Origin: Leucoraja ocellata
Taxonomy: Eukaryota
NCBI GenBank assembly: GCA_036785375.1
Contig: JAWMAR010000023.1
Location: forward strand, 7,564,001-7,628,000
Reading direction: 5' to 3'
DNA length: 64,000 nt
This document shows, one piece after another, positions 1 through 64,000 of the stretch. The stretch's first letter is position 1. Every line of letters begins with the position of its first letter. The notes under the pieces are model-generated. The model worked only from the letters and a program-made list of their open reading frames with translations, searched no databases and was not told the origin of the DNA. Both the position numbers and the translations under genes were made by a program.

Positions 1-413
1 GTGTTTAATACCCCTCCATTCCCTGCATATCCATGTACCTCTTAAATGCTATCGTATCTGCTTCCACCACCACCCTTGCAGCGGGTGCCACGTGTCCTCC
101 ACTCTCTGTGCTTCAAAAAAAGACTTGCCCCGGACATCTCCTTTAAACAGTGTCCCACTTACCGAATCACTATGCCCTCTAGTCTTTGGCATTTCCATCC
201 AGGGAGAAAGGCTCTGACTATATACCCTTAGGTAGGGAATTCCAGGACTTTGACCAAGTACTGTGTGGAAATTCTCATCACCAACTCGGGAAGCCTAATT
301 AATTTGACCTTGCAGATTCCCAGACTGCAACTAATGTGTACCTGATTAAAAGTGTTCAACGCTCTTATTACACCAGTTAATGAATATTCATTTTCTTTGT
401 TTCCTGTTTCCAG

Positions 414-579
414 AGAGCACAAGCAGCCAGGAAGATCAGCTCTGCACGGCTTTGGTCAACCAACTGAATAAATTTGCCGACAAAGAAACACTGATTCAGT
501 TTTTACGTTGCTTTCTGTTGGAATCAAATTCCTCATCTGTTCGTTGGCAGGCGCACTGTCTCACTCTACATATATATCG
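414..579 (+). CDS. UBR4: UBR4 exon (window exon 1) ESTSSQEDQLCTAL...LTLHIYR
   Basis: ttccag| acceptor, CG|gtaaag donor. Confidence 0.9.
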
Positions 580-1790
580 GTAAAGTACTGCTCAGATTCA
601 GGGTTCAAGCAATACGAATAACTCAGTTACTGTCGCTGTGCAGAAAATATCAAATGTTGCAGAGAAGGAAGGGAGTTTTAGGGAGTTATAGACAAGACGC
701 TTCAAATTCAATATTAATAAAATAAAGTTGTAATAGACGTTTTCCCTTGTCCCAACAGAAGTCCCATCCTTTCCTGTATTAGCAGGATAAATGTGAACAA
801 AGGCGGGGTCTAGTGATGACAACCACAGGATCTGTATTGAAGCTTCAATACACAAACGCGTGACTTAAATGATAGATTATTCAAACACTTTAAGCTTGTT
901 GCAAACACCAGGTTAACATGTAGTGTGCCTGAGCAGAATGTTGCAAAGAACCAGATTATAACCGGCCAAAAATAGCAAGAGACTTGGTGTGTGGAGTGTG
1001 GGCACATAAATCAATCTGTGCATCTGTCAAATATGAACTGTGGGGAAGTACGGAGATTTGGGGATCCATGGAGAAATCACTGAAAGCTAATGGACAGCAC
1101 AAAATAATATAAAATAAGAACATAATGAATCGAAGCCTTTATTTTACGTATTTTACCCTTTATAAGCATGTTTAACCGAGTGTCAGTGGCGAGGTGATGC
1201 ATCAGTTACTGCTGCTGCCTCATTGCTCCAGAAACCTAGGTTAGATCCTGACCCCGCGCTGTCTGGTGAATTTGCACCTCGTTATAATCTGGTTCTTTGC
1301 AACATTGTGGGTGCCCTACTGCTCTGGCTTCATCCAAAAGACATGCTGGTAGTTAATTGCCTGCTGTAGATTACCTCTTAGTGTAGGTCAATGGCCAAAA
1401 GATTCAAAGCAGGCTTGTGTGAGAGGAATAGTTTGCAGGGAAAGAGAAATTGAGCTTTATTATCATACCCCGGAGTCCTAGTGTGGACTCTGAGCTGAAT
1501 GCCCCCCATTCGCGGAATTAAAAGGATAAAGTAAGGTGAAAGAATTGAAGTTACATTGTAAATTCTACTTGGGAGTTATCACACTAAACAGTCTCTTGAG
1601 TTAAGCTCAGCAGCAGTGAGATGGGGTTTAGACAATAGGTGCAGGAGTAGGCCATTCGGCCCTTCGAGCCAGCACCACAATTCACTGTGATCATGCTTAC
1701 TGCCCATGTGAACAGAGAGATTGCCACTATGGGTTGTGACACAGGTAATGATTTTCAGGAGCCGGAGTGATGGTAGACAAGAACATAATG

Positions 1791-1980
1791 GGCACAAAAA
1801 GCTGGAGTAACTCGGGGTCAGACAGCATCTCTGGAGGAAAGGAAAAGGTGACGTTTCGGGTTGAGACCCGAAACGTCACCTATTCCTTTTCTCCAGAGAT
1901 GTTGTCAGAGCCGCTGAGTTACTCCAACTTTTTGTGTCTATCTTCGGTTTAAACCAGCATCCGCAGTTCCATCCTACGCA
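1791..1980 (+). mobile_element. Penelope-like fold-back element (palindrome centred in hammerhead stem II)
   Basis: cacaaaaagctggagtaactc...gacgtttcgggttgagacccgaaacgtc...gagttactccaactttttgtg plus unpaired tail cagcatccgcagttcc. Confidence 0.75.
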
Positions 1981-2073
1981 GGAATATTATGAGAACTGGT
2001 CTTTGTTTTGTTTCCCATTTGAGTGGCAAACTACCATGTCTATTTCTTTCTTTCTTTGTTTTTGTGTGATTAG

Positions 2074-2218
2074 GAGCTCAGGAAAGTCACAGCAGGAGCT
2101 TTTACTGGACCTGATGTGGTCAATTTGGCCCGAGCTCCCAGCTTATGGGCGCAAAGCCGCACAGTTTGTGGATCTGCTGGGATACTTTTCACTCAAGACT
2201 CCACAGACTGAGAAAAAA
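2074..2218 (+). CDS. UBR4: UBR4 exon 2 SSGKSQQELLLDLMWSIWPELPAYGRK...QTEKK
   Basis: gattag| acceptor, AAA|gtaaga donor. Confidence 0.93.
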
Positions 2219-2350
2219 GTAAGAACTATCTATCAATGGACTATGCATAGTATCTGTGGAGAGAGCAGGTCACTTTACTGGGGAATTGGCAGCTCCATCA
2301 TCCCACAATGGTTTTGAGGAATCTAACTGCAGTCTTTGTTTCTATCCTAG

Positions 2351-2436
2351 TTGAAGGAATATTCACACAAAGCAGTTGAGATCCTGCGCACTCAAAACCA
2401 TATTCTCACCAACCACCCCAACTCTAACATTTACAA
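2351..2436 (+). CDS. UBR4: UBR4 exon 3 LKEYSHKAVEILRTQNHILTNHPNSNIYN
   Basis: cctag| acceptor, AA|gtgagt donor; not in ORF track. Confidence 0.92.
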
Positions 2437-2581
2437 GTGAGTTTGAATGTCGATCTTTTATTACTAACAAGTACAAAGTATTTATGTAGAATTGGATTTA
2501 GTAGAAAAAAACAGCAGCAGTATGGTTTCATGTCATTTATCAAGTTGTTAATGAAATATATCTGATTTTGCTTTGTCCCAG

Positions 2582-2669
2582 TATGCTGTCCGGTCTAGTC
2601 GAGTTTGATGGCTACTATCTGGAGAGTGATCCCTGCCTCGTGTGTAATAACCCCGAGGTGCCATTCACT
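2582..2669 (+). CDS. UBR4: UBR4 exon 4 [29 protein letters not shown]
   Basis: cccag| acceptor, ACT|gtgagt donor. Confidence 0.92.
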
Positions 2670-2829
2670 GTGAGTCATGATGTATATTTGCAAAAGTATA
2701 TGCCAGACATCAATAAAGTCGATTTATAGGGAGATAAGGGATAGACTGACCTTGGAGTGAAAGAAAGTTAGTGAATAAACTGACAGAGGTTCATAAAATT
2801 ACAAGGGGCATTGATATAGTAGATAATCA

Positions 2830-3044
2830 AAAATTCTGGAGAAACTCAGCGGGTGAGGCAGCATCTATGGAGTGAAGGAAATAGGCAACGTTTTGGGGGT
2901 CGAGACCCTTCTTCCGTCTGAAAAAGGGTCTCGACCCGAAACGTTGCCTATTTCCTTCACTCCATAGATGCTGCCTCACCCGCTGAGTTTCTCCATCATC
3001 TTTGTCTACCTTTGATTTTCCAGCATCTGCAGTTCCTTTTTAAA
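2830..3044 (+). mobile_element. Penelope-like fold-back element nested in a CR1 3' fragment
   Basis: About 85-bp inverted arms around cttccgtctgaaaaagggtctcgacccgaaacgtt; imperfect TSD tagtagataatcaaaa / tagtaggtaatcaaaa. Confidence 0.75.
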
Positions 3045-3477
3045 TTAGTAGGTAATCAAAATCCTTTTCCTGTGACAGTGGTATTAAAAACACAAGGTCA
3101 TAGGTTTACAGTTAGAGGGAGAAGTTTTAAAGGACATTTGCAAGGAGGGAAGGATTATTTACAAAAAGTGGTTGGAATCTGAAATTCACTGCCAAAGGAG
3201 ATGGTGGGATTGTGTACAATGGCTATGTTCAAGAGATATTTGGGCTGGCATTTGAATAAGCAAGGCATAGAGCATACAGATCTAATGCAGGCAAATGGGG
3301 TGAGTGCAGATGTGGGCCAGCATGGATGCAAAGATCAAATGACCTGTTTCTAGGCTGTACCACTCTGATTCTATGACAACAACTTGTGCCAAACTATGCT
3401 GCCTAAATGATTTCATTACATAGATATTGTCTCGTATTTTGTCCTCATGAATTTAACTTACTAAAACTTTATTTCAG

Positions 3478-3671
3478 AATATTAAACTTTCATCGATCAA
3501 GGTGGATACTCGTTACACAACGACACAGCAAGTTGTAAAACTAATTGGCAGCCACACAATCAGTAAAGTAACTGTAAAGATTGGGGATCTAAAACGTACC
3601 AAGATGGTTCGTACCATCAACTTGTATTACAACAACAGGACGGTTCAGGCCATAGTAGAACTAAAAAACAA
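3478..3671 (+). CDS. UBR4: UBR4 exon 5 [13 protein letters not shown]...QAIVELKNK
   Basis: tttcag| acceptor, AA|gtaagt donor. Confidence 0.93.
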
Positions 3672-4618
3672 GTAAGTGTACGGTGACATTTATGTGTATG
3701 TTAGTGGGGATCATTTTCTTTGGATTTTAGAATTTCCTGAATAACGATCACATGGTTGAGGCAAATTCCAAGTAACTGTGAGCAGTGTTGCAGGTTTCAT
3801 ATCCAGATTCTGAGTGGATGAGTGTGGAGTTATGCAGTGTAAATGTTATTTTCCAATCTGTTTATTTGATCCCTTGCAGTCGTTCCTCATGCTCTTTCTT
3901 TACCTCCTCTCTGATTTTCCTGCATTATCTCCAGCTCCCACTTTCAACAATAACTTTTTCTGTTCTATTTCATCAACAGTTTGGTCATTCAGAAGGATGT
4001 GGCTTCAATTTTCCTAAACCTTTCTCCCCAGGGGATGTATTTAAACTGTAATCGAGGCAACTCTGCCTTCACTGTTTACATACAACTTATCCCTCCAGTC
4101 TCCGATTCCACTTTATCCGATCTCCTCTTATCCCATTGAAATTGGTCATTTTGCACCTGGTCGCCTTTAGACCGTGGAGTGATCTAACATTTTTCAATGC
4201 TGTGAATATTTATTATTCATTTTCACTATCTGGGCATTGGCAGCAAATTACTACGTCTCTCTTTGCTCACAAGACTGTCGTAATGAGCTACCATCATGAA
4301 GCCTTTTAATGATGCAGTGTAGCAAAATAGGTCATGACACCAGGTTCTGTTTTGAAAGAGGTGGCAATTTTGATGATAAATTAACAAGGGATTCAAAGGT
4401 TCAAAGGGTATTTTATTGTCACGTGCACCAATTAGTGATACTCGATTTAGCATAGCCATACAAAAATAAAGCAACACCACACACAACTACGTAAACTACA
4501 TTGTTTTTACAATATAATTTGGATAAGTTTATGTGACAATGTTATATTGATAACCTGGCTGGGTGACATCGTTCGGAATGTCGTGCGTATCACCAACCTC
4601 ATTGGCTTTCCTCCCTAG

Positions 4619-4858
4619 GCCTGCTCGATGGCACAAAGCAAAAAAAGTCCAACTAACACCAGGACAGACTGAGGTCAAGATCGATCTACCACTTCCCATT
4701 GTGGCATCCAACCTCATGATTGAGTTTGCGGACTTCTATGAGAATTACCAGGCATCAACCGAGACCCTGCAGTGCCCACGCTGCAGTGCATCAGTCCCAG
4801 CTAATCCAGGCGTCTGTGGGAACTGTGGCGAGAATGTTTACCAGTGTCACAAGTGCAG
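4619..4858 (+). CDS. UBR4: UBR4 exon 6 PARWHKAKK...[29 protein letters not shown] (Cys-rich)
   Basis: ccctag| acceptor, AG|gtaagt donor. Confidence 0.95.
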
Positions 4859-6404
4859 GTAAGTGGGTTTTTTGAAACCAATTCATGTGATTTGATGGGC
4901 ATAAATAGTGACGTTTAACTTTCTCGTAATTGCCGAGTTTGGAGAAAACTGTCAATTATTCTGCTTAGGTGTAAACTTTGGAAGTTGTTAATATAATCTG
5001 GTAGCATGCATTTTCAAACTTCTGCAGCTCTTGAGAGGATAAGAGGGAGTGACTGGGGTGAGACTGGTCATTGATTATGCTGGCAGTCTTACCGACACAG
5101 CGTGAAGTGTAGATGGAGTCAGTGGAAGGGAGATTGGCTTGTATAGACAAAAAATGCTTGAGAAACTCAAGGGGTGAGGCAGCATCTATGGGGAGAAGGA
5201 ATAGGCGACATTTCAGGTCGAGACCCTTCTGTAGCGATGCACCATCTTGATCAAGTTGGGCAAAAGAGCCTATCTCTGTGTGGTATGACTCTGATTCTCA
5301 TCTGTCCATGCAATCCTGAGCCCTTGTGGCTGCAATAAAATTAAACCATTCAATGTGTTTTAATTAATCTCCAGCATGTACTTTCAGTTTTGAGATACAA
5401 TGCAGTACAAAAGAATGTACTTAATTATGATAATGCAGTCCATTTCAGTTGAAATTAATTTGACACCAGTTTAATTGAAAGGCCATGGTTAATTTTGACG
5501 CTGACTTTGCAGATCATAGTTTTTGATTTCTGAGGCATTCGTTTGGATTGGCCTGGCAGTTTGGCGAAACTGGATTCTGGCAGAACAACCTTCTCATTCT
5601 TGCACATTTTCTAATTGCTGCACAAATAATTCATTGGCTACGGGTTCTTTGAACATCCTGGATTGTGAAGAAGACGAGATTAACACAGGGTTACTGCCAC
5701 CCCTCTCCCCACCCCCCCTCCTCCCCAAATCTCGCATGCATCTCATCCCATTACTCAGTCCCACATTTTCTTTTCCCCACTTTTTCCCTTCCCCCCCCTC
5801 CCATTTTCCTCCTGTATTCTCCCTCCTGCTTTACTTTTCACTCCTCTTTGTCCGTATCTGTCGTCCTTTTGTCTTAATTTTTACCTCCAGACATTTGTCA
5901 CCTACTCCACCCATCTGACCTTCTCAACCACTTTGTGTGTTTTGCTCAAGATTCCAGCCTCTGCACTTCCTTGTCTGCATAAACACAGATCTCTGACATC
6001 CACGATTGTTCAATGGCAAGTCTCATGAAGATATACCATTACATAGAGATACTTGGTCAAGCAAGTAGGTTTAAAGGAGGAGAGTGAGATATTCAGATTC
6101 TTGAAGGGAATTCCAGAATTTAGAGCTAAGGCAGCTGACATTACAGCAAGGGCTTGTCTGAGGCAGCTGAGATTATTGCAAAAGCTTGTCAGGCTGCAGG
6201 GGGTTACTGAGATACAGAGGCAGTGAGAGTGGTGGGGGGTGGGAGGGAGGGGGGGGGAGGGTCAAGTCATGAGAACATTAGCTAAAATATGGACATCAGG
6301 CAGAGTGATCTCCCTTTCAGCTGCATTTGAGAACGCAACTTCTCGGACTAATACGTGGATTAAATTATGATCACCATAAGTAATCGATCTGATATTTTTT
6401 ACAG

Positions 6405-6543
6405 ATCTATTAACTATGACGAGAAGGATCCGTTTCTGTGCAATGCGTGTGGATTCTGCAAGTATGCACGGTTTGATTTCATGCTGTATGCCAAACCATG
6501 TTGTGCAGTGGATCCAATCGAAAATGAAGAGGACAGAAAAAAG
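6405..6543 (+). CDS. UBR4: UBR4 exon 7 [20 protein letters not shown]...EEDRKK
   Basis: ttacag| acceptor, AAG|gtgaac donor. Confidence 0.93.
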
Positions 6544-6660
6544 GTGAACGCAATTAAATAAATGTTTTCATGGATTTCAATCGCGATGCCCTTTTTCTGT
6601 ACTAAATTCTATGAGTTTATTACTGGGGAGATTATTTGACCACAACATTTTAAACATAAG

Positions 6661-6873
6661 AAAAACACAAAGTTCTGGCAGAACTCAGCGGGTCAGGCAA
6701 CATTGGCCGAGGGAATGGACAGGCATTTTGGGTCAGGACCTTTCTTGCAAAGAAGAGTCCTGACCCAAAACAATGCCTGTCCATTCCCTCCACATGTGCT
6801 GCCTGACCTGCTGAGTACCTCCAGCATTTAGTGTGGTGCTCAAGATTCCAGGATCTGCAGTTTCTTGTGTTCC
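6661..6873 (+). mobile_element. Penelope-like fold-back element, older subfamily
   Basis: Inverted arms plus tail gctcaagattccaggatctgcagtttcttgtg. Confidence 0.7.
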
Positions 6874-6933
6874 CAGCTTTTTTAACATAACTTTTTTCAT
6901 TTTGCAATAATTTAACCTTGTTTTATTTTGCAG

Positions 6934-7059
6934 GCAGTGACAAACATAAATACTTTGTTGGATAAAGCTGATCGTGTGTATCATCAGCTGATGGGACACA
7001 GGCCACAGCTTGAAACTTTGTTGGTGAAAGTCAGCGAGGCTGCTCCTGAGAAGCCACAG
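6934..7059 (+). CDS. UBR4: UBR4 exon 8 AVTNINTLLDKADRVY...APEKPQ
   Basis: ttgcag| acceptor, CAG|gtaaag donor. Confidence 0.93.
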
Positions 7060-7302
7060 GTAAAGAAGGGATGTGGGCCTTCAAACTATAGCCAATCCAC
7101 TGATGTGATGAACACAGTGTTGCCTGGCATCTTACTGAACTTAGTAGATGGAGCAGTGTAGTTGGACACGATGATTTGAGATCTGGGTTGAAATGATGGG
7201 ATTTGAGGAGATGTTTAAAGGTGGAAAGTAATGGACTGGAATTGTCATTGAAAGTTCAAAAATAATCTCCAAATATTAGAAAGTGAAACACGATATCTTT
7301 GG

Positions 7303-7452
7303 TAGGCACAAAATGCTGGAGTAACTCAACGGGGCAGGCAGCTTCTCTGGAGAGAAAGAATGGGTGATGTTTCGGGACGAGACCCTTCTCTCAACTCCAG
7401 CATTTTGTGTCTATCATCGGTAAACCAGCATCTACAGTCTCTTCCTACACAA
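7303..7452 (+). mobile_element. Penelope-like fold-back element, internally deleted
   Basis: Same arm and tail motifs; TSD gatatctttg on both sides. Confidence 0.7.
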
Positions 7453-8424
7453 GATATCTTTGAAATGTGCGCTGTCTCACGTCTGCGGTGAAGTAGTGAA
7501 GATGGCTCTGCTACATTCAGTTCCCATTTTAACATTTGCTGATTGACACCTAATTCAGATACTAAAGAATTTTGTTTCTCAGACTGTAGTCACTCTGTAC
7601 TTCCAATCATTGCATCTAATCTGCATTTGATGGAATCATTTGGTGCAGGAGGAAGCCACTTGGATTATTATGCTTATTTCTACGATGATAGCTCTATCTC
7701 AGTTATCCCAGCAGTTTCGTAACAACAGCCATTTTGTTTCCTTTTTTAAGGATTTATATAATTTTCTTTTGAGACCATGTGAATCAGCTTCCATCATCAT
7801 TTTTAGCAGAGCCTTCACATCACATTCACTGCATGAAACATCTTCTTGCAACCCCCTGGCTTTGTATTCAGTTATAGCTGGAAACAGCTTCTCCCTCTCT
7901 GCACTACCAAGAGCTTACATGATTTTTAACATTTAATTTCCTTTGTCTAAGGAGAACTTCCAATTTTTGCTATTTTCTCCACATAAGTGGGTTATCTCCG
8001 GGTAGTCTGGTTTCTTCCTGCTCTCCAAAGATGTACAGTGATAGGCTAATTGGCATGGTAAAATTGTAAATTGTCCATTGTGTGTGTGTGTAGGATAGTG
8101 TTAGTGTGCGGGAATCACTGCTCGGAGCAGACTCGGTGGGCCGAATGGCCTGTTTCCGTGCTATATATAAACTAAAGTCTTCCATACCTTGCACCATCTG
8201 AGGAAGTACAAAACATTGACATCCTTCCATTGATGCCCAGAATTATACATTGGACTGGACTCTAGCCAAAGCCCAAAGAATAAAAAAGATTTAGCATAGT
8301 TTAGGTGTATACTTTACACTCTATTTTAATGCCAATGATTCTGTTTCTTTGTATCAACTGTGGGGTCAAGCTAAATTTTGAAGAAGTACTTGGACTTGCT
8401 TGTAAGAACATGCTTGTTTTTCAG

Positions 8425-8553
8425 GATGATTCCAGTGCTGTTACTGGAATCAGCTCAACAGCAGCGAGTGTAAATCGCTACATTCAGCAACTGGCCCAAG
8501 AGTATTGTGGAGACTGCAAGACATCCTTCGACGAGCTGTCCAAAATCATACAG
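8425..8553 (+). CDS. UBR4: UBR4 exon 9 DDSSAVTGISS...FDELSKIIQ
   Basis: tttcag| acceptor, CAG|gtaaca donor. Confidence 0.93.
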
Positions 8554-8783
8554 GTAACAAAAAACTATAGGTTTGCGCAGCACATATACGATTAACCCAG
8601 CAATGAACAATAAGGAAGTGATAACATTGAGAATTTTATTATGATGATAGTTTGATGAGGGATGTGAGTTTAAGAATGTGTATTATTTTTCAACATTTTC
8701 ATTTGCACAGGGATCAGTCATATTTGAACATATAATCTAACAATTTAAAAGACTAACTCTTGAATGTTTTACTTGTTTGGCAG

Positions 8784-9127
8784 AAAGTTCTGGCTTCACG
8801 GAAGGAACTGCTGGAATATGATCTTCAGCAGCGAGAGGCTGCTACAAAGTCTTCCCGATCAACAGCTCAGCCCACATTCACCGCGAGCCAGTATCGAGCA
8901 CTATCTGTCCTCGGGTGTGGGCACACCTCTTCCACAAAGTGCTATGGCTGTGCCTCAGCTGTTACCGAGCATTGTATAACACTGCTTCGTGCCCTCGCTA
9001 CAAATAGCACCATCAGACAGATCTTAGTTTCCCAGGGCCTTATCCGTGAGCTATTCGATTACAATCTGCGGCGAGGCACTGCCTCAATGAGAGAAGAAGT
9101 CCGACAACTGATGTGCTTGTTAACGAG
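8784..9127 (+). CDS. UBR4: UBR4 exon 10 KVLASRKELLEYD...QLMCLLTR
   Basis: tggcag| acceptor, AG|gtatgt donor. Confidence 0.94.
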
Positions 9128-10585
9128 GTATGTAGCCTAAGCAAACTGTGTTATATGAGAGAGCAGATTTTTCTGCAATCAATACATGAGATCGATAGTA
9201 TGAGAGTTTTGGAAAGAACTGGGTAGTGCTGATTAAATTATTTCTGAGACCTTTGTGCCAAAATGTAACGGAAGACGGTGATTTACCCACTCTCTGCTCT
9301 TTCTCTACCTCAACTGCTTCAGGTGTGCAGTAATTTGAACCCAATTGTTAGCAGCCACAGCACAGTTCGATATCAGGTCACGAATAGAACAGACAAGAGT
9401 CTTGAGATTTTGCACCGGCAATATTAATGCCTGCTTTTATTATAGTTGCAGGGAATGCAGACACTACCCAGTGACCTCAGGAAACGGAATGTGCCTCACA
9501 TACCAAGTACTTACTGTGTTCTGAGTTTAATGTACAAAACTAGCTTACTTCATAGATAATCAGATGACAAATGGGAGGTTTCTGCACCCATTTGTGATCA
9601 TTTTAAATTCAGGTTATTGGTTTCATTTCACGGTGAAGGGCAAATGAGACTTGGCCTTAATTATAGACAGGAGGATTTTGAATTAACAAGTTTATAATGG
9701 AAAATGTGGGAATTTGGCCAGCTGACCATTGGAATGATCAGGTCTTGAGGTAACAACTTCATTAGTGAGTGTTTCAGCGGAAAGTATTCTGAGGTGGGAC
9801 TGAGATGTATAATGTGACAGTAACTATTCCTGGGAGGATGTGAAGTCGGTATTAAAACTTGGGTTAAAGAGATGGGAAATATGAATCTTGTTCAGCTTGG
9901 GGCAATGTCCAGGAAGAGATTATTTTACCCTGTATGCCTGCAGACATATCTTCAACGGAAATACTCCTGGAGATTACTTGCTAAATACTACAGCTGAATT
10001 GATTACCGCGAGATCCAACAAATGACCTGTTTTTGAGATTGTGTTAGTCAACGAGTCTGTAGCGTTTGTGGATCAACGTAACAGAGCCTTGATTTGTCAT
10101 CTTATTTGAAAGACCACTTGACAATGCAGCATTCCTTTGGTCCTGTCATTCGAGATTGTGTACTCAAGCCCTAGTGTGAGGCTTGAACCCAGGGAGCGTT
10201 GCTGCATCTTGTCTCCAGCAACCAAGTTCAATCCTGATATCTGGTGCTGACTGTGTGGACTTTGCATGTTCTCCCTATTACAGCATAGATTTCCACATCC
10301 CAAAGACATGCCTGTTGACACGCCATTACGTGTCCCTGTAAATTAAGCTTAATGTTTTCAGGGAAATAAGTTGTAGAATAGGACCCTTGGGATTTCTCTG
10401 AGAGCTGATATTGACTTAGTGGCCCAAATGTCAGTCTTTTTTGGTGTAATGTGAAATATAAGACTTATTGACTCTGCAGCAGAAGGCCGCACAACTGGGC
10501 CAAGCTGCCATTTTGTGCATTAGTTGAATGTGTTTTGTTAAGGGTAGCATTTCTATGACTACAACATTTTGCTCTGTATTTGCAG

Positions 10586-10676
10586 AGACAACCCCGAGGC
10601 AACACAACAAATGAATGACCTGATTATTGCCAAGGTTTCGACTGCGCTGAAGGGACACTGGGCCAATCCTGATTTA
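10586..10676 (+). CDS. UBR4: UBR4 exon 11 DNPEATQQMNDLIIAKVSTALKGHWANPDL
   Basis: ttgcag| acceptor, TTA|gtgagt donor. Confidence 0.92.
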
Positions 10677-11664
10677 GTGAGTAAAGTTGCCAATCCAAAT
10701 TTTGTGATCGTTTTGGCTTAAACTCACTAACATATTCCCAAATGCAAAATCTTACAGCAGGTAGCATAATTAAACATTATTTTGCTTTAAAAATAATTTC
10801 TGATCTATTTGCGAAGTTCAGTTTAGACTTTATGATAAAAGATGTAATCTACTTCAAGTGGCTGTGCACCGCTTGTCGATAACCCAATGATTGAATATTA
10901 TATTTAGAATCATACTCCAATTATATTAGTGAAGGATTGTTAGCTTAGTGTAGTAAACAAAAATAGCATTGAGAGATTTTACAGTGAGCTTATTGTGCCC
11001 ATGGGATCGGCCTCAGATTTTCAGATCCTCCTCAAAGATGTACAGGTATAAACATGTGCAAATAAAATAAATTTGATCTGTTGTATGATCAGTTTAGTGA
11101 CTTGTTTGAAAGGTTGTTTGACATAAATACTGCAATGTTCTTGGCAGTCGATGACAATGTTTGCATTAATTAAGAGCATGTACGATGTAGGAACAGGCTT
11201 GTTCACAATGAATGGCGCTGCTGGCTCAAGGGTCGAATGGCCTCCTCCTGCACCTATTTTCTATGTGTGGCGGAGGAACATGATGCCAACTCTTAAACTA
11301 ATGTTAACGACCACCACGCTCCATATCCCTCCATTCCTGCAAATCCATGTGCCTATCTAAAAGCCTCCTAAACACCACTACTGAATCTGCCTACATTAAT
11401 AATGCAACTTAAACATTGTGAAACATCAAATAGCAACATCCATTCATGTAGACACCATCCACTGCCCTAGACTCATCACTCACCTTCATCACCTCCTCAA
11501 AAAACTCAATCAAGTTTGTAAGACATAACCTTCTCCGGACAGAACTATGCTGACGGTTTCTAATTAACTCATTCTCTTATAAAACATTCTTTCCTCGAAG
11601 AATTTTCTCCAATAGCAACAGCGAGATTTTTTTTGCTGCTGACTGACCAAGGAACTAGCATGTC

Positions 11665-11965
11665 ATGGTAGCGTGGGCTTAAGTTACCAGGATCGCAGCG
11701 ATATTTGTGGACCCTTGATCCAGAAATGAGAGTGATTCCTGCCATGGAGCTGGGGAATTGAAATAAAATAACTAAATAAATCTGGAATTAAAAACTGTCC
11801 TCAGTCACAATAACCACAAAACTAAAGGATTATTAAATATCCCCGTCTGTTTCACTGGTAGAGATTGAAACCTGTCTTCATTACCCAATCTTCCCCTAAA
11901 CATGGTTGACATATGCAACATGTTCAGCAGCAATTAGCGGTGGATAATAAATGTGGCCATGAAAA
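11665..11965 (+). mobile_element. Old elasmobranch SINE-like repeat
   Basis: gccatggagctggggaattgaaat...aaatctggaattaaaa...caattag..tgg..aataaatg motifs. Confidence 0.4.
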
Positions 11966-12327
11966 GCTGGCATTTATAGTCCACATTTGAATATTTTAAT
12001 AACATGTATTTTTTAAACATTCGATATTTTCAAAACAAAATTGTGTTGTGTAGGCTCTTTCATTTGAATGGGTCTTTTTGCATTTTGCAACCATGGAATG
12101 GAGTGAGGTTTGCCACAACCTATTGATGTACAAGTTCAGAACATGCTCTATGAGAACATTTATAATGATGTTGGAGGAAGTGAGGCTGCTGAGAATTAAT
12201 GAAGGCTGCCAGATCTAGCATAATTATTAACACGGTCACTAACTTGCACACGTATTTGTTTACACAATCTCAAATTGTGTAAATATTTCCCCCCTGTTTG
12301 AACTGACGTGTTTGTTCCCACTGGCAG

Positions 12328-12412
12328 GCGAGCAGTCTTCAGTATGAGATGCTGCTGCTGACTGATTCAATTTCAAAGGAGGATGCATGTTGGGAACTGC
12401 GACTCCGATGTG
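12328..12412 (+). CDS. UBR4: UBR4 exon 12 ASSLQYEMLLLTDSISKEDACWELRLRC
   Basis: tggcag| acceptor, G|gtaagt donor. Confidence 0.92.
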
Positions 12413-12592
12413 GTAAGTAAGCAAAGCTCAAGTGTGTGATCGCACATTGGTGCCAATCATTATCCTTTGAGTCCTAATGAAGCATTGACATTAAAAGAGA
12501 CTTTATGCATCATTACATGACCCACGAGCCTTTCTGAACAACATCATAGAGAACTTCAATGGTATTTTTTGTGCCTTCTCTCCCTTCTGCAG

Positions 12593-12720
12593 CACTAAGT
12601 CTGTATCTAATGGCTGTGAACATAAAGACTCCTGTGGTTGTTGAGAACATCACTCTGATGTGCCTGCGTATCCTGCAGCGACTGATTAAACCACCTGCCC
12701 CAACTAGCAAGAAAAACAAG
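12593..12720 (+). CDS. UBR4: UBR4 exon 13 ALSLYLMAVNIKTPVVVENITL...SKKNK
   Basis: ctgcag| acceptor, AAG|gtgtgc donor. Confidence 0.92.
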
Positions 12721-12832
12721 GTGTGCGTGCGGACTGGCGATCTAAGTCAATCGGTCTGCTCTTTGATTTCAAGCCAATTGATTTCTGTCCGTCTTGTCGG
12801 GTTTATCTTCATGATCCTTATCTCTTTGGCAG

Positions 12833-12962
12833 GATATCTCTGTTGATACACTTACAACAGTCAAACCTTATAGCAATGAGATACATGCACAGGCTCAAGC
12901 ATGGCTCAAGAAAGACCCCAAGGCATCGTACGAAGCTTGGAAGAAGTGTCTACCTGCCAGAG
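12833..12962 (+). CDS. UBR4: UBR4 exon 14 DISVDTLTTVKPYSNEIHAQAQAWLKKDPKASYEAWKKCLPAR
   Basis: tggcag| acceptor, G|gtagag donor. Confidence 0.9.
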
Positions 12963-13720
12963 GTAGAGGAAGTTTTATTTGTGGCTTATGCTTCTATTAT
13001 GTTACATCTTAAGAGCCATTTCAGAATAGGTGCTTAAACTATTTGCATATCGAAAATAAAGAGCGGAGTTGCCTTAATATTATATTTTGGTGCCATATTT
13101 CTGAGTGGCTTTGGAAAGCTGTAATGATGATCGTTGTATATTGCTGAAACAACCCTAATTGCTTCATTTCTGCAACACCATCTGGCAGGTTTATTTATTT
13201 AAATAATCCCTGATTATAGAAGCTGTATAATCAAGCAGAGTTCTTGTTCTTTTAATCTACGTCTTGTTTCATTAAATCCCACTGAATGCTCCAGCACTCA
13301 ATTAATGCCAAGATTCTGTCAGTTAATGCGAAATGTGTTAGAAAGGTATAGAATAACTCGTGACAACAAAACACCTATTTGGCATCGCCTTCTGACGGTG
13401 TCTCTGATAGTTTCCCAGGAGGGAAATCATTAGTTAAAAACGACATGTTGGAACCTCTCACACCACTAACTCTACAGTGCTCCATTGTTCCTTTCCAGTG
13501 AACTGCTTGTGATGTTCCCGATCTTGCAATTAACTGAAAATTAGTCTTGACGCCAATACCAGGTCTGTGCGGTTCCCAACAAATGCCAAAGCAGAATAAC
13601 AATTTTTAACGTGTTCCTATTTTTTCTTATATTTATAAGGAAACAGAAGATGGCCATGCCAGTTTCTAGGAAGCAATCCCAATACTTCCATTCCTAGTCT
13701 CTTTATTTCCTTGCATCTCT

Positions 13721-13886
13721 NNNNNNNNNNNNNNNNNNNNNNNNNNNNNNNNNNNNNNNNNNNNNNNNNNNNNNNNNNNNNNNNNNNNNNNNNNNNNNNN
13801 NNNNNNNNNNNNNNNNNNNNNNNNNNNNNNNNNNNNNNNNNNNNNNNNNNNNNNNNNNNNNNNNNNNNNNNNNNNNNNNNNNNNNN
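13721..13886. other. Assembly gap (166 N)
   Basis: Run of n. Exons 14 and 15 join in frame across it (PAR/GLD), so no constitutive exon needs to be hidden there. Confidence 0.98.
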
Positions 13887-14149
13887 ACCCACATTAATGA
13901 GTAACTTGTAGTGTTCATTTAACCTGTTTTTTTAGAAACACAAAACAAATTATGGATTTTACAACAGTAAAATTGTTGCAAAGGCAAAGTGAACGTGTTA
14001 GTGGTTATTAATGTGGGAATGAATGGGTTTATTTTCAATCCATTTTATTGATTTGAAGTTCATTGTTTCCAACGAATTATTGTGTTTTTTTTGGAGATTT
14101 TTCATCTGTGGACAATGACTGATTTGGCATTTACTCCCTCCCCTGTCAG

Positions 14150-14307
14150 GTCTGGACACAGAAGGAAAGACACAGAGTAAAACTGATTTGCGGCACCTTT
14201 ACCTCATGGAGAAGTATGTTTGGAAATGGAAACAGTTCCTGAGCAAACGTGGCAAGAGGAATTCCCCACTTGATCTCAAATTAGGACACAATAACTGGCT
14301 CAGACAG
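14150..14307 (+). CDS. UBR4: UBR4 exon 15 GLDTEGKTQSKTDLRHLYLMEKYVWKWKQFLSKRGK...NWLRQ (basic/aromatic, probable calmodulin-binding helix)
   Basis: tgtcag| acceptor, CAG|gtaatg donor; CaM assignment from recall of human UBR4. Confidence 0.92.
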
Positions 14308-14733
14308 GTAATGGGAAGAAGTGAATGTAGAAGTGAGAGTAATGTTGACATAGACGGCTCGGATTGTAACTGAAGATTTTAGAGATACATGTGGCAGGTG
14401 GGATCCAGTTAAACTGCTCCGGCTGTTTAATATGTTGTTGGTGTGGTTCAGGCTTGCTGGGACATGCCCAGCTTGCCAGACTTTACACACAGAGAGAAAG
14501 AAAAGCTAGCAGGCACAATGGTTCATATATAGACACAAATAAAGGACATGTTGTTTTCATGGTCTTTGGTGATATAATTATATTGGTGAATTATTAAGAT
14601 GGGCAGAGCAATGGCAACTGGAGTTTTACATATTTTACAGAATTAAATTCCAGTTGCCATTGCTCAGCATGGTCTTTGTGCTACATATGAATCACGCGTG
14701 TTATATAGTGACAATATTACCCGCCTGACTCCA

Positions 14734-15113
14734 AAACACAAAGTATTGGAGTAACTCAATGGGTCATGCAGCATCCTTGGTTCTTGGTTTCCTGGTCCTC
14801 CAAAAATATTCCAAATGGAATTTAAACTGGAGGTGGTGGAGGGTGGACTTAAGCAAAAAAGGGTTCTTGGGGAAAAAAGAGCTACCTTAAATTTAGTTGC
14901 GGCTGGTTGGGTAACTATGGTAGGGTGAAGACTATTCCATGCTTTAATTGTGCGGGGTAAGAATGAATTGCTGTACATGGAGAAAATGGAGAGGCGACAT
15001 TAAGACCCGAAACGTCATCTATCCATTTCCTCCACAGATGCTGCCTGTCCCACTAAGTTCCTCCGGCATTTTGTGTTTTGCTCAACCTTCCACCACCTCA
15101 GTTCCCTGGCTCT
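14734..15113 (+). mobile_element. Penelope-like fold-back element interrupted by a minus-strand LINE 3' end (about 14777-14978)
   Basis: Arms flank an insert encoding YSNSFLPRTIKAWNSL, a CR1/L2-group ORF2 C-terminal motif. Confidence 0.7.
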
Positions 15114-15147
15114 CCATTTTATAAAAGCTACTAATTTTACTTTTCAG

Positions 15148-15257
15148 GTATTATTCACTCCTGCAACACAAGCTGCAAGGCAGGCTGCGTGTACAATCGT
15201 GGAGGCACTGACCACCATCCCCAGCCGCAAACAGCAGGTCCTTGATCTACTCACCAG
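15148..15257 (+). CDS. UBR4: UBR4 exon 16 VLFTPATQAARQAAC...VLDLLTS
   Basis: tttcag| acceptor, AG|gtattt donor. Confidence 0.92.
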
Positions 15258-15402
15258 GTATTTTTCTCATCATTCGGAAACCAAGCAATAGTTTGAAAAG
15301 TCCTTTATACAACCATGGGACATAGATGGTGGTAGCTTATTTTTGTTTATCTGTAAGATATTGTTATTTCCTCTTCAGAATCGTGTTGCTTTGATCTTTG
15401 AT

Positions 15403-15708
15403 TTCAGTTTAGTTTAGAAATACAGCGCGGAAACTGGCCCTTCGGCCCACCTAGTCCGAACCGGCCAGTGATCCCCGCACACAAGCACTATTCTACACAC
15501 TAGGAATAATTTACAATTATACCAAGCCAATTAACCTACTAACCTGTACGTTTTTGGAGTGTGGGAAGAAACTGGAACACCTGCAGAAAACTCACGCAGG
15601 TCTCGGGGGGAAAACGTACAAACTCCATACCAACAAGCGCCCGTAGTCGGAATCGAACTGGGTCCTTGGCGCTGTAAGGCAGTAACTCTACCGCTGTGCC
15701 ACCCTGCC
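15403..15708 (-). mobile_element. HE1/V-SINE-like SINE
   Basis: Reverse complement of the 54058 family. Confidence 0.78.
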
Positions 15709-16554
15709 ACCCTCAGAACCTGTTCAAAATCTTTGTTCAAAAACATAGAACTTTCAAATCTGTCACAGCAACAAAACATGAAAGCAGAGAGAACTATGGG
15801 AGAATAGAAATAGACAGACGATATTGACAGGCTGGTGGAATGCTTCGACGTATGTCGGGTGGAATTTAAGTTGAATAAATGACAAGGGCCGCATTTCAGT
15901 CAGTCAAAATAAACTACAGGACTACATTTTGAAGAGTATGTATGCATGAATTGTTGAAGGTGATAGGGCAGTTTGAGATAGTGGTCAAAAAACATATGGG
16001 ATCTTGGGCTTCATCAATAAGGCTTCATGAACAAGAGTCATTCTGAGCCAATACAAAACTGTAGAGCAAATGTATGTGTCCAGTTCTGGGTTTCACACAT
16101 GGAAAGGACACAAGAGACGAGAACGAGTCCCGGATCAGGGATTTATGAAGGCAGAATGGAAAAATTAAGGTTATTCATGTACATATTCATGAAAAATTAA
16201 GGTAACAATTAAGGTTTGTACATCAAAGGACACAGAATGAAGCTAATTGGCAAATAATTTAAAGTGAATGAGGAAAAGCTGTTGTATTAAGTGCTGAAGA
16301 TCTGCTCTGTATTTAGATAGGTGGCGGGAAATACATTTCCATAGGAAACAGGATAAATATTTGGGGTGAAAGTGGGTCATACTGGTTTATTCTTCCACAG
16401 GGCCAACAAGGACTCAATGGGTCAAACCATCACCTTCCACCCTTATAACCTTTGTCATTCTGTGATTTGTTTTGTGTTTTAATCCATGATATAGAGGATG
16501 GATTGCTACTCAAAAAGTTTACAGGTGAAATCAATATTACATGGAGTATTGTGT

Positions 16555-17078
16555 GCCGTTTAGGTCCCCTAATTTGAGGAAGGACATTCTTGCTATTGAT
16601 GGAGTGCAGCGTAGGTTTACAAGGTTAATTCCCGGGATGGCGGGACTGTCATGGCTTGTATACTGGAATTTAGAAGGATGAGATTTTATTTAGAAGGATG
16701 GATCTTATTGAAACATTTAAGATTATTAAGGGTTTGGGCACGATAGAGGTAGGAAACATGTTCCCGATGTTGGGAGGAGTCCAGAACCAGGGGCCACAGT
16801 TTAAGAATAAGGGGTAAGCCATTTAGAACGGAGATGAGGAAACAGTTTTTCACACAGAGTTGTGAGTCTGTGTAATTTTCTGCCTCAGAGGATGGTGGAG
16901 GCCGGTTCTCTAGATACTTTAAAGAGAGAGCTAGATAGGGCTCTTAAAGATAGCGGAGTCAGGGGATATGGGGAGAAGGTAGGAACGGGGTACTGATTGT
17001 GGATAATCAGCCATGATCACATTGAATGGCGGTGCTGGCTCGAATGGCCGAATGGCCTACTCCTGCACCTATTGTCTA
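16555..17078 (+). mobile_element. CR1/HER1 LINE 3' fragment
   Basis: RT C-terminal remnant plus 3' UTR gatcagccatgatcacattgaatggcggtgctggctcgaa...cctactcctgcacctattgtcta. Confidence 0.8.
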
Positions 17079-17122
17079 AAATGCTGTTGGCTGATTTTTA
17101 AATTGTGTTTTTGTTTTACCAG

Positions 17123-17264
17123 TTATTTGGATGAACTGAGCATTGCTGGAGAATGTGCTGCGGAGTATCTCGCGCTCTATCAGAAGCTTATTAAACCCGC
17201 TCATTGGAAGATATATCTGGCAGCTCGGGGAGTGCTACCGTACATTGGAAACTTGATCACGAAG
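17123..17264 (+). CDS. UBR4: UBR4 exon 17 YLDELSIAGECAAEY...IGNLITK
   Basis: taccag| acceptor, AAG|gtctgt donor. Confidence 0.92.
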
Positions 17265-17969
17265 GTCTGTGAACAAAGAATTAAAACATTTTCCAAACTA
17301 AAATCAGTCACAAAAACATCTCAGTTGCAGAATTACTTTTCAAAAATATTTAAGCATGCGTCATGTTGCTACCCATCCGTGAAGGTTTACATGACCGCGC
17401 CCTTCCCTGCCCACCCTTGAGGCTGTTTAAGCTTGAAAGCAAAAGAAAACCTTACCGCAGTTTCATTTCCACTGCCTCCTCCCTCTGCTGAGTCGTTAGT
17501 ATCAGTTATTCTTCCGTGACGGTATTTTCTACCAAACTAATTACTCAGTCCCTGGAAGTCGGCTTTGTTGTTTGGGTTTTGGCAAGAGATCTGGGGCAGG
17601 TTAAGCAAGAGTTGTGTCCTACCAGCCTTGATCTAGATCAGCTGTAACAGGCGATGCAACATAGCAGATACATGTTAGAGAGGTCAGAGTGATGGTTCAT
17701 CTTCAGGGACAAGATTAATTAAATCAATCTTACACTATTTTAGGAATGCCTTTTTAGCAATGCTTGGTAAGGGACCCAGGACCTTGGTAACAGGAAGGAT
17801 GTGGTGGATTTGGAGATGGTGCAGGCTGCTGTCTGGATTAGGGAGTTTTATCTGCAAGGAGAGGTTGGACAAACCTGGACTGTTTGCTCTGGAACGTCAG
17901 AGTTTGAGGGGAGACCTCATAGAAGTATATGCAATAATGAGAGGCATAGATAGGGTAGACAGTCAGAAT

Positions 17970-18200
17970 GGAAACACAAGGAACTGCAGGGGCTGGAATC
18001 TTGAGTAAAACACAGAATACTGGAGTGTAAGATAAGACTTTTCTGGAGTCGGAACCACAGAGTTTGCCCCATTGCTCAGAAACTGTCCTGTGCATTGTTC
18101 AACACGTTCACAGAATCTGATGAAGGATCCCAACCCAAAACATAGCCTATCCGTGTTCACCAGAGATGCTGCCTGACCACTGAATTACTCCAGCACTATG
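17970..18200 (-). mobile_element. Degraded Penelope-like fold-back element
   Basis: Tail gaaacacaaggaactgcag...; degenerate core ctgatgaaggatcccaacccaaaacat. Confidence 0.6.
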
Positions 18201-18568
18201 CAAACTCATACATTCCATCCCTTCTCCATTTTCAAGGCTACAGTTGCCAACATTTCTGTGATCAATGGATTAGAAAACAGTTACAGTTACACAGTTACAG
18301 TCCCTTGACTCACACTAGAATTTACATATATTATGTGTAAAATGAAGGCAGAGATGGGCTCAGCTGTGATGTCACCCACAGTGATGTAATCTTCCTGTCA
18401 AGCCTTCTTTGTGAGAAATGGCCATTTGAATGAGGTTCCAGATGTGTTCTTTGTCTCCAGGCAGCTTAAGAATCAATGCTTTCAAAGCAACATGGTATTA
18501 GCCGAACCACCTTGTTTTGTTGTGTCTAAATTCCAGTATAGTAACATCACCGTCACTTTGTGTCCTAG

Positions 18569-18650
18569 GAAATTGCTCATTTACTAGCACTGGAGGAGGC
18601 AACACTCAGCACTGACCTGCAACAAGGATATGCATTAAAAAGCCTTACAG
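18569..18650 (+). CDS. UBR4: UBR4 exon 18 EIAHLLALEEATLSTDLQQGYALKSLT
   Basis: cctag| acceptor, G|gtgaga donor. Confidence 0.92.
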
Positions 18651-18750
18651 GTGAGATATACGTTGTGTTCAGATGCAAAGACATACACTGTAGTAGCCCG
18701 TGTAATCTGTCACGACATACACCATGCACCAGAATGTTGTTTATAATGGG

Positions 18751-19053
18751 ATTTAGTTTATAATTCAGTTAAATTTAGAGACACAGCGCAGAAACAGGCA
18801 CTTCGGTCCAAAGGGTCCCCGCGACCAGCGACCCCCATGCACCAGCGCAATCCTACACACTAGAGACAATTTACAATTTTTTACCAAAGCCAATTAAACT
18901 ACTAACCTGTACATCTTTGGAGTGTGGGAGGAAACCAGTGCACCCGGAGAAAACCCACGCAGTCACAGGGAGAACATACAAACTCCATACAGACAGCACC
19001 TGTAGTCAGGCTAAAGTTCGGGTCTCTGGCGCTGTGAGGCAGCAACTCTACTG
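18751..19053 (-). mobile_element. HE1/V-SINE-like SINE
   Basis: Same family. Confidence 0.75.
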
Positions 19054-19084
19054 CTTGATTATATATTTTGCTGCCCTTTTACAG

Positions 19085-19258
19085 CACTGCTTTCATCCTT
19101 TGTGGAGGTGGAATCAATAAAACGCCACTTCAAGAGTCGCTTGGTGGGCACGGTGCTCAATGGTTACTTGTGTCTGCGGAAACTTGTGGTTCAGCGAACC
19201 AAGCTTATTGATGAGACGCAGGATATGTTGCTGGAGATGTTGGAGGACATGACAACAG
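19085..19258 (+). CDS. UBR4: UBR4 exon 19 ALLSSFVEVESIKRHFKSRL...LEDMTT
   Basis: ttacag| acceptor, G|gtaata donor. Confidence 0.93.
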
Positions 19259-19292
19259 GTAATAGCACAGAGAAATGGAACTTCTTCAAGCT

Positions 19293-19610
19293 AATAATAA
19301 TAATAATAATAATCTTTATTTATATAGCACTTTCCAACAAAACCAGTATTTGAACCAAAGTGCGTTACAGAGATTGATTAAATTAATTGAACAGATCAAA
19401 TGTCAATAAATCCATACAAAACAAAAAAGAGAAAAAAGAAAAAAGACACAGAACAGTACACTATAGAAATCAACATGAAACGTCCCCCCACAGCAGAATT
19501 CACTGTGAGGGAAGGCACTAAAAATATCCAGTTCTCCCCCTCATAGTCCACCCGAAGTCGGGGTCTATATGTGGCCTCCTCAGCCAACTCGATGTTCTCA
19601 GGCCCTCTGC
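19293..19610 (-). mobile_element. Non-autonomous element with L2-type 3' tail and (TTA)n end
   Basis: Collinear with 34052-34400; tail homologous to the L2 end at 36970-37025. Confidence 0.6.
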
Positions 19611-19769
19611 TGTACTTTAAAGATGAAGACGTGTACATTTATGACATTTTCCACCCTTTCACTGTTTAGCAACATGATCTAACTAAATTGACTTTGATCT
19701 CTGCAAGCTTGTTTGAATGTCTGCCTTGATGAAGTAATTTATAATAGATGGTGTGTGTCATCTATGGGG

Positions 19770-20070
19770 CAAAAGCTTTCACTTTTGCCTCTGAGTCAGA
19801 GGCTTGTGAGTTCAAGTCCCACTGCAGAGTTTATAGGATGACACTGCCAGTGCTGTGTCATCAGGTCCTGCCTTCTCAATGAGATATGAAACAAAAGGTC
19901 CCATCTGCCCTGATGGGTCCAACACAAAGAAGAGTAGAGACATTCTCCCAGTGGCTCAGCAGGTGACCAATGTTCTAAATAAGTGTCATTGTCACATTGT
20001 TGTCTATGGAATGGAATGCACTCGTATTACACCACAATAGTGGCCACATTTCAAAATTGAATAAAGCACA
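19770..20070 (+). mobile_element. Old DeuSINE/SacSINE1-like SINE (second copy about 42460-42820)
   Basis: gcctctgagtcaga...gagttcaagtcccact head; atgagat...aaggtcccatctgccc Deu-like domain; family name from recall. Confidence 0.5.
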
Positions 20071-20580
20071 AGGGAGACGTCACCTCTCGAATCTATAACT
20101 TAACAGGGAGTCAATTGGCCTCTCAGTTCCTTTGTCAACGCTCTAAAAGAGCTCCAGTCTTTGAAATATTTTGTAATTGTGAAGCCTTGTTTCTTATCTC
20201 TTTATGTACCGCAAGCCCGTTTTTTGTGTCGGCTTAGACTCAAAGCCTCTCATTTCTGGTATAATTTAATTGAAATGCTTCATCTTTCCTGAAATAGTCC
20301 ACACAAAACTGGGAACAATATTCATTTAACCATTTTTTAATAGATTTAGAAATAAATTACTTTTGTCTTTTGTATGTTGTCTTTCTCTATTATGTGTACT
20401 CTATCAGTTTTAGCGATTTGTACTTGGACAGTAAAGCTGTATCTGAATCCATGAGTCTATTTTTATAAACTTGCCTTTATCTCTTCCATGTTCAAACACT
20501 ATTTGACAAATATAATTTGCTGTCGTTCAAACCAACCTACCTAACCCAGTGCACTTGAAATTCTATCTTCAATTTGTCAT

Positions 20581-21005
20581 GTGATAGGAGCAGAATTAGG
20601 CCATTCGCCCCATCAAGTCTACTCTGCCGTTCAATCATGGCTGATCTATCTCTCCCTCCAAACCCCATTCTCCTTCATTCTCCCCATAACTCCTGACACC
20701 CGTACTAATCAACAATCTATCTATTTCAGCCTTAAAAATATAAATGATGGCCTCCACAGCCTTCGGTGGCAAAGAATTCCACAGATTCACCAACCTCTGA
20801 CTGAAGAAATTCTTCCACAAAGGAATGTCATTTAATTCTGAGGCTATGACCTCTAGTCCTAGACTCTCCCACTTGTGGAAACATCCTCTCCACATCCACT
20901 CTATCCAAGCCTTTCATTATTCTGTACGTTTCGATGAGGTCCCTCCTCATTCTTTTAAACCCCAGCGCGTACAGGCCCAGTGCTGCCAAGTGCTCATCAC
21001 ATGTT
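20581..21005 (-). mobile_element. CR1/HER1 LINE 3' fragment
   Basis: LGLYALGFKRMRRDLIETYRIMKGLDRVD...TRGHSLRIK; FFSQRLVNLWNSLP. Confidence 0.82.
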
Positions 21006-22167
21006 AGGACCATAGATACCACACCCTAGTATATGGTCAAACCATAAGCCCAGTGTATCTGCCAATTTGTCTCTTGTACTTCTGCAGCTGGCTTTGCGTT
21101 AAATTCCACATCCATCTTTCAGTGCTTAACCATTTCAGTGTCAAACTGAATTTGAAATACTTCCATTGATGACTTATTCAGAGACTATTGTCTACTACAC
21201 TATTGTTCATTAATCCTGTCAAATTCCAAAGTGATAATTTAAAAAACTACTCCCTTATTATTTGTTTGGCAAATCATTCCAGAAAGCCGACTAAAGTGCC
21301 TTCCCGGAAATCATCCTCCAAATTATTTTTGTCAACTTGGTTTGCTCGAACAATATGAATGTGGATATCCATGTACGATTTTAAAATCATCTTTTACACT
21401 CAGTCGAGTATTATGATTACTTATCCCAGGCCAGTGTTTAAAAAGGAACAGGGCTGAGGTGCTTTTCTTATCCTGTCATTGTATCACTTTTAAAAAAAAT
21501 AAAGCTCGCCAACCAAACTGCTCACGGTGTCCCATGAATTTAAGCCTTTCCCTTCCTTAGTCCATTTCCAGGCATGTTTTAATTCTTTTATCCAGTCATT
21601 TTAGATGATCACACTGTACTCAGAAAATTAGAAACTCTCAGGGTTACTACATTATGTTTCTGAGCTCTAACATCTCAAGACTTTTTATTACTGGTATATT
21701 GGGTCCCTTACTTTGACAGCTATTTAACCTATTTCCCGGGGCTAAAACACCAGCAATGAAAAATTCTGCTTCACTGCCTTAATACATTTGACAGCAGCCC
21801 AGAGTCTGATCAGAAATTGCCTCTTTTGCCAGCTACTGCAACAAGTTGGCACGTGGTGATTTTTCCAAGGTTTGATTTGCTGTCAAACTAATCCAGTGCT
21901 AATTTCCAGAAATCTCACTTCATAGCTTCAGAAAACAGATCACCCACATAATGAATAGAGTCCACCAGCAACTGAACCAAGATCAAAACTGTGTTTCCAC
22001 AAGACACTGGAATTACTCTCTTCAATGTTGTGTTATTTATAGATTCTGCTCATACAAATGTGATCTGACAGGTTGTTGGTACAATTTTATTTCTGACCTT
22101 CCTTTCTCTTCTGTTGAATGGCTCCCATTGCATTAACACTGATGTGGACTAAATGTTGAAACATTTT

Positions 22168-22477
22168 TTGGAGATACAGCGTGGAAACGGGTACTTTGGC
22201 CCACCAAGTTCACGCCGACCATCGATCACAGTAGCTCTATGTTATCCCACTTACTTACCCACTCCCTACACATTAGAGGCAAGTGACAGAGGCCAATTAA
22301 CCTGAAAACCTGCATGTCGTCTGGATGTGGGGCAAAACTGGAGCACCTGGAGGAAACCCACACAGTCACAGGGAGAACGTACAAATTGCATACAGGTAGC
22401 ACCCGAGGACAGGATCGAACCCGGGTCTCCAGTGCTGTGAGGCAGCAGCTCTACCGACGCCACCTCTGTGCGGCCCT
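22168..22477 (-). mobile_element. HE1/V-SINE-like SINE
   Basis: Same family. Confidence 0.75.
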
Positions 22478-22620
22478 GTTGTTTATGTAGCCAGCATTTC
22501 AAGTTGGGTCGGTTTAGCTTCAAGCTTTTATTGAAGGTTTGGGCATGGTAACTTTTCTGGGGAGTGACGATGATGTCTGCCCATCGTGCTTATCAAATTC
22601 TATTGCTCACATTTCTGTAG

Positions 22621-22742
22621 GCACAGAATCAGAAACGAAGGCATTCATGGCCGTCTGCATTGAAACAGCTAAGCGATACAGTCTTGATGATTACCGAACA
22701 CCAGTCTTCATCTTTGAACGGTTATGCAGCATTATCTACCCT
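22621..22742 (+). CDS. UBR4: UBR4 exon 20 GTESETKAFMAVC...ERLCSIIYP
   Basis: ctgtag| acceptor, CCT|gtaagt donor. Confidence 0.93.
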
Positions 22743-23802
22743 GTAAGTACAAAGGAAGAGGGAAAATACATTGACGATTCTACACAATTTCTGTACAATT
22801 GAGATACATTGGAGCAAAGCCATGACTAATCGGGATCACACCAACTATCTTTATATTTTTTCTCAGGATCAATGTGGTGTTGTGAAGGTCGTGTTTGTCC
22901 ACGTGTTCACACCGTTTAGCCTATTGTAACTTCTATTAATAGCTCCATTCTTTCAATAATTCATTATTTTCATTTTCCAAGTTTTTATTACATTTCCATT
23001 TGTATATTTTTGTGTAATAGTCATACAACACGAAGCTGGCCTTTCAGTCCAACTTGTCCATGCTGACCAAGATGCATCACCTAGCTAGTCCCTTTTGCCC
23101 ACATTTGGGCCCATATTCCTCTAAATCTTTCCTATTCATGTAACAATCCAGGTGTCTTGATGCTGTTATAATATCTGCTCATCTACCTGCTCTGGCAGCT
23201 TGTTCCACATACTTACCAATCTCTGAGTGAAAAATTTGCCCCTCTCTCAAAACCTATGGTTCTTCATTCCCCTCCCCTTGGGAAGAGACTCCCTGTATTC
23301 GCCCTATCTATTTCCCTCATGATTTAATCCACCTCTATAAGATCACTCTTTAGCTACTATTAAGCTACATCATAACTTAGCCAAAGTTCTATAAAAATGC
23401 ATCAGACTCCATATGTATGGACTCCATATATATGGAAACAATGTGAAAATGGAGATACCAGAAAGCTCTCATGTGGAATCAGAAGTTGAACTTGTAGTCA
23501 AATCAGGCCCTAAGAGATTGATTGTAAGCAATCTGATTCATCTTTTGATTTTGATTTGGGAGAGGATGGATGTTGAGTATGGTGTTTATAATGAGGGGAA
23601 TTAGGTTGGCTGAATGGAAGGAACTTCAGCTTCACAGGGAAGGGGGCAAGTGTTCAGTGGTGGAACAGGTATTTTGATATCACTGCAGGCGGGCACAGAA
23701 TTTATTTTTCCTGAAGGGATAGTTCTTTGACTGGCATTGTTCGATGTAGTTAAATCAAAAATAAGCATGAACATTTTCTGAATAGCTCTGCTTTTTTGAC
23801 AG

Positions 23803-24000
23803 GAGGAAAACGAAGTGACAGAATTCTTTGTGACCTTGGAAAAGGATCCGCAGCAAGAAGATTTCCTGCAGGGCAGGATGCCAGGAAATCCCTACAGCAG
23901 CAATGAGCCTGGTATCGGACCTCTCATGAGAGATATTAAGAACAAGATTTGTCAGGATTGCGACCTTGTGGCTCTACTGGAAGATGACAGTGGGATGGAG
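23803..24000 (+). CDS. UBR4: UBR4 exon 21 [31 protein letters not shown]...DDSGME (ubiquitin-like domain region)
   Basis: tgacag| acceptor (CAGGAG tandem), GAG|gtatga donor. Confidence 0.94.
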
Positions 24001-24734
24001 GTATGAACCAATACAGACACAAACTGGTGTCCCACCTCCAACAAATTCCTTGTTATTAACTCTCAGAACACTCGCGTGGTGCATGCAAGAACGCAACTCC
24101 AGTAGTACTAAAACATGTGCTCCGGATGTGAGCAATGGTGAATATAGTATCCATACCATGCGACAATGCCATTGAGCTCCTTTGAACTGCACCAGTCCCT
24201 GCAGTAAAATGCTCCCATGTTGATAACAAAGAATTTCAGGACGCAATAGAGAATGGGGAGGTATGACAGTTCAGAATAGGATGTAATATGAAGGTTATGG
24301 TGTTCCCTTTCTGTTGATCGTGTCTTTAGTGGTGGAAGGAGCTTGTTGCAGTGGGCAAACATTTCTACAGTTCCATTAATTTAATTGACATGCATTTTGT
24401 TGTTGGTGCTAACCATTTTCTTTTTCCTCTTCCCCAATCTTTCTTTGAACTTTTAATTTTGTTTTCTCCAAATTATCGTTCTTCCCAATACTAAAGCAGA
24501 TAGCCCAACTGGGATTCCAGCCAGTTCTTTGAAATACCAGTGGCATCTTATTTTTCAGCTGCTTTTAAGACGCAGTGCATTTCCAAATTAATTTAACCCC
24601 ACTTTTGACAAATTAATGTCTGAATCAGTTTGTGCCTCTTTAGAGAGTTTGATTTATGTCTTTGGTTCTACTGGAGGTTTATAACACGTATTGCGTTAAG
24701 TAAATGAAATATTTTAATAACTTTTTTTTTCCAG

Positions 24735-24815
24735 CTCCTGGTCAATAACAAAATCATCAGCTTGGATCTGCCTGTGGCTGAGGTATATAAGAAAGTCTGG
24801 TGTCCTGCTAATGAG
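24735..24815 (+). CDS. UBR4: UBR4 exon 22 LLVNNKIISLDLPVAEVYKKVWCPANE
   Basis: ttccag| acceptor, GAG|gtgagt donor. Confidence 0.93.
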
Positions 24816-25054
24816 GTGAGTGCAGATCGGCAGCAGCGTGAGTGGTACATGGAATGGGTTCTAAATAAAGACACAAAGCCATAATCAAATAAAAATCTAG
24901 CTGCTACTTTTAAAGAGAAATTATTGGATAGCTAAGGTTATGGATCAGTTAATATCAGCTGAACAATTAAAACAGACGAGTATGTATGAATAATGTATGA
25001 CCCACAAACATTTCTACCAGGATGGAAACGACAGAGTAGAAGGCATAGCTTTAA

Positions 25055-26087
25055 GTAGCAATGTTACAAAATTTTGAGATTTAAAAAATCAAGTCTGCAA
25101 TTTATCCCATCAGATAACAATAAGTTTAATTTGACACCTAATTCACTTTCATATCTCAAGTAATAAAAAAGTTATGGCCATTTTCATACTCGGAAATTAA
25201 CATCTTGTTCCCTATTGATTTTCTATGGACATAACAAAAAAGCTGTGATCGTGGACAGTCAAAAGCCCATAACCTTCTTAAAAATTAAGAGAACTGAATG
25301 AAATTTTCAGTTATCATAGATTGAAGCATTCTGAAACAAATATAAAATAATCTTACTTGGATGACCTGAAATTAAAGCATATAATTAGTTAGTTACCCTA
25401 TTGTAGCTAATTTCAAACTTCAATTACTAGTCTAAACATCTATCCATTTCTTAATAAATGATTAACATTTTTAAATAGCCTAAGTGTCCAAATAATATTC
25501 ACAAATAATTCACAATAAAACATGATTTTTAAATCTCATTTACATCAATTTATAGGCCAAATGGAAGGAATTTAGTGTTCATTTGCTGTAAATTAAAGTC
25601 AATTTAAATCGGCTTTCTAGTGGGTTCCTGTGAACGCGCTGGTTTAGAACGCTCACATTGCGCTGGATTTGTGCCCTCAAGTGCCCAGAAAAATACTGCG
25701 GGATATAAAGAGCCCAAAATGAGCTACTCGCTATAGAAAACTTTATATACAGGGTTCTTAAGAAGCCCCATTTAATGTAAACATAAGGTACATACCTTTA
25801 ATTGTTTGCTTTATAAAACCCTGGGGCTGCGAGAGGTTGCGGAGTGAGAGAGTGATTTTTAAACTACTATAAATATTATACAAGGCCATAAAAACTAATA
25901 ATACCTTTTGCGACGGGGTCTTTCAGCGATTTTCCGTTAATGATTTACTAGGCTGAACATTTTCGATTGGAACAGCCTAGAAAAAATCGCGTTTTAAACC
26001 CGCCCCCTCTAAACAGCGCCAAAATCACACACAAGGGGTGGGGCAGATGCTCAACCACGATTCAGGTACGTTTTGTAACATACCTAC
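25055..26087. mobile_element. Non-autonomous DNA transposon (MITE, about 1.03 kb) inserted in a CR1 fragment
   Basis: TIRs gtagcaatgttacaaaa / ttttgtaacatacctac (15/17 match); flanks duplicate (c)tttaa(g); host CR1 reads gcatagctttaaggcgag across the site. Confidence 0.8.
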
Positions 26088-26206
26088 TTTAAGGCGAGAT
26101 GGCAAAGTTTAAAGGAAACGTGCAAAGCGTTTTGTTTTACACAGATGGTGGTATATGTTTGAAATGCACTGCCAAGGGGGATGGTGGAGGCAGGTACAAT
26201 AGTAGT

Positions 26207-26765
26207 TGTAGTGACAGATTCTCATATCGTTCAAGGAATCTTTCCTCTCCTCACTATGATTGAAGACGGGTTCAGGAGATTAATCGAAACGCATTCACGA
26301 TCTCTCCACGAGACATTCAATGCCGTCCAAAGATAAAGCTTCCAAACACAGTCTCTTAATTAGTAGTTTCTTTATTGGAGTAGTACAACTTCTTCTTGTT
26401 TAAGTACATTTTGATCTTACTCGTGGTCAAACTTGTGCATGGTCGAAAGCTGTGACCTCTCCCTCATGCTTCTTCAAACTAAACTAAAACTACTTTGGGC
26501 ATCTGCGTGAGAATCCCATTCGCAAGCACGCCTCAGACAACGTATAAATCCCACCCACATAATTACAGGCAGATAAAATTTAACGGTAACTGGTTAAAGT
26601 TATAGCATACTGAGTTAAGCTAAATGGCTACTACATACCGGCCCCTAATTGTTCTGAGTATATAACGAGGCAATTACTAATAAACATTTTTTAAAAAAGG
26701 AGCTATAAAAGCTTAACATGTATCAAAAAACAAAAAATAGCATGCATTATATATCCGTATTCAGA
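26207..26765 (-). mobile_element. 3' LTR (26207-26635) plus PPT and internal stub of an LTR retrotransposon
   Basis: TGTAGT...ACTACA termini; minus-strand AATAAA at 26371-26376; minus-strand AGGGGCCGGTA directly before the LTR. Confidence 0.6.
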
Positions 26766-26887
26766 CTTCAAGAGGATTTTGGGTCGGCACTATGATATTC
26801 AGGGAATGGAGAGACATGGATCGCGTGTGGGCAGATGAGGTTAATTTCAAAGGAAATATGTTCTTTGTAAGAATAACTGAGCTTTAA

Positions 26888-27115
26888 CAAAACACAAAGT
26901 ACTGGAGGAACTCAACGGGTCAAGCAGCACAGTGGAGGGAATGGGCAGGTGACATTTTAGGTTGGGCCTCTTCAATCTCCTCTTTAGAGACTGACGAATG
27001 GTCACAAAATCGTTGTCTGTTCATTCCTTTCATGGATGTTGCTTGACCTGCTGAGTTCTTCCAGCACTTTTGTGTTTTGCTCAGGATTCCAGCATCTGCA
27101 GTTTCTTGTGCCTTC
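26888..27115 (+). mobile_element. Penelope-like fold-back element with 16-bp TSD
   Basis: TSD aataactgagctttaa (26872-26887) / aataactgtgctttaa (27116-27131); ctgacga near the centre. Confidence 0.78.
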
Positions 27116-27178
27116 AATAACTGTGCTTTAATTGAAAGTGTTTATTGAATAACTAATATGATGAATGTTGCGTTCAAG

Positions 27179-27266
27179 GGGGAGCCAATGCGTATTATCT
27201 ACCGTATGCGAGGGCTTTTAGGAGATGCAACTGAGGAGTTTATTGAATCATTGGATTCAACTACAG
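27179..27266 (+). CDS. UBR4: UBR4 exon 23 GEPMRIIYRMRGLLGDATEEFIESLDSTT
   Basis: ttcaag| acceptor (AAG, weak pyrimidine tract), G|gtaaca donor. Confidence 0.9.
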
Positions 27267-27386
27267 GTAACAGCATCCATCACTGACACACATATAGTTG
27301 TTGTATTTATCATGTTTTCAGTCGCTGCCTCTTATCCCATATCAAGTTCTAAATTATAAAAGATTTCTCCTGCCGTAACACATAGA

Positions 27387-27690
27387 GGGCGGTACATTGG
27401 CATAACTGGTCACATGACCTGGGTTTGATCCCAGCCTTGGGTGCTGTCTATGTGGAATTTGCATGTTCTCTCTGTGACTGCATAGTTTTCTACTGGGCAC
27501 TCCGGTTATCTCACACACCCCAAAACATGCAGGTTTGCAGGTTAATTGGCCTCTGTAAATTGCCCCTAATATGAAGGGAGTGGATGAGAAAATGGGTAAA
27601 CGTTGAACTCACTGTGAATGGATGATTGATAGTCGTCGTGGACTCAGTGGGCCTGTTTTCATGCTGTATGTTTCAATCAATTCAATCAAT
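27387..27690 (+). mobile_element. HE1/V-SINE-like SINE (another partial copy at about 27925-28160)
   Basis: Same family, tcaat-type tail. Confidence 0.7.
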
Positions 27691-27751
27691 AAATATATGT
27701 GTCTTGACCACAGGAGATGCTGTTACTTTAATGATTGTTCTTTCATTGTAG

Positions 27752-27879
27752 ACGAGGAAGAGGATGAGGAGGAAGTGTACAAAATGGCGGGCGTAATGGC
27801 CCAATGTGGTGGTCTCGAATGCATGCTAACCAGATTGGCTGGAATCAAAGACTTCAAACAGGGACGTCACCTTTTAACA
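27752..27879 (+). CDS. UBR4: UBR4 exon 24 DEEEDEEEVYKMAGVMAQCGGLEC...GRHLLT
   Basis: ttgtag| acceptor, ACA|gtgagt donor. Confidence 0.92.
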
Positions 27880-30519
27880 GTGAGTATCTGGGTTGGTGTT
27901 TTATGAACACTGTGGGCGCCATGTGTGGCGTTTGCACGTTTGCTCTGTGACCACATGGATTTCTTCAAAAAGTGCCCCGGTTTCCACACACATCCCAATG
28001 ACGTGTGGGACTGTAGGTTAATTGGCCTTCTGTAAATTGCCCCTAGTGTGTAGGGATGTGTGCCCCTAGAAAGCAGGATAACATAGAACTAGTGTGAACG
28101 GGTGATCAATGGGCAGCGTGGACTTGAAGGGCCCCTTTTCCATTCTGCATCTTTCAATTAAAATAACAATATTCAAATGTACCCCATAAACATTTGGTCG
28201 GTGTTCAAACATGAATTTATTTGATTTGCATTTTGCTGTTGCTGCTGGGCATTTTGTTCTTCCTCATTTTTCTTTACTCCTATTCTCTCACAATTTTCAT
28301 TCTCCTCCCTCCGCCAAAGCAGGATGGTCTGGTTGGGATTGCAGCCAGCTCTGTGAAACACTGGCATCTTCTCTGATGATAAACCCTCGTAAAACATTAA
28401 GCTTGTATTCTGCCACAGATTAGTGCTTGAATCAGCTATAAAGCTTTCACATCCTCTGAACAAAGGTCCCGTTAAGCTGGATGAAACCCCGCGGTTGGAC
28501 AGCAACTCCTTTTAATACAGAAGAGTGACCTAGGCCATGTCACAGGATAGAGTTTGCTGGAAAATGGTGACAGATTTCGGATTTGTTTATATATGCAAGA
28601 GCATGAAAGTCTTAGGTTTGTGGATGACTGCTTGTTGGTGCTTTGTTGCCTGCACTCTTGACATCAGACTTCAGAACAAAGTGCCGATTCAGCAATTCCC
28701 CGCCATACAAACTCGCGCCTCACATCAACTTCAACAACATGCCACGTTGGACTTGAAATAGGGATTTTTCTCCATTGATTTCAATAGGAGAGAAAAAGTT
28801 ATGATATTAGAATTTTTAGATTTCTATTAATTGTTTCTATTTTTTGACAAACTCATTTTTTTCCTGTAACATTGTGTTATTGGCAGCGTTGGTAGTTATT
28901 TAGACTATGGAGCATGGACTGGCCAGTTGTCAGGATGTGTCCCCAGTTTCAATCGAACCACACTCTCTCTCTCTTCCCCCCCCCCCCCCCCCCCCCCGCC
29001 AATCTTCACACCCACTGAAGGATGAATCTGTTTCCATGCGAGGCTGTTGCACTGGAGATTGCACCAGCTTTACCCAGCATATTCTCACCAGGGCTACTGC
29101 ACAATGTACATGCAACTATGCAAAATAGCGGCCGAACAGGTTTCTTGTCACTGTTGCAAATTCTGGGCCCTTGTTGTTGCAGGCCCCTTAAAAGGTCATA
29201 AACAACTGGAGGAGGAGAGATGCAAAATAACACCTAGCACATACAAATTGATGCAAAGTCAAGAGTGTTTTATTCTCATATGTCCCGGATGGGACAATGA
29301 CATTCTTTCTTGCTGCAGCACAACTGAATATGTGAATGTGTAAACTTAAGGGGGAAGAGAAAAGGTTCAATAAATCGCAGTAGTGCTACACATTTAAATG
29401 CATTAGCAACTCGCTACTTACATCGCTGGTTTCTGCAGATTCTTTTATACAGTTGAGCTCAGAAATACTAAATTTGAAGATTTTCAGTTGTGCAGCGGGC
29501 AAAATGTCACCATAGGTAGGTGCCATCTTTAATTCTTTCATGCACTTTCAAAGGCAAATGACAGGTAATGTAAACTAGCTTCACAGCCATGGAGCAAATA
29601 CAGGAAAGTGAGATCTGGGCATGTACTTAAATCTTTGATAACAGCAAAGCAGATGTTAAAAAGGCATTTTGGGCCCCTTTCTTTTCTGAAACTAAACCTA
29701 AGAATACAGCTTCTATGAAGTTATAATTCACTGGGTAAACCCAGGTTATAATATTGTGAAGATGGACACAAAATGCTGGAGTAACTCAGCGGGACAGGCA
29801 ACATCTCTGAAGAGAAGGAATCGAGACCCACATTGTGATCAGTTCAGGACAGTTTAGAAAGGATAGAAGAGAACATTTACTAGAATTATGTTATAGTGCA
29901 GTAAAACAATGATGACCCACCGTACAATTATTCGCAAATCCTAATAGTTTGACATGAGGCTCACAGGGATCTCTGTTCCCACGCTCCTCTAACACTTTAT
30001 TGTTCTATGTTCCCAGCAATGCATTTAGAGAGACTGCAAAACTTCCTGCAGGTGTTTAGTTTACAACGTAATTAGCTCTTTACACAATCCTGGGTGGTTA
30101 ACGTTTATGGATGCTTAATTCTGGATTTGTTAAATGTTCTCTGACATTCATTAGGCCTTAGGTTGCTTCTTTCCCAGGTTCAAGAGCAATGCTGTTTGTG
30201 ACTCCATCTGAGGAACTTTACAAAGTATTTTGCTACTTAGCAGCTCGGCACAGTTGCCCTTGATCACAATCGCATTCCTGTCATCCACAAACATGTGTTG
30301 CCTTTGATTTGAGATATATATCTGAGGCTGGTCAATCGCTCTCGTTATAGCAGTCGGATTATGCCTTGCTCCACTTTAATTCCCATGGCAATTGTGGCAA
30401 CCCTAAGATCACACATTAGAAATAATTTTAGGCAAGTAGCAACTGTTTTTGAAACGCATCAGAACAGGCTAATAGGGTTTTAAAGAACAGCATTGAAAGG
30501 CTGGATTTCATCAGATTGT

Positions 30520-31640
30520 ACAGTACAGAAATATGCTCTTTCAACCCAATTCATTCATGCCAGCCACAAGGACTATTTATGCTCACCCCATTTGCCCACC
30601 TTAAACCTCACCTCTAACTGTGGACTTCCATGCCCTAGAAGAAAGACTAACTCTCTATCCTATGCCCCTCATACTTTCATCAACCTTTATAAGGTCATTC
30701 CTTAGCCTCTTGCATTCCAGTGAGGACAAATCCAGCAGCTCGCCTTGTAACTACAGTATAGGATATATCTTGGTGACTCTCTTCTGCACTCTCCCATTTG
30801 CTACCACGTTCTTCCTGCAGTGTGACAACCAGACCTATACACAATACTCCAACTGTTTTGTACAGTTGCAACATGCTGACACTGCTCTTAGAATCAGTGA
30901 TCTGGCCAATGAAGGCAAGCATGCCAAATGCTGTTTACACGACTCCTTCCACCCAAATGTCAAGTTAATCCATGTCCAGTTGTGTCCTTAGACAACCTTT
31001 GCTATCAATGACTACAATAATTTTCATGTCATCTGCAAACTTACTAATGGGGACCTCCTGCATTCTCATCCAATCATGTATCCATGACAAACAACAAAGG
31101 TCTCACCATCTACCTCTGCAGTACATCTATCCCTCCAGTCAGAAAAACACCCATTCACCTCTACCCTATAACATCTATCACCAAACCAGTTTTGGTTCCA
31201 GTTTGCCCTGGATCCCGTGTCTTCACCTCCTGGGCCAGCCTACCATGCGAGACTGTCACAAGCCTAACTGACATCAATGTAAATCACGTCTACTGTACTG
31301 CCTTCATTACTTTTTTCCTACCTCCACAAACACAGCATGTAAAACAGTACAGCACAGGAACAGGTCCTTCAGCCCACAATGTCTGCAGAACATGATGACA
31401 AGATAAAATAATCTCATCTACCTGCATATGATCCATTTCCCTCCATTCTGCAAATATCCATTTGCCTATCTAAAAGCCCCATAATGCCACTATTGTATCT
31501 GCTTCTGCCACCATCCCTGGCAGTGGGTTCCAGGCACACACCATCCTCTGTAAAAGTAAGATTTGGACTGCACATCTTTAAATTAGTCTGTCACACCTTA
31601 AAGCTATGCCCTGTAGTCCTTTAGATTGCAGCCCTGGGAA
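30520..31640 (-). mobile_element. Degraded CR1 LINE fragments
   Basis: MLAFIGQ...MLQLYKT and reverse-strand KFADD-like remnants; CR1 3' UTR motifs. Confidence 0.6.
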
Positions 31641-33142
31641 ATTGCTTCTGACAGTCTATATGATCTTCCTTGCATAAAATCACCCTGACACCTTCCAGTC
31701 TGTCTCTGCCTTTCAAAATGGGCATAAATCCTTAAGAATCTTCTCCAACGATTTATTTTCTCTCAAAGAAACACGTGTCACAGCCACAAGGTGTGGGTAG
31801 TTCCCTTACAACAGCAATTTGTTTGTGTTTTAATTCAGTGCTTCAGGAATGATATGAGCTCACAGCCTGTGAGGTGTTCCCCACAGAGTGCATGGGGGTG
31901 TTATACCTTGCTCATCAATACAACAGTTACTTCCCAAGAATCCCTGAAACTTGGCCTATTCCTCTTCTCCAGAGATGCTGATTGACTCCAGCACTTAGTG
32001 TTCAACTTCCAGTAAACTGAGTAACTGGATGTGAGGCTGCTTTTATTTTGTGATTTGTTTGGAAAATAGCATCAAAATTGACAAGTTTGCATCTCCACAG
32101 AATTCAAATCGATTTAGTGATAGGAAAGGCTTTTATTTTCACAAATTTACCAGACTATATTAATAATTTCTGTCCAGCAGCCTCCTACTGAATCATTTAA
32201 CATCACATGTTGTACAGTTCATATATTTCTCTTCACCGAAACCTCTTTTACTTGATGAGTTAGTAGCAACTTGAAGTAGATGATCACATCTATTTACTCT
32301 GATGTTTAGATATACCAACTGCCTGTAGTGGTTTCTTAATTTGGGTCAGATCTAGAACCCAACCTGTTCCAAATTAAAACCGCCCCACTGCAGGCAGCCG
32401 GAATAACTCCTGTGTACACTGGAATTACAGCGTTGTTTTCATGATGTTGTATGTTATTGCGCTCTCAGTACCAGCGCTTTTCAAGAAATGTCGAGCATTA
32501 TTTTGTTTCTTTCACGTCTAATATTCGGAGGGAGGGCTGGTATTCTGGGGAACTAGAGTCAATCTGACTCTTTGCATTTTACTAAATCAAGTGCTAGTCA
32601 GTAGTGTCTGTTGACCCCAATCTAGAGGTTCGGCAACTGGTGTTCACACCATACGTCTATGGATGCAGTACCTCTGTCCAATCAAAGACTTGTTTCCTAT
32701 ATTTTGCACATTTTTCCAAGTGTGGAGGATTCTGAATGAACAGTGACTGGATTGCATACCTTATAATCATTCATTAGCGACACAGTGTTGCTGGTACCTT
32801 ATAAAGTCTCTTTTAAAAATGACACCACCTCCACACATTGCCCCCTTGTCCTGGTCAACCCATCGGCGTTGCCACATATCACATGGACCAGATGAAAGAC
32901 AGAACCTCCACACATTACTGGGACGAACTGTACATTCAGGAAAATAACCTCAAATGAGCATCCCCAGTGTGTGACCATCCTGAATAAATTTGATACAGTT
33001 GCTCCGAGAACATGTGTCATTTGTAAAAGACCATCCCTATTTTTTTGATATCTCCCAGAGTATCAACCAGTTCAGCTTAAAAGGTACTTTAAATGCATCA
33101 GCCCATTGCAAAGCTTTCAAACTGACCATGTTGGTGTTCTTC

Positions 33143-33368
33143 GAAGATAGACACAAAATGCTGGAGTAACTCAGCGGGGCAGCCAGCATCTCTGGAGAGA
33201 AGGAATGGGTGACGTTTCAGGTCGAGAACCTTCTTCAGATTCTGGAAGAAGGGTCTTATGCCGAAATGTCGCCGATTCCTCTCCAGAGATGCTGCCTGAC
33301 CCGCTGAGTTACTCCAGCATTTTGTGTGCATCTTCAGTTTAAACTAGAATCTGCAGTTCCTTCCTACA
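33143..33368 (+). mobile_element. Penelope-like fold-back element with perfect 16-bp TSD and intact hammerhead core on the minus strand
   Basis: TSD catgttggtgttcttc (33127-33142 / 33369-33384); about 95-bp inverted arms. Confidence 0.82.
33211..33238 (-). ncRNA. Minimal hammerhead ribozyme core (PLE type)
   Basis: Minus strand reads CUGAAGA-AGGUU(cuc)GACCU-GAAAC-GUC. Helix III is loopless and palindromic, and helix I does not pair locally. Confidence 0.6.
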
Positions 33369-33394
33369 CATGTTGGTGTTCTTCTTCCCTCTAG

Positions 33395-33502
33395 GTGTTG
33401 CTGAAGCTGTTCAGTTATTGTGTGAAGGTGAAGGTGAATCGACAACAGCTGATTAAGCCCGAGATGAACCCACTCAATGTGATGCTGGGGACTCTTAACC
33501 TG
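33395..33502 (+). CDS. UBR4: UBR4 exon 25 VLLKLFSYCVKVKVNRQQLIKPEMNPLNVMLGTLNL
   Basis: ctctag| acceptor, CTG|gtaagc donor. Confidence 0.92.
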
Positions 33503-33850
33503 GTAAGCCATATGGACATTTTATGAACTTAGCTACATAGATTCATTATAAATTCTCCAGCATCTGGCTATTTCCTTCCTGTAACTTTTCCCGTCAGAGA
33601 CTGCAGTTAGTGATAAGTTTCTGGGCTGGTTTTGGTGAATCTTTTGAAGGAGGATTAGCTATTCGAAACAAGCAACTCTGTTGTTGGGAAAATGTTAATT
33701 ATTCATGGAGATCAATACAAAGATTAGAATCGTCAGTATGCAAATCAGACGTCTTGAGACAATGTCTTTATGATCTCTGACTGATGGTAAAAAACTGTTA
33801 CCATAATGGATCGATTTAGGAAAAAGAGCCGCATTGTGCTGAGGTAATTC

Positions 33851-34034
33851 ATCTCTGGAGAACATGAATTGGTGGCATTTTGGGTCGGGACCCTTCTTCA
33901 GTCTGACTCAGTAGAAGGATCCAGACCCGAATCATCATCATCTATCTATGTTCCTCATAGATGCTACCTTACCCGCTGAGTCACTCCAGCACTTTGTATC
34001 TTTTTTAAACCAATCTGTAGTTCCTTGTATCTAC
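33851..34034 (+). mobile_element. Degraded Penelope-like fold-back element
   Basis: gggtcgggacccttcttcagtctga...gacccgaa...cccgctgagtcactccagcac plus tail. Confidence 0.62.
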
Positions 34035-34051
34035 ATGGATTTTCTGAAACT

Positions 34052-34400
34052 AGTAAGTAAGTAAGTTTTATGTATACAGCACGTTGAAACAAAAGTGCTT
34101 TACATAGAAAAAAATAATAAAGTTTCCGTACATCCATAGAAAAATTAAAAAAAGAAAAATGACACAACACATTATAGAATTCGACACAAACGCCCCCTCA
34201 CAACAGAATCAAAATGTTCCACCGTGGGGAAAGGCACTAGAAAGTTCAGTCCTCTTCCTCTGTCATCACCCGAGGTCGGGGCCTATCTGTGGCCTCCGCA
34301 GCCAGTCCGATGTGTTCAGGCCCTCTTGCCGGGAAGCTGGAACTCCGGCGTCGGGTGAACACTCCTCAGAGGCTTGGAATGACTGGAGTGGTCGACCAGG
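34052..34400 (-). mobile_element. Non-autonomous element with L2-type 3' tail and (TTAC)n end
   Basis: Shares aaggcacta...cccga.gtcgggg.ctat.tgtggcctcc.cagcca...caggccctct with the 19293 copy. Confidence 0.6.
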
Positions 34401-34619
34401 TAGGGACTAGGAAATAAAGTTTCCCCCTTCCCCTCCCCCCACCCACCACCTCCAACTCATTTTGTTCGTTTTGTTTAAACTAAGTTTAAATTCCATTATA
34501 GCTCAGATGCAAAAATGTAATTTCTGCTAACCTGTTACAGAGTTTGTTCAACATTTAAAATTAGATAATACAGCTGGTGTGTTACAAGGTTTAGTGTTGA
34601 ATGTGTTTTTTTTATACAG

Positions 34620-34739
34620 GCATTGCTGGCTGAACAGGAGAGTAAAGACAGCGGGGGTGCAACTATTGCCGAGCAAGTGCTGAGCATCATGGAGATCATT
34701 TTGGATGAAGCAAACGCAGAGCCACTGACAGAGGACAGG
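34620..34739 (+). CDS. UBR4: UBR4 exon 26 ALLAEQESKDSGGATIAEQVLSIMEIILDEANAEPLTEDR
   Basis: atacag| acceptor, AGG|gtgtgt donor. Confidence 0.91.
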
Positions 34740-34949
34740 GTGTGTCTCAGTTCCAAGAGCTCAAGAGCAAACATTTACTTTTAATTTGAACCCGGAGGCT
34801 ATTTTCAGTGGCGAGACCAGTGGAGTGCTGTGAACTGAAGAGTAAAGAAATAAAACAGGAGATAAAATCCTCTTTGATGTATAGGCAAATCAGGCAGCTG
34901 TAGCAGTAAAACTGAGCACTTCAGCGATATCAGTAAATGACACAGCAGT

Positions 34950-35165
34950 AAAACACAAAGTGTGCAGGAACTCAGCGGCTCAGGCAGATCTGAGGAGAGA
35001 ATGGCCAGCCAACGTTTTGGGTCAGGAACCCTTCTTCAGTCTGAAGAAGGGTCCCGATCCGAAACATCGCCTGTCCATTCCTGCTCCTGATGCTACATGA
35101 CCTGCTGAGTTTCTCCAGCATTTTATGTTTGGCTCACGATTCCAGCATGTGCAGTCTCTTGCATC
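34950..35165 (+). mobile_element. Penelope-like fold-back element; plus-strand core at 35041-35068
   Basis: cttcttcagt|CTGAAGAaGGGTCccGATCCGAAAcATC with inverted arms and tail. Confidence 0.75.
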
Positions 35166-36486
35166 AGCAATAGCACTGCCGTGACTGTCAGTGCCCCTTT
35201 CAAAAGTCTTATGTTTGTGTTCAAATGTTTCATGCTGGAAATCTAAGTGGCGAGCACTGGTTGAGTTGGCGTGGCTGTACTATTGCCTCTCCTTTCACCC
35301 CAAACTCTGGTTGCCTACCAATACTCATTTGTGAGGTTTATGTCTTATTCATGCTCATGACAAGGCTGCTGCTGGAGAAGTCAGAATTACTTGTCTATAT
35401 CGAGTTAACTGGAGAACGTGGTGGTGGTGGAGGACTACTATCTGGAACCAGTGTGGGCAATGTGGACTTCCAAGATGCAAGGGTTTTGACTCAGTGTTGG
35501 TAAAGTGTGAGGAAACAGAGATTTATGTCCGAGTTAAGATGGTGTATGTATCTCAAGCCCTTGCCTTTCTTACTCGGAAAGGTCAGGACTTTAACAGGTT
35601 ACTTTCATCACAGTTTGCAGTCAGCCTGCAATTAGTTAACCAAAGATGATTTTTTTTTTAAATGCAAAGAACAAAGAGTATAATTGGACTGAAGGGGGTT
35701 GTTGAGGAGACGTGTAGTCAAGAAAACAAGATTGGGAACCAACGCCTTCAATTTTTTTGTGAGGTTTACAGAGTGTCGAGGGGCATCTATGATTCCTGGC
35801 ATTCTGGATGAATGGCAGTTTCGCGGAGAGCGGAGTCAAGGCAACTGGGCATTGAAGCCAGTGGAAACATGGTCTGAAACGTATTATCGACCTGTAGTGT
35901 TATTGAGGAGCTATCAAGGTGGAGGTGCTCAATATTTTGAAGAAGAAAGAAAGCAATCATGATGACTGAACTGTTGTGTAGAACTGAAACATGGCTCGGG
36001 TAACCGCGAGATGCGCGGTGACGTGACCTTGTATGAATCAGCCGGGAGAATGATGGAAGGAGGGGAGAAGCAAATTGGAGCTGATGTGGGTAAAAAGGAC
36101 AGCTTGAATTGGTGTACATTAGGTGAAAGTTTAATGCTTCCAGCCTGTCAGAAATATTGAGGAAGAGTTGTTGGAAATGGAGGAAGGAGACAAAAACGTG
36201 GCAACAGTTTACATGGAGACCATTGTTCAATGCTTTAAGGGGATATTAGTTGTAGAAGAATGAAAAGGAAAGAGTCCACGATGTATCTTTGAAGTACAGC
36301 TGGGAAAAGGCAAACAGACTGAATTCCAAGTTCATGAATTAGTATCAATGGGGATGAAGCCATAAGATATTTTGTGCTTTTATAATTTTTGTGTACCCTT
36401 AGAGACGTCTATAACACCTTCTCTCTAATCATAAAACTGCCTTGTGTGTAATTAAAGTTTTGCTGTTAAACATTTTTTGCCGTCAG

Positions 36487-36677
36487 GGTAACCTGTTACT
36501 GACAGGAGACAAAGATCAGCTGGTGATGTTGTTGGATCAGATCACGTCAACATTTGTCCGTTCCAATCCAAGCGTACTACAAGGACTGCTGCGCATTATC
36601 CCATACCTTTCTTTCGGAGAACTGGAGAAAATGCAGATTCTTGTTGATCGTTTTAAGCCCTACTGTAATTTTGACAA
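36487..36677 (+). CDS. UBR4: UBR4 exon 27 GNLLLTGDKDQLVMLL...KPYCNFDK
   Basis: cgtcag| acceptor, AA|gtaagt donor. Confidence 0.93.
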
Positions 36678-36839
36678 GTAAGTGACCAAGTGGCAACTTT
36701 GATATGTGGTGCAGTACGTGCAAAGATCCTAGTGTCACAATCTGCAATCAGATGCCTCTCATAGAGCTAGAATAATTAATACAAGTGACTTACAACATTA
36801 AGGAGTTGGAGGCTGGCCTACGTTTTTGCTCTTTTGAAT

Positions 36840-37038
36840 CAGAAATCAGAACTGCCCCCTCCATCGACTCCTTTAAGTCAAGACTTATCTATACTCACAA
36901 GCCTTTCCTGGCGTCCACTGAGCGAGGGCTATATGTATGTAGTTTGTTTGTTTATACTATTCTTATAACAAATGTAAAGCACTTTGGTCAACAAGAGTTG
37001 TTTTTTAAATGTGCTATGTAAATAAATGTGACTTGACA
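36840..37038 (+). mobile_element. L2 LINE 3' end
   Basis: IRTAPSIDSFKSRL; tail tgtaaagcactttg...gtgctatgtaaataaa..gacttgac. Confidence 0.7.
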
Positions 37039-37057
37039 GAAATTACATGAATAAGAA

Positions 37058-37149
37058 GGTAGAAAAAAATGCTAGAGAAACTCAGGGGGTGAAGCAGCAT
37101 CTATGGAGCGAAGGAATAGGTGACTTTTCGGGTCAAGACCCTTCTTCAG
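37058..37149 (-). mobile_element. Single-arm Penelope-like insertion beginning at the hammerhead core, 13-bp TSD
   Basis: TSD acatgaataagaa (37045-37057 / 37150-37162); minus strand ctgaagaagggtcttgacccgaaaagtcacc. Confidence 0.75.
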
Positions 37150-37342
37150 ACATGAATAAGAAATCTGTCTGCTGAAGTATTTAAACAGACTGGTTGAAAT
37201 TGCAATGTATGATTTAACAAAGATTATTTTGCAAATGTGGTCATTAGGCCCAATATTAGTTTTAGTCACTTTCTCAGTTTTTCTTCTGTGGTGGACTCCT
37301 GGGCTTTCCTATTCTATAATTCCATTTTCGTCCTGTTCTTAG

Positions 37343-37516
37343 ATATGATGAAGAGCATAACACAGATGACAAAGTTTTCCTCGATTGTTTCTGTAAAATC
37401 GCTGGAGGAATCAAAAACAATAGCAACGGACATCAACTGAAGGAACTGATCCTGCAGAAGGGAATTACGCAGAATGCTTTGGAATACATCCGGAAGCATA
37501 TTCCAAATGCCAAGAA
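37343..37516 (+). CDS. UBR4: UBR4 exon 28 YDEEHNTDDKVFLDCFCKIAGGIKNNSNGHQLK...HIPNAKN
   Basis: tcttag| acceptor, AA|gtaaga donor. Confidence 0.92.
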
Positions 37517-37542
37517 GTAAGATTCATTTCAACAGCACCCAT

Positions 37543-37890
37543 TGTTTAGGTTTAAATTTGTTATTGTCACATGCATCCTGGTACAGTGTTATCCAAACAG
37601 ATCAGATATACCATACATGGACTCAAGCAGTTCAAACTCAAGTACAATAAACACAGCAACGGGAAAGATGCAGATTATAGTCTCAGCATTGTGGCGCAAC
37701 TGTTTCTTAGACAAAGTCCACTGTCCTTAATGGGGTGGAGGTGAATCGGATGGAAACCTAGATTATGGAAGGACTGTTCAGAAGGCTGAAAATGGAGGGG
37801 AAGAAGCTGTAACTAAGCCTGGTGGTGCACCCTTTGAGGCTGCTGTGCTTTCGGCCAGATGGGAGGGGGGAGAAGAAAATGCCCGTCTTG
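37543..37890 (-). mobile_element. Rex1/Babar-type LINE 3' end
   Basis: FFSPLPSGRKHSSLKGCTTRLSYSFFPSIFSLLN motif. Confidence 0.65.
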
Positions 37891-38453
37891 GGACAATTTT
37901 TTGCCATGTGTTCATACTTTTCCTCAGTAGGAGTTGGACGGAATGTTTTCTCCAGAACTCTAGAGATTAAGGGGGGACCCGAGAGTATGTAAAAAGATGG
38001 AAGGTATAGATAGAGTAGACAGTCAGAACCTGTTTCCCAGGGTGGAAATGTCAATGACTGGAGGGCATGACTTTAACATGAGAGGGGCAAGTCTTTTACA
38101 CCAGTGGTGACGGGTGCCTGGAAGGCGTTGCCAGGGGTAGTGTGGAGGCAGATACGACAGTGTCATGTAAAGAGGCATTTAGGTAGGTACATGGATATGT
38201 AGGGATTGGAGGGATATTGATCACTTGCAGATTAGTTTAGCTTGGCACCATGTTCAGCTGACATTGTGGGCCAAAGGGCCTCTTCCTGTGCTGTACTGTT
38301 CTGTGTTCTATGGAAAATAAGTGGGATCAAAGTTAATAGGTCAGGTGCCGTGAGGCTTTGTATATACGAGGAACAGGATGCAGGTGGAAGAATTGTACAA
38401 CATCTAGAGACCCACTCTTCTCCAGATCTTAACATACTGTTGTCTTTTTACAG

Positions 38454-38553
38454 TCTTGATGCTGATGTGTGGAAGAAGTTCTTGGCAAAACCATCCCTTC
38501 CCTTTATTATTCGCCTGCTGCGAGGACTGGCCATGCAGCACCTCCCCACACAG
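38454..38553 (+). CDS. UBR4: UBR4 exon 29 LDADVWKKFLAKPSLPFIIRLLRGLAMQHLPTQ
   Basis: ttacag| acceptor, CAG|gtacct donor. Confidence 0.92.
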
Positions 38554-40707
38554 GTACCTTTATTTCTCTGTCTTGGGTCCATTTCACCCGTGTTCCTCCT
38601 CACCGCACGCGCTGTTCTGACATCTCGCTCCATTTGGTCAATTGTCTTGAATATTAAGAAACTGAAAATAAGTATTGAGTGGAGAACCACGATTCCTTAA
38701 TCCCGTTAATTTAATTCTTTTTTGGGGATCATTTTCATAAATTCTTAAACATAGCGCTAGAAGGTACAGGGGAAAATAGTAATTTGCAGAAGAAACAGAG
38801 CAGCTAAGGAATGTGCTGTTTGGATTCTAACCCGCTCTCCTCAACTCGTTCAAAGCAAGACATAGAACATTTTCAAATATTTGATCCGGTAATTAAACTG
38901 ATATCACATTGGCTGTGCAAAATGCAACCATAATAGAATTCTCAGCATCATAATAGCAAATGAGTTGTCAAAGAATGTGCAGAATTTCAAATATTTAACC
39001 ATCACCATCTGATGAAAAGATGCATGTGAACAGATCTCATCGACTTATTGCACAGTAGCCAAAGTTACGCTGTGAGATATCACCAATGTCTGCCATGTTT
39101 TTGGGAAGTGGGCAACAATAATACTGTACATATCACGCATTGCATGTTACCCCCAGGCCATTAATTGCATAAGGAAATACGAGTAACACACAGGTGAGAT
39201 AACATGGGCAACAAGTTCTTGTTCTTGGAGGATATCGATCAACTTTGGCATTTTACTTTCATTTTGAAATTTCCCCACAAATTACTAGAATGATGGAATT
39301 TAACTTGTTATGGTGGAATAACCAATTTGGCATAAGGTCCAACTTGGCACCTGGCTTACCTTTACAGGACTCAATCCGTAATTGTGTACAAATAGTCTAA
39401 TAGTCTGAGATCCCTGAGCAGTTGCTGTGAAGTGCTCTGATCAAACCATTGGAGTTATTCTGGTAACCACAAAAATGCATGCAATTCTCATTGCTGAGCA
39501 GGGATGGGTCCCAATTCATGTTGAAACAAGGAACTGCAGATGCAACTTAATACAGAATAGGTCACAAATTGCTGGTGTAGCTCACCAGGGCAGGCAGTAT
39601 TCTTAAGAGTTCTCCAGGGTCTCAATTCCTTCTGTCCAAGGAATAGTCAATAGGAGACTTGAATTTTCAGCCTTTCAATGAGAGATTTAAGGTACAGAGT
39701 ATAACAAGAAATCCAGAACTGTATAAAATATAACTCTGAAATTAGGACATAAGTACAAGGTAGATTCAGACGTAGTGCCAATAAGCACTTCATGTAGTGT
39801 TGGGGTCCATATCTAGAAGACCCTCTTGTGTTGCTGATTGTTGAAGACAAAGCTAGAATAACTCAAGAAGCTACGCGAGGCTGAGAAGAGGATGAAGTAA
39901 GGGGATCCTGACCACGGGTACTGTCTGTGTGTAGTTTGAACATTCTACCTGAGACTGCGTGGGTTTCCTCAGGGTGCTCCAGTTTCCTGCTGGTGCTCCA
40001 GTTTCCTCCCACATCCCAAAGACATGCGGGTTTGTTGGTTAATTAACCTCTGTAAATTGCCCCTAATGTGTAGGGAATGAGGTGGTAGTTGGATCATAGA
40101 ATTAATGTGAGCAGGTGATCAATAGTGGGGGTGGATTCAGTGGGCCAATGGGCCTGCTTCCATGCTGTATCTCTAAATTCATGTTAGGTATTGTGACTGG
40201 GTCACTGCATTTGAGTTTAATAGGTTCTTGCCGGCCTTTTCAATCAATCAATCAATCAGTTTTATTCGTCACATTGCACATAAAGTGCAAGTGAAATGAA
40301 TTTGTCAGCAGCGGTACAATGACACAGTTCATATGATTATTAATTCCTACCAAGGCTGCATTATACACCTTGGTTTTTAATATATGTCGAAATATTTCAA
40401 GTTAAAATGTGAGTCATTCTATCATCCTTGGTTGACGTTTGCATTGTGGTTGTTCTGCGATCCTTGCTGCCGTTCCTCAGTGATTATTTTGCACATGCAT
40501 CCTCGGCAGGATAATGATCAGCCTTTCCTTTCCCTAATATGGTGCGGTTGTGCAGCGGTATCATCATATTAGTGCAAGCCTATAAATTACTTGTGGCAGT
40601 TAATCTTCCAAAGTTAGTTGTGGTAACCATTGTCCTATTCCCTCATCAGTACTAGATGACTTGCATACAACATGTCTTTACTAGATCCTGGTTATTTATG
40701 CATCTTT

Positions 40708-41002
40708 AGTGGCCTGCGGTAAAATTGCTGCCTTACAGCGCCACATCCGGGTTCGATTCTGACCTTGGGTACTGTCTGTATGGAGTTTGCACGTTCTCCA
40801 TGTGACCACTTGCGTTTTTCTGTATACACCGGTTTCCTCCCACATTCCTAAGACTTGCAGGTTTGTAAATTAATTAGCCTCTGCAAAGTGTCCCGAGAGA
40901 GTGTAGGATAGAACTAGTGGACGAGGTGATTGCTGGTTGGCACGGACTCGGTGGGCCGAAGGGCCTGTTTCCATGCTGTCTCTCTAAACCTAAACTAAAC
41001 TA
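40708..41002 (+). mobile_element. HE1/V-SINE-like SINE (another copy at about 39902-40178)
   Basis: gggttcgattc B box; (ctaaa)n tail. Confidence 0.75.
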
Positions 41003-41179
41003 AGCAGTTTGTCCATGTAATTTCTTAGCCTGAGGGAGATATCGCGTAGATGTATGTCTTTCATTTATTAGTGAAACTCTATTGGAATGGGAGAGCGCTG
41101 GAGCCCAGAATTTTCTGACCTTTGTTGCCAGGTTCTCAGAAGTAATCAGTAATTTTTATTTTACATTCTGTATTTTCAG

Positions 41180-41398
41180 ATGTTAATTGGAATGGACTCC
41201 ATCACAAACCTGCATAAATTGGAGCAGGTTTCCAGTGATGAAGGCATTGGAACTCTGGCTGAAAACCTACTGGAGGCACTGCGGGAACACCCAGAGGTCA
41301 ACAGGAAAATTGAAGCAGCACGAAAAGAGACACGAGCAGGAAAGAAACGAATGGCCATGGCTATGCGGCAGAAAGCACTCGGCACACTTGGGATGACG
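41180..41398 (+). CDS. UBR4: UBR4 exon 30 MLIGMDSITNLHKLEQVSSDEGIGTLAENLL...LGTLGMT
   Basis: tttcag| acceptor, ACG|gtaaat donor. Confidence 0.93.
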
Positions 41399-42837
41399 GT
41401 AAATGTGCAGTGTAGTTAAAACAGCACATGGGAAATGGACACTGATAATGCAAACACCATTACTGTCGGCTTCTGTTTAGGAAGTTGTTCGTGTTCTTAC
41501 TCCACTCGCCCAACATGCTCTCATCGTCATTTATTTCCCTTTTCTCATAGTCCAGATATCCTGTTCTTAATTGCTAACATGGGCTTGGCTTCAATCAGTA
41601 ACTAGAGGTATAACTTGAATCTGAGGCTGTGCATTACCGATACAATATCCTATTTTGTGGAGCAAAAATCACATATTACTGAATGTTATGTAAATTCACA
41701 ATTGCATCTCAACATTTTGCATACTTTGGTCCATTAATGTGTTGTATTTTTACATTCCCATACATATGCAGTGCTTGTTTTAGTATCCTATGAGCATATT
41801 TTACACATCTTTCAATTCTTCGGTTTCCCCCTAGATTTGCTCAATTTGACTATTATCACTCTTTTTTTAACTAAAACGTACTACCTTGGAATTCCAGCAG
41901 CTGCATTTTTACTTTCCATCAACATCAAATTAGCGTGCCTTCAATCATTTGCTTGATTTATTTTGTCTCCTATTTTAATTGATTCTGCACTTGCTGCACT
42001 GAGACCACTTGCTGTGATCAAATTATAGATAGGCAGAGTAAGTAAACGTGATCCCACAACTGAACACTGAGCTGCAAGAAAGCAATTGCAGTATTGCCTT
42101 TTTTAACCTCATTTGGGCAAATTGGGCTTGTACTTGAGTGAACTTATTGACGCGCAAAACATTTGCTGAGAATGTGGCAGGGTTCATGCGCAGAGGCTGA
42201 TTTGTTTGTCTTGAATGTCTCGACTTACAAGTTACAGCCTCAGTGTAAAATGTCAACTATTTAGAAGTGAGATGAAGGAAAATATCTGCACCAGGAGATT
42301 TTACCCTCAAGCCCTGTGGAAACTCGCTTATTGAGTTTATATACGTTTAAGTGAGAGTTTTTGCATTATTCTTTGCAGCACAAAATGAATATATGGATGT
42401 GAGGATATGGAAACTCAGCCATTATTTTACTGCAAACCAGCTCCTTTGAGTTTGTAGATGTCAGTTCTTGATCAGTAGGTTGTCGGTTCAAGCCTCGCTA
42501 CAATACATGTGATTCACGCTGACTCCAGTTCAGCATTGTCAGCATTGTTCATTTTCAAATGAGACAGTAATATTTCAGAATGATATGAAGATCCTGCGAT
42601 CCTATTGGAGAGAAGAATTAAATTGGTGTTATGGCCAATATTTATTGCTCAACCAATAAGCACTATAATTAATCCTTGATTTTGTTGATATTTTGCTGTA
42701 AAGTAATACGTTGTCTATCATGTGCTTTGTGACCATCTTGAAAGGTGCTTTATAACTGCAATTTATTTCCTGTTTATTGTTTAAAGCATTTTGAAAGTCT
42801 GTGTACCACCACTGCATGTTTCAAGGAACGTAATCAG

Positions 42838-43145
42838 ATTTAGTTTAGTTGAGTGACAATCGGCCCACAGAATCCACCCCGACTATGATAACCCGTTCAC
42901 ACAGTTTCCATCTTTTCCCACTTTCGCATCCACTCACTGCACACTAGGAGCAATTTGTAGAGGCCGATTAGCCTACAATCCCACACATTTTGGAGAAGTG
43001 TGAGGAAACCCACATGGTCTCAGGGATGATGTACAAACTCCACAGACAGCACCTGAGGGCAGGATCAAACCTGGGTTTCTGGTGCTGTGAGCTCTACCAA
43101 CTCTTAACAGCAGCAGCAGCTCCACCAGCTTCGCCACTGCCGCCC
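42838..43145 (-). mobile_element. HE1/V-SINE-like SINE
   Basis: Same family, diverged. Confidence 0.7.
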
Positions 43146-44416
43146 TTGTCAGACATGATTCTGCTTTCTAAAATTGCCTAATTTTCTGAAAAGTTAGCAA
43201 TTTCTTGGAGAGTATGTCCCCTCCAATAGTGGAACTGAGTTTTAGTTAGCTGGTTAAATAGATTTTAACAGTGTTCACTCTCCAGTCCTCTGGCACACGA
43301 CACATAATTTCTCAGGTAACCACTATTTTCCCCGTGGGATAGACATAGCACAGACCGAAGGGGTCAAATGCTCTCCTTCCAAGCTGTAACCTTTGTTGAT
43401 TTCACTGTGGATCCATGAAGTTGTCCAGTACTTCGTATTAGTTAACGTTTCTAATACTTATTCAAACTCGTTCAAGCAAAATGATGTGGGTCTTTAGCAG
43501 TTTGTTTTTCAAGTGGACAACCTTGGGCAAGTTTTAAACTTTCAACTTTGGTGCAATTTTAAATTGGTAATCTATCAAATGAATACGAAAACAAGCTGTC
43601 ATTAAGCAAATCAATCTAATTTTACATATGCTGAACTGCATGTGCAAAATTCAAGCTCTCCGCTAGTGAGCAATTATTTGAACCTTTGAGTTCCCTTAAA
43701 GCCAAATTGTTGTCATCTGTGCAGTCGTACTCCATTATATGTTCCTGACCAGCACAGCAGATAATTGCTAAATGGCATTGCCCTATAGTTCCAAGTGTTC
43801 CAGCTCACAGCACCTTTCGTGTTGGCACAATGACCCCATTACAGAACGTCGTCTGAAATGTATCAAATTGTGATTTATAGCTGGTGAGATTGGTGCCAGT
43901 TAAATTCAAGTGGGAGTGAAATCCATAATTTCAATCACTCTGACTTGCAAAATAGAAGCTGATGATTTGATTTAAGTCTTTTCATAGGAAAACTGATGAT
44001 TGAAACTGTTCAAAGTGAGTTTGTAGGTTAATTGGCCTCTGTACAATTTGCCTCAAGTGCGTCGGGGGATAGATATGAAAGTGGGATGATATAGAATTAG
44101 TGTGAACAGGTGATCAGAGTGGTCTTGGTGAACCACAGGGCCTGTTTCCATGCTGTACCTCTAAACATGAGTACATTGGATTACTGGATAAACTGGACAG
44201 CAGCTATTAACGACTCTATGGTCCATTCCATGTGAGAAAACAACGTTTATTTGCCTTGATATGATTCACACGTTGCCAAGACCCCCCCCCCAGACTGGAG
44301 CAGATGGTTAGGTCTATGGATATATGCCCTAAGTTGAGCAAGTGAAATTATATTGCAAAGCTTTTACATACCTTATAACCCTGATCATTCTCATGGATTT
44401 GTATCTTGCCCAACAG

Positions 44417-44530
44417 ACCAATGAAAAAGGTCAGGTGGTCACCACAACAACACTACTGAAGCAGATGGAAGAACTGATTGAGGAACCAGGTTTAACCTGT
44501 TGCATTTGCCGTGAAGGTTATAAATTTCAG
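44417..44530 (+). CDS. UBR4: UBR4 exon 31 TNEKGQVV...PGLTCCICREGYKFQ (start of hemiRING)
   Basis: caacag| acceptor, CAG|gtaagt donor. Confidence 0.93.
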
Positions 44531-44628
44531 GTAAGTCAGCTTTGCTGAGAAATGCGTATCTGCAGTATAGTGTCAGTGCGGTGGCCCTGTTCTGCAATCA
44601 CAATCATGGTTCTTTATGTCCATTATAG

Positions 44629-44771
44629 CCAACCAAGGTGTTGGGGATTTACACCTTCACAAAGCGTGTTGCAAATGAAGAGTTTGAGAACAAACCACGG
44701 AAACAACAAGGATACAGTACAGTCTCACATTTTAATATTGTCCACTATGATTGTCATCTTGCTGCAGTCAG
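44629..44771 (+). CDS. UBR4: UBR4 exon 32 [13 protein letters not shown]...[16 protein letters not shown] (hemiRING His/Cys ligands)
   Basis: ttatag| acceptor, AG|gtaaga donor. Confidence 0.93.
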
Positions 44772-45710
44772 GTAAGAGCGACACTTTTTCACTCTTCAAA
44801 CTAAGAAAGGTTATGATGTACATTTTGTAAATCTTCCTCCAATGAGAAGTGAGTTGGCAACTGGAGAGAGATGTGCACCACCAAAAAGATTGTAAACGAA
44901 AGATTGGGATCTTAATTCAGAGTTTGTGGGTGGTCTGGCAATATTGGAAGAAAAATCCATTAAAATATTCAAGGAGAGTGGATAATTTTTTCCAAGCTCC
45001 AGAAGAAGGAACCTGGTAGAATGAGCAGCGGCTGCGGCTGCGGCCTTCATGCAGTGACTTTAAAAATCTTAATCTAGTATTTTGTGTTCCGGCATCTAGA
45101 TCTGCTAAGCACAGCAAATACTTGACTAAATAACAGGGAGATTCCTGTTCCTCCTGTTCAAATTAATAAGCAAATAAATTGATGATCAATATACAGAAAT
45201 CAGCCACGCAATTAATGATGAAAAAGGGTCTTCTCATAAATATTCAGATTCTGTTTTATATTCATTGGTAAAGCTATATTTACTAATGTCTGGAAAAAAT
45301 ATTGTTCTGTCTTATGAAAGGTTCTGGCTATAATTATGTGGTTTTATATTTAATTGGGAAATAGGTTCCCATGTTACATAGGTGGAATGGAATCAGGCCT
45401 GCGAATCTTTTGCAATTAGGTGGCTCCTTTAAAGACATTGTTTATTTGTTCCCTGGGAAAAATAACTCAAAATTAATTGTGAGTGCAAACTCCTGAAACC
45501 AGTTTTCGGAGGACTAGTAATTAAACCACTGATTCCACTTTTTAAAATGATTTTTTTACAATTATCACAAAGTGTAATGGGTACATTTTATTTCTAATAT
45601 TTACTAGAGTTATTGCATTCACTGGTGGGATTTTCTATCTCAGTAAAAATGATTTTAGTAATTTATGATGAATATTGATCATGTAGATTTTTGTGAATTA
45701 ATTTCCACAG

Positions 45711-45836
45711 GTTGGCACGAGGGCGTGAGGAGTGGGAGAGTGCTGCGTTACAGAATGCAAACACCAAGTGTAATGGATTGCTGCCTGTGTGGGGTCCACA
45801 TGTGCCAGAATCGGCATTTGCTACGTGTTTGGCAAG
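45711..45836 (+). CDS. UBR4: UBR4 exon 33 [29 protein letters not shown]...TCLAR
   Basis: ccacag| acceptor, AG|gtaaga donor. Confidence 0.93.
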
Positions 45837-46217
45837 GTAAGACTATGAGGGTCTTCAATGTGAAATATATTCTGGAATTAGATGGGAGTGTGATTAAAAT
45901 TAGGAATCAAAGGAAAGAGTATCTCACGTTGGAAAATGGTGATAGCAGTGGATATGGGGAGAAGGCAGGGAAGGGGTACAGATTGTGGATGATCAGCCAT
46001 GATCACATTGAATGGCGGTGCTGGCTCGAAGGGCTGAATGGCCTACTCTTGCACCTATTGTCTATTGTGATGAAGCTTATGAAAAAATGCAGAAATTCAT
46101 AAAAGCTTGAAAGACGAATAACATATGCAGTTCTATTTAGAACAAATGCAAATTATTTGTTTTAAAAAAATATGCAGAATGTACATTAAAAAATAGCCTT
46201 TAGCAGGATAACTTTTT

Positions 46218-46220
<3 letters not shown>

Positions 46221-46303
<83 letters not shown>
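46221..46303. repeat. (AC)n microsatellite, about 41 units
   Basis: Perfect dinucleotide run. Confidence 0.97.
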
Positions 46304-46307
<4 letters not shown>

Positions 46308-46504
46308 TAACAGATTTAAGTCTTCACACAGCAAAGTGGGATACTCTGCAAGAAACCTTATCTTGACGAAGACTTGAAGCTCATTAAAAAGTCCAGTGAC
46401 TTGCTTCTGTGCTATAACCACCTCAAATTAATTAAGGTGTTTGAGGTGGCAAATACATTTCTGTATGGTGTACTAAATTTTAATTACCTTGTTTCTGATT
46501 CCAG

Positions 46505-46699
46505 ACACAACACATATTTACAAGAGTGCACAGGCCAGCGTGAACCCACCTACCAGCTTAATGTTCATGATATTAAACTACTCTTCCTACGTTTTGCAAT
46601 GGAACAGTCATTTAGTGTTGATACTGGTGGAGGGGGCAGAGAGAGCAACATCCATCTAGTCCCTTACATAATGCACACAGTTCTCTACGTTCTTAATAC
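46505..46699 (+). CDS. UBR4: UBR4 exon 34 HNTYLQECTGQREP...DTGGGGRESNIHLVPY...YVLNT
   Basis: ttccag| acceptor, AC|gtaagt donor. Confidence 0.93.
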
Positions 46700-46776
46700 G
46701 TAAGTACAGCAAAACCTCCATTGAATTGCCACCATTTTGTAATGATGTATATTGACATTGGACAATTAAATCACAG

Positions 46777-47001
46777 GACACGGGCCACATCCCGAGAAGA
46801 AAAGAATCTACAAAGTTTTTTGGAACAGCCAAAGGAGAAATGGGTTGAAAGTGCTTACGAGGTGGATGGAGTGCACTATTTCACAGTCTTGGCACTGCAT
46901 GTTTTTCCACCTGAGAAATGGAAAACTATTCGTGTTGATTTTCTCAAACGTCTCCTCGTCACTGCCCAAGCAAGGAAAGCATCACCAAGTGGCTCCACCA
47001 A
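46777..47001 (+). CDS. UBR4: UBR4 exon 35 TRATSREEKNLQSFLEQ...SPSGSTK
   Basis: tcacag| acceptor after a 77-nt intron, AA|gtaaga donor. Confidence 0.91.
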
Positions 47002-47529
47002 GTAAGAGCATCAATATAGTCACTAGAGTTTGTGCTTTTATGATCAACAATTATTTTATCGCGGATCTCATCAAAGTGGAAAGGTGCGATTTGAGAATGC
47101 ATTTCAATCCTGTGCAAGGACAAGGAAAAAGTCCTTCTTCACCATATCCCGATCCCTTTAACTTCCAGCATTGCACTGAATTGTGTTTTAAATATTTACT
47201 TTTATTTGATCTATACTTTCACAGGTCCAGGTAATAAGTTGAACCGGTGATTTATGAAGATTTTGAAATCAAAAAATGGCTTGCTAGAAATGTTAAATTA
47301 AAACAATGTTGGAAGCACTTAGCAGGTCAGGTAGTATCTGTGGAAAGAAAAACGATTTTTTAGGGCTAAGGCTGTTTTAAAGTCTCACATAATTCTTCTA
47401 TGTATATTCAATTGTTTCCAAAGATTAGGGGATACTTCTTATTGTCGTTCACTCTACTCTTCCCTCTAGCACAAAAATGTCTTTGAACTTTGCAAATGAT
47501 CTTGTATTAAGTAAATATCCTGTTTTCAG

Positions 47530-47620
47530 ATTGTCAGACAAGTCTGTGAAGGAATACTCTGTGTACCGGCCTGCTCTACTCTGCTGGGGATTAGTGGACC
47601 TGATTTATGGCATTTTCAAG
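47530..47620 (+). CDS. UBR4: UBR4 exon 36 LSDKSVKEYSVYRPALLCWGLVDLIYGIFK
   Basis: tttcag| acceptor, AAG|gtatga donor. Confidence 0.91.
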
Positions 47621-48029
47621 GTATGACACTTGTTTGTGCAGGCACCAGACACAAGTTGGCCTGAACTGTTCTGCATGGAGCTGAATTTGATGGAACTTTA
47701 ACAATTACCTATTTTCCAGGAATAATGAGTTAATAAGATTTTTATAACTTTCTGTAATGAAAATAAAATTAGTTCACAGTTTTAACTCCAAATTGGAAAT
47801 TCAGTTCATGCCATCTGAGTGAAACAATAGAAGGTGGGATGAATATTTCTTGATGGGATTATAACTCCTAGTCAAAATATATCGAACATTTATTGATACC
47901 TGATTTTTGTTTCTCTATGAAATTGTAAACTTTGTGTGTTCTGCGTCATTATTAATAAGTAACATTGATAACATTTATATTTAATTGTAAAGTTGTGTTT
48001 TTTAATCAATTTATATTTTACCGCAACAG

Positions 48030-48192
48030 AAGGTTCCAACGAGTAACACGGAGGGTGGCTGGTCCTACTCTCTTGCCGAATATATTCGACACAACGATAT
48101 GCCGATTTACGAGACAACAGACAGATCGCTCAAAACTTTCCAGGATGAATTCATGACTGCTGAATCCTTTGCTGAATTCCTCGACGCTGCAG
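48030..48192 (+). CDS. UBR4: UBR4 exon 37 KVPTSNTEGGWSYSLAEYIRHNDMPIY...EFLDAA
   Basis: caacag|AAG tandem acceptor, G|gttagt donor. Confidence 0.92.
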
Positions 48193-48638
48193 GTTAGTAT
48201 TCAGAAAAAATTTGGATTTATTTGATTTTGAATTTCCATTTATTTATTTCCTCCACTTCAACATAAGACTAATGCAAACTATGATTAATGTCTGATATCT
48301 ATCACAAAATGTGTCTTCACAACTAGAGATCAACAATAGTGCATTATTCCAATGGATTATGGACTTCATAGAGTTAAATATACGAATCTTAATTTTACTT
48401 TAAGATTCCCATTCCTGTCAGAATTAGACTGGATGAAATTGTATTGTAGGTATCCAATGCATCTCTAAAACAATTAATTGAAAGGTCTGGCTATTTCTGT
48501 CTTGGTTCTCAGGATACTTGTTTTTGTACACCCCAATTACCACCCTTAAATGTTGTTTAGATATAGTGGTGTTTTTCACTTGGCAAATCCCATGGTGGCC
48601 ACTTAATCAAAGATTTATATTGTGTTCATTTTCTTCAG

Positions 48639-48703
48639 GTCTCTTAACAGAAATTGAAGATCCTGACAACTTCCTGAAAGACCTTCTTAACTCTATTCCC
48701 TAA
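48639..48703 (+). CDS. UBR4: UBR4 terminal coding exon GLLTEIEDPDNFLKDLLNSIP*
   Basis: cttcag| acceptor; TAA at 48701-48703; matches the UBR4 C-terminus. Confidence 0.92.
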
Positions 48704-49033
48704 AATGTTCCAAGTTCATCTGCTCAGAAACAAAGCAAATATTTAACTATACTTTTAGATATACTGTGTTTGCATTTTTACTCCTTCAAAACAATTGAAA
48801 TTAATTTTTGGCTCAGTTCTTCAGCGATGCTTATTTCGTTAATTGCTTTTTCTGTGTGAGCATTCTGAGTTTAAGATTTTAACATACATGTACAAAGGAA
48901 TACTCATTTAACCTGAGTGAATGCATGATGTACAATTAGTTTAAATTCCTGTTTTGTTGTTGTATCCAGTACTTCACTGTAACAAACCACTTATTTAAAT
49001 GTTATGCTAAAAGTCTGGTTCATTATTACATCC

Positions 49034-49039
49034 AATAAA
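49034..49039 (+). terminator. Probable UBR4 polyadenylation signal (3' UTR about 350 nt)
   Basis: First AATAAA after the stop, followed by a T-rich tract. Confidence 0.65.
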
Positions 49040-49915
49040 ATTAAATCATGATTCTCCTTTTTGATGTCAATCTATGAGTGATTCAATGTTGAAACAGACT
49101 GCCCTCTTGTCCAGCTCTCCTCGTGTTAAGGTTGCTATTGAATTACTTGTAAATTGCACGGGAAATGGCAACGTTAATTTTCACAAGGAAAAATTGAAAT
49201 GCAAGTATCTGAATATGAACATTAAGTGTTGTGATACAACCTTCATTAAACTTACGCAAGAGGACAGATTCACTAACGACAAATAAATCTGCCTGGGTTA
49301 GTGTGACATGCGTGGAAGATGCAGATTGTTGAATGAATCCATGCTTTAGCTCTGGGAGAGGATAAAGCTGGTAAACAAACACATGTTTAATAATGATTAG
49401 AGGTGATTAACCTGAAATGTTAACTGTTTCTCTCTTCATTGACACAACCTGGTTTAAATTGTCTTTAAATTTACTGGCAGTAAGAATGGGTTTCACCCAT
49501 CTTTAGGAGACGACATCATGATCTAATCTCAACGATAATTAATTGCTGGACATCTCTTTCTATCCTGCACTTCAAATGCTGGACTTTGATCTGATGAGAC
49601 CAACATCTGTTGCCGAGTTAATTTATGGCAGCGTTTCATTACACTGCAGGAACTATTGGCTCTCTGATGCAGGGTGTTTATGGTGCTCACATTATTGCAA
49701 GTCTGATCTGGGCATTGTCATCAATGCCAACACGTGCAGCACAGATGGTAAATTATTTGTCTAGATTTTCCCTGTAAATTAGAACTATTTACACATAAAA
49801 TCATAAATTCAATCCTGATGCTAGAAGACAGACCCCTTCCACTAAATATTTTTGCAAAGTGGACTATCCCATAATATTGAGTTAATTGTTCTATGGGGCC
49901 ATTGCCCACCTCTCT

Positions 49916-50232
49916 CATAGAAACATAGAAATTAGGTGCAGGAGTAGGCCATTCGGCCCTTCGAGCCTGCACCGCCATTCAATATGATCATGGCTGATCA
50001 TCCAACTCAGTATCCCGTACCTGCCTTCTCTCCATACCCCCTGATCCCCTTAGCCACAAGGGCCACATCTAACTCCCTCTTAAATATAGCCAATGAACTG
50101 GCCTCAACTACCCTCTGTGGCAGAGAGTTCCAGAGATTCACCACTCTCTGTGTGTAAAAATCTTCTAAATTCTAGCGAGTACAAACCGAGTCTATCCAAT
50201 CTTTCTTCATATGAAAGTCCTGACATCCCAGG
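49916..50232 (-). mobile_element. Young CR1/HER1 LINE 3' fragment
   Basis: catagaaacatagaaa tail; near-consensus 3' UTR. Confidence 0.8.
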
Positions 50233-51136
50233 AATAACTCTCAATGGCACATTCCTAAATTTGTGACATAAAAATAATCTTGCAGCAAAAAGAATAACAA
50301 TTCATGACCCAATAAGGCTTTTCAGCTATTTTATTAAAAAGCAAACACAGCTGTTTCTTTCTGAAATAATGATATATTTAAAACTCTACCGGCAAATACA
50401 AAACTGCCCTTAACCTGAATGGTTATTGAAGTTTTTTTGACAGATGTAATTTTCAATGTGAGTCTTTGGAAGGGTGGAGATTGTACATAAACCTGTTGTA
50501 AATAATTTCTTTTGGTAACAATGAGGTGGAGTTCAATCACTTTCTAAATACTATCAAATTTTACTGCTGAGAAAGCCCTATGATTGATGTCTGCTATGCA
50601 GACAAATCGTAAAAGGAAGGCAAGGTATAATCTTTAATGAGGCATTTTTGGAATGGTATACTTAATGCCCTACCTAAATTTATGACGAACTTAAAAAAAT
50701 ATTGTAAAGGAATTGTAGACGAGTCAAAATGGGGGAAAATATAATTTGTGTTAATTTGCACAAGTAGGTGTCGTCATTTCTGAAACGAGTTAAGCTAGAT
50801 GAATATCTTCCGAAAATATTTTAGTGCTAATAATCGTTTTGAGGCTCTTATAGTTTGATGAACTGAGGAATGAATGGGCGGCACTTGGCTCTGATTGTCC
50901 AAGTCCATGGCTTTCAAACATTTTTCTGGTGACCCACATTAGCCAGATTCACCGATAATAAAAAAGATCTTGCAATCTGCAGACAGAGGGGTAAGTAGTA
51001 ACCAACTTTTAAAATTCTCCTGTGACCCCCCCACCCCCATCAGAGACATGCTGCGCTTTGAAACTGCAGATTTCTTTTCTTCTCCCCAGAGCTCGGGAAA
51101 ATGATATTTGTCCAACCCAGCCCTGGAAGTTTCACA

Positions 51137-51331
51137 GTGTGTAGTAATGAACTGCAGATGCTGGTTTAAATCGAAGGTGGACACAAAAATGCTGGAGTAA
51201 CTCAACGAGTCAGGCAGCATCTCTAGAGAGAAGGATTGGGTGACGTTTCGGGTCGAGACTGGAGAAGGGTCTGGACCCAAAACATCACCCATTCCTTCTC
51301 TCCAGCGATGCTGCCTGACCCATTCAATTAC
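51137..51331 (-). mobile_element. Penelope-like fold-back element
   Basis: Tail on the left (gaactgcagatgctggtttaaatcgaag); arms around gggtcgagactggagaagggtctggaccc. Confidence 0.72.
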
Positions 51332-54057
51332 ACGGAGCAGGTTGGACTGCTTCCTCAAAAACACTCCAGAGGCAGACTACCATGCGTGCCCTTCTTCCTC
51401 ACTCTGACAGCCACATGTACTGCACTACGCCACCGATGCTATTGCCATTATTCTCCTCCCTTTCTGACTTATGAAAGTTCACGTGCGTTTGAGAGAGTGT
51501 GGGTGGCACTCAGGTAGCTGGAGTCAAAGATACTGTAAAGCCTAAATTTATGGAATTTACATTGAAGGTAAAACTTCAGTTGCACTTGCACTAGAAACTG
51601 TTTAGACATGTCTGTGATTATATGGAAACAATTACATTTTAAGTAAAAATTATTGACTTTTCAATGTTACTTGTAGCCTTGCAGCAATTTAATTAATGAA
51701 GAATTGTTCCACACCCAATTGCATTATCCAGTATTCATTCACATGGCATCTGAAGCAAAACATGAAAGGTGTGGTTCCCCTCCTTGCACGAAAGGTATTT
51801 TTGATTGCACAACATGTCTTAATCATAAGCTTAGCAGTCTAACCTTTCAAATAATTGCCGATGGATGTGTTAACTTGTTTTTGATGCGTGAGTTTAGAGG
51901 GTGGCTTCATTTTTTGCTGTTAGCCCTCCATTGCTTTCAGAAACATGAGATGATACATAAATAGACCCACTTCCACTCAGCATAATGGACAACTTTCTCC
52001 AATGATGCTTATCTTCATTGGAAATCTGTAGCCTCAGTTATGGACTCGTGGTTTCTGAGGATATCCAGAATTTAGTCTTTATGTTCAACGGACAAGACAG
52101 GTGGTTACCATATGGTACAGGAATGGCAAAAATTCCCGCCAAATACCATTAATCCTTTTTAAAGCACAGAGTGCAATTAAATAATGCCATAAAGATCCAA
52201 TTTCCTGTTTCCTTTTTATCAAATATCACAAAAAGATAACATGATTACATCAGCCCATCTACTCCAGATCACCAAAGCTTCTGAGACTTCTGCCAACAGA
52301 ATGTATTCCCCCAAGTCCAGGCTACAAGTAACAATTGATTGAAATCTGAAAGCTGGCTTCTGCAATTTGTCAAACCCCATGGCCAGGGAACTTGGTAACA
52401 TTGAGGATCTCCTCCCAGATGACATTTAAGACAGACAGCAAAGCATTCCCCTAACTGAAATGTTGTGTTCTTTGCATTCTTGAGATTCTTCAAATGCTTT
52501 CTGAAATCTCAATGAAGTGAGCAGGATGACCTTGATGTCAATTTTACAGTCTGGCGATCAAGAGACACCATGTTATCTTAAACATTAAATCAGTTTGGGA
52601 TTATTATACAGTAATTCAAGCAAAAAATGAAAATGACAGGTTAACAGAAATGATGGACAGCAAACAAATCCAGTATAAGAAGGTAAAATGTTTTGTGAGA
52701 AAATAAAAGAGGAATGCAAGTATATTTTCAGTGAAAAGAAACTGAAGGGTGTAGATAAAGAATTCTTGTTTTAAAACATTTTTAAATACAATGGATTTGA
52801 ATGCACTTTCAGAAAGTGTCATGTTAAACAATTATGTTAGAAACCTTACAAAATCGTGCAGGGCTAAGGAGAAAGAGTGGGATGTGGAACTAATTGGATA
52901 AATCTTTCACAGACGCCACACAAAGGTGGGCACACAAATGCCCTCCTGCACAATTAGATGATAGAAAAAGCTCAGGGAAAAGTCATGATTTTAACCTAAC
53001 CTCTTGCCAAAGATGCTGCCTGATCAGCTGTGCATTTCTGACATTTTGTTTTAAATTTCAGATTACTAGCATCTGCATTATTTTGCTCTGGAATGGTTGT
53101 GTGTTAATTCCTTTAGATTTTGAGTCCAATTCAAGAGATAGCAGCTTGGAGCATTTTTTTCTCATGGGTTGTGAAGTAGTGGTTTGGAAAATGGAGAAGA
53201 AAGTGAAAATTGGGGTGACAGACATTTAGTTATGTATTTAATTTAAAAAAAAATGTAAGCTATGAATATTCAGTTAACGCTAAGGAACATTTGTAAGCAT
53301 ACAATGCTGAGGAAAGTAAATATGGAGAAGGTGTCCCTATCATATCCATGGTTGACCTTTGCTCAAAACAATCCTAGAGCAAGATTATCAGTTATGAAGC
53401 TAAAAGATTAACACATTTGCATATAGTCAAAGAGTACGCCAGTGCCTATGTTCCAAAATGTTCAATAGAAAGTCGCAGTTTGATATTTATCAAGGAAATC
53501 TACCTCCTCCTCCAACTCATCAAAGCAAAATTCTCAGCATTTGCTCCATTATGCTATCAGAACTTCACACTTCAGTAGACATTTAGACAGACTAATGTAC
53601 AAGAAGGGTTCAGGGGGGAATGGGCTAAATGCAGGCAAATGGGACCTATAATGCCAACTTGGTCACCTTGGCAAGTTGGGCCAAAGGGGCTGTTTCCATG
53701 CTGTATGCTCTGAGTCTAATTAGGCTGTCAGGTGTTGACAGATGCATAGAGTCAGGCAGGGCTACTTGGCAGTGACGAGACAGAAGAGCACAAAGTGTCA
53801 TCAGCAAGCAATTCTCACCAGATGCAGGTTAAATAATGCTGTAAAAACACAACTGTGCGATCTGCATATAGGAGCTTGGTCGGTGACCAAATAGTAGATG
53901 AAGCGGCGGGGATGCGGTGGACTGGTTGCAGGGAGTGGGTCTTCCCTGTGGGTTTGGAGCAGTCAACAGATCAACGCGACCTGCTCACAGGATCAGGGGG
54001 AAGTGCTGTGACCCAACACCGTCCCCAGCGCTGGTATGAGATGCAACAAAGGAACGC

Positions 54058-54373
54058 GGCACGGTGACATAGCGGTAGAGTTGCTGCCTTGCAGCGCCAG
54101 AGACCCGGGTTCAATCCCGACTACCGGTGCTGTCTGCCATAGTTTGTACGTTCTCCCCGTGACTGTGGGTTTTCTCCAAGATCTTTGGTTTCGTTCCACA
54201 CTTCAAACACATGCAGGCTTGTAGGTTAATTGGCTTGTGTTTGTATACTTGGTATAAGTGTAAATTGTCCCTAATATGTGTAAGCTAGTGTTAATATGCG
54301 GGGATTGCTAGTCAGTGCTGACTCAGTGGGCCGTAGACCATGTTTCCATGCTGTATCTCTAAACTAAACTAAA
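54058..54373 (+). mobile_element. Full-length tRNA-derived SINE (HE1/V-SINE-like)
   Basis: A box ggtgacatagcggt, B box gggttcaatccc, central gtttgtacgttctccccgtgac domain, CR1-type 3' end, (ctaaa)n tail. Confidence 0.8.
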
Positions 54374-54814
54374 TTAATCTCTTCCTTCTGGCTGGGATGT
54401 AAGCACTGCATTACCGTCCACTCACTGACAGCTGTGGAAGGCTACATCTGTTTCTCAACGGGACCAACAAGGCATAACCTGTTTTAAAAAAGTATAATAC
54501 AGTATGTGATTATAGAGGTTGTTTCCGCTGCAGAAACAAACATGGGAATTATCGCCCATTAATAGTAAATCAATATTTTCTGTAAATTTGTTTGTCCATT
54601 CTGCAACTATTTGATATTTGTTTTAAGGTAATTAAGGTGGAATCATTAAGAATTGTCAATTTAAAGTACAAACTAAAAGTGTGATTTTAAAGATTTCAGA
54701 GACTTGGTTTCCATGGAGGATTGCTGGAACATGATTGTTGGAACATGACCGGAATGGTTCAGGAACAGATCACTGCAGGGGCTTGCACACAAATTTTAAG
54801 AGTCATAATTAAAC

Positions 54815-55631
54815 ACCACAGAAACAGGCCCTTTGGCCCAACTCCCACGCAAACCAATATGTCTACCTGAGCTAGACCCATTTGCCTGTTTTTTTTCCCA
54901 GATCTCTAAACCTTTACTATCTATGTAGATGTCTAAGTGTATTTTAAATATTGTAGATGTATCCACTTCTATAGCTCGTTCTATATACCCACCAATTTCA
55001 GTGTAGAAAACCTTGCCTCTCAGTCCCTAATCAAAACCATAACCGTCTCGCCCCTCATTTTAAACCCTGCTACCCTGGAAAAAGAACTGACCATTCACCT
55101 TCTTGATGCCCTCTCATGATTTTATATACTTTTCAATCCAACTATCCAGGAAAAATAATCCCAGCTTGTCCAGTCTTTCCTTATAACTCAAGCCCTCTAG
55201 TCCCGATAACTCCCTCATGAATGTTTTCTGCACCCCTTAGAGATTAATTTCATCCACATGACAGCTGGGCATCCAGAATTGCACACAACTTACAGACCCT
55301 TCAGCCGAACCGTCCCACTCCGGCCGACAAAGTCCCAGCTACACTAATCCCACCTGCCTGCGATTGGTCCATATCCCTCCAAACCTGTCCAATACATGCA
55401 CCTGTCTAATTACTGTTTCTTCAATGATGGGATAGTCCCAGCCTCAACTACCTCCTCCGGCAGCTTGTTCCATACACCCACCACCCTTTCTGTGAAAATG
55501 TTACACCTCGGATTCCTATTGAATCTTTTCCCCTTCACCTTGAACCTATGTCCTCTGGTCATCGATTCCCCTACACTGGGCGAGAAACTCTGTGTATCTA
55601 CCCGATCCAATCCTCCCATAATTTTGTACAC
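54815..55631 (-). mobile_element. Two CR1 LINE 3' fragments
   Basis: YKIMGGLDRVD...TRGHRFKV...FTERVVGVWNKLPEEVVEAG. Confidence 0.75.
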
Positions 55632-56323
55632 AAAATGTCCAGCAAAACAATTGCATGGGGATGATCATTCTGCTCTGCACACCTCTTAAGGCCCTGGGTA
55701 TTTTGGGGGAAAATGGGATAAATACTGGGCACCTGGAGGACTACATTGACATCATAGAACTACTGTCTTGATATGGAATTGGTTGGCAGAGACTCATACA
55801 GGCGTGGTGAGCTGAATCATCACTTTCACAAACCTGCAAACTCCTGGAACCACCCCAACGATTCTGCTGACGTCTTCTCTGTCCTCGAAAACCTTCGAAA
55901 CATCCCCATCCACAAACTGCTCCCCCCTTCCCATCTCCAAATCCCCTTTCCTTTTCAATGTCCTAAATGTCTTGTATTCTCCCAAATTTTGGTCCATCGG
56001 ATACGGAATTCAATTTTTTAATTATTTATCCAATCAGTTTTGTCCCACCACGGTTCTGAAACAACTGTAATCAACACTGCCAATTGTGGGATTGTATTAA
56101 ATGTAATAATTCCTTGTCCTGTTTGATCTGTCACCTTTAACACAGTTGATCATATATTCTCTCCATTGCCTCGCCACTGTTTTCTAGCTGAATCAGACTT
56201 GCTCTGCATCCATATTTTCAAGCTTTCTCCTCCCAATCTCAGAAATCTACTGCAGCCCTCTCCCCCTCTAACAATTTGCTGTTCATTCATTTCTGGCCTT
56301 TTGAACTTCACTGAATTTAATTG

Positions 56324-56504
56324 AGACTCAAGGAACTGCAGATGTTTGAACCTTAAGCAAAACACAATGTGCTGGAGGAACTCAGCAGGGCAGGCAGCAT
56401 CAGTGGGAGGTATAGCATCTGAAGAAAGTTCCAACCCAAACATTGCCTATCCATTCCCTCCACAAACGCTGCCTGCCCTGCTGAGTTCCTCCAGCACGTT
56501 GTGT
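56324..56504 (-). mobile_element. Penelope-like fold-back element with 17-bp TSD
   Basis: TSD ttcactgaatttaattg (56307-56323) / ttcactgaatctaattg (56505-56521); tctgaagaaa at the centre. Confidence 0.75.
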
Positions 56505-57361
56505 TTCACTGAATCTAATTGTTTCAGCGCAGGCAGCTGTGCCTCTAGCTGATTTGATCCTACGGTTAGCAGTTCGCCCACTAATCCTGCCAATCTCTAC
56601 TTCTTGGGTATCAAAATGAGCAGTAACACTAACAATGATTTTCAGGCAGATTCCTATTTTCTTTGCTTTCTGAGTTAACCAGTTTGATATCCATACTTCT
56701 ACCTCATTTCAACCCTTTGGCTTTAATTTTATCCTTTGAAAGATCAATAAATTTAGCCCCATTCCCCTTTGAATTTTATTTCTGAATCTGCTTTGACCAC
56801 ACTCTCACACCAAAACCTTTTACATAATTATTCTCTGCCTCAAATCTTCTCATTGATTTTCTGCTTCTTTCATCAACTGCCTTAAATCATTTATTCTGTC
56901 ATGATTTGGAAATACCTCATTCACAGCTTCACTCAACCTCTGCTCCAAGGAACCCAGATTTTCCAAACATCACAGATCCCATTCTAATAAAAGGCAAATG
57001 AAATGACAATCACACGAACAGGGCACATGAGCAAGGAGTCTCGGAAAAGTCACTTTTTCTCAGAGGTGTAATCAATCTAATGGTGGTTCTAACGGTCAAA
57101 TCCAAGCCAGCAGATCCCAAGTAGCAGACAGATTGACAGTGACTGTGTGAGTGACTGAATGACCTGCTGCTGACTGTAAAAATAAAAGTGTGTTGCAGTA
57201 GTATGAGAAAGAGGGAACACTAATGTAGAGATAGTATTTGTGTTCTGTCAGCTGCTCACACAAATTAAGGCCATGAATGCCTCGCTCATGGTGGTTCATG
57301 CAGTAACTAGTCTTCTAATTAACTAGTTATTTCCCAAATCTTTGGGTAATCTGTAATTCTT

Positions 57362-57735
57362 AGTATTGGTTTCTTATTGTCACGTGTACCAAGATACACT
57401 GAAAACCTTTTGTTTGTGTATTAGACAAATAAGATAATATTTTACGTAAGTAAAATCAAGCCATACCCGAGTACAATAGGTAATGCAAAGAGAAAATACT
57501 AGAATGCAGAATATAGTGGTACAGCATTATAGCATTGCAGTTACAAAGGAAAAGGTCCAAAGTTCCACAATAAGGAAGAAAATGATAGATTGGAAGCACA
57601 CCCTAGTTTATGGGAAGACTGTTCAGTCTAATAACAGTGAGAAAGAAGCTGTCCCTGAATTTGGCGGTACGTGCTTTCAAGCTTTTGTATCTTCTGCCCG
57701 ACGGGAGCGGGGAGAAGAGGAGATGACCAGGTTGC
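57362..57735 (-). mobile_element. Rex1/Babar-type LINE 3' end (further plus-strand copies about 58060-58400 and 62700-63182)
   Basis: GHLLFSPLPSGRRYKSLKARTAKFRDSFF motif. Confidence 0.68.
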
Positions 57736-59218
57736 ATATTAAATAATACACAGCTACAACTTTTCCACTGTAGTGACATATTTCCTGATATGTGAGAGTG
57801 CAAAATGGGATACAATACTCCACCGGGGCCCAAACAAAGTTATGAGGGCTTGCTTGTTATTTTATATGCTGCTTCTACATAATAAAGCTAAGGAATTTGT
57901 AGCTTTTAAACAGCAATCTCAACAGTCCCTACCTATCACATTTAAATATTCCTGGCATCTCCTTTAAAATTGTATGTTTGTATTGTGCCCTCTTCATTTT
58001 TTCCACATAAATATAACACTTCACATCTCTCACCGTTAAATGTGTTCTGCAACATCTGCCCCTTTTGCCATCCATATCTAGTGGTCTGTTACTACTATCA
58101 GGGAGAAGGTACAGGAACCGTAAAAGGTTCAAGAACAGCATTCTTTCAAGCAACCATCAGACTCTTGAACACTATACATTAATCTCAGCAACTATCTATG
58201 GACTGTGTCTATGGTTGTACTCCAAACTTAGCTTTTTTTTTGCTCTAGTATTACAGTTATTAAGTTACAGCAACTTAATAACAGTAATACTAATACTTTT
58301 TTGAATTATTACCTGCATATATTGTGCTGACTGGCCTGTTAAGCTGACGCAGCTAAGAATTTAATTGTTCCATTGTTGATACATATGACAACCCCTAAAT
58401 GAGCGGTCGTCCCAACACTGATCTTCAGGGGGTCACTGGTGTTTACATCCCTCAGTCTAATTACTTGTCTCTGCTTTCTAAACCTTGACCAGTTTGACGT
58501 ACCTTCTCCATCCATGGGTTTAGACGTTGGTAAAAAATTAATTGTGGAACTTTTTTCGTGTGTGTGGGTGTTGACCATTTTTTTTAATCAGTGCTGTATG
58601 ATTACCTTTGCTGCTAGTTTGTTGCTTTCCTAAGTAGGCTTCTTGTGCAGAACCTTATCAATGATGAATGATTTATTTTCCGTGGATGTTACTGCACAGT
58701 ATTGTTTAATTTAATTGGAGCGTTTGCACCTTTCTTATTTCTATGTTCTATATATTAGTGGATGAACCATCCAGGTATGCCTTCTCTAAGTAATGCTTTG
58801 ACAGTCTTCCTGATTCATAGCGCAACTCTTCAAACTCTTTTCCCTCCTCCTCAATCATGTTTTGAGATCGTCTCCCAAAACATAGGGATGGATTGCATAA
58901 TCAACAGTGCCATCAAGCAGCGTTTCCTCATCAATAACCTGCTCACTGTTACACAGATTGGGTTTTTTGCCCGGTCCACTTAGTTTTTGGCCTCATCACA
59001 GTCCAACATAGGATAAATGTTTAATGTGTGGTGAGAATGACTGCCTTTTACATCAAAACAGCAATTTGCGCATGTGTGGCAATGAGGAGCCTTGGTAAAA
59101 CTGAAGTAATTGGGCAAGAGGGGAAAACACTCCCCTTGTTGAAATAATATTTCACACAAACATGATTGTGGTTGATGGCGGTCAATAATCCCACACTGGA
59201 TATCACTGTAGGATTCAT

Positions 59219-59460
59219 CAGTTTAGTTTAGTGATACAGTGCATAAACAAGCCCTTTGGCCTACTGAGTACGTGACGACCAGCAATACCATACTCTGGCA
59301 CTATCCTATCAACTAGGGCCAATTTACAATTTTACTGAAGGCAATTAACCTACAAATCTGCATATCTTTAGAGTGTGGGATGAAACCGGAACAAACGGAG
59401 AAAGCCCACACGGTCACTGGGAGATCGTACAAACTCCGTACAGGCAGCACCCATAGTCAC
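59219..59460 (-). mobile_element. HE1/V-SINE-like SINE, 5' truncated (other partial copies about 1190-1385, 7975-8177, 44020-44166)
   Basis: Same family. Confidence 0.7.
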
Positions 59461-60600
59461 CCATTTAAGAAAGTCCTCAACAGCATTAGGGCATGTATCA
59501 GTAACTAAAAAGTCACATTGTTACCACCAACAGAGTGTCAGGCAATGCAGGTAATGATCATTTCCAGCAGGAGACGGTGGCATTCGAGTGTTTCCATTAG
59601 GAAATAAAAGAGGGCAGTAAGGAGCAATGACATCCATTTCAAGCATCACCAAAACTACAAGTGGCAGAATCTGTGGGCCCATCATTGGCCTCAGTACAGA
59701 CAACAGTGGAAGCACATCGTCCTTGACTCTGATGGAACACCTAAGAATTACAGTGCAATTTTCTTGGTGAAACATGTTCTCAAATACTAATTGCTTTGTA
59801 TTTTTGTGGGTAGGTGGCTGCCAAGTCAACCAATTTGTTTTTGTATGAGGGAAATTCCTGTTAACTCCCTCGAAACACACACCCTGTTCGTATGACATCA
59901 AGAATATTGGTAATGAGAGAGGTTTGTGTTTATGCTCAGGGCAGAGGATGTGAGCAATATTTCTGATTTTCAGTTTCAAATGACATAAGTGATGGAAGCA
60001 TCCTTATAGGCAATTAGGATATGTTAGAACTTGAATAGCTCCAATGAAAAATAGATTATTTGCATTATTACATTACTCATTACCTGCCACCTCAATTGGC
60101 TCTAGAAAATCCTTTGCTGAATATGAAATTGCAAAAGCTACTATTATAAATATACCCATTTTTTCTATAAAGTTTATGCACACAACACAATTGGCTACAT
60201 TACATCACCACAGAACAACACATGATATTTACAGATGGTTGCATATAGATGGGTGAAGTCAATAGGATCAATCACTGGGAAATAGTGTTGTTTGGGATAG
60301 AGTTGTATTGGGTGGAAATTTTAGTGCAGTCTGATATCTTCCCAATTACATTATTTGAATGTAATACGAACTTGCTGAAAACTTGACAATTTCTGTATCT
60401 AGCTGGAATATGTTGGGCATTTTATACTGAACATTTGGCATAATTAGGTTCTATACAAATTTTCAACTTCAGATGATACCCCCACTTTGCAATAGAGCAT
60501 AGAACAGTAAGCAGAGGACTTCAGTTTACTATCGTCAGAAAAGTAAAACCATATGACAAGAGCTTAACCTTTGAAATGGATAGTGATAAAATGCAAGATT

Positions 60601-61719
60601 CATCATCATTTTAATTTATTTTTTTATTTATTGTTAGCTTTATGTTTTATTAGAAGTACAATAAGTTACAGTAATACACACCACATATATCTTATTACAT
60701 TTGTTGTACCCCTTCATTTTTTGAGCTTTAAAAAAGATAGAAATAAAAGAAGTAAGGAAAGTGAGAAAGAGTCGTGATAGTGCAAGAAAGTGTTGGGAAA
60801 AGAAAGCCCATTAGAAAGACAGTTAGAGAAGAAAGTTAAGAAATAGACCCTAGAAAAGAAAGAAAGAAAGAGAAACAATCGCTCTATTATAACAAACTAC
60901 ACAAAAAAGGATATACCAACCATATTTTTCATCCCGTTACCAGATCCTGGCACCATTTATTTTTTAAATTACTGTTGCACCTTATGCTTGTAGTAAGTCC
61001 ATAAATGCAGACCACGTCTTTTGGAAGTGGTCTGGTTTGCCTGCGAGGAGGAGTCTCATATCTTCCAGATGTAATGTTTCGAACATGTTTGAAATCCACA
61101 TTTTTATTGTTGGTATAGGAGCGTTTTTCCAGAATTTGAGTATAAGCTTTTTTCCCGTTATTAGCCCGTAATTAAATAAATTATTTTGAAACACATTTAG
61201 TTCAGGGCTACCTTCCATTATTCCAAAGATAATCCATTCTGCTTTTGGTATCAGTTTTATTTTAAATAATTTTGTGAAGATTTCAAATATTTTGTTCCAG
61301 AATGTTTGGATTTTTATACAAAAAACAAAAGAGTACGCTATGGTAGCTCTTGAGACTGACATTTATCACAAATGGGTGAGACGTTAGGGAAAAGTCAATA
61401 TTTTAAATATTTTCAAATATGTGACTATCTGAAAAAATATACAGAAGACTATCATAATATGCCTCCAGACTTACTGGACGAAGCAATGAAGACAAAGGCT
61501 GAATCGGCAAACTTAATATCATACATATATAACACTATTTTAAATATAGAAATACCTACAACTGACGGTATTAGAAGAGACTGGAAACAAGAACAGGCTA
61601 TAAAAATTTAAAAAGAGAGCTGGGATAAACACTTACTATATGTGCATAAATGCTCGATCAACATAAGACACACTCTAATTCAATTCAAAACATTACACAG
61701 ACAATACTACTCAAAAACC
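60601..61719 (-). mobile_element. L1-clade LINE, 5' truncated with 5' inversion
   Basis: ORF2 C-terminus on the minus strand (PNVSPICDKC...FWNKIF...KTWSAF); upstream ORF2 segment on the plus strand; 13-bp TSD aaaatgcaagatt. Confidence 0.85.
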
Positions 61720-62861
61720 AAAATGCAAGATTTATAATGGTGTTTATAAGTTTCCTGGGAAGTTAGTAGAAACAAAGTTCAAGAGCAACGAGGTGATAAG
61801 ATGGTGGCATGTTGATAACAACAGTGAGGTAGTGATCTTAAGGTTACAGCTTAAAACATGGATAATCGTAGGTTATTGCAAACTAAATGGCTCCATTAGA
61901 AGGCATCAGTCAAAGCAAAACCGAGCCCAAAATTCACATGGCCCCATTTCCACATCACAAGGTTGTTCCCAGGCCCTCAGGCCCATTGGAACAGGCAATA
62001 ACTAAGTGTTTGCCCATGTCAAAACATTTCCAGTGCAAGCTAAATTTTTGCTAGATGATTCACAGATGTGATTGAAGCTTTTTTCCAGTCCAACCTTCTT
62101 CATTATTTAAGCATAAAAATTGAGGTATTTTAATTTGTGGAATATGGAGGGAGAGAATCGCAAACTGAAATCTGGGGTATGGCTGGAAACAGTGGTGACT
62201 TCAAGGAGAGGACATAAGCTGAGGAAGGTTGGAAGATCCAGTTTATGTGAGAGGGGGAAGCTGACGATTTCTTCACCTGTACATCACAGAACATATCGGA
62301 GATACAAATGTTCTATTTGGTTCCAGATAACCCACGTTGTAAACAGTGAAGTAAGATTGCAGGCGCCCTTCATCTACTGCTGTCCACGGTGGTGTCCATG
62401 ATATGCCAGTTGCAAATATGTCATCTTCAAAACTAATGACAAATATATCTATCATTTGATGGGTCAACTTTATCACAGTTCCACTGGTGAAGTGTAACTC
62501 AAGTTTCATAAAAGGAGAATAAAAAATGTTCCAAATACAGGGTAGTCTTGCTGAGACGTCTGTTCCACACTTCTATAAATCAAAGCAGTCGAATTACTGT
62601 CCTACTCGGAGTTTGGTTACAAAGTTCTCGCGTGAAATGTCTCTTGGGTTTTGTGAACAATCCTGGTGCAGGAAGTTTGTATCCATCCAAAGCTTCTACA
62701 TGAGATGCTGCTTTAAGAATGCGGCATATATCATCAAGGAACTTCACTATCTGAGCCATGCTCTCTGATTGCTACTACCATCGGGCAGTAGGTACAGGAG
62801 CTACAAACCCCGATTCAGGAATAGTTACTTTCCTACAACCATCAGGTTCTTGAACCAATGT

Positions 62862-62985
62862 TTAAGAAAGAATGCAGATGCTGGTAAAATCGAAGGTAGA
62901 CACAAAATGCTGGAGTAACTCAGCGGGTGAGGCAGCATCTATGGAGAAAAGGAATTGGCGACGTTTCGGGTCGAGATCCTTCTGT
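62862..62985 (-). mobile_element. Single-arm Penelope-like insertion nested in a Rex1-type LINE end
   Basis: gcagatgctggtaaaatcgaaggtagacacaaaatgctggagtaactcagcggg...gacgtttcgggtcgagatccttc. Confidence 0.7.
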
Positions 62986-64000
62986 CAGGGGACAAAGGAC
63001 CTGCATAACCCTAATCCTACTTCGCTAATGGTACACCAGGAACCATTTCTTGCACTACCATGGACTTGTATTCTAATTATGTTTTGCACTAAGGTTTTCT
63101 TCTCTTTATTGTTGTATGTCGTTTCCATGTAGCCTGATCTATGTACCTGAACCTCCCCGTGCGTGCAAATGACAATAAACATGTCTAGGCTTGTTCCCTT
63201 CATGGCTTAGCAGTCTGGCGCCAACACCCCTATCCCACCCATTCCACCCTTCAAGGCTCCCTCCCCTTATAGTTATTTCAACTGTTCTGGTAAATTTGTC
63301 CTGTCATTGAGGCAGAAGACTGGGATGGTGCCTCTTCTGTATGTGTGAGTGACACATCAGTTTCAACTAGTTTGTGGGACCACTCTATGACTGTTATCAT
63401 GTCCCTCCCTCCTGGTGAGATGCCAGATAAGCGAAGCACAAAAAAAAAAGACTATCTCCCGATTGCCAAAGATTGCCTTTTTAATACCTCTTCGCAATAA
63501 TACATGCAATCTTACCTCTGAATTATCAAAGCAGGGGATGTTATTCCACAGGCTCAAGACATAAGCTAGGATGCCACATCAATGCTGAGGTTGGGTGTAT
63601 AACCTAAGGGGATTCTTCAATGCTGCATTGCCTTTAATTTAAAACATTTATGACCCATCTGCCTTTGCAAATGAATGCAAATAATTTCATGAATTTGTAG
63701 AGGAGCACAATAGCTGTCCCTGTTTGGGTAATATTTATTCTCCAATAAGCCCTGCAACAAGAGATTATTTAGTCACCTACCTGTTCCTCAATCCCCCAAA
63801 TAATCCCACATTTCTACCTTTTCCTATTCACCATGAAACATTCACACCTCCTCCTAAGGCGCATTAATACCACTCAACCCATTTAACTTTCTAGTCCCTG
63901 GTTTCCCCATTCCACCTTCCCAGCCTCCTCACCCACTATAACCCTGTTGTTTCCTCATCTCACCACTTTATCCCTTTCCACCGACCTTTGCTCCTTCACT

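Follow-up and report, generated by a model that had tools for sequence, protein, structure and literature searches.

Fold-back repeats with minimal hammerhead cores in a skate genome as probable insertion footprints of Neptune-type Penelope-like elements

The short fold-back repeats that crowd a 64,000-base stretch of Leucoraja ocellata DNA (contig JAWMAR010000023.1; "the window" below) are probably insertion footprints of Neptune-type Penelope-like elements (PLEs): dead, 5'-truncated ends that would have folded back at a micro-palindrome lying just before a hammerhead ribozyme core. That the copies derive from PLEs in general is very probable.

Copies, architecture and genomic setting

An iterated nhmmer profile run over the window at a cut-off of E<=1e-3 returned 32 arms at 20 loci (Table 1); a 21st locus is the tail fragment at 5921, with E=0.006. 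Ten order-2 Markov shuffles of the window gave no match at E<=1e-3, and all 21 positions named in a preliminary description of this DNA can be taken as real copies. Arms cover 3086 of the 64000 bases, with a spacing of one hairpin-shaped end piece per ~3 kb. Seventeen of the 21 copies lie within introns of UBR4 and the remainder in or just after this gene, whose limits as given in Table 1 are a reading of exon-like frames and not Pfam ends. None of the 263 stop-free stretches of at least 62 aa in the window has an RT or GIY-YIG Pfam domain or any PLE coding remnant (the scan covered this length class; a further 1027 stretches are 30-61 aa long). In Leucoraja erinacea and Hypanus sabinus, sequence of the element contaminates predicted genes.

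Both arms are present at 12 of the 21 loci, where the terminus meets an inverted copy of itself head to head; the other nine are single arms or fragments. In six of the fold-backs (2833, 6660, 26888, 33143, 33830 and 34951) both arms reach the core; the remaining six are interrupted by deletions or by an insert at the centre, or, in the case of 1791, turn back within helix II. The one shared layout described earlier is thus true of about half of the loci but not of the rest. The ~220-bp insert in the copy at 14733..15110 is presumably LINE-like. The complete copy at 33143..33368 is predicted to fold into a hairpin of -142 kcal/mol (z -16.9).

Clear target-site duplications (TSDs) of 13-17 bp flank six of the 21 loci, with scores above all 420 cross-locus and 1483 random pairs; two more are borderline (p about 0.001), and the same scoring detected none at 13. 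At the six clear loci the AT content of the target is 0.56-0.81. By reading of the TSD-bounded fold-backs, a tail of about 32-38 nt runs, on one side only, from the end of arm pairing to the TSD, and no poly(A) follows it. The several TSDs, the ~35-nt tail and the lack of both poly(A) and ORF noted in the preliminary description all hold up. Arm ends cluster at two places ~35 nt apart, either with the tail or at an inner site. The opposite boundary, towards the centre, is sharp: 19 of 32 arms stop right at the core's 5' edge; none starts at the cleavage site. The same CAG-T-CTG centre recurs in the same orientation in four fold-backs. None of the 21 loci has a long parent body joined to it.

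Table 1. Copies, cores and host gene in the window, with flanking repeats where present
Positions	Strand	Feature	Flanking repeat or TSD
1791..1978	+	Fold-back with tail; turn within helix II, both strands lacking CUGANGA	10/13, not significant
2300..48703	+	Host context, not element: 3' part of UBR4 gene, Pfam matches 6364 to 48194	
2833..3045	+	Fold-back, youngest-looking	2817-2832 / 3046-3061 (15/16)
2918..2945	+	Minimal hammerhead core of 2833 copy; G8 -> A	
5143..5233	-	Single arm without tail; core start damaged	
5921..5974	+	Arm end and tail fragment, after pyrimidine-rich stretch	
6660..6873	+	Fold-back, older subfamily	14/17 (borderline)
7302..7448	+	Fold-back, sense arm mostly deleted	7288-7301 / 7449-7462 (13/14)
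14733..15110	+	Fold-back interrupted by ~220 bp of unrelated sequence; no Pfam match in insert	
17977..18200	-	Fold-back, ~90-nt centre, sense arm largely deleted; CUGAUGA variant in mirror arm	
26888..27115	+	Fold-back, older subfamily	26872-26887 / 27116-27131 (15/16)
29760..29831	-	Single arm with internal deletion, without tail	
31943..32030	+	Degraded single arm without CUGANGA	
33143..33368	+	Complete fold-back; tail about 33336-33368	33127-33142 / 33369-33384 (perfect, 16 bp)
33830..34034	+	Fold-back, CAG-T-CTG centre; sense core start deleted	
34951..35163	+	Fold-back, perfect centre with 1-nt spacer at 35034-35046	
35041..35068	+	Descriptor-matching minimal hammerhead core in 34951 copy; 15.2-16.2 mismatched	
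37058..37149	-	Single arm, from C3 to inner end site	37045-37057 / 37150-37162 (perfect, 13 bp)
37122-37149	-	Descriptor-matching core of 37058 arm; 15.2-16.2 mismatched	
39518..39616	-	Truncated arm and tail, without core	11/12 (borderline)
47283..47380	-	Single arm, old, degraded	
51140..51334	-	Fold-back, CAG-T-CT centre, then sense-core deletion; best NSRE1 probe match	
52992..53086	+	Degraded old arm and tail	
56324..56504	-	Fold-back, sense core deleted	56307-56323 / 56505-56521 (16/17)
62860..62986	-	Young single arm and tail; one extra base within CUGANGA	

The hammerhead core and its decay

The majority core of the family reads CUGAAGA-A-GGGU-CUCG-ACCC-GAAA-C-G-U-C, with the boxes CUGANGA, GAAA and NUH in order, and fits the published minimal-hammerhead consensus of PLEs (PMC4209133, Fig S3), down to the palindromic 15.2-16.2 pair, G10.1-C11.1 and the bulge that follows A9. 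Judged by sequence, this supports the minimal PLE-type hammerhead proposed earlier. In the earlier reading of the core, the majority sequence stands; its exact 13-nt start is present in three arms only, and its drawing of helix II with 5 bp and a 2-nt loop gives way to a better one with 4 bp and a 4-nt loop. The bulge, G10.1-C11.1 and the helix II stem are present in the family, with 87% of helix II cells paired in 14 arms, and the middle loop bases of this helix are among the most variable non-CpG core positions. Helix III is palindromic and loopless (15.1-15.2 / 16.2-16.1, majority A-C-G-U), and its centre shows the pattern of CpG decay (CG in 10, CA in 7 and TG in 5 of 27 arms). Within the arms themselves, helix I reaches only 2 bp on the tail side and is missing from most mirror arms, with 57% of its cells paired.

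Individual copies retain less. A minimal-hammerhead descriptor, a check suggested at the outset, matches two of 32 arms against 0.01 expected by chance, but both have a broken 15.2-16.2 pair. All 11 invariant core bases are kept without an indel in three of the 32; core, helix II and helix III never survive together in one arm, and no copy in the window matches the descriptor on both strands. The Rfam scan suggested alongside it gave no match at gathering score; in two sub-regions searched at E<=10, none of the models returned was a hammerhead.

Conservation is 0.68 at CpG sites and 0.53 at G12, which decays like any CpG. Non-CpG conservation is 0.925 in the core against 0.849 outside (p=0.05), or against 0.908 with subfamily-diagnostic sites removed (p=0.26). 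Covariation in the hammerhead helices, expected for helix II in the preliminary description, shows no excess over shuffles (0.130 against 0.126) in a small, closely related sample of 14 of the 19 core-reaching arms. The predicted probability of helix II is 0.0 in whole hairpins and 0.02-0.16 in isolated arms, and minimum-energy dimers of three window cores are not predicted to adopt the hammerhead fold. On computed decay and folding the copies therefore look dead, and the earlier caveat, that the hairpin would sequester the core and most copies may be inactive, agrees with the folding, the scarcity of descriptor matches and the neutral-looking decay. The idea that each copy encodes a core on both strands, so that either direction of transcription yields one, is not supported: two intact cores are never seen in one copy, mirror arms are without the native 2-bp partner for helix I and keep G12 in 3 of 11 cases, and in any whole-copy transcript the core would pair with its own antisense.

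Penelope parentage and the making of the copies

Translated arms match 21 database proteins, of which two (P0002 and P0021) carry a common off-frame stretch, 74% identical between them. The shifted frame fits 14 and 15, respectively, of 17 positions of a Neptune endonuclease pattern (maxima of 12 and 13 in 500 shuffles each), the pattern having been drawn from published rows (PMC8557442, Fig S2) and chosen after the shifted frame had been seen. Both Neptune motifs pick the same register, and the Poseidon and Nematis motifs do not; tests of single Neptune motifs give p values of 0.005-0.03, with 1 and 2 of 20 other proteins scoring about equal or higher. The endonuclease-like stretch ends ~66 codons upstream of the core in P0002 and stands after the element, not before it, in P0021. 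P0022 and P0024 contain the stretch and do not pass the pattern test. As a query among longer proteins the stretch gave no match, Atlas gave no usable match, and Pfam gave none on the proteins that carry it.

Membership of the Neptune clade appears likely, by indirect evidence, from two predicted proteins read off-frame, whose stretch fits the Neptune endonuclease C-terminus better than that of Poseidon or Nematis; of the clade marks (this C-terminal motif, a linker zinc finger and RT phylogeny) the scoring covered the first, and neither an RT, a linker zinc finger nor the parent as DNA was observed. The RT and GIY-YIG parent sought earlier is absent from the window, but an off-frame Neptune-like endonuclease end adjoins the element in two of the 21 protein matches, and this adjacency points indirectly to a PLE parent. 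The PLE origin put forward in the preliminary description gains from this linkage and from the marks of membership found in the copies themselves, namely an inverted end, a one-sided tail of 30-40 bp, long and variable TSDs without poly(A), and a hammerhead in the terminal repeat.

In having an inverted end, a tail and cores on opposite strands, the copies follow textbook anatomy for PLEs. An inverted 5' copy with a one-sided 30-40 bp tail is standard (PMC8557442); palindromes at inverted junctions are read as self-priming, with TSDs of 8-10 bp in the rotifer (PMC3846280); and the tail corresponds to the gap between two RT start sites, with both strands extended and uncut RNA as the main substrate (PMC11167929). 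Endonuclease-bearing PLE insertions in these sources resemble the window copies in the tail-less head-to-head inverted copy, the one-sided tail, the junction palindrome, the TSD, the AT-rich target and the uncut-RNA template. The window copies differ in being reduced to ~220 bp without an ORF, in their longer TSDs (13-17 against 8-10 bp in the rotifer PLE) and in a junction that is almost always at the core edge; unlike in anole Poseidon, the frame starting in the hammerhead meets, by reading, a conserved stop.

The footprints would be the last 90-130 bases of a PLE: the minimal hammerhead core, ~65 further bases and the tail. A PLE GIY-YIG endonuclease presumably nicks fairly AT-rich DNA with a stagger, leaving the 13-17 bp TSDs. 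RT would then start inside the RNA at one of two sites ~35 nt apart, as suggested by an anole PLE in vitro, so that some ends have a tail and others stop at the inner site. Synthesis usually stops at the 5' edge of the core, where the native upstream CAGU and the CUG of the core form a micro-palindrome. Snap-back self-priming could make the mirror arm there; so could a second cDNA, started at the other nick and annealed through those 3 bases, and the two routes look the same here. The template would be uncut RNA, because no arm begins at the cleavage site. Neutral decay would follow insertion, and with the core locked in a long hairpin the copies would not be working ribozymes; the core would have been constrained only in source elements, where it would work dimerised or aided by a protein, in line with published results on other PLEs.

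Other origins are far less probable. Dense ~200-bp palindromes without ORFs would also suit a foldback DNA transposon or MITE whose terminal inverted repeats are long and whose likeness to a hammerhead is incidental; this is highly improbable given TSDs that are long and variable rather than fixed and short, a one-sided tail, ragged outer ends lacking symmetric conserved termini, a single arm with its own TSD, and a most structured motif that is central and fits a 20-base ribozyme consensus. Equally remote are non-LTR retrozymes, whose units stand in tandem, carry type I hammerheads and give rise to small circular RNAs; they have been reported in the one chondrichthyan sampled and are depleted in Xenopus introns (PMC7229834; bioRxiv 10.64898/2026.07.22.740005). 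The window copies share with them a non-coding, hammerhead-bearing and PLE-related nature and a 150-450 bp size class, and retrozymes have been proposed as PLE pLTR derivatives, but the copies are dispersed inverted monomers with TSDs, mostly intronic, with minimal cores facing opposite ways and no copy beginning or ending at the cleavage site. The lack of head-to-tail tandems among the 32 arms and of any canonical hammerhead rules out a retrozyme in the published sense. It is just as improbable that some copies serve UBR4 as working intronic ribozymes or regulatory hairpins: their position within the gene span and the three arms with all invariant bases would suit this, yet it is opposed by the broken structures, folding probabilities and neutral-looking decay described above, and published minimal hammerheads cleave poorly even as dimers, eight of nine Xenopus dimers showing no cleavage.

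It is moderately probable that the copies are mostly dead-end products rather than a self-copying hairpin. In 10 of the 12 fold-backs, the two arms of one copy have a similarity of 0.794 against 0.714 between copies (maximum 0.762 in 5000 re-pairings) and share 9 rare variants against 2.4 expected. A self-propagating non-autonomous PLE family, in which the ~220-nt hairpin would be transcribed and a Neptune protein would copy it in trans, beginning at the tail, with the tail-side core maintained and the mirror core drifting, is an unlikely alternative that nevertheless draws on several observations: the very sharp inner boundary and common length, the absence of a parent body, the recurrent one-orientation centre and the report that trans mobilisation needs pLTR sequence alone (PMC3846280). 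Small side-specific signals would also fit it. Arms of the same side are more alike than arms of opposite sides by 0.008 (p=0.012, 512 label flips); of the mirror arms, 3 of 11 retain G12, compared with 12 of 16 among tail-side and single arms taken together (p=0.022 before correction, for one column out of 87); and where the two arms mismatch, G-U is commoner on the tail strand (45 against 28, p=0.06), the split by genome strand being even (36 against 37). Yet the side effect is tiny next to the likeness within copies, no asymmetry survives multiple-testing correction, and variants private to single copies recur in both their arms. The arm at 37058-37149 with its perfect TSD and the 1791 fold inside helix II are independent junction events, and a hairpin of -142 kcal/mol would make a poor RT template.

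Relatives in cartilaginous fishes and beyond

Metazoan PLE minimal hammerheads are known as dispersed single motifs from truncated PLEs, with opposite-strand pairs 100-700 bp apart (Cervera and de la Pena 2014, PMC4209133). The consensus, bulge and loopless palindromic helix III are alike, and a 2-bp helix I also appears in some of the examples listed there; here helix II has only 4 bp and the two cores abut back to back. If the window is typical, the density is far above the ~4,000-9,000 motifs per genome of coelacanth and Xenopus. Shark or skate terms do not occur in two supplement files of that paper.

A closer relative may be NSRE1, a nurse-shark repeat left unclassified in 2006 and described as nurse-shark-specific, about 100 bp long and non-coding, at 7 per BAC or 17 in 170 kb, with a probe that did not hybridise to little skate (PMC1513397); in the available part of that description neither a hammerhead nor a palindrome nor a connection to Penelope is mentioned. 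Seven arms match the first 18 bases of the probe at <=3 mismatches against 0.01 by chance, best in the copy at 51140..51334 (1 mismatch in 18). The matching stretch spans helix II, GAAA and the palindromic helix III, and departs from the window majority at one base, by which a U-A pair becomes U-G and pairing is kept; bases after the core diverge from the window copies. Over this 18-nt stretch, NSRE1 and its skate relatives are probably the same kind of element, which would give a major orphan repeat of cartilaginous fishes a probable identity.

No new ribozyme class and no working UBR4 ribozymes are revealed. The copies offer a large natural data set on how PLEs make inverted ends and on the role of their weak hammerhead; that the junction lies at the core edge and in no case at the cleavage site is consistent with the uncut-RNA template found in vitro. 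With ~one long intronic hairpin per 5 kb, pre-mRNAs would also contain much dsRNA from this source. A bolder joint reading, which we regard as rather doubtful, is that sharks and rays share an ancient, very high-copy non-autonomous Penelope parasite, a ~220-nt RNA hairpin that a Neptune protein retrotransposes, starting at the unpaired tail, with the tail-side core under selection and the mirror core drifting, and that this is the true identity of NSRE1. Were it so, the family would be a Penelope counterpart of SINEs with several hundred thousand copies per genome, if the window is typical, and no other ribozyme-derived sequence in a vertebrate might be as abundant.

Copies and Penelope-like anatomy

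All 21 positions listed in the preliminary description are real members of the family. A profile built by iteration from one copy (threshold E<=1e-3) matches 32 arms at 20 loci of the window, the twenty-first being a tail fragment with E=0.006, and 10 Markov shuffles yield no match at the same threshold. Both arms are present at 12 loci, with the core reached by both in 6; the other 9 loci carry single arms or fragments. Target duplications (TSDs) of 13-17 bp are clear at 6 of the 21 loci, scoring higher than any of the 420 cross-locus or 1483 random pairs; two more loci are borderline and 13 have none. The tail is about 32-38 nt long, poly(A) is absent, and the hairpin fold of a whole copy reaches -142 kcal/mol (z -16.9).

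This layout is familiar from Penelope-like elements (PLEs), as far as the accessible parts of the published accounts describe them. In typical PLE insertions an inverted 5'-truncated copy lies beside the terminus, and one end carries a tail of 30-40 bp (PMC8557442); 8-10 bp TSDs and a 31-bp tail have been described together with palindromes at inverted junctions, which were interpreted as self-priming (PMC3846280). An anole PLE studied in vitro cuts AT-rich DNA by nicking, and both nicked strands are extended; its reverse transcription begins at either of two internal positions, the distance between them equalling the tail, and the RNA it uses is mostly uncut (PMC11167929). The copies in the window fit each of these points. 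Their arm ends form two clusters, one at an inner site and one where the tail ends. Of 32 arms, 19 start at the core's 5' edge and none starts 2 bases or less from the cleavage site; the profile starts at the core by construction, and junctions nonetheless share only a few bases further upstream. A CAG-T-CTG centre, always in the same orientation, is common to 4 fold-backs.

Four of five PLE features are found (inverted copy, one-sided tail, variable TSD without poly(A), hammerhead); the fifth, a parent ORF, is putative. Placement of the family as PLE-derived with a minimal hammerhead, proposed at the outset, is borne out by the consensus, the inverted end, the tail and the TSDs. Retrozymes, in the available descriptions, consist of tandem units (PMC7229834; bioRxiv 10.64898/2026.07.22.740005), unlike this family, which has no tandems and classifies neither as a retrozyme nor as a MITE.

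State of the hammerhead core

The majority core of the family consists of CUGAAGA, then a bulged A, then helix II (4 bp, the first being G10.1-C11.1, closed by a 4-nt loop), GAAA and C-G-U-C; an identical consensus was published by Cervera and de la Pena for the minimal hammerheads of metazoan PLEs (PMC4209133, in the supplement, Fig S3). The descriptor, a minimal-hammerhead motif pattern, matches 2 arms (0.01 by chance), both with a mismatched 15.2-16.2 pair. All 11 invariant bases are present without an indel in 3 of 32 arms, a tally in which the one-base insertions of two arms (see table) count as indels, and core, helix II and helix III are jointly intact in none of the 32. The core position G12 belongs to a CpG; of 27 arms, 15 have G there and 11 have A. 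Among the 19 arms reaching the core, conservation of the non-CpG core is 0.925 versus 0.849 at base-matched positions (p=0.05); after removal of subfamily-diagnostic sites the comparison value is 0.908 (p=0.26). Such values would fit, short of proof, the expectation of constraint in source elements followed by neutral decay. Covariation in the hammerhead helices does not rise above shuffles in 14 aligned arms from the window.

Helix I amounts to 2 bp in tail-side arms, which adjoin the unpaired tail, and is missing from most mirror arms, their inverted counterparts. Predicted folding gives helix II a probability of 0.02-0.16 in isolated arms and 0.0 in whole copies, and the earlier claim that each palindromic copy encodes a core on both strands fails for the copies as they stand: none offers a usable core, so that a two-strand core holds for the ancestral layout only. 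No Rfam family reaches its gathering score anywhere in the window, and the hammerhead families give nothing at E<=10 in 33000-37300 or 37095-37175; these negatives weigh little, since loopless forms may go unscored by Rfam.

The split between shark and batoid lineages dates back more than 250 million years. NSRE1 was reported from the nurse shark as an unclassified 100-bp repeat, 7 per BAC (Luo et al. 2006, PMC1513397), and bases 1-18 of its probe, as given in the available text, match 7 arms with at most 3 mismatches (0.01 by chance). Helix II, GAAA and helix III all lie within the matched stretch, where one change preserves pairing; later bases diverge. Judged from this alignment, the core is the best-kept part between the nurse shark and the host of the window, a probable batoid. 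The strongest case for selection acting on the core comes from this comparison, which involves one short sequence.

Candidate parent element and genomic setting

Translated arms match 21 database proteins, for the most part exonised repeat copies, none of which has a Pfam domain for RT or GIY-YIG; named gene models among them come from Leucoraja erinacea (3) and Hypanus sabinus (1), which points to a skate or ray as the probable host. Translated pieces of the repeat in the public models P0003, P0004, P0014 and P0019, which belong to little skate and a stingray, are likely annotation artefacts or exonisation.

P0002 and P0021, two of the 21 matches, share a 54-residue stretch (74% identical) that we take to be the endonuclease end of a PLE read off-frame. 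Both motifs of the Neptune group choose the same register in these two proteins (p 0.005-0.03 each; rows from PMC8557442 Fig S2), with 1 of 20 and 2 of 20 other proteins scoring about equal or higher, and the Poseidon and Nematis motifs do not select that register in P0002 and P0021. A two-block Neptune pattern, its 17 positions chosen non-blind, fits P0002 at 14 and P0021 at 15 of them; 500 shuffles reach at most 12 and 13 respectively, and the best of the other 22 proteins reaches 12. Two more proteins with the stretch do not show the pattern. The stretch of P0002 terminates about 66 codons upstream of the core, as would be expected if an endonuclease were followed by a 3' UTR and then the terminus; that of P0021 lies downstream of the element. 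Comparison with longer proteins gives 0 of 12 candidates, a representative-set search gives 6 matches with no longer RT-bearing carrier among them, Pfam finds no RT in the stretch-carrying proteins, an Atlas search returns no usable match, and the element's motif is not found in the Craig 2021 supplements. These resemblances make a good but not conclusive case for a putative Neptune-clade parent. That the arm encodes the beginning of a parent ORF, the arrangement of the anole Poseidon, was rejected: no frame is open across subfamilies. A pyrimidine-rich stretch immediately before the tail fragment may be a remnant of the parent 3' UTR, because proline- and leucine-rich translations likewise precede the element in P0002 and P0020.

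The window, whose vertebrate DNA is about 40% GC, carries the 3' part of UBR4. Pfam run on 263 stop-free stretches of at least 62 aa finds UBR4 alone at a convincing score, and neither RT nor GIY-YIG. All four UBR4 single arms with a partly preserved core start are antisense to the gene, and the tail of most fold-backs lies on its sense strand; the single-arm orientation could reflect selection against unsequestered sense cores, in a sample too small to tell. ARAGORN finds no tRNA in the window, which says little, since it also missed the neighbouring 280-bp SINE-like family.

Features of the window, by position
Position	Strand	Feature	Reading
1791		Copy folded inside helix II	
5143, 29760, 37058, 47283		Single arms keeping part of core start	
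5700-5920		Pyrimidine-rich stretch	
5921		Tail fragment	
33245, 62984		Arms with one-base insertions	
33902-33911, 62975-62995		Few extra upstream bases retained, with second short palindrome just before core; slip deletion between two CTGA repeats	
37058-37149		Single arm with own perfect TSD	
14780-15000		Centre of one fold-back, where about 220 bp are unrelated and LINE-like	
18765, 15404, 22166, 54074, 40718, 59218 and 8 more		Second family of 14 copies (E<=1e-5), length about 280 bp	Presumably tRNA-derived HE1/V-SINE of sharks
1627-1696, 11191-11390, 16835-17080, 49923-50165, 55366-55509		Repeated fragments	Presumably CR1/L2 LINE 3' ends
60982-61362	-	Stop-free frame, 126 aa; no Pfam match	Presumably resembles L1/Tx1 ORF2 end
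6364 to 48194	+	Exon-sized frames matching Pfam UBR4 families	
37320-37517, 38236-38480		Frames matching overlapping parts (271-338, 302-376) of the UBR4 profile	May be profile fuzziness or a partly duplicated exon
48703	+	End of UBR4 last exon	Likely
13721-13886		Assembly gap, 166 N	
14603-14668, 58246-58292		Two short, perfect-looking hairpins, no relation to family	

Origin, novelty and abundance of the copies

We lean towards regarding the copies as dead-end products rather than as a self-copying hairpin. Arms within a copy are unusually alike (0.794 versus 0.714 between copies, in the 10 of 12 fold-backs with enough overlap), which implies a common template for the two arms or their later homogenisation; the single arm with its own TSD and the fold inside helix II point the same way. 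A micro-palindrome at the junction would make the core edge a fold-back hotspot, to which the second short palindrome of two copies may add.

That a hairpin master copies itself seems rather unlikely to us, even with a sharply defined copy length and a parent body attached at none of the 21 loci. Its further support comes from asymmetries between the arms, namely a slightly greater likeness of same-side arms (+0.008, p=0.012), retention of G12 in 3 of 11 mirror arms versus 12 of 16 tail-side and single arms (p=0.022, uncorrected) and arm-arm mismatches that, read on the tail strand, are more often G-U than A-C (45 to 28, p=0.06), but no asymmetry signal survives correction for the number of tests. 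Transcription-coupled strand bias behind the G-U excess is unsupported (36 versus 37 by genome strand). What these two readings leave falls on other rivals or on readings not listed.

Dfam is said to describe Penelope hairpin remnants in vertebrates. Opposite-strand minimal hammerhead pairs and widespread truncated copies have been known since 2014 (PMC4209133), and a PLE expansion was noted in whale-shark introns (10.1101/443036). In our non-exhaustive literature survey no work on sharks or rays assigns the family to PLEs or to hammerheads, and Repbase or Dfam may already name it; the skate genome paper, in its accessible text, does not mention Penelope. What seems new is the link to NSRE1, the junction at the core edge and the density, 21 loci in 64 kb. 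Extrapolated from this one window to a skate genome of 2.2 Gb, and if the window is typical, that density would correspond to about 700,000 copies.
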